From Mobula birostris (lineage: Eukaryota), in contig NC_092383.1 of assembly GCF_030028105.1 (NCBI RefSeq), positions 87,935,921 through 87,999,920 of the forward strand: a stretch of DNA of 64,000 bases, read 5' to 3'. Each line of letters opens with the position of its first letter. The stretch's first letter is position 1. The position numbers were made by a program, and so were the translations under genes. The notes beneath the pieces are model-generated. The model saw nothing but the letters and a program-made list of their open reading frames with translations. It searched no databases and was not told the origin of the DNA. Below, piece after piece: positions 1 to 64,000 of the stretch.

Positions 1-3000
1 CTGCCTGCCATTTTGAAAAGGACCCATTAATCCCTACTCTTTGTTTCCTGTCTGCCAACCAATTTTCCATCCATGTCAGTACCCTACCCCCAATACCATT
101 TGCTCTAATTTTGCACACTAACCTCCTATGTGGGACCTTATTAAAGGCTTTCTGAAAGTCCAGGTACACTACATCCACTGGCTTTCCAATGTCCATTTTC
201 ATAGTTACATTCTCAAAAAATTCCAGAAGATCAGTCAAGCATGATTTCCCCTTCGTAAATCCATGCTGACTCGGACCTATCCTGCTACTGCTATCCAAAT
301 ATGTTGCTATTTCATCTTTTATAATTGATTCCAGCATCTTCCCCACCACTGATGTCAGACTAACTGGTCCATAATTGCCTGTTTTCTCTCTCCCTCCTTT
401 CTTAAAAAGTGGGATAACATTAGCTACCCTCCAATCCGCAGGAACTGATCCTGAATCTATAGAACATTGGAAAATGATTACCGATGTGTCCACGATTTCT
501 AGAGCCACCTCCTTAAGTACCCTGGGATGCAGAACATCAGGCCCTGGGGATTTATCAGCCTTCAGTCCCATCAGTCTACCCAACACCATTCTGTCCCTGA
601 TGTGAATTTCCTTCAGTTCCTCTGTTACCCTAGGTCCTCTGGCCACTATTACATCTGGGAGATTGTTTGTGTCTTCCCTAGTGAAGACAGATCCAAAGTA
701 CCTGTTCAGCTCGTCTGCCACTTCCTTGTTTCCCATAATAATTTCACCCGTTTCTGTCTTCAAGGGCCCAACTTTGGTCTTAACTAATTTTTTCCTCTTC
801 ACATACCTAAAGAAGCTTTTACTATCCTCCTTTACATTCTTGGCTAGCTTACCTTCGTACCTCATCTTTTACCCCCGTATTGCCTTTTCAGTTATCTTCT
901 GTTGCTCCTTAAAAGTCTCCCAATCCTCTGGTTTCCCACTCATCCTTGCTATGTTATACTTCCTCTCTTTTATTTTTATACTGTCCTTGACTTCCCTTGT
1001 CATCCACGGTCACCTCTTACTCCCCTTAGAATCTTTCTTCCTCTTTGAAATGAACTGATCCTGCACCTTCTGTATTATTCCTTGAAATACCTGCCATTGT
1101 TGTTCCACTGTCATCCCTGCTAGGGTATCTTTCCAGTCAACCTTGGCCAGCTCCTCCTTCATGGGTCCATAACTGTAATACTGACACCCAAGGTTGTTAA
1201 ACTGTAATACTGACACTTCCCATCTTCCCTTCTCCCTCTCAAATTGTAGATGAAAACTTATCATATTATGGTCACTACCTCCTAATGGATCCTTTACCTC
1301 GAGTTCCCTTATCAAACCTGGCTCATTACATAACACTAAATCCAGAATTGCCTTCTCCCTTGTAGGCTCTAATACAAGCTGCTCTAAGAATCCATCTCTG
1401 AGTCATTCCACAAACTCCCTTTCTTGGGGTCCAGTACCAACCTGATTTTCCCAGTCTACCTGCATGTTGAAATCCCCCATAACAACCATAGAATTACCTT
1501 TGCAACATGCCAATTTTAACCCTTGACTTAACTTGCACCCTATATCCAGGCTACCGTTTGGGGGCCTGTAGATAACTCCCATCAGGGTCTTTTTGCCCTT
1601 ACAGTTTCTCAGTTCTATCCATACTGACTCTACATCTCCTGATTCTATATCCCCCCTCGTAAGTGACTGAATTTCATTCCTCACCAACAGAGCCACCCCA
1701 CCCCCTCTGTCAACCTGTCTGTCCTTTTGATAGGATGTATATCGCTGAATATTCATTTCCCAGCCCTGGTCCTCTTGCAGCCATGTCTCTGTTATTCCCA
1801 CAACATCATACTTGCCAATTTCCAACTGAGCCTCAAGCTCATCCACTTTATTTCTTATACTCCATGCATTGATATATAATACTTTTAATCCACTTAAAGT
1901 AATACTTTTACTCCCCTCACCTTTCACATCGATTCCCATTGCACTTGGCCATACTCGATGATCCCTTCCTGAGCTTTCTGCCTCGTTAATTCTGTTGTCT
2001 TTCTTAACTTTTCTTATTCTCTCTTTCCCTCTATCTCCATTCTTATATTTCTAGTTCATCCCCTCCCCGCCACTACTTAGTTTAAACACACCCGTGTACC
2101 AGTGGCAAACCTGCCTGCCAGAACGCTGGTCCCCCGTCTGTTAAGATGCAACCCGACCCTTCTGTACAATTCATCCTTACCCCAAAACAGATCCCAGTGG
2201 TCCAACAACCTAAATCCCTGCTTCCCGCACCAGCTCCTCAGCCACACATTCAGATCTCCTATCTCCCTGTTGCTGCCCTCACCAGCACAAGGAACTGGAA
2301 GCAAACCAGAGATAACCACCCTGGAGGTCCTGCTTTTCAGCCTTCTTCCGAGTTCTCTGACGTCACGCTGCAAAATGTCTCTCCTCTTCTTCCCGATGTC
2401 ATTTGTGCCGACATGCACCACCACCTCCGGCGGATCACCTTCTCCCTTGAGGATGCCTTGCAATCGGTCCATGATGTCCTGGATCCTGGCACCAGGGAGG
2501 CAACGCACCATCCTTAAATCCCGCCTGTTGCCGCAGAAACCCCTTTCTATACCTCTCATTATGGAGTCCCCTACTACCACAGCTCTGCCTGACTTCTGTC
2601 TCCTCGGCTTTGCTGCAGCGCCGATTTTTGACTCGCAGACCTGTCCGCCTCTCAGACTGGCAATGTCTTCTGTCCCAACAGCTTCCAAGAGGGTGAACCT
2701 GTTTTCAAGAGGAATATCCCCCTGGGTCTCCTGTACTCCAAGCATCCATTCCTTCCTCATCGTCGCCCCTCCTCTCTCTTCCGGTATCTTCAGTGTAACA
2801 ATCTTGCTGCAAGTCCTGTCCAGAAAAATCTCTGTTTCCCTGATGAACCTGAGGTCATCCAGTTGCCTCTCCAGTGCCTCAACATGGTCCTTCAGGAGCT
2901 CAACCTGGACACACTTTCCACATTTGTAGCAGCCAGAGGCACCATCAGCATCCCTGACCTCCCACATCATGCAAGCATCACACTGAATCAGTTGACCTGT

Positions 3001-3311
3001 CATTTCTTCACCACTTCTCACCCTCTCCAACTGTGGCATAGTCTCCTCCCTCAGCCTCATCGCCGAAGACTCTCGAGTCAAAGACTCACACTTTTCTCAC
3101 AAGGCACTTCCCTCGACAAGGCTGCTCCCCGATATGCCGCTCCCCGAGAGCAAACCTTGATTATATTGGCTCATATTTTGACTAATTCATTTCACTTGTC
3201 ACACCTCGGCCAACCTCGAACGTTTGTGTTGCAGGCTGGTCCCGACCGGGTTTTAAATCAACCGCTCCTTCCCAGCCAATGCCCTCACTCACTCCTTCAA
3301 TTGTCGCATCT
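1..3311 (-). mobile_element. CR1 LINE, 5' portion: 5'UTR, ORF1, APE endonuclease and start of ORF2; runs off the left edge
   Basis: Minus-strand ORFs 1403-1939 (LYINAWSIRNK..VGITETW..GGGVALLV..VMGDFN, APE) and 1010-1336 (LGGSDH) lie downstream of ORF1 2077-3081. The element abuts Gypsy pol sequence at ~3312. Confidence 0.92.
2077..3081 (-). CDS. CR1 ORF1p: CxxC-CxxC zinc finger, coiled coil and SGNH/GDSL esterase domain; uninterrupted 334-codon frame
   Basis: QCDAC..CGKC; LERQLDDL heptads; VVVGDSIMRG (block I), HVGTND (block III), RVGLHLN (block V, Asp replaced by Val). Confidence 0.88.
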   Translation of the reverse strand: MTRESSAMRLREETMPQLERVRSGEEMTGQLIQCDACMMWEVRDADGASGCYKCGKCVQVELLKDHVEALERQLDDLRFIRETEIFLDRTCSKIVTLKIPEERGGATMRKEWMLGVQETQGDIPLENRFTLLEAVGTEDIASLRGGQVCESKIGAAAKPRRQKSGRAVVVGDSIMRGIERGFCGNRRDLRMVRCLPGARIQDIMDRLQGILKGEGDPPEVVVHVGTNDIGKKRRDILQRDVRELGRRLKSRTSRVVISGLLPVPCAGEGSNREIGDLNVWLRSWCGKQGFRLLDHWDLFWGKDELYRRVGLHLNRRGTSVLAGRFATGTRVCLN

Positions 3312-4044
3312 TCTCAGTCATCCTCCTTTTCCATTCCTCGGGTACTGGGAAGTCACCAAAGTTGAATGACTTTGCTGTTAACTTTCCCAAACCAGGAGAG
3401 TGTTCCTTACTGGTTTTCTCACTGGAAAACTAGACATTCCCATCGCAGGGAAAAGATGTGCCATTGGCATCCCATGTCTAAGGGTAACACTTCTCCGAGG
3501 TGTTCCTGACAATCACTGTCATCCTGTTTGCATGGACAGCCGAAGGTCTCTGCAGTTCACGTCTCACCAGCACTCCAGCAGGTGAGCATGACTCTTCTTC
3601 GTGATCCTCTACAGCATCCATCAGCAGGGTCTCACATCAGGCATTCCGGGGGACTTGGGGTTTCCAGTTGCTCCAGCTAGTTCTTCAGGTTTGGACTGGG
3701 TTTACGACACAATTACTCACTTATGCTCATCATCCCGCTTAGGAAGAACTTGTACTTTACCAAAGGCAGCTCTGAACACAGGGTGAGTGGACACGGTTTT
3801 CAAAAATTTCTGTCCATTTCTCTTTCTACATGCTCCCACAAGCCTTCTCACAATTAGAGTAATTGTTCCCACAACAATGGAAGCTTCCCCTTTATCAACC
3901 AGATCCTGGCAGACTGACACAGGGACATCAAAAGCCTCAGTTACTCCAACACCTGCTTCTGAAAATTGAACTTTCAACAATAAGTAACCATCGTTCAGGT
4001 AATCATCAGTACTAAGCCCCATAATCTCAAGGGAATCTCAATGG

Positions 4045-4436
4045 TCAGAAGACAAGGCATGTCATTAAAGACCCCTCACACCCTCTCCATGAATTGTTTG
4101 TTCTTCTGCCATCAGGCAAACGTTACAGGAGCATCAAAACTAAAGCCACAAGGCTACTAAACAGCTTCCTCCCACAGGAAGTCAGACTGCTAAGTAGCTG
4201 CTCTACCTGACTCTGCTTTGGACACTTTTAACTTGCACTGGACACTTATAACTTGATTTTAACTGACATGTGGCTGTTGTGTTTTACTATTTATTGTTAT
4301 GTTTATTATTTAGTATTGTGTTTGTTACGTTATGATTGCACTGCTCCTGGGAAACACTGTCTCATTCTGCCCTGCAGAGCTGATGTACGGTTAGAATGAC
4401 AATAAAGTTTTTTGAATCTTTGAATCTTGAATCTTA
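4045..4436 (+). mobile_element. 3' fragment of a Rex1/L2-like LINE with (TGAATCT)n tail, inserted in the left Gypsy copy only
   Basis: Encodes HPLHELFVLLPSGKRYRSIKTKATRLLNSFLPQ; ends TTTGAATCTTTGAATCTTGAATCTT; absent from the paralogous site near 59100. Confidence 0.75.
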
Positions 4437-5290
4437 AATGCATCAAATACTGGTTGTTGAAGGATCTCTAAAGTGACGTAATTTGAGAATCAGTATCCAG
4501 TATGGCTCTAACATAAATACTTTCAATCTATATGGATACATCAGAGCTTGATCCCACTAAATCATCAGGAACAGTGTTTTGCACTTTAATACTTGCCTTG
4601 ATACACTGATTAAAATGTATTCTCTCTGAGATGCCAGCACATTCCTTTACTGGGTCCCTGTGTAGTTTCTCCCCTCTTTGATTAACTGCTGCTGACTTAC
4701 TTTTCGAAGATTTTCCCATCACTGACAGTCTAGCTTGAAATATCCATCTTCTCCACTGCTGTAACAGAAAAGTCCAGTCGCCTCTCCATTCAAAGGCCCT
4801 TTTTTAGCAGCATTCCTCTGCTTGACACGTCCTACAGGTTTGTCGCGTTTCACAACAGACGCGTCACATTCAGCTGACACATTAGCAGGCATCCATCGAG
4901 TCTGCTCAGCTCGAAGGGTTTTCACCTCATTCCTCAAAAGCTCTATCTTTGCGGCATCTGGAGCCCTTTTAACAGCAGAGGCTGCCACTGAAGACACTTC
5001 TCTGCTTTTGGAAATACTCCACTTCTCAACCATGTTTTCCACCACTCTAACTTCTCTGAGTAACTCAGTAAAAGACAGAGGAGGGTTCAGCTTTTGAGTT
5101 ATTCGAATACATAAAGCAATCCTGTCATGTGACTGCATGCCCTCCTCAACTTGCTCCACCCTCAAGCAATTTCTTACAGGCAGTACAATGCCCCCTTTCT
5201 GGCACAAACATGGCCACAGTTTCTCCAACCTGAAAAGGTAAGCAGACAACGACTCCCCTTCCTCCTGGAATGTGTGCCTAAACTTCATCC

Positions 5291-6038
5291 TGTTACGCAC
5301 CAGCAGCAATAGATATGAAATTGAGTCGGGTTTTTATTAATAAACAATGAAATTTATTAACCTCTACTCAAAAACATAGAAAAGTAAACAAACAACTAAA
5401 CGAAACAGAGATTAACAGTGTTATGCGTCTATAGTTATCAAACAGTCGAACTTAGAGACAATTCTTAACAGATCTTACTCAAACACAGTCTTAAGGTGGT
5501 AGTTCAAAGAGTCCAAGTGATTTATGAAATAAGCGAGAGGAGAGACTTCCGGAACCAGCGATGAAGAAAAGACAAAACTGCTGACGCAGATGCCAGCTGA
5601 GATATGCCTTGTCTGAAGAGATCACACAGAATAAGATTTCTCACAGTAACTGACCTTTCGCCAGAGGTGGTCACCACACGACACCCGAGACCATGCAGGG
5701 GTTAACCAAAATTGTGTGCCACAATACCCGTATGGACCATACCAACTGTCAGTCATGTTCAAGGCACACAGAACACCATTGTTTTCTACCCAACTCTTGG
5801 GGTTTTTACGAAGTTGGCAATTTTTCACTCTCTCTCTCTCCTTCTACGAATACCTAACCACCCACTGTGACTCCCCAACAAATAAACTACGCAACAAACT
5901 GCGGTCTCCCTTTTTATACCGGTTGGAACATGCCATCACGTGATATCACATCACCCTACTATCATGAGTCAATTACATCATGTCAATATCACGAGACAAT
6001 TACATCATGCTCACGAGATACTCACGGGACAGGTAACG
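5291..6038 (-). mobile_element. Solo LTR with 4-bp TSD (ATCC)
   Basis: Termini TGTTAC(5291)..GGTAAC(G)(6038); ATCC at 5287-5290 and 6039-6042; minus-strand TATAAAAA near 5910 and AATAAA near 5355; absent from the right copy (~59940). Confidence 0.75.
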
Positions 6039-6802
6039 ATCCTAAGATCAACTGCACTTTCAGCTGTGTCAAAAGCATCTTCCAGAGCTTGCAGGGAATT
6101 AGCTGAAGTGGCTAATGGGTTTTCTGCCTTTAGGAAAATTCACTATATCACCCACCAGAACCTTTAAACTCTCTACCAGACTCAGTTTCTTCACACTATC
6201 TGAGCACTGTCATAAAACCAGTGACTGAGATCTGCTCAGCCCAAGTCTCATGGTCGTCTTCCCCATCGGGTGTGGGCTTAACTCCAGAGAACATTCTAAG
6301 CCTACGATAACTTCTGCTCTCCACAAGTACACTTTGGCATTCATCAACCAGTGATGTAACAGGCAAAACCAACTCGGAGCTTAAATCAACTGCTGGAGGA
6401 CTTGATAGACTTCTCACATCAGACAACTCCTTTCACTCACTTCACAGAGCGAGAACAACTTATCCTTAAAGTCTTCACCCTCGGCTACGTTCCCACCTTC
6501 TCTAAAACTATGGACTGTCCATGGCCCCACCCCTCCAGGTGTCCCTATCCTATCGGGAAGCTCAACATCAGTCATGTCACTGGTAGCCTGGTCTATCATG
6601 ACATCCTTACCAGCTGATTGGACAAAATACCATTCAATCAGCGTATCTTTTCTCAGTACTTTTACAGAACTCAGCACCCTCAGTAGCAGTTCATTTGGAA
6701 TTCAAATATCAGAATACAAGCATTATTAGCGCATAATCTCTTCAAATCTCAGCAAACCTTAATCCCCACAGCACGCATATTAAAGTAACTTCATTACGAC
6801 AC

Positions 6803-7028
6803 ACAACACACATCAAAGTTGCTGCCCAGGCAGCATCTCTAGGAAGAGGTACAGTCGACGTTTCGGGCCGAGACTCTTTGTCAGGACTGAAGGATCTGAC
6901 GAAGGGTCTCGGTCCGAAACATCAACTGTACCTCTTCCTAGAGATGCAGCCTGGCTTGCTGCATTCACCAGCAACTTTGATGTGTGTTGCTTGAATTTCC
7001 AGCATCTGCAGAATTCCTCCTGTTTGCT
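6803..7028. mobile_element. Palindromic Penelope-derived short retroposon with two inverted hammerhead-like motifs and a 13-bp TSD
   Basis: Arms CAACACACATCAAAGTTGCTG / CAGCAACTTTGATGTGTGTTG; TSD TTCATTA(C/T)GACAC at 6790-6802 and 7029-7041; empty site in the right copy near 60705. Confidence 0.75.
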
Positions 7029-7123
7029 TTCATTATGACACATGCCACTTCCCCCAACACCAGCTTAAACACACAAATAAACCGCTTAATCTATCCTAAA
7101 ACAGCATTCACACAGTGTCCGAC

Positions 7124-7142
7124 ATCTGGGACGAGCACCCCA
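7124..7142 (-). other. Degenerate tRNA-Pro primer binding site; same sequence at 60794-60812
   Basis: Minus strand TGGGGTGCTCGTCCCAGAT, 4 nt from the LTR end. Canonical PBS-Pro is TGGGGGCTCGTCCGGGAT (1 insertion, 2 mismatches). Confidence 0.65.
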
Positions 7143-7937
7143 CAAATGTAACCCTCTCACCGGGGCTCATGCACCAACTTGGCATGTTATCTAATTCTGC
7201 TAACAGCCATGTGACTCAGCGGTGTGAAGTCTGCCTTTCATAAGCAATATATGTCAAGGGTCTGTATGATTTGGTGTTCGACCAAACAGGAACGCTGGGA
7301 TGTTCCAATTAAAAGAATCCCAATTTGAATGAATGAGTGTAAACACTGCCCATGCCTAGAAATAACACATCGTACACCAGCAGTGTATATACCAAATTTA
7401 AAGTTAAAAAAAGAAAAAAGAAAAGGGCCTATTACAGTTAAACCAGTCCAATGTGCACATTAATATTGGAACTCATTTCTGGACTAGTCAAGGGTGTATC
7501 ACTTTACTCAGGTGCTGGACCCACGGTCTGCATGAAAGCAACTGCCATCGTCCATATTTCCCTCAAAGACTATCTCAAATGAACTGGCTCTCTTATGAGT
7601 ATTGGCCTTTCCCCTTTGGAGCCATTCATCTGCACAAAGCACTTCTTGCAACGGGGAGAATGCTTCCAACAGCTATTCTGAGGCATCTTCCCTTCCGTGC
7701 CGCTTTGTAGTTCCCACCTTGATGGACCCAAAACAAGACTACTGTCCTTCAGAAATCGCTTTCTGCCCAGCTCTCTAGAACCTTCACTAAATCCCACAAA
7801 CCTACAACATTCCTAAATTGGACAACATTGTTCCTTATCTTTAGCCAAAGCCAAAACACTTACCAGAAGGACACACTCTTACCAGGTTTTTAGAAAAATG
7901 CTAAAGTAAGTTACCTCCCAGGATAGCAGTAGAAATC

Positions 7938-8934
7938 ATGGCTAATCCTTTATTCCCCTCCTCAGCCCCACTACCCAGCCTTCTCTCCAAAACCTATGAT
8001 GCCATGTTCATTCACATATCAAGCTCTACCTTAATTATACCCAATGGCCTGGCCTCAACAGCTGCCTGTGGTAATAAATTCCACAAATTCACCACCATCT
8101 GGCTAAAGAAATTTCTCCGCATTTTTGTTTTAAATACATGCTCTTCACTCTTAAGGAATTAGCCTCTATTCCTAGATTCCCCCACCATGGGAAACTCTGT
8201 CTAGGCCTTTCAACATTTGAAAGGTTCCAATCAGATTCCCCTCATCCTTCTAAGTTCCAGCAAGTACAGACAAACAGCTATCAAACATTCCTTGTATGAT
8301 AAGCCGTTCATTCCCAGAATCATTCCTGTGAATCTCCTCTGAACCATCTCCAATGCCAACACATCCTTTTGTAGATGAGGAGTCCAAAACTGTTCACAAT
8401 ACTCCAGGTGAGGCCTCACCAGTGCCTTAGAAAGCCTCAGCATCACATCCTTGCTCTTGTATTCTAGACCTCTTGAAATGAATGCTAACATTGCATTTGC
8501 CTTCCTCACCACCAACTCTTCCTGCAAGTTAACCTTTAGGTTGTCCTGCACAAGGACTCCCAAGTCCCTTTGCATCTCAGATTTTTGGATTTTCTCCCCA
8601 TTTAGAAAATAGTCCGCATATTTATTTCTTCCAGCAAGGTGTGTGACCATGCGTTTTCCAACATTGTATTTCATTTGCCACTCTCTTGCCCATTCTCCTA
8701 ATCTGTCTAAGTCCTTCTGCAGCCTATCTACTTCCTCAACACTACCTGCCCCTACACCAGTCTTCGTATCATCCGCAATCTTGGCAAAAAGCTATCTATT
8801 CCATCATCTAAATCATTGATATACTGCATAAGAAGAAGCTGTGCCAACACCAACCCCCACTGAACATCACCAGTCTTAGGCAGCCAACGAGAAAAGGATC
8901 CTTTTATTCCCATTCGCCGCGTCCTATCAATCAG
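7938..8934 (-). mobile_element. CR1 LINE 3' fragment (RT C-terminus)
   Basis: ORF 8231-8674 (RDLGVLV..KANAMLAFISRG..LVRPHLEYC..QRRFTGMI); same junctions in the copy at 61874-62863. Confidence 0.9.
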
Positions 8935-9640
8935 TCACAACATCACACCTGACAATCTACAACAGTGCACAAGATCATCCACCTGATTTCTTATTTTTTT
9001 TTCTCTGGAGCCTTGCTTTTTAGGCTCTGCCTGTATACAGCGAGGAAGAGGACAGTTTACCAAAATGCAGTCTGGGCAAGGAACTGCAGGCATTCATTAA
9101 CATAGTGCAGCAGCAGTCTGGAATGTAGGGACCTCTGGTGCTACAGATTATATGGTGGTGGTAACCGAGCAAGGTATTCTTCAAACAGGGCTGGTTGAAG
9201 TCTCCAGCTACAATTTGAAATGTGTCAGGATGGGCTGTTTCTTGTCTGCAGATGCCATGCAGTGTTGTGAGTGCTTGCTTATTGTCGGCCACCGGTGGTA
9301 CATGAGCTGCTGTCAGAAGATTGGTCTGCAATTGATCTTTAGGTGTTCCAAGACGAGAATACGAGAATACACTTGTTTGACAGAATCGCCACGTCAGAGC
9401 AATGACAAGGACTGATCATAAAACTCACGCCTCCACCCTTTGCCTTACGTGAGTCCACACTTCGGTCCATTCTGTTAATCGTAAATGCTTCTGGGCTGAC
9501 TGCTGCAGCTGGCCTGTCCAAGTTCCGATACAACAAACAATTGAGATTTTTCTCATCTCTGATATAGCAGTCTTGACTCAGATCCTCCAGTTTTGTTCTC
9601 CAGCGACCACACATTGGTCAGCAAGATCCTCACTGTTGCA
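8935..9640 (-). mobile_element. Rex1/Babar-like LINE endonuclease fragment
   Basis: IVAGDFNQ..HHHIICSTRGP..LHFGK and RMDRSVDSRKAKGGGVSFMI in ORFs 9020-9331 and 9339-9614. Confidence 0.75.
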
Positions 9641-10749
9641 ATAGACAATAGACAATAGGTGCAGGAGTAGGCCGTTCGGCCCTTCGGCCCTTCGAGCCAG
9701 CACTGTCATTCACTGTGATCATGGCTAATCATCCACAATCAGTACCCCTCTCCTGCCTTCTCCCAATGTCCCTTGACTCTGCTATCATTAAGAGGTCTAT
9801 CTAACTTTCTTGAAAGTATCCAGAGAATTGCCTTCCACTTTATTTTCTGCACTGCACTTTCTCTGGAACTGTAATGAGTTATTCTGCAAAATGTTAAAGC
9901 GTTTCATTCCCTCAATGCAATGCGTGAATGAAATGATCTGTGCAGATGGAATGCAAAAGAAAGTCTTTTTTTCACAATGCCTCGGTACATGTGACAATAA
10001 AAAAGCTAATTTCAGCATCGAATCTTATCCAAACGTAACTCCAGATCTGCAACAATGTGCATGGCCCTTTCAATCTGTCCTTCACGATGCCACAGGTAGT
10101 TTTATAATCACCACCACATAGAAACATAGAAAACCTACAGCACAATACAGGCCCTTCGGCCCACAATGCTGTGCCGAACATGTACATACTTTAGAAATTA
10201 CCTAGGGATACCCATAGCCCTCTATTTTTCTTGCACAACTGCCAGAGGACTACACAAAATATCCAAAATACCAGCTGCACAAGCATCAATTTTATGTGTT
10301 TAGCACCTAAAAGCTTTCTTCCACTTTAATAGATGTGAATATGAAAAATAAATTTCGAATAATAGATTGAAAAAATATGTTTGCAGTTCAAGCCTCTGAG
10401 GTAGTTCCTGTTGTGTGCAGCATCCTTTCTCTGTGAATGTGTTGACTTTCAGATGAACTGTCAAGCATCAGTCAGCAAGAGTTAATGTGCTCAAAATGGA
10501 ACTTGGTTAACATGACCACAGCAAGTTGTGAAACAGGGTGTATGTCAATGCCTTGTATTCTATGCCGTGTTGCAAGGATATTTGTTAATTTGTGAGGAAG
10601 TGAGAGACCCAGCCCAGGAGATAGAAGCTTGAGGTCTATGAGCCAATCTCAATAGAACAGAAATAGAGAGGGCCTGGAGTTTTAAATTCTTTGGTGTCAA
10701 CAAGAGCACCAAGTGAAGAGTGGCGCACTAGCAATGAAGGGCGGCATGG

Positions 10750-11420
10750 TAACAAAACCATAAGACTAATTTCAGCATCTAAAACCATAAGGGCAGAATT
10801 AGGCCATTTGGCCCATCAAGATTGCTCTACCATTTCATCATGGCTGATCCATTATTCCTCTCAACCCCAATCTCCTGCCTTCTCCCCATATCTCTTCATG
10901 CCCTGACCAATCAAGAATCTATCAACTGTGGCAACAATTCCACAGATTCACCACCCTCTGGCTAAAGAATTTCCTGCTCTTCCTCATTCTAAAAGGACAC
11001 CCCTCTACTCTAAGGCTGTAACTTCTGGTCTTAGATGCTCTCACCATAGGAAACATCCTCTTCACATCAACTCTATCGAAACTTTTAAATATTTGATAGA
11101 CTTCAATTAGGTCACCCCTCATTCTTCTGAATTCCAGTGAATACAGGCCCTGAGCCATCAAACACTCTTCATATGAATTGAGGTCACTTTATTTCTTACT
11201 TCCTCCACATACATGAGGAGTAAAAATCTTTACATTATAGCAAGCTGGTCAATCCTGGAATCATTTTTGTGAACCACCTTAGAACCCTCTACAGTTTCAG
11301 CACATTCTTTTGAGGATAAGGGGCTCACATTTCGCCAAGTGAGGCCTCGCCAGTGCTTTATAAAGTCTCAACATTACATCCTTCCTTTTATATTCCAGTC
11401 CTCTTGAAATGAATGTTGAC
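10750..11420 (-). mobile_element. CR1 LINE 3' fragment
   Basis: ORF 10922-11161 (GLYSLEFRRMRGDLIEVYQI..FFSQRVVNLWN); CCATAAG-type tail near 10757-10790. Confidence 0.85.
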
Positions 11421-11744
11421 ATTGCATGTAGCAATTTGTGTAACACTATATGATGCCAGTGATCTGCTTTCAATTCCTGCCGCTGTCAGTAAGGAGTTTA
11501 TATGTTTTCCCCATAACCAATCGGGTTTCCTCTGGGTGCTCCAGCTTCCTCCCACAGTTCATAGATGTACGAGTTAGGGTTTGTAAGTTGTGGGCATGCA
11601 ATATTGGTGCCGGATATATGGTGTGACCTGCAGGCTGCCCCCAGCACATCCTTGGACTGCGGTAGGAATGGGCGATCAGTACAAATTGGTGATGCTCTCT
11701 TCAGAATCCAAGACCCATCACTGGAATACTGAATTTCTCTTCAG

Positions 11745-11838
11745 TAATGTTACTCAACGTGAATTCAAGTTTGTATATTCGTATACACGGATAGACAGCA
11801 CACAGCTACTAAATTATAAAGTGGTTGCTCTTCACTGA
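11745..11838 (+). CDS. Candidate orphan terminal cytoplasmic exon of an upstream receptor paralog (..FVYSYTRIDSTQLLNYKVVALH*)
   Basis: Acceptor GAATTTCTCTTCAG|T, phase 2; ITIM LNYKVV; YxxI-x7-YxxV spacing; ATTAAA near 11897 and 11922; lies in non-repeat sequence. Confidence 0.4.
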
Positions 11839-12509
11839 AAAGCAGTGATGCAAATCTGGTTGTAAGACAAAGGATCAAGGACCTGATGTGAACCTATTAA
11901 AAAGATGAGTTTTAATGCATTATTAAAAGCCTACTTGATGCATACCTGACTATCTAAGCTAGGTTCAAGTCGAGTTGATGTATATTCTGCTAAAATATTT
12001 GCATTCGGCTTACAACACATGCAAAATGCTGGATGAACTCAGCAGGTCAGGCTGCATCAATGGAGAAGAATAAAGAGACACTTCGGACCAACACCCTTCA
12101 TCAGGATTCATGAATGGTCTCGCCTGAAACAACAAGTTTTTATTCCTCTCCATAGATGCTGCCTAATCTGCTTTGTTCCTCTAACTTTTGTATGTGTGTT
12201 GCTCTGGATCTCCAGCATCTGAAACATCTCCTGTGTTTATGGGTTAGGATTAGGCTTGGTTGTACTTGGTACAATCTGCATGATATGCGTCAGTGTGATG
12301 TCTTTTGTTTTTTGTCACACAGCCTATCAGGTTTGCCCTCCAATTTTCTCAAAACGCTTCCTGATCAGGTGAGTAAATATTTTCTTCTGAGTTTAGATGG
12401 AGATCAGACTGGCCATGGTTGAGTTCACTTGCAATTTTAATTCCCAGCAGAGTTCTACTCCATGAGAAGCCATCAATGAGTGAGATGAAATGATGAAGGA
12501 AGATTAAGA

Positions 12510-12660
12510 TTTTTATTTCTATTGTGCCTTCCACATCCCTTTCAGAATGTTACTAAGATAGTTCACAGATAAAATACTTTTGATGTGTTGTCATTGCTGT
12601 AACATAAGAAACTCAACAGCAAACATGCACACAGCAAGCTCCCACAAACTTCAATAAAGA
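12510..12660 (-). repeat. Old SINE fragment (DeuSINE/SacSINE1-like); second copy ~17105-17225
   Basis: Both sites share TACTTTTGA(A/T)GTG...GCACACAGCAAGCTCCCACAAAC-like sequence; the family name is from recall and unverified. Confidence 0.4.
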
Positions 12661-12679
12661 CCAAGAATTGAGCACTTTA

Positions 12680-13350
12680 TCTAAGGTTGTGGTGGCATTA
12701 GAGAGGGTTGATGAGAATTATCCCAGGAATCAAAGAGTTAATATGCATGCAATGGGCTGCCTGCGATGGTGGTGGAGGTGGATACAATAGGGTCTTTCAA
12801 GAGACTCCTGGACAGATAAATGGAGCTCAGGAAAATAAAGGGCTATGGATAACCCTAGGTAATTTCTAAGGTAAGGACATGTTTGGCACAGCTTTGTGGG
12901 CCGAAGGGCCTGTATTGTGCTGTAGGGTTTCTATGTTTCCATGTTTCTAATACATGAGGAGCATTTGATGTCTATGCGTCTCTATTCACTGAAGTTTAGA
13001 AGATTTGTTTTTTTATAATGGGGTGTCTCAGACCAGAGGACACAGCCTCAGAATTGAGGGACATTCATTTCGAATGGATATGAGGAGGAATTTCTTTAGC
13101 CAGAGGATGGTGGAACTGTGAAATCCAGAGCCCTTTTTATTGTAGTAGGAGGCCTTTTAATAGCCTTAGAACAAGTAGTTCCAGGGACCAAGTCACTGGG
13201 TATATTTAAAGTGCAAGTTGAAAGGTTTTTGATTAGTAAGGGGAGAAAGGAGGAAAATAGGTTGGAAAGGATAATAAATAAACATGTTGAATGGTGGAGC
13301 CTACTCGATGGGCTGAATGGCCTAATTCTGCATTATGTCTTATGGTCTTA
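12680..13350 (+). mobile_element. CR1 3' fragments (two, nested)
   Basis: CR1 3' UTR signatures GCACAGCTTTGTGGGCCGAAGGGCCTGTATTGTGCTGTAG and TGGGCTGAATGGCCTAATTCTG. Confidence 0.75.
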
Positions 13351-13394
13351 CAACCCGAAAATCTGTTTTAGTGATATTGATGGAGGAATGATAA

Positions 13395-14984
13395 CATTGG
13401 ACAACAAACTTTTTCAAAAGTGTTGCTTCCTCAGAATTTTTTTTGTTTATTATACACTGCTTGAAGACGAACACAAATGTAATTTCAGACTACTTGTATC
13501 ACATAGGAATTTGGAGAAACAACAAGTTAACTTTTATTGGAGGAGGAGAAGCTGGCAGCGCGATGTAGCGCTCGTGGCCTCTCAGGTGATGATATCTCTT
13601 ATCTGTCAAGTAGGATGCCGTGCACAATTCTGATTTGATGAAGGCAGACGTGAGAGCATGGAGGAACATCTGGCGAAACTTTTGAAATGCCTGTTTTCTG
13701 TTTCACTGTCACCGCTACTGTGTGATCGGAAATCTCCGGATGGGAAGGCCCCAAATCCTCGGCTTTGCTTGTTGCTCGGTGGCCAGGGTGGGGTCAAAGT
13801 GCTCAGCAGAGGTGGTGCTCGGTGTCAGAGCGCTGGTCAGAGGCTCGAAGTTTTCGGACGGACTCAGAGTCGGACTGTGGTCAGGTGCTTCCAGAATACT
13901 ACATTGGCAAGTTTGCGGCGCTGGAAGCTCATGGCAGGGAGAGTTTCTCCCTTCTACTGTCTGCGTGAGATGTTGGGGCATTGGGACTTTGAGACTTTTT
14001 TTTACCGTGCCCATGGTCTGCTCTTATCAAATTACGATATTGCTCTGCACTGTTGTAACTGTATGTTATAATTATGTGGTTTTTGTCAGCTTTAGTCTTG
14101 GTCTGTCTTGTGTTTCTGTGATATCATACTGGCGGAACATTGTATCATTTTTTAATGCATGCATTTCTAAATGACAATAAACGAGGACTGAGTGTCCTCA
14201 TAATCTAATTGAATATAATGTGTTTAATTGCATAATAGTGCTGATGCTTTGCAATAGTTCAACAAAGTTAAAAATATTTCGTTAATGATTTTCATTTGTA
14301 CTCAGTGTCTTAGGCTTCTCGCTTAAGAGTTCAACAATAATTCGCCAGCATTGATGGATTTCAGTTGCCCTGGTATCTTTTCTCCGTGACCGCAATGTCC
14401 TGGTGAAACCTTTCACCATGCTCGTCACTAACAGCGCCAAGATTTGCAGGGAAGAAGTCTAAATGGGAATGCAGAAAGTGCATCTTTAGTGACATGTTAC
14501 ATTTCATGGTTTTACATACTTGAAGCATGCTTTCAACCAGTTGCATGTGGCTTGGTGCTCTGTAGATGCCGAGAAAAATTTCAACAAATTCCTTGAATGC
14601 CTTCCATGTGATTTTCTCCGGTCCCACTAGAAATTCTTCAAATTTCCTGTCATTGATGATCTGTCTGATTTGTGGACCAACAAAAATACTTTCCTTAATT
14701 TTGGCATCAGTTATTCTGGGAAGCATCTGTCTAAAACTAAACACAAAATAATCTGCAGATGCTGGGATTGTCCTGCCATGCAGTAGCTGTGCCACCCAAG
14801 CATGCCCAAGCATGCCTGGACAAGAGAGGAAACTTTCCAGCTTACATTGTAGGCAACATTCTAATTGACTTGAATTATGAATTGAAATAATAAGCAAAAG
14901 TTTATTTAAAAATGGTGCATGATAGGGAAATTTCATGGTGATTTTCATGATCAGTAGCCCAAAATTCATAAGATACACCCAGTG
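13395..14984 (-). mobile_element. Internally deleted Chapaev3 (CMC superfamily) DNA transposon with TAA TSD, interrupted by a ~670-bp retroposon at ~13540-14210
   Basis: Transposase C-terminus (FVGPQIRQII..HFLHSHLDFFPANLGAVSDEHGERFHQDI..RYQG) in ORF 14361-15035; termini CACTGGGT (minus, 14984) and CATTGGAC (13395); TAA at 13392-13394 and 14985-14987. Confidence 0.75.
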
Positions 14985-15589
14985 TAATTGGACTGCAACT
15001 GGGATAGGTCTCCTCATCTTTGGAGCAGAGTGCAAAAGGAATGCACAAAGGATAGAAAGTGGCAGTGATGGATGTCGTAAAGCATAATAAGAAAACTTAA
15101 AGTTTTTGATGTTACCTCTGATGGAGGTAACATCAGAGGGAACTCAGACCGTTTTCATAAACTAGTAAAATTTAAAAACGCAAAGCGATTTAAAATTCTT
15201 CAGTGTACCTCTTCCTAGAGATGCTGCCTGGCCTGCTTCATTCACCAGCAACTTTTCTGTGTGTTGCGTGTAATACAATTTAACATGATATTTCAGCGAT
15301 TGGTAGGCTGGCTCAGGGGAGTGGAGAACACTTGTGGATACTCGATCTATGTCTCTTATCATCATGTACACCTCTATCAAGTCACATCAACAGTAGCGTA
15401 GTCTGCAAATTTACTGATGTATGTGCCTAGCCACATACACAAGCCTAGAGAGAATAGAGCAGTGGGTCAAGCATACATCCCCCCGAAATTCATCTGTGCC
15501 GGCTGTCAACAAGAAGATGTCAGGGTTACTGATAGTTGACGACATACTGTGAGTCATATGTCCTGCTTCAGTTCCATCTTTGCAATATA

Positions 15590-16010
15590 TCAAAGTTCAA
15601 TGTAAATTTATGATCAAAGTGTGAATATGTCACCATTTCCCATCCTGAGATTCATTTTCTTGCAGGCATTTGCAGTAAATACAAAGAAACACAATAGAAT
15701 CAATAAAAGACTACACACAAAGACAAACAACCAATGGGCATATAAAGACAAACTGTGCAAATAAAAAATATATAAATAAAAGAATGGATAGAGAGAGCAT
15801 AGTTTGCAAAGTCCTTGAAAAATAAATAATATTGAAAGTATGGGTTGTAAAGTCCTTGAAAGTGAATCAGTAGGTTGTGGAATAGTTCAGTGTTGTGGTG
15901 AGTGAAGTTATCCACACTGGTTCAGGAGCCTGATGGTTGAGCATTCATTACTGTTCCTGAACCTGGTGGTGTGGGACCCAAGGCTACTGTACCTCCTTCC
16001 GGATAGCAGT
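15590..16010 (-). mobile_element. Rex1/L2-like LINE 3' end
   Basis: Minus strand GGAAGGAGGTACAGTAGCCTTGGGTCCCACACCACCAGGTTCAGGAACAG resembles the LPSGRRYRS..TTRFRNS C-terminal motif; related fragments near 24480-24670, 47680-48060 and 52220-52370. Confidence 0.6.
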
Positions 16011-16299
16011 GACTCAGATGCTGAATATTGTCCATCCTGCCACTGAAACAGTAAGGATGAAGAGAACTACAAACAAGAGAAAACATGCAGACGCTGGAAA
16101 TGCAAGCAACTCACACAAAATGTTGGAGGACCTCAGCAGGCCAGGCAGCATCCATAGAAAAGAGACCCTTAATCTTGAGTCTGGATGAAGGGTCTCAGCC
16201 TGAAATATCAACTTTTTACTCTTTTCCATGGATGCTGCCTGGTCTGCTGAGTTCTTACAGCACTTTGTGTAGGGTGAAGTTAATGCTGTTTTTTTAGCA

Positions 16300-16553
16300 G
16301 CTCCTCTTTCCTCTGTGTGGACTTATATTCAGTTAAGAGTCATCTTCCTGTTTCCCCAAACTGGAAACTTTTAACAATATACACAGTAGCATGTGAAAAA
16401 GGACATTTGTTAATGTCCCTTTTTCTGTGTCACATTGCAAAGCTATTTGCTAATTTAAGAGGAAATGGTGTAATCCACGACATCTCTTTTAAAAAAAGAG
16501 GAAGAGCGTATTGTGGACACAGTCACTGGAAACTGAGAACCATCACTGGAACA
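16300..16553 (+). promoter_or_regulatory. Putative TATA-less leukocyte promoter/5'UTR with clustered ETS/PU.1-type GGAA boxes
   Basis: AAGAGGAAAT (16457), AAAAGAGGAAG (16494), and minus-strand AGAGGAA (16308-16314) and CAGGAAG (16344-16350) just upstream of the leader ATG; no TATA box seen. Confidence 0.45.
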
Positions 16554-16593
16554 ATGCTGTTTGCTGCTCTGCTATTGCTCTCTGTCATCTCAA
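16554..16593 (+). CDS. Exon 1 (signal peptide) of a CD300/pIgR-like receptor: MLFAALLLLSVIS
   Basis: ACAATGC start, hydrophobic 13 codons, donor A|GTAAGA in phase 1, matching the phase-1 acceptor of the first Ig exon. Confidence 0.85.
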
Positions 16594-17569
16594 GTAAGAC
16601 TTTCTTTTCACGTATGTTGAACTATAGCATCTAGTTACATATAACCTTAAAAATTGTTAATGCTAACCAGACACGTGATGAAACACTACCGCTGAAAATA
16701 AGCAACAGGGATCAGGAAAGGTGACAATCAATTTTACTTTTCAATACGAGGTGTAGTGAGTTGAGACAAAGTTGTGGGGGAGGATTTAGCAAAGAAATTC
16801 TATGGAGTACGTGCAGCACAGAGGGTTTGCCTTTGGCCCAATCTGTCCTCCATTGCTTTGGCGTGGTATGTCTCCCTGTGTGGGTTTCCTCCGGGTGTTC
16901 GAATTACCCCACCGTCCCACATCCCAAAGATGTACAGCATGGCAGGATAATTGTCCATGGTAAATTGTAGCTGAGTATCCAGGGGGTGTTGATGGGAGTG
17001 TGAGGAGAAGAGAAAGGGATTCATGGAAGTGAGTGTTTTATGGTCTGCACAGACTCAGTGAGCTGAAGGACCTGTTTCTATGGTTCTTGATCTACAGGTC
17101 TATGAAAATTCCACAACACACTTCACAAACAACAAAGTACTTTTGAAGTGCAAAGTTGTGCAGACAACCCAACAGTCAATTTGTGCATTGCAAACTTCCA
17201 CAATAGGCAATGCACTAATGACTGTCTAGTCCTTTAAGAACTGAGGGCCATCATGTCAGAAAATGAGATTATAGACTGGGTTTGGTATGGTGGGAGGCTA
17301 TTTGGACAATCTAGTCTATAGCAGCTCTTTGTAAGGACTGGTGGGGAATGAAACTGCATAGACCCATAGGGCTGAAATGGCTTCATTTTATGTTGTAATA
17401 ATAATTAGCCATTGACCTGGAGAAAGGAACAGAGATTAAGTTACATGAAACGTGTTTATGGAAATACTTTGTTGAGATTCTATAAATTATCAGCATGGTA
17501 GTGTTATGGTTCGTGGAGATTTACCAGGCTCCTGCCTGGATTAGACATGTTGTACAAAGATGGGTCGAG

Positions 17570-18680
17570 CGAGTCACTAGACACTAGACACTAGACACTA
17601 GAATACTACAGCACAGTACAGGCCCTTCGGCCCTCGATGTTGTGCCAACCCATATATTCCTAAAAAAATTACTAAACCCACACTACCCGTAACCCTCTAT
17701 TTTTCTTTCATCTATGTGCCTGTCCAAGAGGCACTTAAATACCCCTAATGTTTTAGCCTCCATCACCATCCCTGGCTTGTTATTCCAGGCACCCACAACC
17801 CTCTGTATAAAAAAACTTACCCCTGATGTCTCTGCCAAACTTCCCTCCCTTAATTTTGTACATATGCACTCTGGTGTTTGTTTATCGTGCACTGGGAAAC
17901 AGGTACTGACTGTCCACCCCATCTATGCCTCTCATAATCTTGTAGACCTCTATCAAATCCTCTCTCTTCCTTTTACGCCCCAAAGAGAAAAGTCGCAGCT
18001 CTGCTAACCTTGCCTCATAAGACTTGTTTTCCAATCCAGGTAACATCCTGGTAAATCTCCTCTGCACCCTCTCCATAGCTTCCACATCCTTCCTATAATG
18101 AGGTGACCAGAAATGAACACAATACTCTAAGTGTGATCTCACTAGAGATTTGTAGAGTTGCAACATGACCTCTCTACTTTTGAACTCAGTCCCCCTATTA
18201 ATGAAGCCTAGCATCTCAAAAGGCCTTCTTAACTATCCTATCAGCCTGTGCAGCGACCTTGAGGGATGTATGGATTTGAACCCCAAGGTCCCCCTTGACC
18301 CTCAAGAGTCAGGGCTCTTCGCTTTGGACTGAAGGATGATGAGAGGTGACATGATAGAGGTGTACAAGATGATAAGAGGCATTGATCAAGTGGACAGTTG
18401 CAGACTTCTTCCCAGTGCTGAATTGGCTGATACAAGGGGCAGAATTTTAAGATTATTGGTGGAAGGAATAGGGGGGCCGTCAGGGGTAGATTATTTTTAA
18501 ACATAAAGTGAGTGTTGCATGGAATGCCCTGCTAGGGTTGATAGTAGAGCAGGTACATAAAAGACATTTAAGAAACTCTCAGATAGACACATTGATGATA
18601 GGGAAAACATGGAGGGCTGCGTAGGGTTAGATTGATCTTAGAGTAGATTAAAAGCTTGGCACAACATGGTGGGCCAAAGG
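17570..18680. mobile_element. Two CR1 3' fragments: minus (17570-18260, (CACTAGA)n tail) and plus (~18300-18680)
   Basis: ORFs 17882-18214 and 17683-17922 are the CR1 RT C-terminus; ACTAGAC x4 near 17575-17600. Confidence 0.8.
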
Positions 18681-18699
18681 ATCTGTATGGTACTGTAGT

Positions 18700-19010
18700 G
18701 TTCTATGTGCGATGCAATGCTATTACAATGCTAGCAATCCAGGTTCAATTTCGCCACTGTCTCCACTGTGCTGTACTATTCTATATTCTACGTATCACTA
18801 TTACAGCACTAGCGATCCAGGTTCAATTCCCAATGCTGTCGGTAAAGCATTTGTACATCGTCCTTGTGATCACTAGGTTTCCTCCACGTGCTCTGGTTTC
18901 ATTCCACGTTCTAAAGACATACAAGTTCGTAGGTCAATTGATCACGTGTACAATTCGGCTGCGCGGGCTCATTGGGCCAGTAGGGCCTGTTACTGTAAAT
19001 AAAACAAAAT
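18700..19010 (+). repeat. HE1/V-SINE-like tRNA-derived SINE with duplicated head; related copies ~11440-11690, 16770-17030, 24715-24960, 25745-25945
   Basis: B-box-like CCAGGTTCAATT occurs twice; conserved body GGTTTCCTCC..GTGCTCTGGTTTC..CCAC..CCAAAGAC in all copies. Confidence 0.7.
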
Positions 19011-19053
19011 CAATCAATAAAAATTAATTTTTTTACTTTAATTTTACTGACAG

Positions 19054-19365
19054 AATCGTTGGCACGAGATCACACAATGGTGGTACGAGCAGGAGTGGGA
19101 GAAACAGTCACAGTGCGATGTTCACCTGTAGAGAAATGGGGAACCATAGTTTGGTGTAAAACAAACAATCAAAGGAGATGCAGTCCAGTAATGGATACGG
19201 AGAAATACAGTTACCATCCAAGAATATCAATCAGAAGACACACAAGATCTATTGTTGTAACCACAAGACAACTTATGGAGAGTGATTCAGGGATATACTG
19301 GTGTGGACGTTTAGACGGAAAATATATTGACATATCAGACATTGTAATGCTGAAGGTTACCGCAG
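19054..19365 (+). CDS. Ig V-type domain 1, CD300/pIgR/TREM family
   Basis: Acceptor TTTTACTGACAG|, donor GCAG|GTAAGG, phase 1-1, 312 nt; GETVTVRC..IVWCK..RRCS..RISI..DSGIYWCG with the family's extra C-C' cysteine pair. Confidence 0.93.
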
Positions 19366-20249
19366 GTAAGGCTTAGGCTTAAGTCAGGGTACCAGCTGGA
19401 CTGTCGTCCCATAATGAATGCATTGATCATGATGTAACCTTCACTTCCCAAAGTGTTATCAGAGAAGACAGAAGAGACAACAGATTCCAGACACTGAAAC
19501 AAGACATGAAACACGGGAAGAACTGAGGAGGCCACTTAGCAACTGTAGATGTGAAAGGTGCAAGTCAGATTGACCCTGCATCAGGAATGAGAGAGAAGTG
19601 GAAGGTTTGTTGATACAGAAATTAGTAAATTGGTTACACTGAACACAATATGCTGAAGGAACTCAGCAGCTCAGGTAGTCCAGCCTGACAGCGAAGGGGT
19701 CATTGGATAGGTTGTGCCAGTTACCGAAGAGCATGATCTCGCTCTTCCTGTGGTTCAATCTAACCCAGGATGCCAAATCAGAGCAGTTACAGATGCTGAT
19801 CAATCTGCGAGCTGACTGGGGATCTAAGCAGATGATTGCAGCTTTGTCCAGTTACAGGGAGATTTTGAAATGTGTGTCCGAACTGCCTGGCAATGTCACC
19901 CCTCTTCCTGCTCTCATCCTTCCTGATGGATTTGGCACAGGGTTGTATACAGCATGTAAACAAGGGAAGAGAGAGTGGAAACAATTTCTGACTCCGGTCT
20001 TCCGTAAGACTATCAGACACAGGAGCAAAATTAGAACATTTTGCTTTTTTATATAAAGTTTGTTTTAGATGTTTAACATTTGTCTTCTACGTAGTGTGTC
20101 AGTAGAAAAGAGCAAGTTTAAATTTCCCAACATACATTCTCCCAAAAAAAATTAAATGTTACAGAGAAATTTTTGGATTTTGTTAAAGAAAGTAACATGT
20201 TAAGTATTGGGCGACTTTTCAAATAAAACTTGATTACTTTGTAGGCATA

Positions 20250-21545
20250 TAGTCCAGTGCATGATTAAACAAAGATGACAAACAGGTGCTAATGATCAAT
20301 AACATAATGAGTTGAATGAACAAAACTGATCAGCTGAAACAGCAATGGGTGTAGAAGGAATCAAACTGGGCAAAGGACAAACTAAAAGGTGAGTGTGTGG
20401 TAGATGTGGCAGTTTAAGCTTCAAATCATCAATTCTTACACCATGGCAAGAGTGAGCATAGCATCAAGACACAGTGCAATATCTTCCATCACTAAGGTTT
20501 CTCTCAAGCAGAAAGTTCATGGCAGATGGAAGTTTCAAGAAGTGTTGTCCAAGTCTTCTGAAGATGCACAAAGAAACAAGCAAGGCTGAGGACCAGAAAT
20601 GAAGTGGTCAGCTACGGAATCTGAGTGCAGCAGATGTGAGATACATCAAACTGACATCCATTCAAAACTGGAAGAAGTCCAGCACTGCTATCAGCTCTAA
20701 ACTTGCAGAATCAACTGGAACCCAAGTACACCCCTCTATAGTCCGGGGTAATATTGTCAGGTGGTCTTCATGGAAGAGTTGCTGCCAAAAAGCTATTCCT
20801 CCACTTTGGAAACAAAGCCAAGAGAGTCGCCCATGGACATAGAAACTCATAGACTGGGGTGCTGAACACTGGCAGCCAGTGCTCTGGACTGATGATCAAA
20901 ATTTGAAACTTTTGACTCAGACAGGAGGCAGTTTGTCTGTAGAAGAGCTAGAGAATGCTACATGGATGAGTGTTTGCAGTCAACAGTGGCATGGCAGGGG
21001 TTCCCTGCAGGATTGCAGCTACATTTCTGCAAATAGATTTGATGGTCTGATCAGAATTACTGGAATCTTCAATGTTGAGAAGCACAAGCAAATTCTCATC
21101 CATCAGGGAGTTGTCTGATCAGTCCCAACATCTGCAACACGCCAATGACCCCAAACACACGGCCAAGATCATAAAGAACTTTCTCCAGCAAAAAATAAGA
21201 ACAAGGAGTTCTGCAATTGATGGTATGGCCTCCAAAGAGCCATGATCTTGAGGCTGTCTGGGATTACCTGGAGAGACAGAAGCAACTGAAACAGCCAAAG
21301 TCTTTCAGAAGAACTGTAGCAAGTTCTCCAAGATCCTTGGAAGAACCCACTAATCGATTTCCTTATAAAGTTGCATGACCGTGCCTATAAGAGAACTGAT
21401 GCAGCTTTAAAGGCAAGGTGTGGTCACACCAAATATTGATTTAATTTCACTTTTTGTAATTTTTTTGGTATTTATAATATTTTCATTTCATTAATTTTTT
21501 TAGTATCTTTGCTTTACAGGATTTTTTTACATGTGCCCAAGACTG
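20250..21545 (+). mobile_element. Tc1/mariner transposon, pseudogenised transposase ~20443-21439; right TIR present, left TIR not found
   Basis: MARVSIASRH start, VLWTDD..KFE, HTAK, WPP.S.DL..EAVW, ending GHTKY*; terminus ..TACATGTGCCCAAGACTG|TA. Confidence 0.85.
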
Positions 21546-21547
21546 TA

Positions 21548-23090
21548 CATCATAGAGTCATAGAGAAATACAGCACAGAAACAGGTCCTTTGCTCCATCT
21601 AGATGATGACAAAACCATTTAATCTGCCTACTTCCATCAATCTGCACCGGGACCATAGCCCTCCATATCCCTACTATCCATGTACCTATTCAAACTTCTC
21701 TTTAGTATTGAAATCACCTGAACTACTTGTGCTGGCAGCTCATTCCACACTCTCATGACTCTCTGAGTGAAGAAGATTCCCCTCATGATCCCCTTAATGT
21801 TCTCACCTTTTACACTTAACCATGGTTGTAGTCCCACCCAACCTCAGTGGAAGGAGCTTGCTTGCATTTACCCCATCCATACCCCTCCTAATTTTGTGTA
21901 CCCTTATCAAATCTCCTCTCAATCTTCTACATTCTTTAAAAAATACAGTGCGAACCTATTCAATCTTCCCTTATAACTCAGGTCCTCCAGACCCAGCAAT
22001 ATCCTTGTGAATTTTCTCTGCACTCTTTCCAACCTTGTTTACAATTTTCCTATAGGTAGATGACCAAAACTGTACACAATACTCCAAATTAGGCCTCACC
22101 AAAATCTTATACAACTTCAACATAACATCCCATGTTGGGGACTCAATACTTTGATTTCTGAAGGCCAAAGTGTCAAGAGCTTTCTTTATGGTCCTATCTG
22201 ACTGTGACACCACTTTCAATGAATCATGAACTTGTATTCCCAGATCACTTTGTCCACCACACTCCTCAATACCCTACCATTCTAGATCGGTCCCAGCATG
22301 CCGAGCGATGGACCACCTTCACCAGCTTCTCACGCAGGACCTTAACAAATGCCTTACTAAAGTCCACGTAGATAACATCCGCTGACTCGTCTTCATCCAC
22401 TTTCCTGTTATCTTCCTCAAAAAATTCCGTAAGATTGGTTAGACATGACCTACCACGCACTAAGCCATGCTGACTATCATTAACCAGTCCATATCTATAC
22501 AAATACTTATATATCTGGTCTCTGAGAATACCTTCCAATAACTTTCCCACAACTGACGACAGGCACACCAGCCTATAATTTACAGGTTTCTGTTTAAAGC
22601 CTTTTTTAAACAGTGAAACAATATTGGCTGTCCCACAATCGTACAGTAACTCTCCTGTCACTAAAGATGTTTTAAGTATCTCTGCTGGGGCCCTTGCAAT
22701 TTCTGCACTTCCCTCCCACAGGGTCTGAGGGAACACTTAGTCAGGCTGTAGAGAAAAATCCACCCTGATTTGACAAAGAGTAGCAAACACCTCCTCCTCT
22801 GTAATCTGTACAGGGTTTATGAAGCTGATACTGCTTTGCCTCACTTCTATAAACTCTATATCTGTCTCCCAAGAAAATACAGGTGCAAATACATTTAAAA
22901 TCTTCCCCATCTGTTTTGGCTCCACACGTGGATTAACATTCTGGTCTTCCAGAGGACCAATTCTGTCCCTTGCAATTCTTTTACTCTTAGCATACCTGTA
23001 GATTCCCTTACGATTCTCCTTCAGCTTGTCTGCTGGAGCAATTCCATGCTTTCTTTTAGCCTTCGTAACTTTTTGCATTATCTCTTAGGC
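21548..23090 (-). mobile_element. CR1 ORF2 fragment with (CATAGAGT)n tail
   Basis: ORFs 22266-22736 (NYRLVCLSSVVGKLLE..GRSCLTNL..YVDFSKAF) and 21971-22219. Confidence 0.88.
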
Positions 23091-23239
23091 TTGGCAAGGC
23101 CTGTTCTACTGGGGTCCCTCCCATCCATGGTCAGTAGTCCTCCCACACAGCCCCAGCTAACTGTAGCACCGAAGGTTCTGTCAGCATGATTCCCACTACA
23201 TTAGACCTCTCATTTCTTCCTTTTCTCATTTACCAGCAG

Positions 23240-23551
23240 GTTCATGGACAGCAGACAATATCACGGTGAAGGGTGTGATGCAAAATGCCACCAGCCTACA
23301 CTGCCACTATGAGCAGCGATTTAAATCACACAAGAAATTCTTGTGTAAAGTAATCTCTGTAAATAGGTGCAGTGTGATAGCTAGCACTGGATACATCAGC
23401 AGAAACCCAGCAATCATCGTAAACACTTCCACTGAATTTGCTGTCACTATAAAGCAGACCAACGAAGGAGATAAAGGAGAGTACTGGTGTGGAGCAACAA
23501 ACACGTTTAACTTTGAGATTGTGCAGATTAAAATGCTGGAGATTTCTGAAG
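23240..23551 (+). CDS. Ig V-type domain 2, CD300/pIgR/TREM family
   Basis: Acceptor CTCATTTACCAGCAG|, donor GAAG|GTACGA, phase 1-1, 312 nt; SLHCHY..KKFLCK..NRCS..FAVTIKQ..DKGEYWCG; N-glycosylation sequons NIT, NAT, NTS. Confidence 0.92.
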
Positions 23552-25444
23552 GTACGAATCAACCTAAAATTTCTGTGATTTAGTGCTTACGAACATGCAA
23601 ATTTTCAGTCTTTACAGACTTTCTACTCCATAGAGGGATGCCACTTTGGAACAGAGATGAGGAGGAGTTTCTTTAGCTAGTTGGAATACTTTGTCTCGGA
23701 TGACTGTGGAGACCAAATCACTGGGTATATTTAAAGTGGAGGTTCTTGGTTGTCAAAGGTAATGGGGAGAAAGCAGGAGTATGGTGTTGGGAAGGGTAAT
23801 AATCGTGATAGCATGTTGGAGAAGACTTGATGGGCCAAATGGTGTAATTGTGTACCTATAATCTCACTGTCTTATACTTCCTCCATTCTATTTCTACCCA
23901 CCTTCCTTCTCCTCATATTCCTCGGTTTTCCCTATTTTGTGTCCAGACTGCTCACCACTTTTTGGTTGAATTCTATCTTCTTCCTCATCTTCACACACAA
24001 AATGCTGAAGGAACTCAGCAGGTCAGGCAGCAGCTGTGGACAGGAAGAAAGTGTCAACTTTTCCAGCCAAGTTGCTTCATTGGGACTGGTGAAGGGTATT
24101 AGCATGAAACATGAACTGTTTATTTCCCTCCAGAGAGGGATCCACTGAGATCCTCCAGTTTGTGTTCATTACTAATTATTTCCAGCATCTGCAGAATCTT
24201 TTTTGTCTTCTTATTGATCTTTGCTTATGAAATTCCATACTGATTATTTCACTTGCTTCTAGACTCTTGAGATTGATATTGGTTTATTATCGGTATTGGT
24301 ATTGCCATGTGTGCCGAGAGACAGTGAAAAACATAGTTTATGCACGATCCAGGCAGATCATTCCAAACATAAGCACATCAAGGCTGTAAAAGAAATCAGA
24401 ACATAGTATTAGTCACAAAGAAAATGTAGTCAAGACAAATTACAAGGGCCATGATGAGGTAGATTGAGAGATCAAGTGTTCATCATTTAGTGTACAGGAG
24501 GTCTGCTCAAGGGTTTGATAATAGCAGAATAAAAACTGTCCTTGAGCCTGGTAGTACATGCTCAGAACCTGTTACATCTTCTGCCTGATGGGAGAGGAGA
24601 GAAGCGAGAATGACCAGGGATGGAAGGGTCAGAGATTATGTTGGCCGCTTCGTGTCTGAAGGGCCTGTACTGTGCTGTACTGTTTGATGGTCTATGTTCG
24701 ATGAACTTCATCAGTTGGGAGCAGCACAATGGTGCGACTCGTCAGCTGTGAACTCACAGCTCCATCAACCTGGATTTAATCCTGATCTCTGGTGCTTTCT
24801 GTGTGGAGCTTTCCTTGCCTTTGCCTTATTTCCTTCAATTGGTCCGGTTTCCTCCTGCATCCCAAAGCCTTAGGGGAAGGTGGAAGTTTAACTGGCCATT
24901 GTAAAATTCCCCTTGTAAGAATTTAGAATGAATTGATGGAAAAGAGAGGGTGAATTAAATAGGACCTGACTGCATGCTGAAGGGTCTGTCTCCGTATTGT
25001 ATCACTCCTTGCTTCTTGATCTAGGTAAGTTGACTTAAGGAGCTAAGAAGCAGAAATAATAAGCGATTCAGAGTTTCACACCTGCTCCAGCACAAAATAA
25101 TATTGCTGTTGATGTTGCGCGTTTCTGACCTGCTTTATGTGCTGCTTGTTTGCTTGTTGTGTCCTGTGTTGTTCTGCTGAACATTGGGGGTGTCATGTAC
25201 TGGAGCCAGAATGTGTGGCAACACTTGTGGGCTGGCTCTCAGCACATCCTGCAGGGTGCTGCTTGTTAATGAAAACGATGCATTTCACTGTCTGTTTCGA
25301 TGCACAGCACATGCAGTAAATAGATCTGAATGTTCTGCTGCTCCACCACAATGCCAACCTATAGGTTGACAAAGATTAAAGTTATTTTGTGCTGTAATTG
25401 ATTATCAATTGGTTTAACGTGTTTATTTTAACATCTCACCCCAG

Positions 25445-25475
25445 AAACACCAGAAGATTTTAAAGACAACAAAAG
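25445..25475 (+). CDS. Short stalk exon (E)TPEDFKDNK(R/S)
   Basis: Acceptor ATCTCACCCCAG|, donor AAAG|GTGAGA; 31 nt, phase 1 to 2, bridging V2 to the phase-2 TM exons. Confidence 0.75.
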
Positions 25476-25959
25476 GTGAGATTTCAACTGTCATCTTCAA
25501 ATTAATAACTATTGACTGATTAAGATCAGTTTGATAATTCTGCTGTAATGCAAGTGTCTCTAATCGGCATCATACATTTCATTTAATTTGATTAACATAA
25601 AGGTTAGAGGAAAATAATATGTCAGTTGGGGATATCATAGTATCAGAGATTAATATGGCATGGAAACCTGCCCTTCAACTCAAATATCCCGTGCAGACTA
25701 AGATTGCTGTCTTAGCTCACCATCACAGTTATGCCACAGGACGTCAGGTGTTGGGAGCAGCACAATGGGGCAGCTGGGACGGTTGTGGACGCACAGCTCC
25801 ACCAACCTGGATCTACTCCTGATCTCCGCTGCTTTCTGTGTGGAGTCTTCCTTGTCTTCACCTGATGTGCTCCGGTTGCTTCCCACATCCCGAAGACCTA
25901 CGAGTTGGTGGAAGGCTGATTGGCTCTTGTAGATTTCCCCTTGTCTGAGGATGCTTATC

Positions 25960-27200
25960 CCCTGCTCTACTCACTTTATAATTATGAGAGCATGGCTAAG
26001 TAAGGCTCTGCTACCATTTATAAGCTTACAAACCTCACAACTGGTTGTTGGCCAGATCAGTAGTGATGACGAATTGGCTTATAGAAGGGTGACTGAAAAT
26101 CTGGTTGAGTGGTGCCAGGGCAACAATCTCTCACTCAACCTCAGGAAACCAAAGAGCTGATTATCAGCAGCAGCAGGAAGAAGCCAAAAGTCTGTGAGTA
26201 CTTTCAGTTGCAGATATGATGGACAAATGGCAGATGGAGTTTAACCCGGACAACTGTGAAATGTTGCACCTTGTTGGTCAAATGTAAAGGAGAGGAGTGC
26301 AGTAGCGATAGGGAATTCCATCGTCAGAGGAGCACACAGGATGTTCCGCAGACATAAAAAAGTCACCCAGATGGATTGTGCCTCCCAGTGCCAGGGTCAG
26401 GGATGTCCTGGATCAGACCCACTATATTCTAAATGGGGAAGTTGTGGTACCAATGCAATAGGGAGGAAAGGGGAGGAGGTCCTGAAGAGAGAATATAGGG
26501 GGTTACTATGCCAGTTGGGAACTCAAGACATAAAAAAGACACCCAGATGGATTCTGCATTCCTGTTGCCAGGGTCCGGGATGCCTCAGATTGGGCCCACA
26601 ATATTCTAAATGGAGAGGGTGAGCCGCCAGAAGTTGTGGTACGTATCGGTACCAATGACATAGGGAGGAAAAGGGAGGAGGTCCTGTGGAGAGAATATAG
26701 GGGGTTAGGTAGACAGGTGAAAAGCATGACCTCCAGGGTAGTAATCTCTAGATTGCTGCCTGCGCCACAAGCCTGTTAGGGTAAGAATAGAAAGATTTGA
26801 CAGGTGAATGAGCGGCTCAGGAAGTGGTGCAGGAGGCAGGTTTATAGATTTGTTGGAACAGTGGGATTCCTCTGAGGAACGGTATGACCTGTACAGAAAG
26901 GATTGGTTTCACCCGAACTCAGCGGGGACTAATATCCTTGCAGGCATGTTTGCTACAACTGTTGGGAAGGATTTAATCTATCTTGCCAGTGGGAATGTGA
27001 ACTGGAATGATAGAGCTGAAGATGGGGCATTGGCTATACAAGTAGATGCAATGTGTAGTGAGATTTAAGGAAAAACAGACATAATGAGGGCAAAGTTGCA
27101 GTGACTCTGATGTGTTCAAGTATAACATGGGAACAAAATAGAAAAGGGTAATGAGTACAGGACCCTGAGTTGAATCCATAGTTGAAGATCATTAGGATGA
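25960..27200 (+). mobile_element. Rex1-like RT fragment (~25960-26190) followed by CR1 ORF1 esterase fragments with a ~180-bp tandem duplication (26341-26520 and 26540-26710)
   Basis: LVVGQISSDDELAYR..WCQGNNLSLN..K (ORF 25951-26160); two copies of CCCAGATGGATT..GAGAGAATATAGGGGGTTA. Confidence 0.7.
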
Positions 27201-27978
27201 AGGCCACACATGCAGGTAACATAAATGGAGTTCTGTTACTGAAACAAACCTTGAAACGTTTTGCTCGTCAATCATTTTATCAGCATTATGTCTCAAATGT
27301 TACCTTATTTATTTACTGGATTTAAGCATCAAGGACAAGGCCAGCATTTGGCACACAGCTCCTAATTTCCCATTCTGAATGAGGAGTTTGGAAGACTCAC
27401 TGGTGAATGTGTCTGGCTCCAACTGGTGATCACCCTCTCAGGCCTGGAAAACTTCAATGGCTGTAGCTCACGCAGAGAGCAATCTCCCACAATAATGAAA
27501 TGTTGGGCATTCCCACCATTCTGATCTGGTGATAATGACTGAACAACACTGTGTGTCCTTCAAGGGATTTGGGAGTAGCTCTGTTGTCATGCATCTACTG
27601 CCCTTGTCCCTCTAGGCCACATGGATTATATAGGAACTGCAGATGAAAGAATGAAAATGCAAACTGAAATACTGATGAACATCTGTAACTTGAATCCAAT
27701 AGCATGGACTCCACTTGCAGATTTCTCTCCCCCTCTCTCCCCCCCCCCCCCACTGGTTTGGAGCATATAACATTAATTTCACACACTTTCACTGGCAGTG
27801 CGACGGTTCCAAGATGTGGACATAAGTTGGAGAATCAGCACTCAACCATCAGACTGCTCGATACTCCGTGCCACAACACTACATCACATTGAACGATGAT
27901 TTCATATGTAATGGCATTTCCCAGTGTCCGTTACAGAATTCTCTGTGCGTTGTTAATTAAATTTCCTTTGTCCATCAG

Positions 27979-28120
27979 TGACCATGAGCTGAAAATTCAC
28001 CGGGTATCGACTCTGATCCAATGGATACTCTTCAGCGGTCTGGCTCTTTCAACTGTTTCAATAAAATGCATTTCTCAATGTCACTTGCTGATAATATGCA
28101 TTTTGATAAATTGCATTTAA
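27979..28120 (+). CDS. Degenerate tandem duplicate of the TM exon (DHELKIHRVSTLIQWILFSGLALSTVSIKCISQCHLLIICILINCI*), possible alternative terminal exon or pseudo-exon
   Basis: Acceptor TTTCCTTTGTCCATCAG|T, phase 2; homologous to 28233-28340 at nucleotide and protein level; no matching donor, reads to TAA at 28118-28120. Confidence 0.5.
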
Positions 28121-28232
28121 TAATATGCATTTCTCAGTGTCACCGATAATGTACACCTAGATAAAATGTAGTTCTCAGTGTCATTTATTGACTATTTTGT
28201 GTGTAACTAATGATATCTTCTTGATCTGTTAG

Positions 28233-28340
28233 GAACTATGAGTTGATCATTCAAAAATTTTGGACTCTGACCCGTTGGATACTCCTTGGAGCTCTATTTC
28301 TTTGCACTGTTTTGATACATTGCATGACAGCTTTCCAAAG
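28233..28340 (+). CDS. Transmembrane exon A with Arg (NYELIIQKFWTLTRWILLGALFLCTVLIHCMTAFQ), activating type
   Basis: Acceptor CTTCTTGATCTGTTAG|G, donor AAAG|GTAGAT; 108 nt, phase 2-2, open in the phase set by the stalk exon. Not in the ORF track. Confidence 0.8.
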
Positions 28341-28599
28341 GTAGATTTTTTTTCCAATCTTTTCACTTCCATGCCGTGTGATTCACAATTAAAAGTGGAA
28401 GCTCAATTTTAGTCCAGGTTAATTCATTCAAAATCTCTCCTAAGTGTCTGTAACTGCAAACCAATGAGTTGAGTGAAATAACAGAGGAGAAACACATGGT
28501 TAAATGGCCAAAATATGGCTGAAAGTGCCATTCGAAGGACACAAATTAGATAATATACAATTTAAGTTAACATTCCCTTGCAACGACACTTCACATATT

Positions 28600-31500
28600 A
28601 TAAGACATAGGAGCAGAATTAGGACGTCTGGCCTATCGAGCCTGCTCAGCCGCTCAATCGTGGCTGATCAGTTTTTTCTCTCCTCCTCAAACCCAGTTCC
28701 CAACCTTCTCCCCGTAACCTTTGATGCTATGTCCAATCAAGAACCTATCAATCTCTGCCTTAAATACACCCAATGATCTGGCCTCCACAGCAGCATGTGA
28801 CAACAAATTCCACAAGTTCACCTCCATCCGGCTAGAGAAATATCTCCACATCTCTGTTTTGAAAGGGCACCCCTCTATCCTGAGGCTGTGCCCACTTCTC
28901 CTAGACTCTCCCACCATGGGAAACATCCTTCCCACACCTACTCTGTAGGCTTTTCAACATTCAAAAGGTTTCAATGAGATTCCCCCCTCATCCCTCTGAA
29001 TTCCAGCGAGTACAGACCCAGAGCCATCAAACGTTCCCCGTATGATAACCCTTTCATTCCTGGAAGCATCCTTGTGAACCTCCTCTGGACCCTCTCTAAT
29101 GCCAGCACATTTTTTCTCGGATGAGGGGACCAGACTGTTCATAAAACTCAAGGTGCTGCCTCACCAGCGCCTTGTAAAGCTTCAGCATCACATCCTTGCT
29201 TCTGTATTCTAGACTTCTTGAAATGAACGTTAACATGGCATTTGCCTTCCTCACCACCAATTAGACCTGCAAGTTAACCCTTAGAGTGTTCTGCACAAGG
29301 ACTCCCAAGTCCCTTTGCTTGCCAGATTTTTGGACTTTCTCTCCATTCAGAAAATGGTCCTTACATTTATTTCAACTACCAAAGTGCATGACCATGCATT
29401 TTCCAAACATTGTATTTCATTTGCCACTTCCTTGCCCATTCTCCTAATCTGTCTAAGTCCTTCTGCATCCTACCTGTTTCTTCAACGTTACCTGCCCCTC
29501 CACCAATCTTCATATCATCTGCAATATTCTCACCATGTTTGTAACTTTCCGGTAATACCATAGCTTCTTAACTTGGTAAGTAGCCTCATGTGTGGCACCC
29601 TGCCAAAGGCCTTCTGAAAGTCCAAACGTACAACATCCACTGCATCCCCTTTATCTATTCTACTTGTAACCTCATCAACGAATTCCAATGGGTTTGCTAG
29701 GCAAGATTTCCCTGAAGGAAACCATAAGACCATAAGATATAGGAGTAGAAATAGGCCATTCGGCCCATTGAGTCTGCTCTGCCATTCAATCATGGCCTGA
29801 TCGAATTCTTCCAGTCATCCCCACTCCCCTGCCTTCACCCCATACCCACTGATGCCCTGGCTAATCAGGAACCTATCTATCTCTGCCTTAAATGCACCCA
29901 ATGACTTGGACTCCACAGTCGCTCGTGGCAACAAATTCCATAGATTTATCCTCTGACTAAAGTAATTTCTCCGCATCTCTGTTCAAAGTGAACGTACTTC
30001 AATCCTGAAGTCGAGCCCGCTTGTCTTAGAATCCCCTACCATGGCAAATAACTTTGCCATATTTAATCTGTTCAGACCTTTTAACATTTGGAATGTTTCT
30101 GAGATCCCCCCCCTCATTTTCCTGAACTCCAGGGAATACAGCCCGAGAGCTGCCAGACATTGTTCACACAGTAACCCTTTCATTCCTGGAATCATTCTTG
30201 TGAATCTTCTCTGAACCCTCTCCAATGTCAGTATATCCTTTTTAAAATAAGGAGCCCAATACTCCAAGTGTGGTCTCATGAGTGCCCTATAGAACCTCAA
30301 CATCATGTCCCTGCTCTTATATTCTATACCTCTAGAAATGAATGCCAACATTGCAGTTTCCTTCTTCACAACTGATACAACCTGGAGCATAACCTTTACG
30401 GTATCCTGCACAAGAACTCCCAAGTCCCTTTGCATCTCTGCATTTTGAATTCTCTCCCCATCTCAATAATAGTCTGCCCGTTTACTTCTTCCACCAAAGT
30501 GCATGACCATACACTTTCCAACATTGTATTTCATTTGCCACTTCTTTGCCCATTCCCCTAAACTATCTAAGTCTCTCTGTTTCCCCAACACTACCCACTC
30601 CTCCACCTATCTTTGTATCATCAGCAAATTTAGGCACAAATCCATTAATCCCATAGTCCAACTCATTGACATACATCGTAAAAAGCAGCAGTCCCAACAA
30701 CCACCCCGTGGAACTCCACTGGTAACCGGCAGCCAGCCAGAATACGATCCCTTTATTCCCACTCTCTCTTTTCTGCCAACCACCCATGCTAGTAACTTCC
30801 CTGTAGCTCCATGGGCTCTTATCTTGCTAAGCAGCCTCATGTGCGGCACCTTGCCAAAGGCCTTCTGAAAATCCAAGTACACCACGTCTACCCTGTTTGT
30901 AATTTCCTCAAAGAATTACAGTAGGTTTGTCAAGCAGGATTTTCATTTCAGGAAACCATGCTGGCTTTGGCACATCTTGTCCTATTCCTCCAGGTACTCT
31001 GTAATCTCATCTCTAACAATTGATTCCAACAAGTTCCCAACCACTGATGTCAGGCTAACAGGTCTATAGTTTCCCTTCTGCTACCTCCCACCCTTATTAA
31101 ATAGCAAAGTAATATTTGCAATTTTCCAGTTAACCAGTACAATGCCAGAATCTATTGATTTTTGAAAGATCAATTGTATCAAAAGTACCAATTGTTTGGC
31201 AACAATAAGGTATAAAGTATCTCAAAATATCATCGTTAATGCCTCTGCAATCTCTCCAGCTACTTCCTTCAGAACCCATAGGTGCATTCCATCAGGTCCA
31301 GGAGATTTATCCACCTTCAGACCATTAAGGTTCCTAAGCACCTTCTCAATCGTAATTTTCATTGCACAAACTTCACTTCCCTGACACTCTTGAATGTCTG
31401 GTATATTGCAGAGGTCTTCCACTGTGAAGTCTGATGCAAAATGCTCATTCAGTTCCTCTGCCATCTCTACATCTCTCATTACAATATCTCCAGCATCATT

Positions 31501-33970
31501 TTGTATTGGTCCTATATCTACCCTCGACTCTTTTACCCTTTATATACTTGAAAAAGCTTTTAGTATCTTCTTTGATAATAGTTGCCAGCTTGCTTTCATA
31601 ATTCTCTCACTCTCTTGAGATCCATTACCAACCTGATTTTTCCTATCAACCTGCATGTTAAAATCTCCCATGATTACCATATCATTGCCCTATTGACTCA
31701 CCTTTTCTCTTTCCTGTTGTCAGCTGTGGTCCACCTCCCAGACACGGTTGGGAGGCCTAGATACAACTGCCATCAATGTCCTTTTACCCTTGCAGTTTCT
31801 CAACTCAACCCACAAGGATTCAACACTTTCGATCCTATGACTCATCTTTATACTGATTTGATGCCATTCTTTACCAGTAGAGCCACAAAACCCCCTCTTC
31901 CCATCTTCCTATCCCTCAGATATAACATTCATCCTTCACAACCATGAACCATCCTATATACAACCATCCTTCAGCCAAGATTCAGTGATGACTATAACAT
32001 CATAACTGGCAACCTTGGACATTCAGCTCCCAACTAGAGCCATCCTTCAGCCAAGATTCAGTGATGACCACAACATCATACCTGGCAATCTGTAATAGTG
32101 CAAGAAGATCATCAACCTTGCATAATTTCTCACTGCCATGCTGACTTTGTATTATTTCGTCCTGTGTCACCAAGTACTCCATCACATCATCCTTAACAAT
32201 TGACTCTAACATCTTCCCAACCACTGAGGTCAGGTTAACTGGTCTATAATTTCCTTTCAGACGCCTTCCTCCTTTCTTAAAGACTGGAGTAATGTTTGCA
32301 ATGTTCCTGTCCTGTGACACCATGCCAGAGTCCAATGATTTTTGAAAGATCTTTCCTAATGCCACCACAATCTCTAATGCTACCTCTTTCAGAACCCTCA
32401 GGTACAGTTCATCTGGTCTGGGTGACTTTCAATAGAATCTATTAAAAAAACTCCTGGATGGGTGCGTGGAGCTTAGAAAAATAGAGGGCTATAGGTAACC
32501 CAAGGTAATTTCTAAAGTCAGTACATCTTTGTCACAGCATTGTGGGCCGAAGGGCCTGTATTGTGCTGTAGGTTTTCTATGTTTCTATGTTTTCCATGAC
32601 TTATGTGGCTTTAGGTCCTTCAGCTTTTTGAGCACCTTCTCTCTTGTAATATGAACTGCACCCATTTCTCTTCCTTCACACACTACAACATCAGGCATAC
32701 CGCTAGTGACTTCCACAGTGAAGATTGGTGCAAAATACTTAGTTCATCAGCCATCTCCTTTTCCCCCTTAGTAGTTCTCCTGCCTCATTTTCTAGTGGCC
32801 CTATATCCACTCTTATTTCTCTTTTATTTTTAATATACTTGAAAAAACTTTTGCTATCCACTTTGATATTACTTCCTAGCTTGCATTCATCTTTCATCTT
32901 TACTCTTCTAATGAATTTTTAGTTGCTCTCTGTAGGGTTTTAAAATTTTCCCAATCCTCTATCTCCCCACTAATTTTTGTTTTGCTGTATGTCCTTTCTT
33001 TTGCTTTTACAATAGCTTTGACTTTCTTTGTCAGCCATGTTCTACTATTTTACCATTTGAGTATTTCTTCATTTTTGGAATATATATGTCCTGCTCCTTC
33101 CTCAGTTTTCCCTGAAGCGCACAACATTGCTTCTCTGCTGACATCTCTGCCAGCAGCTCCTTCCATTTACTTTGGCCAACTCCTCTCTCATACCACTGTA
33201 ATTTCCCTTACTCCACTGAAATACTGCTACATCAAATTTTACTTTCTCTCTATCAAATTTCAAGTTGAACTCAATCATATTGTGATCATTGGTTCCTAAG
33301 TGTTCTTTTACCTTCAGCTCTCTAATCACCTCCAGTTCATTACATAATATCCAATCCAGTATAGCTGATCCCCTAAGTAGGCTCAATGACAAACTGCTCT
33401 AAAAAGCTATCTCTTAGGCATTCAACAAATTCACTCTTGAGATCCATTACCAATCTGATTTTCCCAATCGACCTGCATGTTAAAATCTCCCATGACTACC
33501 ATAACATTGCCTTTTTAACTCACCTTTTCTACTTCCTGTTATAATCTGTGGTCCATCTCCCAGCCACTGTTGGGAGGCCTGTATGTAACTGCCATCACCA
33601 TCCTTCTACCCTTGCAGTTTCTTAACTCAACCAATGAGGATTCAACATCTTCCGATCCAATGTCACAGCTTTATACTGATTTAATGCCGTTCTTCACTAG
33701 TACAGCCATACGACCCCCTCGGCCTACTTTCCTAACCCTCTGATATAACGTGCAACCTTGGACATTCAGCTCCCAACTACAACCGTCCTTCAGCCAAGAT
33801 TCAGTGATGGCCACAACATCATAACTGGCAAACTGTAATAGAGCAACAAGATCATCAACCTTATTTCTTGTACTACGCACATTTAGATACAACACATTGA
33901 GTTCTGTATTTGCTATCCTTTCTGATTCTGTATCCCTAAGACAGATAGATACATCCGTTATTGATCCCAA
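28600..33970 (-). mobile_element. Stack of truncated CR1 fragments (several independent insertions; small plus-strand piece ~32430-32590)
   Basis: Repeated RT and APE motifs in ORFs 29530-29793, 29983-30435, 30607-30885, 32000-32368, 33102-33392 and 33671-33970. Confidence 0.88.
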
Positions 33971-34075
33971 AGGAAATTATAGTGTCATCATAGCATTACA
34001 AGTGCACAGATATACAAATATTAGAAGAGAAGTGAGAAAGTATGTTTAGCTTTCCAATGCCTCTTTAATTTCCAG

Positions 34076-34183
34076 GAACTTCAAGATGTACAAATCTCTT
34101 CACATGCACCAGGAACTTTGCAGTGCACACACATCTCCAGTTATACCCAGCGTAACTTCACCTGCTCTCGAACCTCTCCCTTA
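34076..34183 (+). CDS. Candidate phase-2 exon (RNFKMYKSLHMHQELCSAHTSPVIPSVTSPALEPLP*): tail of the TM-A isoform, or remnant of a mucin-like exon
   Basis: Strong acceptor CTCTTTAATTTCCAG|G in unique sequence; open 35 codons in phase 2; the phase-0 frame is also open, so the reading frame is uncertain. Confidence 0.4.
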
Positions 34184-34914
34184 GCCCGACAGTGTACAGG
34201 TGGCAGGGTTGCATAGCAGTTAGTGCAACGTTTTACATTAACAGCGATAATCGTGCAATCAATCGTGGATCAATTCCCACTGCTGTCTTTGAAGAGATTG
34301 TACATAATCCCAGTGACTGCATTGGTTTCTGTTGTGCATTTAATATTTCAGTAATATTGTAAATGAATTGTTTGACTAAGCCTTCTTGCTTTCTTTGAAT
34401 AATTAATTTAAAATAATTCATATTGTGGGTTATATGTAAAAGTACATTAATAGCATACTATACATCATCACATCACCGTGTCATACATGAGTGCCTTGCT
34501 CAGAGCAAAAACTAAGCTAAGACGTGTATTCCCAGCTCTGTGTTTCCTTTCAATTGGTTTTACGTTTTGGAATTACAAATCACAACAGTAGGTGACAAGG
34601 ACATTTTATAGAGCTCAAGATGTCAACCTACCTGGTGAAGTGCAGCAAGAGGCTCAAGTTAAGAAGAACCACGTGAGATATTTGAGTTTTTGAAAAGCAG
34701 CGCAGCACGTACGTCTTCCTAAAGGGACAGACGTGGTTGAGTCAAAAGAGGCAGAAAATGGGAAAATTCAAGGGTTTAAAAATAGTGAGTACTGAGTGAT
34801 AATAATCATAAGTTTTTTAAAGTGCAGAGACAACGAGCTATGCTGGAAAGATAGGCACATTCAATTGCAGAAGAAATAACTGCAATAAGTATACTGAGTG
34901 AATTGAAATACTCA

Positions 34915-37900
34915 TTTTTGTTTTTCATTTTTAAATCTTTTTTATTGATTATTATTGAAAATCAACAACAAAGAAAAATACATCAAGATAATGAAGACAA
35001 CATATCCATATGTAAAATAAGAGTTAAACTGTCAACCAAACTGAACAATCTATCAATAATAATAAAAAAAAATCAAAATGTTAAAGCTTTTTTTTGGAAA
35101 AAGGAAAGAAAGAAAAAAGAACCCCTACTAACTAAAACAAAAAAAAACCCTGATAACAAAAAAAAGGGAAGAAAACCCATATGGAGCACAAACCCGGAGC
35201 TATACGCCATACAGGCTTCCATAAAAAAAGACATCATTCTGCCAACCAATCCATGTTCCCGAGCATCAGAAAAGGACCATCTTAATTAACTCAAATCAAA
35301 TGATAATAACGGGCAAAAGACCCCCACCTTTTCTCGAAGTCAATTCTAGGATCGGAAGTTCGACTTCTAATTTTTTTCCAAACTAAGACATAACATCACC
35401 TGAGAGAACCAGTGTATCAAAGTGGGAGCAGAGGCATCTTTCCATTTTAATAAAATAGTCCTTCTAGCCAATAATGTGACAAATGCAATTACGTGTTGGT
35501 CTGATGTAGAAATACTATGAATATATTGAGGAATTATACCAAACAAAACTGTTAAGTTATTAGGTTGTAAATTGATTTTTAAAGCTTTAGAAATTGTAGA
35601 AAAAATAGATTTCCAAAACTGTTTCAATACGGAACACGACCAAAACATATGTGTCAATGTAGCTATCTCAGTTTTACATCTGTCACACTGACTGTTTACA
35701 TTAGGAAATGTTTTAGACAATCTATCCTTTGTCAAATAATAACGATGTACAATTTTAAATTGAATTAGAGAATGACTGGCACAAATCGAAGAAGAGTTGA
35801 CCAACTTCAAAATTCGCAACCAATCCTCTGTTATCAAGATCACGTTAAGCTCTCTTTCCCAATCTTGCTTAATCTTAAGTAAAGAATAGATATCCTGTTG
35901 TAATAGTAAATTATAAATTTTCCCAATAAAACCTTTCATTAAAGGGTTCATTTTAAAAATAATGTCTAACAGGTCAGAATCTTGTATATATGGAAAATTA
36001 CTTAAATATTCTTGTAAGAAATGTCTGACCTGAAGACATTACGAAAAATGTGAATATGAAAGAGAATATTTAGTTACTAATTTCTCAAAGGACATCAATC
36101 AGCCTTCTTGAAACAAATCCATGAAAGAAAAAATTCCTTTATTCCTCCAAAGAGAAAAGGTAGGATCACTAAGGGAAGGTTTAAGTAAATAGTTTCGATA
36201 AATTAAACTAAAAAGGTTAATTTTTTTTAAGATTAAAAAACTTACGAAACTGGTACCAGATTCGTAATGGCTGCTTAATCATAGGATTTATATTTAAAAT
36301 AGAAATTTTGGCTAATTGTACAGGTAAAGGAGCTCCTAATAATGAAGTTAAACAAAATTGTTTCACAATTTTCAATTCCAGCTCAACCCATGGTGGTCGT
36401 TCCTTTTTATCGGTCCAGTATAACCAAGAACACGCATAACGTATATTAACCACCCAATAATACATTCTTAAATTAGACAAAGTAAGACCTCCACCCTTTT
36501 TTAATTTTCATAAATGACATATTCCAATTCTTGGTCTTTTATTATTCCAAACAAAAGATGAAATAATAGTCAACCTGATCAAAAAACTTCTGAGTTAGAA
36601 AAATAGGGATATTTTGAAATACATATAAAAATTTTGGTAAAATCATCATTTTAACTGCATGAATTTGACCAACTAATGAAAGTGTAAGTGGATTCCATCT
36701 AGAAAAAAATTGCTTCATAAAATCCACTGAGGGAACTAAATTAGCTCCATAAAGGTCTCCATAATTTTTAGTGATGATAATACCTAAATATTTAAAAGAA
36801 ACCAGAACGTTAAAAGGAATCTCATCATATATAGAAGCAGAATCTTTTAAAGGAAATAATTCACTTTTATGCAGGTTTAATTTATATCCTGAAAACAATC
36901 CAAATTCATTGAATAATTTCAATAAACTAGGAATAGATTCTTCCGGATTCGAAACATAAACCAAAAGATCATCCGCATAAAGGGAAATCTTATGACTAGT
37001 CCCATTTATAGAAATTCCTTGAATATCTTTGGCTTCACGAAGTGCAATAGCCAAAGGTTCCAACATCAAATTAAATAACACAGGGCTCAACAGACATCCT
37101 TGTCTTGTACCCCGCGAAAGTCGGAAAAAGGGGGATCTACAGTTATTAGTAATAACAGTGGCAATAGGGCTTTTATATATCAATCTAATCCATTTATTAA
37201 AATTAGTACCAAAGCTAAGTTTCTCTAAAACTTTAAATAAATATTTCCATTCAACTCTATCAAATGCCACTTCAGCATCTAGAGAAACAACACACTGGGG
37301 AGTCTTAGACAAGGATGAGTATATAACATTTAACAGTCTCCGAGTGTTAGAAAAGGAATAATGGCCTTTTATAAAACCTGTTTGATCCTGAGAAATAATT
37401 TTAGCTAGTATATTCTCCATCCGATTAGCCATTATTTTGAAAGAATTTTAGTGTCCGCATTTAATAATGAAATAGGTCTATATGAAGCACAATCTGTAGG
37501 GTCTTTATCTTCCTTAAGAATTAAAGAGCTGTGTACATACATCTATTGATGCTTCTGGACACATCTTCAGTGATGTTCCTGGAATCATCGGGTGTTTCAG
37601 GTCTTTCAACATCATACAACCTCCTCCACGTGACCCAGCCGGGGCTGATCAGACCCCAGCTTGTGTCCAGATGGCTAGCTACTTATGACTCCATGGCTCC
37701 CCTCTTTTGAGCCACAGCCATCTTGAGGCCCTCTCTGCTGCATCGGTAGTACTGCGGATGGCTCTCCTCTTCCTCTCTCCCTCGATGCCCAAAATGCTGA
37801 AGGCTCTAACTAAAGAAGTTTCATAAAATGTGGAAGGTAACTCTCCCAGCAGAAAAGAAGCTTTAAGCATTTCCAACATATCAGGAGTAAGCAAATCTAC

Positions 37901-40900
37901 AAATTTTTTTATAAAATCCTACGGAAAAACCATCCAATCCAGGAGCTTTACCAGATTGCATTGAAAGAATAGCTTTCTGAATTTCTCTTTCAGTAAAAGG
38001 ACCATCAAGAATTTGCTGATCTTCAACAGATATTCTAGGAAAATCAATCTTTTGGTTTATTGTTAGAAGGGTCAGCTGGAAACTGAGATTTATACAGTTC
38101 ACTATAATAGTCTTGAAAAATGTTATTAATATCTTCATAATTACAAGCTAAACTACCATCTCCCTTACGAACTTTTAAAATTTGTCGTTTAGCTTTAACT
38201 GCTTTAAGTTGAGATGCTAATAGTTTGTTACTTTTATCTCCAAACACATAAACTTGACTTTTTAATTTAAGCAAATTTCTTTCAATAGGATAAGTTAATA
38301 GTAAATTATATTGTGATTGAAGTTCAACCCTTTGTTTGAATAAATCAACATTAGGAGAAACTGGGTAAGTGTTGTCCAGGTCTTTAATTTGTCTTGAAAT
38401 TCTATCTAACTCTGTTTTTGTCTGTTTCTTGAGCTTAGCCAAATAGGATATTATCTGACCTCACAAATATGCTTTAAGTGTATCCCATATAATCAATTTC
38501 GAGACATCTCCCGTATTATTAAAAAGAAAGAAATCTCTTATCTGAATCTCTATAAATTTGACAAAGTCTGAACGTTGTAATAAATTTTCTGGGAAGCGCC
38601 AAGGAAAGTTTACATTACTAACATCATTTAACTCAAAAGGTAAACTTAAAGGTTCATGACAGGACAGCAATAGCATCATATTCACTTTTCTGAACTTTAG
38701 ACAAAAATCGGAAATCAGTTATAAAATAATCAATTCTCGAATATTTATTATGAACATATGAATAAAAAGAATAATCTCTATCATTAGGATGTAAATTTCT
38801 CCAGATTTCTATCAAACCATAATCAATTAAAAAGGAATTAATAAGTGTTGCTGAACAACTCGGAAGCTGCTGATTGGTTGAACTCTTGGCAATCAAAGGG
38901 TTTAAACAACAGTTGAAGTCACCTTCCATCAGCAGCATATATTCATTTAGGTCTGGTAATAAACCAAATACATTTTTTAAAAAAAGAAGGATCATCTACA
39001 TTCGGTCCGTGTAGATTAATCAAGACAATCTTTCTATTACAAATTGTTCCTTTAATAATTAAAAATCTACCATTATTATCTGAGATGATGATTTCTTGAA
39101 TGAATGAAATATTAGATTTAATAAAAATAGATACTCCCTTTGTTTTATTTTGACAAGTAGCATGGTATTGAAGGCCCTTCCATGTTTTCAAAAATCTATT
39201 TTGATTGCCCATTCTGATATGAGTTGCTTGAGCAAAAATTATATCGGGCTGGAATCGATTAATAATTTAAAAAGTCTTCTTTCGCTTAATAAGGTGATTC
39301 CAGCCACGTACATTCCGACTAATAACGTTTATCTGTTTAAGTACCCTTGAGTGCCATTAAACAGAACAATACACGCATACCATGGCAGGCTAATCAAAGA
39401 TGGCGGTGATGAGTATAACCAAATAGAAAACACGCATGCTCCGGAACTCCATAATGGGGAAAAATACAGGAAATGTGTGAAAAAAATCCCACAATAAACC
39501 CCAAAATGCAAAAATACCCCAAACATCCCACCATCCCCGAAGATAGAAATCCAGCACAGGAGAAAAAGGCCGGAACGCATCCCCAAGAAGAAAAGCAAAA
39601 GGACGGAACTCCGCGTGCCGCACAATTTAAATAATGATTTAAAAATTTTTGCTCTCAATTCCCCCTCCCCTTACAAAGAAAATACGTAACCTTAAGATAA
39701 GAAAGCCCAGCAAAGAAGAAAAAAATGTTTATACTTAATCATTGAAAATAAACGAGGGAATGCAAAAATAGTCTCCAAAGACGTCAAAGCAATGCTATTA
39801 ACCCAAACAGTATAATCTCCAAAAAGCGAAAATAACTTACTACCTTATTTAACGAAAGAACTGCAGCTAATTATCTATTCCTAAACACTCCATAATATAA
39901 GAAAAAAGTCTATATAAACTGTAAGCAAACTATCATTTAATTAATAAAGAAAAAGGAAGATAGAAACAGATAACTAGTTAACAATCTATCCGCTGTATTA
40001 ATTCACTCCGTATACTAAACAGACTTCAAAAAAAAGTCATTCTTTAGTCAAACCAAGAAGATCACCTCTTCTTTCAGTAATCCATCGATCAGAGAATATC
40101 TTAAGCATACAGAAATCTTCAAAGCCTGTTTTCTTTCAGAAAATTATTCAGCAACTCTAATATCCTTCATACATCAGCCGATTCCACAACAGAGTTGACA
40201 AAATCCGATGCCGCTTGGGGATCCAAGAAGACACGAGGTGTAGAATCTTTAGGAAATAATTTTAATCTCGCCAGGTATCTCAGAGATGGAAAAAGTCTTT
40301 TTTCATAGGCTGTCTTCATGACGGATATGAATTTCATCCATTGTTCCATAACTTCCCGTGAATAATCTTCATGAAAACGGATCTCCGAACCGTTAAATTT
40401 TAAAACTTTCTGTTTTCTTGCACTTTTTATGATTTGGTCTTTAACTTTAAAGCAAAGAAAGTTAACTAAAATTGGTCAAGCTTTATCTGACGAAGTGAAA
40501 ATTCTGTGAGCTCTTTCAATATCGGGAGGCTGAGGTAGAATATCCGGAAACAGAGATTGAAACAGATTGGCAAAATAATCCAATAAATTCCCCTTCTCAG
40601 CACCTTCTTTAAGACCCACAATTCTAATGTTATTTCTACACAATCTTGCGTCTAAATCGACAATTTTGTGTTGAGCCTGTTCCAAGCGGGTTGAAATAGC
40701 CACAATCTGACGTTTCCATTCTTTAAACTAAGTATTCAAGGAAACAATATTTTCCTCAATAGTCTGTAAACTCTGTCGGAACGACTTCAACTCAGAAGTG
40801 TTATTGTCCATTTTGTTGTTGAGACCCATCAATGCACTTTCCAAACGCTCAGTTCAGACAGGCATATCTTCTAATTTTTCTTTTGAAGTTTTTCCCTTTC

Positions 40901-41082
40901 CATTGCTGGGTTCAAAAAACTGTTTTCCACTTCTTAAAGGATACGACATAATGATCACTATTTCCCTCAAATATCCAAAAAATAAAAGTTAAACAATTCA
41001 AAGTTTAGATTGAGGAAAAGGAGGAATTAAAGGCAGCCACAAAATGTATGTATTACTCCATTGAGCTGCAGGCGGAAGTCCC
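34915..41082 (-). mobile_element. Near full-length degenerate L1/Tx1-like LINE (ORF1 ~40170-40950, ORF2 ~35350-39350)
   Basis: 5' GGGACTTCCG; ORF1 RNNIRIVGL..DIERAHR; APE (GDFNC, YSRIDY); RT (QTGFIKG, GTRQGCLLSP, LYADDL); C-terminal CDRC..HMFWSC; T-rich 3' end on the plus strand. Confidence 0.92.
37530..37810 (-). mobile_element. 5'-truncated HERO-like (RLE non-LTR) element inserted in L1 ORF2
   Basis: LVRAFSILGIEGERKRRAIRSTTDAAERASRWLWLKR plus a HERO-type 3'UTR; flanked by TAAAGA (37523-37528, 37811-37816); the L1 frame resumes on both sides. Confidence 0.7.
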
Positions 41083-44000
41083 GAACTACTCAATGAGAAA
41101 CGCAGCCCAGTTTTAAAAGCATATTAGGTGTAAGAGCATACAGCTTGTTTAGAGGTTTTCAAGTATCATGAAAGAAATGCAGGAACATTTAGAATTGAAA
41201 CCATTTTTGCTTGTAGAATACTTTATGTTACAACAATGAAATCAAAAGGAAGGGGAGTCCATTTCAGTGTACGTTGCTGAATTGAAGAGGTTTTCAGAGC
41301 ATCATCAGTTCACTGGTGGGGTAAATAATCCACTGAGAAATTGTTTAGTTTGTGAAATACAACAACCAACAAACCATATTGAACTTATACGTGGTAACAG
41401 TAGGACAGCCAACATTGTGGGGATATGACCAGCTGAGACAACTGCAACTTGATTGGAGATCCACCCATCATTTGCATGCCACATCCCCTGCAATAGCGTC
41501 AACCAAAAACAAACTTTAAAAAGGGTACTGGATTGATGCCACAGCAGAGTCCAGGGCTAGCACTGGAAAACGCAAATATATCAAGGGTAAAATTGTGTTA
41601 AATAAAAGTAACACACCCAAGTTTTACAAAACACATCCTCTTTCTTACACTATCAGTGATAAAGTAGCCAGTGAGCTGGATCACATGTAGACCGATGGAA
41701 TTCTTTCCAAGGTTAGTTGGATCCATAGGGAACACAAGTGGTCCCAGCAGAAAGAAGAATGGGTGTCTCAATGTCTCTGGTGATTTACAGGTCACCATGA
41801 ACACGGTACTAAATGTAAACAAGAGAAAATCTGCAGATGCTGGAAATCAAAGCAATACACACAAAATGCAGGAGAAACTCAGCAGGCCAGGCAGCATCTA
41901 TGAAAAAAGAGTAAACGGTTGATGTTTCAGGCTGAGTCCCTTCATCAGATCTACCTGGCCACCCAAAAATGGCTGAAATGTGCAGCAGAAATCACAGAAC
42001 CCCCATTTTCACAAGTACCTGGATGAACTTACCCTTGACAGGGGATTGAGAGCTGTTGTACCATCTAAGCTCAAAGCTAAAGTGTTGGAGGAGCTACATG
42101 CCAATCACCTAGGTGTTGTCAAAATGAAAGTGTTCGCTCAAAGCTTTGTCGAGTGGGCCGGAATAGATCAGTAGATCAGGCAGCTTGCCATGCACTGTTC
42201 GGGACACCAACACATCCAGAAGAAAGGTATTTGCAGCTGTTCAGAACCACTTCCGGCAGTCACAGAGTCAACTCCTACAACCACCATGGACGTGGTGCAA
42301 GAACCTCAGATTGTTTCAGGGCTGCAAGCTTCTCCTGCCAAACATGGTGACCTCCTTTGTCAGGAAGGGTGTTATCCCACAAGTGTAAGAAATCCTCAGT
42401 GGCAATTAAATCCTCAGACCTGAACGGGACATGCTGTGGATGTTTATAAAGTAGTCACAGAGTTAGGAGGCTTGCATGCCTCAATGACCCAGAGAGTCCT
42501 AAGTGCCAGCGGCATAACAGGCAGTAAGTAAATAAGTATTATTTATATATACGTATATATGTGTATGTTGAGATTCATTCCATATTGAGTTGGAGTTTAT
42601 ATCTAAGCAGGGAGGAGTGTTGTGTATTTAATATCTCAGTAATATTTGAGTAATATTGTAAATGTATGTTTGATTAAGCATTTCTTGTTTCTTTAAATAA
42701 TTGATTGAAAATAATTGAAATTGCAGGTTATATATAAAAGTACATGAATGGCTTACATCATCACACCACCAGGTCATGAATGAAAGCCTCCCCGAAAGCA
42801 AAAAGCTCCATGTTTCCTTTCAAATATTTTAATGCTTTAGAGTTACAAAACATAACTGTTTCCTCCCACGTGTTAGTTTTAGTGAGGAGTGTGATTGCTG
42901 TGTTGGCTCCAGAATCATGACAACACCCACAGCACAATCCTTGGACTGTCTTGTTCATTGCTGCAAATCACATATTTCACCGTATTTTTTGAATGTTTTT
43001 ATGCACATGTGTCCAATAAAGGTAATCTTTCATTCCTGGTGGCACTTCACTTTCCATTACTGAAGCAACTAATCACAATCCTCCACCCCTCCACCCTGCT
43101 TCCAGCTCAGACAACACCCACTATACCATTACACTACAGCCATGGGCATTGACAGTTTCCCCCAGGCAAATACAGAACAATATAACCCTATTCAACACTC
43201 ACAGCACCAACACCCACCACTGTAGAGTCCCTACTGCACTATTCCTGCACCCACATAAAAAAATTATCACTGGTGTTTTCTGGAGAGGAATATCATCATC
43301 TTTGCTGCTTCTTCTCACCTCTCAGTTCCTAACATTGGATTTTCTATTTTTCTAGACGGGCTGACATGAAGCAGAACCCACAACACAGACAGATCGGTCC
43401 TTGTGCAGGGTCTCAACCTGGAATGTCGACGGCATCTTTCCACACCACAAATGCAGCTCAACCTGCTGTGTGCCTCCAGTAAATAGCTTATTGCTCCAGC
43501 TTCCAGCATCTACTGCCTGTTGTAAATTCACAGGTGAATCAGTGCAACAATTGCAGACCCTTCTAAAGATTCCAAGATTCACCCAAGCAACCAATAGTAT
43601 TTTGACCTAAACACAAGAGATTCTTCAGATGCTGGAAATGCAGAGAAACACACAGAAAATGCTGGACGAACTCAGCAGGTCAGGCAGCATCTATGGAGAG
43701 AAATAAAGATTTGATATTTCAGGTTGAGACCAATGAAGGGTGTCAGCCAGACATGTCGACTCTTTATTCCTCTCCATAGATAAGACCATAAGACAAAGGA
43801 GCAGAAGTCGGCCATTTGGCCCATCGACTCTGCTCCGCCATTTTATCATGAGCTGATCCATTCTCCCATTTAGTCCCACTGCCCCGCCTTCTCATCATAA
43901 CCTTTGATGCCCTGGCTACTCAGATACCTATCAATCTCTGCCTTAAATACATCCAATGACTTGGCCTCCACTGCTGCCCGTGGCAACAAATTCCATAGAT

Positions 44001-44134
44001 TCACCACCATAGATACTGACTGACCTGCTGAGTTCTTCCAGCATTCTGTGGGTGTTTTGTTTGGACTCATAAGCTGCTCTCAAAATGGTGCAATATCTTG
44101 CTTTTTTAATGTATGAGGGGGAGAGGGGGAGGGA

Positions 44135-44352
44135 ACGTCGACTCAGACCATGAGATGCCTGCGTTGGGCATTTTCATGCCTTACAAGGCGGTAGTTGGAA
44201 GTCTGTGTGGTACGCCACTCCTCGCACAGACACAAGAGCAATGTGTGGTTAAGTGCCTTGTTCAAGGACACAAACACGCTGCCACAGCTGAGGCTCGAAT
44301 TAGCAACCTTCAGATCCCTAAACGAACACCTTAACCACTTGGCCACATGCCC
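44135..44352 (-). repeat. tRNA-derived SINE with CORE/Meta-like domain
   Basis: Minus strand A-box TGGCCAAGTGGTTAAGG, B-box-like GCTAATTCGAGCC, then GTGTCCTTGAACAAGGCACTTAACC. Confidence 0.7.
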
Positions 44353-45499
44353 ATCAATGTATGAAATACTGCTTAAAACCCAGCACAGCTATTCCAAATT
44401 ATGTTAGTTAAAATAATCCAGAGTGAATAAAAACAGATGGATTTTATAAAGTTTATTGAGCAATCCATTGTAGTAAAACAACAACAAATTTCATTTCCAC
44501 AGCTGCTTCAAGTTGATTGATAAAGCCAAAGGCCATGCGCAACAGCATTGTCTGACATTTGTCATTGAGTCACAGGTAGAGACGTAAGGTACATGTGATC
44601 AAAAACTCAGCAATTGCTGGGATTGATAAGCCTTTAGAGTGAGAATGAAAGAGAGGGCCAGAGAGCTGTAGAGAAGGAATTCCAACAGATCAGGATCTGA
44701 GCCACAGAAGGTACATCCACCAGAGGAATAACAGTTAATGTCAGTGGTGATCAAGGGTCCAGAACTGGAAGTTTCCATGTATTTCAGAGCTTCAAGAGAT
44801 GCCAAGTGTCTCATATTGTGAGAGATAATTACAACCTGAATGGGACTTTGTCAGCATGGTGTTAATTCTACTGTGGAACCAGTGTGATAGGTCTCAGTAT
44901 CCCCAGGACAGCTCTAGCTCCATAATATAGGTGACCAGTGATTTCACAGCTATTGACCCAGATGACCGCTGGGGAGGCTGCAGAAAAAGAACCAACATAA
45001 AGACAATACCTCTCCTTAAACATTTCACCTTTCACGTTAAACCCATGACCTCTAGCTGTAGTCCCACCCAATGTGACTTGTGGTGGACCTACTGTAGGAT
45101 TATCTGTTTATACTTATTTTTGTCTATTTTCCCCCTGAGAAACGCTTCAATGCATGAGACGTTGAGGAAGGCTGGATAGGTTTGTGTTGTACATGACGAG
45201 GGAAGTGCACACCTCAGACGCAGTGAGCTCACGATGCAGGAAAAAAATATATAAAAAAATAAAATAAAGGGAATGTTTGGGGTGGGGGAGAGAGGCCAGT
45301 CAAGCAGATGATATTGAGACTCTGGAGGATTCCAGTAGCTGTTCCAACACAGGCTAGTGAGAGAGTTCCAGCACAGTTCTGATTGGTGCATTGACCATGG
45401 GGGAGTCGGGAATAGAGTTGCTAATCTGTTATTATACACTGGCGATGGTTACTTGTCATGGAAACTAGAGTTTTTGGAAACTGGAATTTTTGGAAGCTG

Positions 45500-47116
45500 A
45501 TGTTGGAGTAACTGAGACTATTGATATGCTAGCGTTGGTCTACTGGGATCCAGTTGTAAAAGGGAAACTTCCATTCTTGTGGGATCAAATACTCCCATTT
45601 TAGAGGGCTCGTGGGAGCATGCAAGGGGAGAAATAGAAAGCATTTTTTGAAAAGCCTGTCCAATCACCCGGTGTTCAGGGTTGCTTTTGAGAAGGTGCAA
45701 GTTCCTTTGAAGCAGAACTATGAGCATATAAAGGGAACTGTGTGGTACACCCAGTCTAAGCATGTCATGTTAAGTCCTGAAGGAGGAGCTAGAGTGACAG
45801 AGGACACCCTTTTCCAAGGGAGATCTTGCCAATTGGTGGTTAAAGATGCCCAGTAGCGCCTGCTTAAACTGAAGAAAGCTGAGTTCATTCAGGGGACAGG
45901 GGGAACTGAGTCTCCAGAAGATACAAGTGACAGACTGGGGGGGGGGGGCAACCCCTCATTGACAAGGAGTGTCTGAGGCTGCAGAAGCTGAAGCTGAAAT
46001 AAGGAGTTCTCAGAGAACCAGAAAACCCCGAGATAGGCTGGCATATGATGCACCTGGGAAGCAAAGTGTGGTGTCAATTCTAATAGTGAGATATGTTATC
46101 TCTATTTACAAATGGATTGAGGATCCTAAAATCACAAACTTCATTTAAATACTGTGTTATTAATAATGGTTTAATAAGTTCCAAAGGCTTACAAAGTCAT
46201 GAAGACTTGACTATTTTTGGAGGGACGAGACTGTAATACCCTGTTTAAGATTTCTACTGCTATGCTCTGAGGTATTTTTATTTTAGCAGTTTTCTGCAGA
46301 AGCAGTGTGTCCTGTTAGAGTGTTTTGGCCTCAGCAAAACATAAGTAGCCACTTTGTCCAACTTACGAATGTTGTGTCAGCCAGTCGCATTTGTCTTGGT
46401 AACCTGTTGTTACTTTCTGCCCAGTGGCATGTTATGGAAGATTCGAGACATCTAGACAGGATCAGTTTTCTACAGAACTTTAGTCTGATTTGGGGTCTTT
46501 TTGGGAGGAGCTGCAAAGCGGAGCACAAGGAATAGTGCCTGGAGAATGTCGCTCGAAGGAGAGACCCTGTTGTAAGAAGTGCTCTGTGCAGAGGAATGGT
46601 TCAGAGGAGGAAGTGACAGTACTCCTGAGTTAGCCAGTTCATTCAAAATAGTCTTTGAGGGAAGGTCGAACTGTGGCTGGTGTCTTTCACGCACAACGTA
46701 GATTCAGCCCATGAGTAATCAAAGTGAAGCATCCCGAGTACTTCAGAAATGAAATCCGATGTCGATGTGCACATTTTGGCTGGTTTAACTGTATTTTTGT
46801 TTTCTTTTCCTGTTAACTGTTTATTAATGTTAAAATATTCACAAATACATTTTTCTTTGTAACTTTATGCCAGTGTACAATCCGTTATTTTAGGAGTAAA
46901 TGAAAACTTTGCACGGGGCAGTATTTATACAGCGTTCACTACAATTCACATTCTTCCCTGAAGCATTCCAACTTTCCTGTTTGGTTGAACCAAATCATAC
47001 CGACCCTCGATGTGTGTTTCTTCTGGAAGGTGGCCTGCTCACCACTGAGTCACGTGGCTGTGAGCAGAGTTAGCCAACGAGCCAAGTTTGTATACGAGCT
47101 CGGTGAGAGGGTTACA
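45500..47116 (+). mobile_element. Third, plus-strand copy of the PNMA-type Gypsy family: pol remnant and 3' LTR 46232-47116
   Basis: ORF 45611-45856 matches 3717-4022 (HPVFRVAFEKVQ); LTR TGTAAT...GAGAGGGTTACA preceded by purine-rich GGAGGGACGAGAC. Confidence 0.8.
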
Positions 47117-47277
47117 ATCCTATCCCTGAGAATTTTATCCAGCAATTTTCCCACAACTGATGTGAGAATCACCAGACTATAGTTCCCAGGATTTTCCCCG
47201 TGTTTCCTTCTTAAATAGAGGTACAACATTAGCCACTTGCCAGTTTTCTGGGACCTTGCTGTGGCTACAGAAGACAC

Positions 47278-47670
47278 TGTCACGGTCCCATCTGGCTATC
47301 CCTCATCTCGCTCCTATCTCCTTGATTGTGCCTTAATTCCCGTCGTCTGATTCTCAATTGCTGCTAGTTCAATTAATTACAGCACACCTGGTTCCCATCA
47401 GAGAATGCAGGATAAGAACTCTGGCGTCACAGCCATGGGTCGCCATTTTGTTGGTCAATTTCAGTGAGTGTTAACCTCATTTTCTGATCCCTTAGGACTG
47501 ATAGTTCTAAGCTTCGCTCCAATTTCTAGATATTCTACGAAAACCACGCCTCTGAGTCAAGACGCCCCTGGTTATCTGTTTCACGTTTGCAACTGTGCTA
47601 GCACCTCTCAAACCTGTCTCCGTGCCTGTGTCCTGCACTTGGGTTCATCCCCAGTCACTCCCTTGCAACA
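47278..47670 (+). mobile_element. Solo LTR with 5-bp TSD GACAC
   Basis: TGTCACGG...TTGCAACA; GACAC at 47273-47277 and 47671-47675. Confidence 0.8.
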
Positions 47671-48069
47671 GACACCGCACTAGGACATCTTCAAGGAGCG
47701 GTGTCTCGGAAAGACAGCGTCCATTATGAAGGACCCCCACCACCCAGGGCATGCCATTTTCTCACTATCATCAGTCAGGAGGTACAGAAGCCTGAAAGCA
47801 CACACTCAGTGATTCAGGAACAGCTTCTTCCCCTCTGCCATCTAATTCCTAAATGGACATTGAACCTATGAACAGTACCTCACATTTTTAATATAATTTC
47901 TGTTTTTGCACAATTTTTAATCTATTCATTATATGTATACTACAGGTATCAGTGATTTACTTACTTATTTTTATTTTTTTCTTCTATATTATGTATTGCA
48001 TTGAACTGCTGCTGCTAAGTTAACAAATTTCATGACACATGCGGTGATCATCATTCTGATTCTGTAAGC

Positions 48070-49060
48070 TACTGATCAAAGACCCTGCAATTCCTTGCCT
48101 CCCTCAATAACCTGGGGTAAATCTCATCAGGCCTTGGGAACTTCCATCTTAATACTCAGTAGGAGGCCCAACACTTCTTCCTCCTTGACATCTAAATACC
48201 TAGCATATTTATACACTCAGCACTGATTCCCTGGTCTTCACTATCCTTTTCCATGGTAAACATTCAACCAAAGTACTCAATAACTACTTGAATTACATTT
48301 TCAACAACCGCTTCCTCTGACAGCTCTTCCATACATTGACCACTCTTTGGGCGGAAAAGTAGAATCTCAACTCACCTCGACAAAAAATCTTCCTCTTTAA
48401 TCTCTCCACTCTTTCCTGTGCCCTCTATTCCCCAACTCTGGCAGGAAAAAAACTGTGTGCATTTACCATGTCAATATCCTTCATGATTTTATACACCTCC
48501 ATAAGGTCAACCTTCATTCTCCTACACTCCAAGGTAGTAAATCCTAGCCTGACAAATATCTCTGTAGCTCAGTTACCCAAGTCCAAACAACATGCTTGTA
48601 AATCTTATCTGTCCTCTATTATTTTCAGCTTAGAGGCATCTTTCCTGCAGCACAGTGACTAAAACTGTACAGAAAACTCCATTACTAAAATCTTGTTTAA
48701 TGCAATATAACATTCAGAAACCTATATTAATGCCATGACTGACGAAGGACATCATGCCAGGCCGATTCTCCACCACCACGCCAACATGTGACACCACTTT
48801 CAATGAATCATCTACTTATACTCCTCTGACCCTCTCAGCTACAACACTCCCCAGAGCCCCACCTTTCACTATGAATGTCCTGTCCTCATTTCTGTTCCCG
48901 AAATGCCACAGCTTATCTGAACTAAACTGCATTTGCTATTCCCACTAATCTAGCCAATCAATATGGTTCTTGACAACCATCTTCACTACCTATGATATTA
49001 CCTGTTGTAATGTCATCTGTAAACATATGTACCAGGCCTTGTACATGCCAATTTAAATAA
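48070..49060 (-). mobile_element. Old CR1 fragment(s)
   Basis: Degenerate similarity to the CR1 RT region at 21800-22300. Confidence 0.65.
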
Positions 49061-49109
49061 TTAGCCAAAATCAGTTTCCAGCACTTCCCCTGTCGCTCAT
49101 GGAACAGCT

Positions 49110-49615
49110 CACATTTACCTCAGAAGGACTGGAAAGGAAGGGGGAAGATGTGAGAATAAGAAAGTGGCGAAGTGGAGGAGGGACAAGCTAGAATGCGATA
49201 GGTGATGCCAGGTTGTTGGAGGGGAGTGCGGGATGAAGTAAGAAGCTGGGAGGTGATAATTAGAAAAGGGAAAGGGCTGGAGAAGTAAGAACCTGATCAA
49301 ATAGGAATGTGGATCATAGGAGAAAGGGAAGAAGGCGGACACGTAGTGTGAGGTGATAGGCAGGTGAGAAGAAATATTAGAAACTAGAGTGGGGAAATTA
49401 AGAACGGGTAAAGGGAGGGAGAATTTGCTAGAATTTGGCTTTGCTGTGATCATTTATTTATTCATTATTTTTGTAATTTAGAGTAATTTTATGTCTTTTC
49501 CCTGCACTCCTGCCACAAAACAACAAATTTCATGTCATGTAATTCTCCAACATGAAGTTGGAGAAATTGAATTTCATGCCATCAGCTTGGAGGATACCTA
49601 GACCTAGTAATACAG
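49110..49615 (-). mobile_element. Penelope-like element 3' fragment (GIY-YIG C-terminus and pyrimidine-rich tail)
   Basis: Minus strand GLGILQADGMKFNFSNF resembles the PLE motif RLGSLQPDGMNIDFSNF; CT-rich tail. Confidence 0.65.
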
Positions 49616-50644
49616 TTATGTCATTGCTAGTTGGTGATAAACTATTGATCAGAGAGCATTTTCTGAACCCTAATAGCGTGAATCCAGAATTACTTGACTC
49701 CATTTATACTGAGCTCTTAACAGAAGCAATCAATTTCCTTTGGTAGAATTATGTAATTGACAAGGGATCGTAGCAGGAACAAATCTGTATTTGGATTGTC
49801 TAATTCCTTTGTGTTTCCTCAAGTACAAACAGGATTATTTGCAGCAGCACACACAAAATGCTGCAGGGACACAGTAGGCCAGACAGAATCTTTGGAGGAT
49901 GGGGGGATATACAGTTGACTTTATTGATCAAGAACCATCCTTAGGTTTGGAAAGGAAAGAGGAAGAAGCCAGAATAAGAAGGTGGGGGAATGGGAAGGAG
50001 AAAGCAGATGTGGTAAGTAAGAGACAGGAGTAATGAAGTTACAGTCTGGGAAGTGATACGAGGAAGAGGTAAAAGATGATCACCTGGTCTCACCTGTCAC
50101 ATGCAACCTCTGTTTTAAATTGATTCCCCTCTTGTCCGAGACTTCCCCATTATGGGAATCATCCTTTCTGCATCTACTCTGTCTTGGCTTTTCAACATTC
50201 AAAAGATTTCAATGAGATCCCCCTCATCCTTCTAAATTCCAGCTACTACAGACCCAAAGCTATCAAACGTTCCTTGTATGATAACACTTCCATTCCCAGA
50301 ATAGTCCCTGTATAGTTTTAGATGACATGCAAACCTTCACAAACATCTAAGAAAGTAAAGGTGCTGCCACACTTTCTTTGCAATGGCACAGATCCTTTGA
50401 AATTGTAACAAGAAGTTTGTAACACCCTTGACGAGGACTAGCTCATGGACTTCCAGTTTTCCTCTACTGGTCAATAATAATATCTTTGATCTTGCTGATA
50501 TTGAGTGAGAGGCACATGTGTTCAAATCTACATCATATTTCTACTTAACAGATCAAAAAAAAGCAGAGGGCAATACTGGAGAAGGAGAAAGTTTGAACAT
50601 TCCCATTAGACTAGATCTGTCAATGTCTTTGTCATATTCTGCAG

Positions 50645-50734
50645 GAAGCCAAGACCATCCCAATGGCATGTTCTACTTGCAGTTGCCTTGTCAGCTCTCT
50701 TCCTGCTGCTCATTACTGTCATCATTATACTCAG
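50645..50734 (+). CDS. Transmembrane exon B, uncharged (KPRPSQWHVLLAVALSALFLLLITVIIIL), inhibitory type
   Basis: Acceptor TCTTTGTCATATTCTGCAG|G, donor CTCAG|GTGGGA; 90 nt, phase 2-2; ~21-residue hydrophobic helix. Not in the ORF track frame. Confidence 0.82.
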
Positions 50735-52517
50735 GTGGGAGACAAGACTGAAAAGTTCAGTTCAGTTAAGTAGAAAGATGACCGCTTAAAAATTCCTCTC
50801 CTCTCTGAGACGCCTTTAACAAATTCAGACCATTTGCCTCGTCTACCAAAGCAACCAGTTCATACATTTGCAAAGCACTGGTTAGACAACACCTTGATAC
50901 AGATGTATAAGATGACAAGAGGAATAGATAGAGTGAACATCCAGACCCTATTACCCAGGATGACAATGACTAATACAAGAAGGCACACATTTAAGGTAAT
51001 TGGAGTAAAGTTTGGGGGGTATATCAGAGGTAGTTTTTCATACAGGGAGTGGAATGCACTGCCAGGGTGGTGGTAGAGACAAATGCATTCAGAACATTCA
51101 AGAGATTCTTAGATAGGCACATGGATGAAAGAAACTGGAGGCCTATGTGGGAGGGGAAGGGTTAGAATGGGCTTGGAGGAGGTTAAAAAGTTGGCACAAC
51201 ATTGAGATCCCAGTAGCTTATTTGCTGCATGCTGCATGTCTCTACAAAATCAATACCTCTGTCAGATGGTTGGAAGCTCCAGTAAGATGATACAAGTGTT
51301 GTGGTTATACCTAGAATGAACAAGAATGTTTTTCTTTGAAAGTGGTACAAAGGATGTAATGAAAGCAGCAAACCAGGAGCTAAATGAAGGAGTTCAAAAG
51401 CAGACGAAGCAATAGGTTCAGACATTCACACAATTTTATTTTGTTTTGTAACTCCAAGTGAAGTTTATTGTCATGTGAACAAGTACAGCGAGGTAATTTC
51501 TGTTCGCCAGGGTAGGGGAAATTAAAAGAATAGATTTAATATGAGAGGAGGGAAAGTTTAAAAGGGAACTGAAGGACATCTTCTTCTTACAGGGGGTGGT
51601 GGGTATATGGAAAAAGTTGCCAGAGGAAGCTGTAGAGACAGATGCAATTACATTTAAAAGACATTAGGACTGGTACATGAATAAGAAAGGCCGAATAGGA
51701 TATAGGCCAAATGCCGGCAAATGGGACTAATTCAGATGGACATCTTGGTTGTTGGCATGGGTTTAACATTGCAGTGCAGTAGATTAATTTGGTATTCTGT
51801 ACAGAACGCCCTGGTGTTACCTCTATTCTGGTTTCAGAAATTGCCCTTACAGACTGTGGCTCTTTCAGTTTTATGGTTTTAATATTCTGTTTTTTGTCCA
51901 TTAGTTCTCGTCGCCATTTCACGCAATATGTTAGTTTTTTTGTGGTTTTGTGGTTTAATGTTCTTGCCATCTGCATGATGTGACTTTTGTGTGGGGGAGG
52001 GTGTTTAATGTTTTTCTTTGAACAAACTCCGTGGTTAAATTTGTTTTTATGGTTATCTGAAGAAGATGGATCTGAGTTTCCAGCACGGATGAAGAGCCTC
52101 AGTTTGTAATGTTGACTCCTTCTTCCTGTCTGTCAGTACTGACTGGCTTGCTGAGGTCCTCTAGTCTAGCATGTTCTGTCTGTTGCTCTGGACTTCCAGC
52201 ATCTGCGGAACCTCTTGTATTAGTAACAAGGTAGTGTTCATGGGTTTATGAACCACCCAAAAGTCAGAAGGCAGAGGGGAAGAAACTGTTCCTAAATTTT
52301 TGAGGGTGGGTCTTCAGGATCCTCATCTTCTCCCCGACTGTGGTAAAAAGAAGAGGCCATGACCTGGATGGTGTTTACTCATTCCCCGTGGCATTTCCCC
52401 AGGCTTACTTTCTATGTTCACATAGATTTATTTTCTCTTTATAGACCTTAGAAAAGCTCTTAGGGTTCGTTTACATACTCTGTGTTGGTTTACTTACTCT
52501 CCACTGAGTTCTCACAG

Positions 52518-52734
52518 ATGCTCTCTTCTGAGTTCACTCCCCTGTCAACAGTCCACCACTAACTATATTTCTCACTTTACCATACAGGAAATCCCTGTGG
52601 CGTATGCCAGTGTGAAGCAATGCAGAGATCACATGGAAAACACGCACATCAATCTTCCTGTTCAACATTCTCCTGAAAATGCCAGAGCACAACATTACTC
52701 AGAAACTGTAGTGTATTGAGTGGTTGCTGACTAA
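52518..52734 (+). CDS. Terminal cytoplasmic exon with ITIM VAYASV and a TGA-interrupted second ITIM (VVY*VV)
   Basis: Two in-frame acceptors: TTCTCACAG|A (52518, phase 2, fits TM-B directly) and TTTACCATACAG|G (52588, phase 0). TGA 52717-52719, TAA 52732-52734, AATAAA 52755-52760. Confidence 0.72.
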
Positions 52735-52999
52735 TAATAATTAATTCAAGATCCAATAAAAACCTAGAAAACATCGCAAATACAGTTGGGTGAACGTTTC
52801 TTTGTTTTAGTGCAGCTGTTTCCCACAAGCCCTCAACCATGACAGCATTCTGTGGGGCTGTGTTGGACTGCTGCAGGAGCAAGCAGCTGGTGGCCACATT
52901 GTTCTTCATCCCTCTTTGTCCCTGAACAAGCTCAGGGGTGTTCAGCAACCACAGGCTTGATGAAACCTGTAGGCAAGACAAGGTGGCATGGAGCCCAGT

Positions 53000-53540
53000 G
53001 CTGGGGGACTGTTGAGTTGGGTGGAGGGATGGCTGGTAGTTGGTGCTTGGGGTTGGGTTGGTAGTTGCTGGGGGGTGGGGTAGTGGAATGGGCTGAGAGA
53101 ATGCTTTCAGGATAATGGAGATGACATAGTGTTGAGGAGGTGGGGCAGAGAGAAGCTCATGATGTGTTGGGAGGGAGTAGTTGGCATTGAGGAGGGGGAA
53201 AATGAATTTGCCAGGGTGCTGGGAATTGGAAGTTGGTGGTGCCTTGGGGAGGGGTAAGTTGATGGCGTTGAGGTGGAGGGAGTTGCCAAGTTGCAGGGGG
53301 GTGGGGAAAGAAAAGGCAAGTTTTTTCCTGTATTGGGAGAGGGGAGGGAAATTGGCAGTGTATTGGGAAAGGAATAGTGGAAGTTGTCAGTGTGTTGGGA
53401 GGAGGGAGTTCACAGCGTTGTGGAGGGGAGAAGGAGATTCTGTCAGTTTGTTGGTGAGAAGTATTCAGTGTATTGGTGGCGAGTTGTCAGTATGCTGGGA
53501 GGTGGCAGATAGCAGTGAGTTTGGGAAGGGGAAAGGATGC
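53000..53540. repeat. G-rich low-complexity, degenerate minisatellite
   Basis: Recurrent (C)AGTGTATTGGGA / GGGAGTT units. Confidence 0.6.
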
Positions 53541-54589
53541 ACTGGCAACACACACAAAATGAGCAGGACAGGCAGGGTCTATGGAGAGGAGCAGACAGTC
53601 AATCTTTTGGGCTAAAACTCTTCATAATACCCCAACACTCTGCTAGCGTCTCCTTTCCGATTCCCCAACACACTGCCAATTTCTCCACTCCCAGCACAAT
53701 CTCAAGTATGTTGGTTCTTAACACAAATGATGTATTTCACTCAATGTTTTAATGTACATGCAACAAATAAACTTAAATCCTGAATGTTGAAATTTGACCC
53801 AAACCATGAGCTCCAGCCTGAAGTTGAACTACAGGAAACTGATGCCTGGTTACCAGCCTAACAACAATCCCATAGACTCCCAGATAGAAAGCTTACCCGT
53901 GTACATAATAAATTAAAGGCAGAACTGCACACAGCTCGTGAAACACACAATGAACTCAAGTGTCAGGAGAGAGGAGGATATTCTCATAAGCTAGTCCTGG
54001 GACTGGCAAAGATAGCTATCCATGGGTCCTTGAGGTCTGCAGCGGAGGGCTCTGCCCAGGCTGACAGCCTGACAGTCTCCTGGGGGTACATCTGTGCCCG
54101 TGGAGAACAGTCGCTCAGTGTCCTCGGCTACCATGGAGGGGTTCTAGGATTGAATTGGGGAGCATTCCTTCTGGATGAGTGACTGCCCTGTTGAAGTTGG
54201 CTTGGAAAAAAGAGGAAGTTTGCTCTGAAGGTAAACCCGGAGTGTGTGTGAATTCTGTCCGTCTATGATTGGAGCTGCAGTCTGAGCCCACGAGAACACT
54301 GGACCTATGGAGCACCACCCACTCTAGGAGCCCATTAATGCACCACCAGGAGAACCAACAAGAATCAGACATGTTGGCGGGAAGGTGTCCAGACAACCTT
54401 AGGGACAAACAGGGACGTGTGAGAGGGTGTAGCCGTAACTATAAGACTATGGTGTGATTTGAAACTGGGGAGACAGAAGAACTAGTAGGCCAGAATCAGG
54501 AGCAAGAATCGGTAAATCTGCATTGTACAGACCTGAACCTCTCAGTGAGGAAGCTGAACAGAAGTTTCAGGATTCAAGATTCCAAATGG

Positions 54590-55030
54590 GATCACTATGC
54601 ATACTGGAAGGCCATCTTCTCACTCTAGTGGCCCTCTTAGCCCTTCTCTTTCCCTCCCTTTCCCATCATCTCCCCGAGTCGCCAGCCGCTTCCCTTAATA
54701 CGATGGTCCACTGTCATCTCCTATCAGATTACTTCTCCTTCAGCCCTTTATCTATTCTACCTATCACCCTCAAGCTTCTCACATCATATCATTCCCTTTC
54801 AACCCCACTTCCCCTTCACCTGGACTCCTCCTGCCAGTCTCTGCTCCTCCCCACACCAATTTCTTCTGGGTTCTGCTCCCTTCCTTCCAGTTCTGATGAA
54901 GGTTCTCCACCAGAAATGTCAACTGTTCATTCCCCTCCACTGACACTGCCTGGCCTCCTGAGGTCTAACTCCATTTTGTCTGTGTTGTTTAAAATTTCCA
55001 GCATCTACTGTACGTTTTCCTTGTGTCACT
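54590..55030 (+). mobile_element. Penelope-like 3' tail ending in a hammerhead-like motif (54888-54925)
   Basis: CT-rich tail, then CAGTT-CTGATGA-AGGTTCTCCACCA-GAAA-T-GTC-AACTG. Confidence 0.6.
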
Positions 55031-56221
55031 GGTAAGTCTCAAAAGACCTAACTCATTGGGTAAAATTCTGCCATTCAGTCCATCAAGTTCGCTCCACCAT
55101 TCAAACAAGTCTGATTTATTTTCCTTCCCAACCCTATTCTCTTGCCTTCCTCCTGTAACTTTTGATGGCCATACAGATCAAAAACCTATCAACCTCTGCT
55201 TTAGATATCAAGGTTCAAAGTAAATTTATTATCAAACTGCATATATGTCGACATATTTAGCCTGAGATTCACTTTCCTGTGGGCTTACTCAGCAAATCTA
55301 TATGTAACCCTCTCAATGGGGCTTGCGCACCAACTTGGATCTTTATCTAACTCTGCTAACAGCCACGTGACTCATTGATGAGGAGGCTGCCTTTCATAAG
55401 CAATATACGTCTCAGGTCAGGCTGATTTGGCATTCAACCAAACACAAATGTTGCAATCTTCCAATTAAAGAAACCTCAATTTGAGCAAAAGCTGTGTAAG
55501 TACAGCCCATACACAATTATCGGTAGCCCAGAAATAACAGATCGTACAGCAGCATGAAATTATAAAGAAAGTATATTTACCAGATGTATAGTTGCAGAAA
55601 AAATGCTAAGATAAATAAAAGGGCCCATTACAGATAAACCAGTCCAATGTACACATAAATGCTAGAGCTCATTTCAGTAGTAGTCAGGGGGTGTATTGCT
55701 TTCCTCACGTGCTGGACCATGGTTTGTGTGAAACCATTTGCCACAGTCCGAATTTCCCTCAAAGACCAATTCAAAACAAACCAAATCTCTCAGGAGTATT
55801 GGCCCTTACTCCTTCGAGCTATTCATCTGTACAAAGCACTTCTTCCAATGGGGACTCTCCTTCCGAAGGCACTTTGCAGCATCTTCCCTCCTGACCCTCT
55901 CCACAGCTCCAGCCCTAAAGGACCCCAAACCAGATTCAGAAATCTCTTCCCACACTGTTCTCTAGAACCTTCTTTACATCCCACAATCCTGATTGGCTGA
56001 CACAACAATCCTATCTTGGAAAACATGGTTCCTTGCCTTTAGCTGAAGCTAAAATGCTCTTACCAGCAGCACACACTGCTCTTTCAAAATACTGCTAAAA
56101 TAAGTTCCACTCAGCATAGCAGTAGAAATTTTAACTAGAGAATTACACTCTCCCCACCCCTCCCCCCATCACAAAAATAGTCACATTCTCATGACTTTGG
56201 AACTTATTGAACCGTTATTAA

Positions 56222-58250
56222 TGTAACCGGGTAATCGTCGGATCTTATTCAGTATTGTTAAAAGTGTACTTAGGTATCCATCCGGGTAATGCTAGAATAT
56301 TTGTCTGTGCCTTTAAGGGAGACAGAGATGTTATTACACACGCGGGGGATAATGGGGAGACCATTTTGCTTTCTGCTGAAGATGTGGTCGGATGTTGGAA
56401 TTGGGTTCCTCTGAGGCTGGGCGTAGTGAGGAAAGGTGAGCATTAATTGACAATATCCATGTGAATTCGTTTATGCTTGTTGGCAGATCAAGAATACTGG
56501 TAGTTTGACATGTTTTACATGTGGATGCTTTAGATTTTCTCGAGTAAGTGACTCAAGGCTGGATTGCGTGGCTTGGGCGAAGTTCCTCACCAGCCAAGTA
56601 GGTCAATCTCCCTGTAATTACCAGGCAATATCTTGTAAAAGTTGTGCCAAAGTGTACCTTTTGTCTAACTTTATTGAATCAGGACTGATTGTGCATGCAA
56701 CCGCGCAACGTGAATGTTTAGTCTCTGTTCGGAGATCAGCACGTGTGTACGTCTTGGATGAGATGTATTCGCTTACATTTTTTTGCTGTTATGTATAAGA
56801 TGCAGGGTGAGTGGGATTCTAATGTTGTTTGTGTTATGTTCCTTCAGGATTGCCTCTACCGTATTAGTACTGGTATTTTTATACTGCATATGCAATTCTG
56901 TCCATACACAAGGGTGTGAATCGAAAGTTAAACTGAGACTGTAATGGCAAGAACTCATTCGTTCATTTTGTTTCGCGACCCTCTTCTGGCACTTAAACAT
57001 CTAAACCAGATAAAGGAATTAAAACCCAAAAACATCTTTGTTGTCCTGAGTGTGTGCTTTTCCCCAGGCTACAAAATCTGGTACCAGGAGTGGGGTTAAT
57101 TCCAAGCCAGTTTAGAGAGTCTCCGATTGTTGTATGCAGTACAATATACAATACCTAATACAGCAGTGATGAAGACAGGACCGAGTTCCCATCGGGCGGA
57201 AGGAGAGAGCGCCTGTTGCTCGTGCAGAGCGGGGCGGGGTCTCGGGAACGGGCCGGGACGTCAGCGACTGACGTCAGGACGCAGAGCGGTGACGTGCACC
57301 CCGGGAACTGCGGGCCGTGGAGCCATCGCGTTTGCAGCGAAGGACAGCAGCAGCTCCCCTTTGCAGGCTTGTTGTGTGAACTGTAAAGGTTTGCGGTTTT
57401 ACTATGTCACACTCAGAGGACACACCAGTTGAACTTGATTTGAATGAGCAAATTACGGAATTGCGTACTAGGTTTGATGAAGCCATGGCAACCATTGATA
57501 AATTAAGCAAAAGGTCCTATGTATATGTCCCAAGAGAATGACATATTGTTCCATTTACGGGGGATGTTGAGAAAGATGGGAGGTCTGTTGATGACTTCAT
57601 TGAAGAAGTACAATGTGCACTTCATAGTAGAGATCAGTCTGACCATGATCATTATGACCTTGTTATGTCCCTGCTCAGGGGTGCAGCCTTACAGGAAGCA
57701 CGTATGCGCAGTGATGCTGGGGAAGACCGCGCTAATGACTTGTTCACCCATCTCAGGGAAGCTTTTAGAGACAAGCGTCGTACACCCCACCTCTTGCATA
57801 GCTTCTACAGTCGCAAACAGCTTGAGCGTGAAGATGTAAGAGAGTTTTCACACGCCCTAGCCCAAGCTCTTAACTTGATACTGAAGCACTTCCCCGATGC
57901 CGTGACCGATAAGAAGGTGGTGCTAAGAGATCAATTTATAGAGGGGATTAGGGATCCTTCCCTCAGAAGGGAGCTCCACAGATTCGTGCGGGGCCACCCT
58001 GAGTCCTCAATGATAGAAGTGAGAGAGGAGGCTCGTCTGTGGCTCGTAGAAGAACCCCTGGGAAATACAAGGTCTGGAAAGTCAGAAGTGTAGCAATGGC
58101 CAGGCACAGTGCTTGATTCTTAAAGCTCGGTAATCTAAGTCTGTCACACTAGATGACGTCCTTAAAGTGGTCGCAGAACAGGGCAAAGCCCTTTGTGAAT
58201 TGACTTAAGCAGTGAAAGATCTCACTGTACTGAGGGCTTTTACAGGCACT
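56222..58250 (+). mobile_element. Second Gypsy family: 5' LTR 56222-57073, perfect tRNA-Leu(TAA) PBS 57079-57096, truncated gag
   Basis: TGTAAC...GGCTACA; TGGTACCAGGAGTGGGGT; gag ORF 57665-58093 (FYSRKQLEREDVREFSHAL..LRDQFIEGIRDPSLRREL). Confidence 0.85.
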
Positions 58251-60882
58251 ACTGGGGCTGCTGAACATATTCAACCTCCGTTGGTGCTAAACAGTGAGAC
58301 CTCTCTTGGAATGGGGTGTCCTCCGTCACTATAACAGTGTGGTGAGTACACTTGGAGCAACCACCACCAAACTCATGAGTAGATAAAACAACTTTGAGCT
58401 TCAGCATTCTCTCAGATATTCTCCTTTTCCATTCCTCGGGTACTGGGAAGTCACCAAAGTTGAATGACGTTGCTGCTAACTTTCCCAAAGCAGAAGAATG
58501 TTTCTCTACTGGTTTTCTCACTGGAAAACTGGACATTTCCATTGCAGGGAAAAGATGCCTGTCATCCTGTTTGCATGGACAGCCGAAGGTCTCTGCAGTT
58601 CACGTCTCACCAGCACTCCAGCAGGTGAGCGTGACTCTTCTTCGTGATCCTCTACAGCATCCATCAGGAGAGTCTCACGTCAGGCATTCCGGGGAACTTG
58701 GGGTTTCCAGTTGCTCCAGCTAGCTCTTCAGGACATAACATGCCAGGTTTGGACTGGGTTTACGACACAGTTACTCATTCATGCTCATCATTCCGCTTAG
58801 AAGGAAATTGCACTTTATCAAAAGCAGCTCTGAACACAGGGTGAATGGACACGGTTTTCAAAAAATTCTGTCCATCTGTCTTTCTGCACGCTCCCACGAG
58901 CCTTCTCACAATTGGAGTAATTGTTCCCACAACAATGGAAACTTCCCCTTTATTAACCAGATCCTGGCAGACTGACACAGGGATATCAAAAGCTGCAGTT
59001 ACTCCAACATCTGCTTCTAAAAATTGAACTTTCAATGATAAGTAACCATCATTCAGGTAATCATCAGTACTAAGCCCCAAAATCTCAATGGAACTGAGTG
59101 GTGTCAATGGTAATTGCATCAAATACTGCTTATTGAAGGATCTCTAAAGTGATATAATTTGAGAACCAGTGTCCAGTATGGCTCTAACATAAATACTTTC
59201 GATCTATATGGATACATCAGAGCTTGATCCCACTAAATCATCAGGAACAGTGTTTTGTGCTTTAATATTTGCCTTGATACACTGATTGGAATGTATTCTC
59301 TCTGAGGTGCCAGCACATTCCTTTACTGGGTCCCTCTGTAGTTTCGTCCCTCTTTGATTAACTGCTGCTGACTTACTTTTCGAAGATTTTCCCATCACTC
59401 ACAGTCTCGCTTGAAATATCCATCTTCTCCACTGCTGTAACAGAAAAGTCCAGTTGCCTCTCCAGTCAACGGGCCTTTTCAGCAGCATTCCTCTGCTTCA
59501 CACGTCCTACAGGTTTGTCGCAACAGACGCGTCACATTTAGCTGACACATTAGCAGGCATCCATTGAGTCAGCTCAGCTTGAAGAGTTTTCACCTCATTC
59601 CTCAAAAGCTCTACCTTTGTGGCATCTGGGGCCCTTTTCACAGCAGAGGCTACCACTGAAGACACTACTCTGCTTTTGGAAATACTCCACTTCTAACCAT
59701 GTTTTCCTCCACTCTAACTTCTCTGTGTAACTCAGTAAAAGACGGAGGAGGGTTCAGATTTTGAGTTATTCAAATACATAAAGCGATCATGTCATGTGAC
59801 TGCATGCCCTCCTCAACTTGCTCCACCCTCGAGCAATCTCCTACAGGCAGTACAATGCCCCCTTTCTGGCACAAACACGGCCACAGTTTCTCCAACCGGA
59901 AAAGGTAGGCAGACAACAACTCCCCTTCCTCCTGGAAGTTCATCCTAAGATCATCTGCACTTTCAGCTGTGCCAAAAGCATCTTCCAGATCTTGCAGGGA
60001 ATTAGATGAAGTGGCTAATGGGTTTTCTGCCTTTAGGAAAATTCACTATATCACCCACCGGAACCTTTAAACTCTCTACTAATCTGAAACTAAACTATCT
60101 GAGCACTGCTATAAAACCAGTCACTGAGATCTGCTCAGCCCAAGCCTCATGGTCATCTTTCCCATGGGGTGTGGGCTTAACTCCAGAGAACATTCTAAAC
60201 CTACGATAACTTCTGCTCTCCACAAGTACACTTTGGCATTCATCAACCAGTGATGTAACAGGCAAAACCAACTCAGAGCTTAAATCAACTGCTGGAGAAC
60301 TTGATAGACTTCTCACATCAGCCAACTCCTTTCACTGACTTCACAGAGCGAGAACAACTTATCCTTAAAGTCTTCACCCTCAGCTACATTCCCACCTTCT
60401 CTAAAACTATGGACTGCCCATGGCCCCACCCCTCCAGGTGTCCCTATCCTATCGGAAAGCTCAACATCAGTCATGTCACTGGTAGCCTGGTCTATCATGA
60501 TATCCTTACCAGCTGATTGGACAAAATGCCATTCAATCAGCGTAACTTTTCCCAGTACTTTTACAGAACTCAGCACCCTCAGTAGCAGTTCATTTGGAAT
60601 TTGAATATATATGCCACTCAGAATACAAGCATTATTTATGGATAACCTCTTCAAATCGCAGCAAACCTTAATCCCCAGAACAGCCATATTAAAGTAACTT
60701 AATTACGGCACATGTCACTTCCCCCAACACCAGCTTAAACACACAAATGAACCGCTTAATCTATCCTAAAACAGCATTCACACAGTGTCCGACATCTGGG
60801 ACGAGCACCCCACAAATGTAACCCTCTCACCGGGGCTCATGCACCAACTTGGCATGTTATCTAATTCTGCTAACAGCCACAT

Positions 60883-61124
60883 TCTGATATCACATTCTTC
60901 TAACAGGCTCCCGAGTTCGAATCCAAGTCGGGCCAGCCCCCAAGCGGGCTTTCCATCCATGCCGGGTTGAACGTCAAGCTAGCCACTCGGCCTCATAAAA
61001 AAAAAAAAAAGATCGAGACAGGAACGCTCATATCGTAACCCAGTTAATGTGAAAGGAGACCAATCCTGACACCACGCGCCAGACAAGAACGGCTGACTGT
61101 CTGGTGTAACATGCTAAAAAAAAA
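60883..61124 (+). repeat. tRNA-type SINE with internal and terminal poly(A) and an 11-bp TSD
   Basis: B-box GAGTTCGAATCC; A-run ~60995-61010 and terminal A-run; AACAGCCACAT at 60872-60882 and 61125-61135; absent from the left copy (~7210). Confidence 0.75.
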
Positions 61125-61873
61125 AACAGCCACATGACTCAGCGGTGAGAAGTCTGCCTTTCGTAAGCAATATACGTCTAGGGTCTGTATGATTTGGTGT
61201 TCAACCAAACAGGACCTCTGGGATGTTCCAATTAAAGGAACATCAATTTGAATGAATGAGTGTAAATACTACTCATACCCAGAAATAACAGATCGTACAC
61301 CAGCATAAAATTATAAAGAAAGTATATTTACCAAATTTACAGTTTAAAAAAAGAAAAAGGTTCATTACAGTTAAACCAGTCCAATGTGCACATTAACATT
61401 GGAACTCATTTCTGGAGTAGTCGAGGGTGTATCACTTCACTCGCGCTGGACCAACAGGCTTCGTGAAAGCAACTGCCATCGTCCATATTTCCCTCAAAGA
61501 CCATCTCAAATGAACTGGCTCTCTTATGAGTATTGGCCTTTCCCCTTTGGAGCCATTCATCTGCGCAAAGCACTTCTTGCAACGGGGAGAATGCTTCCAA
61601 CAGCTTTCTGAGGCATCTTCCCTTCTGTGCTGCTTTGTAGTTCCCACCCTGATGGACCCCAAACAAGACTAGTGTCCTTCAGAAATCGCTTTCTGCTCAG
61701 CTCTCTAGAACCTTCACTAAATCCCGCAATCCTGATTGGTTGATACAACATTTCTAAATTGGACAACATTGCTCCTTACCTTTAGCCAAAGCCAAAACAC
61801 TTAACCAGAAGGTACACAATCTTACCAGGTTTTTAGAAAACTGCTAAAGTAAGTTACCTCAGCAGTAGAAATC

Positions 61874-63260
61874 ATGGCTAATCCTTTATTCCCCTCCTCA
61901 GCCCCAATACCCAGCCTTCTTCCAAAACCTTTGATGCCATGTCCATTCACCTTTCAAGCTCTACCTTAATTACACCCAACAACCTGGCCTCCACAGCTGC
62001 CTGTGGTAATAAATTCCACAAATAAACCATCAAAAATTTCTCCACATTTTTGTTTTAAATAGATGCGCCTCTATCCTGAGGAAGTACCCTCTATTCCTAG
62101 GCTCCCCCACCATGGGAAACATCCTATCCATATCTACTGTCTAGGCCTTTCAACATTCGAAAGGTTCCAATCAGATTTCCCCTCATCCTTCTAAATCCCA
62201 GCAAGTACAGACCCACAGCTATCAAACATTCCTTGTATGATAACCCTTTCATTCCCAGAATCATTCTTGTGAATCTCCTCTGAACCACCTCCAATGCCAG
62301 CACATCCTTTTGTAGATGAGGAGCCCAAAACTGTTCACAATACTCAAAGTGAGGATTCACCAGTGCCTTATAAAGCCTCAGCATCACATTCCTTCTCTTG
62401 TATTCTAGACCTCTTGAAATGAATGCTAACATTGCATTTGCCTTCCTCACCACCAACTCAACCTTTAGGTTGTTCTGCACAAGGACTCCGAAGTCCCTTT
62501 GCATCTCAGATTTTTGGATTTTCTCCCCATTTAGAAAATAGTCTGCATATTTATTTCTTCCAGCAAAGTGTGTGACCATGCATTTTCCAACATTGTATTC
62601 CATTTGCCACTCTCTTGCCCATTCTCCTAATCTGTCTAAGTCCTTCTGCAGCCTATCTACTTCCTCAACACTACCTGCCCCTACGCCAGTCTTCGTATCA
62701 CCTGCAATCTTGGCAAAAAGCCACCTATTCCATCATCTAAATCATTGATATACTGCATAAAAAGCAGTGCCAACAGCAACCCCCGCTGAACATCACTAGT
62801 CTTAGGCAGCCAACCAGAAAAGGATCCTTTTATTCCCATTCACTGCAGTCTCCTATCAATCAGTCACAACACCATACCTGACAATCTACAACAGTGCAAC
62901 AAGATCATCCACCTGATTTGTTACATTTTTTTCTCTCTGGAGCCTTGCTTTTTAGGCTCTGCCTGTATACAGCGAGGAAGAGGACAGGCAAGTGATCCAA
63001 TTTACCAAAATGCAGTCTGGGCAAGAAACAGCAGGCATTCATTAACATACTGCAGCAGCAGTCCAGAATGTAGGGACCTCTGGTGCTACAGATTATATGG
63101 TGGCGGTAACTGAGCAGGGTATTCTTCAAACAGGGCTGGTTGAAGTCTCCAGCTACAATTGGAAATGTGTCAGGATGGGCTGCTTCTTGTCTGCAGACAC
63201 ATGCAGTGTTGTGGATGCTTGCTTATTGTCGGCCACTGGTGGTGCATGAGCTGCTGTCAG
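61874..63260 (-). mobile_element. CR1 3' fragment (61874-62863) plus Rex1-like fragment (62864-63260), paralogous to 7938-9316
   Basis: ORF 62124-62603 vs 8231-8674; ORF 62905-63129 vs 9020-9331. Confidence 0.88.
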
Positions 63261-63290
63261 GATCACAGATGATAACTTCCAAAGCAAATA

Positions 63291-64000
63291 CAGGTGTCCC
63301 CCGCTTTTCGAATGTTCGCTTTACAAAACCTCACTGTTACGAAAGACCTACATTAGTACCCTATTTTCACTTTCAGAAGGTGTTTTCACTGTTACGAAGA
63401 AAGGCAGCGCGCGATAAAAGGCAGCGCACACCCTCAGCAGACGCTGTGCCCCGGATTTGGAATGACATTGCTTAAACACGTTGCATTGAGCAGCCATTAG
63501 CAAGATGAGTTCTAAGGTGTCGGAAAAGCCTGAAAGAGCTCATAAGGGTGTTACACTTAGCATAAAGCTAGAAATAATTAAGCGTTTCAATCGTGGTGAA
63601 TGAAGCAAGGACAAAGTGAGTTTGGCTTGTAGAAGTTGACGAAGATGATATTGAAGAGGTTTTAGCATCCCATGACCAAGAACTGATAGATGAAGAGCTG
63701 ATGCAATTGGAAGAGGAAAGGATAACAATCGAAACCGAATGCAGAAAGTGAAGCAACTGTGTGATATTTTTGCTGCAATGATAAAGTACAACTTTAATTT
63801 TGAAAGGGTACGTAGGTTTAGGGGATATTTGCAGGATGGGTTGAGTGCTTACAAACAACTGTATGATAGAAAAATGCTCGAGGCTCAGCAGTCAAGCAAG
63901 CCTTCCACAGCAGACGACAAACCTCAACCTTTGACATCGAGGCAGGCAGTCATAGGAGATGATGAGCCGCCTGCCCTGATCGACGATAAGATGACACCCC
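63291..64000 (+). mobile_element. Internally deleted Tigger (Tc1/mariner-pogo) element, runs off the right edge
   Basis: TA|CAGGTGTCCCCC terminus; HTH remnant (TLSIKLEIIKRF) and acidic C-terminus EVDEDDIEEVLASHDQELIDEELMQLEEER. Confidence 0.8.

Follow-up and report, generated by a model that had tools for sequence, protein, structure and literature searches.

A polymeric immunoglobulin receptor-like gene with alternative 3' ends

The window analysed here, a 64,000-nucleotide stretch of the Mobula birostris genome (contig NC_092383.1), contains a gene that RefSeq calls "polymeric immunoglobulin receptor-like" (XP_072134937-41, isoforms X1-X5) and that we refer to as gene A. The RefSeq models are automatic predictions and carry a misleading pIgR name. 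Gene A runs from a leader through two V domains of the CD300/pIgR type and a stalk of 31 nt to an Arg-bearing transmembrane (TM) exon and a short tail. When the exons in the window were spliced and translated, isoforms X1-X4 were reproduced residue for residue (P0171-P0173 and P0178), and the coding span of 16554-43482 equals the recorded gene span (26,929 bp) to the base. The annotation contains no other gene call within 10 kb of this coding span. The coding exons, numbered from the first base of the window, are as follows:

16554..16593, + strand: leader exon, with the ATG at 16554 and a phase 1 end; included in the models that reproduce P0171-P0173 and P0178
19054..19365, + strand: V1 exon, encoding a V-set Ig domain in which the additional cysteine pair of CD300/pIgR is present; identical to the Mobula birostris RefSeq proteins
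23237..23551, + strand: V2 exon, with a tandem CAG/CAG acceptor (23237 or 23240)
25445..25475, + strand: stalk exon (31 nt, ..TPEDFKDNK), entered in phase 1 and left in phase 2; included in every rebuilt model
27979..28130, + strand: TM-A', with Gln for Arg, without a donor and read through to a stop; terminal exon of X4 (279 aa)
28233..28340, + strand: TM-A, with Arg (..FWTLTRWILLGALFLCTV..), phase 2 to phase 2; used by X1, X2, X3 and X5
34076..34186, + strand: alternative terminal coding exon, encoding the short X3 tail; the model equals P0171 exactly
43356..43482, + strand: main terminal coding exon, encoding the tail RADMKQNPQ..VCLQ of X1 and X2; the models equal P0172 and P0173

An initial annotation of this DNA had proposed that the leader, V1, V2 and stalk exons are joinable and that the stalk ends in phase 2. 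The rebuilt models, which are the RefSeq isoforms, bear this out; the final 2 nt of the stalk exon form a partial codon. The choice between the V2 acceptors at 23237 and 23240 determines whether one extra Ala is present or absent, and X1 and X2 were both reproduced. The Arg-TM exon (translation ..FWTLTRWILLGALF..) was also found as described, with a conserved Arg and annotated products of the activating type, and the junction suggested for this exon, 28340>34076, occurs in RefSeq X3. TM-A' is a tandem duplicate of the TM exon (tblastn E=4e-5; 78% DNA identity), and its model equals P0178 exactly. For the main terminal exon, the tblastn match spans the entire P0166 tail, and an ATTAAA/AATAAA signal is located at 43702. 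The 3' end of gene A varies among terminal exons at 27979 (the Gln-TM duplicate), 34076 and 43356. The initial annotation had missed both the main terminal exon and the Gln-TM duplicate. The terminal exon of X5 encodes ..QRE-stop only, with a candidate placement at 35769.

The head of gene A had been described as CD300/pIgR-like, and domain and structure comparisons agree. The Pfam V-set model matched V1 above the cutoff (E=6e-7) and V2 below it, and the closest solved structures were pIgR D5 (E=1.6e-13 for V1 and 1e-23 for V2) and also CD300/CLM chains. Both domains carry an extra intradomain cysteine pair (V1, ..RC..WCK..RRC..YWCG; V2, ..HC..LCK..NRC..YWCG). Gene A is a complete member of the cartilaginous-fish CD300/pIgR-like (skate 'MDIR'-type) family, its tie to the MDIRs being by description only. 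A Leucoraja erinacea relative (P0010) was among the family matches.

The Arg is within the TM helix, and neither an ITIM nor an ITAM occurs in the tails of X1-X3 or X5. A W-x3-R-W motif in the TM recurs in further members of the family, chimaera and shark proteins included. By analogy, the product of gene A would be an activating-type receptor that relies for signalling on an adaptor chain to which its membrane Arg binds. As annotated, gene A switches two tandem TM exons, one with an Arg that would couple an adaptor and one with a Gln (X4) that would leave the receptor uncoupled or decoy-like. The Arg-TM exon and this Gln-bearing duplicate account for TM usage in all five RefSeq isoforms, none of which uses the neutral TM exon at 50645 or the ITIM exon at 52588 that lie further downstream.

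The distal transmembrane and ITIM exons

The initial annotation had tentatively assigned these two downstream exons to gene A, as an inhibitory module wired to the same head as the Arg-TM exon:

50645..50734, + strand: TM-B, an orphan neutral TM exon fragment of a different inhibitory subfamily, with AG and GT flanks
52588..52722, + strand: orphan last exon with one ITIM (VAYASV), of the same subfamily as TM-B, with AATAAA at 52755

The VAYASV exon and the AATAAA that follows it are present as reported. TM-B shares 69-71% identity with the TM of P0087 and P0140 versus 46% with that of gene A's inhibitory partner (see below), and the last exon is 65% identical to the P0087 tail. The homology of the last exon to P0140 at the DNA level extends to 52922 in another frame, into the 3' UTR. 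P0087 (Hemitrygon akajei XP_072886839) and P0140 (Mobula hypostoma XP_062922428) have a TM and a last exon homologous to the two segments, but, unlike the window copy, both also possess V domains and a long Ser/Thr stalk. They were also the only database proteins found with the distal tail, none coming from M. birostris. P0087 has three tyrosine motifs, whereas the window copy has one and is without all of the 5' parts. VAYASV is kept, STYMNL has become NTHINL (Tyr to His), and VVYSVV is reduced to VVY-stop, with the stop at Y+1. What is left of the distal module is an uncharged TM and a single VAYASV motif; the homologous tail has three tyrosine motifs, and the other two are lost here.

The initial annotation had counted two intact TM exons at the locus. 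It was correct that 50645-50734 is uncharged and flanked by AG and GT; its acceptor (a pyrimidine tract and cag/G) and the following GT, at 50735, look suitable for splicing, and its phase fits the stalk. However, the distal module is degraded, and the donor had been placed where the homologues continue, for about 10 residues (..CAKLRQKMKTG) past 50734. The frame of TM-B is open to a stop at 50787, with no GT at 50785, and BLASTP similarity stops at the hydrophobic core. An alignment of the ..LSRKMTA-stop that follows 50734 with ..LRQKMKTG of the homologues was considered and rejected as unsupported, and it is not relied on here because BLASTP ends at that core. Of the two acceptors proposed for the last exon, 52588 is the homologous one, and a direct 50734>52588 join reaches a stop after 9 codons; the ITIM is in frame only via 52518, which the homologues do not use. 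Judging from protein alignments, the native donor and a 50-nt mini-exon of the distal module have probably been lost.

Searches of the surrounding DNA did not recover the remainder of such a gene. No V exon besides V1 and V2 was found in the window, either by tblastn or with a profile of 380 family V domains, in accord with the earlier statement that no other Ig exon lies between 25.5 and 50.6 kb. Smith-Waterman scores were within those of shuffled controls for a P0087/P0140-type stalk in the 43.5-50.6 kb interval and for the mini-exon in the 50.7-52.6 kb interval. Compared against the remainder of the window, the 47-53.5 kb interval matched dispersed repeats only, with no paralogous intron likeness to the TM-A region. 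Repeat copies lie on either side of TM-B, at 50127-50311 and 50894-51202, and the distal region is rich in LINE and other repeat fragments.

The inhibitory partner and the interpretation of the locus

An inhibitory receptor with the head of gene A is encoded by a separate gene, gene B (XP_072134943-45), which spans 23,063 bp versus 26,929 bp for gene A. At the protein level its product (P0176) is 100% identical to that of gene A (P0172) through the end of the stalk. Gene B continues from this same stalk sequence into a TM of its own, which is neutral and is followed by a tail with three ITIM-like motifs; the window does not contain the exons for this TM and tail. Genes A and B are classical paired receptors, with identical protein heads and opposite tails in separate genes, and the earlier view of the family as one of paired activating and inhibitory members is upheld. 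Exon phase compatibility is common to the whole family, gene B included, and is therefore no evidence of alternative splicing at gene A. Likewise, since the inhibitory partner is a separate gene with an identical head, the idea of a paired receptor within a single gene is unsupported.

In our judgement, the locus probably comprises a complete activating-type gene A and an unjoined, orphan pseudogene relic of a different inhibitory gene, the functional counterpart of gene A being separate. The relic would be the 3' fragment of a different inhibitory member, sitting about 7 kb past the last exon of gene A. Its own V domains, stalk and mini-exon would be gone, one of its three tyrosine motifs would survive, and most likely it would not be spliced to the upstream head. 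Inhibitory function would be supplied by gene B, with the same protein head and stalk. The initial annotation had mentioned, as an alternative, a remnant of a neighbouring paralog without its ectodomain, and it is this alternative that the evidence favours, as the module is orphan, decayed and of another subfamily. Its principal claim, that one head is wired to both modules in a single gene, finds no support in the five isoforms, in the degraded state and foreign subfamily of the module, or in the existence of gene B. There are counterpoints to the relic reading: a 25475>50645>52518 isoform can be written without a stop, the RefSeq models are predictions and rare read-through transcripts are possible, and a model in the ray Hypanus sabinus joins an activating head to an inhibitory tail.

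A very unlikely reading is that TM-B and the ITIM exon serve gene A as an alternative 3' cassette, so that one head would give both signs. The stalk is compatible in phase with TM-B, the exon has its AG and GT, the frame through 52518 is open to VAYASV and leads to the poly(A) signal at 52755, no competing Ig exon lies upstream of TM-B, and the chimeric isoform of H. sabinus provides a model for such a join. However, the cassette is absent from every annotated isoform of gene A, and the database search for its tail found no M. birostris protein. The module belongs to another subfamily and has lost most of its Tyr motifs, the ITIM frame requires a non-homologous acceptor while the homologous one leads to a stop, and transcription would have to proceed beyond annotated terminal exons at 28.1, 34.2 and 43.5 kb. 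Moreover, gene B already provides a dedicated inhibitory receptor with the identical head.

We regard as very unlikely the proposal that a separate and intact inhibitory gene ends in TM-B and the ITIM exon, its leader, V and stalk exons having been overlooked or lying beyond the window. Such a tail does occur in complete receptors, P0087 and P0140 each having V domains and a long Ser/Thr stalk, and the window copy preserves a splice acceptor and a poly(A) signal. Yet the 50 kb upstream contains, on both strands, no V exon of any family type beyond those of gene A, stalk and mini-exon candidates do not rise above background, and the annotation calls no gene there. The 5' exons would have to lie upstream of gene A, which would then be nested in an intron of >50 kb, and the tail itself has a Tyr-to-His change and a premature stop. 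That the distal exons are chance open frames is conceivable in DNA so dense in LINE and other repeat fragments, but the probability is negligible: the homology is specific, TM-B matching the TM and the last exon the tail of two ray proteins (pairwise E=1e-12 and 6e-20, respectively), and DNA-level similarity runs on into the 3' UTR, which refutes this reading.

Had one gene given both signs from one head, it would have represented an unusual paired-receptor design at the base of jawed vertebrates. The reading we favour is that the locus does not do so, and consists of an already-predicted activating-type gene plus a relic. The locus also provides a warning: orphan TM/ITIM relics in repeat-rich clusters can mimic alternative cassettes, because exon phases are common across the family.

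Comparison with known receptor systems

Activating CD300 members of mammals have a TM mostly with Lys or Glu. The family of gene A differs in this respect, as its TM Arg is placed in the conserved W-x3-R-W, an arrangement common to chimaera, shark and ray members; in gene A an Arg/Gln alternative TM exon is, moreover, already annotated. In the literature on the ray receptor family we found nothing beyond the description of the skate MDIRs, a multigene family of V-set CD300/pIgR-type receptors in a batoid with activating and inhibitory members (PMC3031540). Gene A resembles the MDIRs in its CD300/pIgR-type V-set domains and in belonging to a multigene family of both signs.

A modelled precedent for an activating head with an inhibitory tail is in a related ray. 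The predicted X1 isoform of H. sabinus (XP_059806113) joins the head of an activating gene to a downstream inhibitory stalk, TM and ITIM part, and is a prediction only. H. sabinus differs from the manta in that this inhibitory part belongs to a downstream gene that is complete and has a head of its own; X2 begins 28.8 kb downstream. It is an unlikely but conceivable prospect that, in ray MDIR/pIgR-like clusters, read-through and intergenic splicing graft an activating head onto a downstream inhibitory TM/ITIM, and that manta gene A might occasionally be spliced 25475>50645>52518 to give a neutral-TM, single-ITIM receptor.

The arrangement of genes A and B is that of well-known receptor pairs. 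MAIR-I/II (= CD300a/d), Siglec-5/14 and SIRP alpha/beta likewise have near-identical heads encoded by separate genes (PMC2194075, PMC4042635, PMC3533184). Genes A and B differ from these classical pairs in being a cartilaginous-fish example, and a clean one, of activating and inhibitory receptors with protein-identical heads in separate genes.

Gene A and its predicted products

The window is free of N and consists of vertebrate DNA rich in repeats. Every exon proposed in the initial annotation was found on the + strand at largely correct coordinates; gene A denotes the activating-type pIgR-like/CD300-like gene.

Exons and exon-like stretches
16554-16593, +, leader exon of gene A; ATG at 16554, phase 1 at its end
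19054-19365, +, V1 exon of gene A; phase 1 to phase 1
23240-23551, +, V2 exon of gene A; phase 1 to phase 1
25445-25475, +, stalk exon of gene A; 31 nt, two codon bases left over at its end
28233-28340, +, Arg-TM exon of gene A; reads ..FWTLTRWILLGALFLCTV..
50645-50734, +, second exon-like hydrophobic stretch (TM-B)
52588-52719, +, VAYASV-containing stretch, then AATAAA at 52755

Both V1 and V2 were classed as V-set (Pfam), and among solved structures they are closest to pIgR domain 5 and CD300/CLM chains. They were the only scorers in the 64-kb window, whether by tblastn with V1 and V2 or with a profile HMM from 380 family V domains run on the six-frame translation. The earlier statement that no other Ig exon lies between 25.5 and 50.6 kb therefore holds for the whole 64 kb.

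Relatives, gathered with HMMER by searching exhaustively with V1 and then with its closest full-length match, comprised ray and shark proteins labelled "polymeric immunoglobulin receptor-like" or "CMRF35-like". V1, V2, stalk and TM of Mobula birostris XP_072134937-41 are identical to the window. When isoform models were reassembled from window coordinates and compared with the RefSeq proteins, four matched X1-X4 at every residue.

Gene A isoforms in RefSeq
X1 (P0172): after the stalk 28233-28340, then 43356-43482; V2 acceptor 23237
X2 (P0173): after the stalk 28233-28340, then 43356-43482; V2 acceptor 23240, one Ala fewer
X3 (P0171): after the stalk 28233-28340, then 34076-34186
X4 (P0178): stalk directly to 27979-28130; 279 aa

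The gene span recorded for X1 is 26,929 bp, exactly 16554-43482, which together with the exact rebuilt models establishes that the window holds the annotated gene; gene A is thus already predicted in RefSeq. That annotation calls no second gene within 10 kb of its coding span. X3 uses the 28340>34076 junction named initially, and a tandem CAG-CAG acceptor of V2 at 23237/23240 yields isoform pairs one Ala apart, such as X1 and X2. In the terminal-exon region (43298-43522), Hypanus sabinus models read two frames: X4 reads the manta frame and X3 the other, which holds stops in manta.

The X4 terminal exon (27979-28130) duplicates the Arg-TM exon together with its flanks in tandem (78% DNA identity; tblastn E=4e-5), with Gln in place of Arg and a lost donor, so that the frame continues to a stop. 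RefSeq also uses such a duplicate as the terminal exon of X3 (P0177) of gene C (XP_072134948-51), a third gene that is a near-identical copy of gene A. The Gln-TM isoform may be an adaptor-uncoupled or decoy receptor form.

The last intron of gene A contains a long LINE-like element (35370-40730, minus strand) with a 301-aa open frame carrying a reverse-transcriptase domain (36545-37447, RVT_1 E=4e-32), and pieces of RT or endonuclease also occur in additional LINE fragments at 29.9-34.0 kb. Two copies of one large retroelement (about 3.3-9.6 kb and 58.3-63.3 kb), in the same orientation and ~54 kb apart, bracket gene A; their open frames are near-identical, e.g. 6199-6432(-) and 60098-60331(-).

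Origin and probable decay of the distal TM/ITIM module

Among the proteins gathered here, TM-B and the last exon match Hemitrygon akajei XP_072886839 (P0087) and Mobula hypostoma XP_062922428 (P0140), at 69-71% identity in the TM and 65% in the tail (tail E=6e-20 pairwise). This homology rules out chance open frames. Since TM-B is only 46% identical to the TM of gene A's inhibitory partner, the module comes from a different subfamily, whose members have different V domains and a long Ser/Thr stalk. Likeness to the P0140 gene runs on in another frame to 52922, into the 3' UTR. In the P0140 RefSeq model itself, a one-V receptor with Arg-TM is merged with an inhibitory receptor lying downstream, and the last exon is translated in a frame other than that of the ITIM, continuing into the 3' UTR; P0140 probably represents a gene that is mis-merged or decaying.

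The initial annotation described the TM exon of this module as intact, but the module looks degraded. Upstream of 50645, neither tblastn nor the family profile HMM detected a V exon belonging to it, and no stalk scored above shuffled background. P0087 has ~16 residues between TM exon and last exon, and the phases point to a 50-nt mini-exon; nothing similar occurs in 50735-52587. Alignment of the last exon to both homologues begins at acceptor 52588, yet the 50734>52588 join meets a stop after nine codons, and VAYASV is in frame only via the non-homologous acceptor 52518. The P0087 tail has three tyrosine motifs, of which only VVYASV is kept (as VAYASV); STYMNL has become NTHINL, losing its Tyr, and the terminal VVYSVV is truncated to VVY-stop. 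Repeat copies sit close on both sides of the TM-B exon, and 28.5-47 kb is mostly LINE and other retroelement debris. When the database was searched with the P0087 tail alone, P0087 and P0140 were the sole matches; no product of M. birostris was among them. The distal module is most likely a pseudogene relic.

One gene or two

The initial annotation proposed a paired receptor in a single gene, with one head joined to either the Arg-TM or the neutral TM and ITIM by alternative 3' ends. A precedent, at the level of predicted models, may be seen in Hypanus sabinus, where four isoforms of a single RefSeq gene (XP_059806113-117) are relevant. The Arg-TM is present in X3 and X4; X2, which starts 28.8 kb further downstream, is inhibitory and complete; and X1 combines a head identical to that of X3 with a stalk, TM and ITIM part identical to those of X2. 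As modelled, X1 is a chimeric read-through spanning two tandem genes. In M. birostris the inhibitory partner with the identical head is a separate gene B (XP_072134943-45; P0176, P0175, P0168). Its products are protein-identical to gene A through head and stalk, up to ..ETPEDFKDNK; a neutral TM (..SGPKIWYILLPLLLGLLVLLLIVLLIKKRRR..) follows, and then a tail bearing three ITIM-like motifs. Gene B is distinct from gene A because its TM and tail exons are absent from the 64-kb window, its start-to-stop span is only 23,063 bp, and its models, if begun at the gene A leader, would end at ~39.6 kb, within the minus-strand LINE. Gene B joins the same stalk through a phase-2 stalk-to-TM junction, which makes that junction a family trait, and the phase match noted initially is therefore no argument for alternative splicing. 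The single-gene reading is thus unsupported. We favour, with considerable confidence, the alternative also raised at the outset, that the module is the remnant of a neighbouring paralogue without its ectodomain, given its different subfamily and undetectable 5' parts.

X1 of gene A and P0176 of gene B share 100% protein identity over 231 residues of head and stalk. Such identity between genes A and B suggests very recent duplication or gene conversion.

The annotated tails of gene A lack tyrosine motifs and its TM carries Arg; the W-x3-R-W TM motif is also seen in other members of the family, among them chimaera (Callorhinchus) and shark (Mustelus) proteins. By analogy with established immunoreceptors, this Arg would recruit an ITAM-bearing adaptor, leading to activation, and gene B, with the same head, would recruit phosphatases via its ITIMs. 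Our literature search found no paper on the ray genes. By description only, the gene A family corresponds to the skate MDIR/CD300-like receptors (PMC3031540). Genes A and B have the classical paired-receptor layout.
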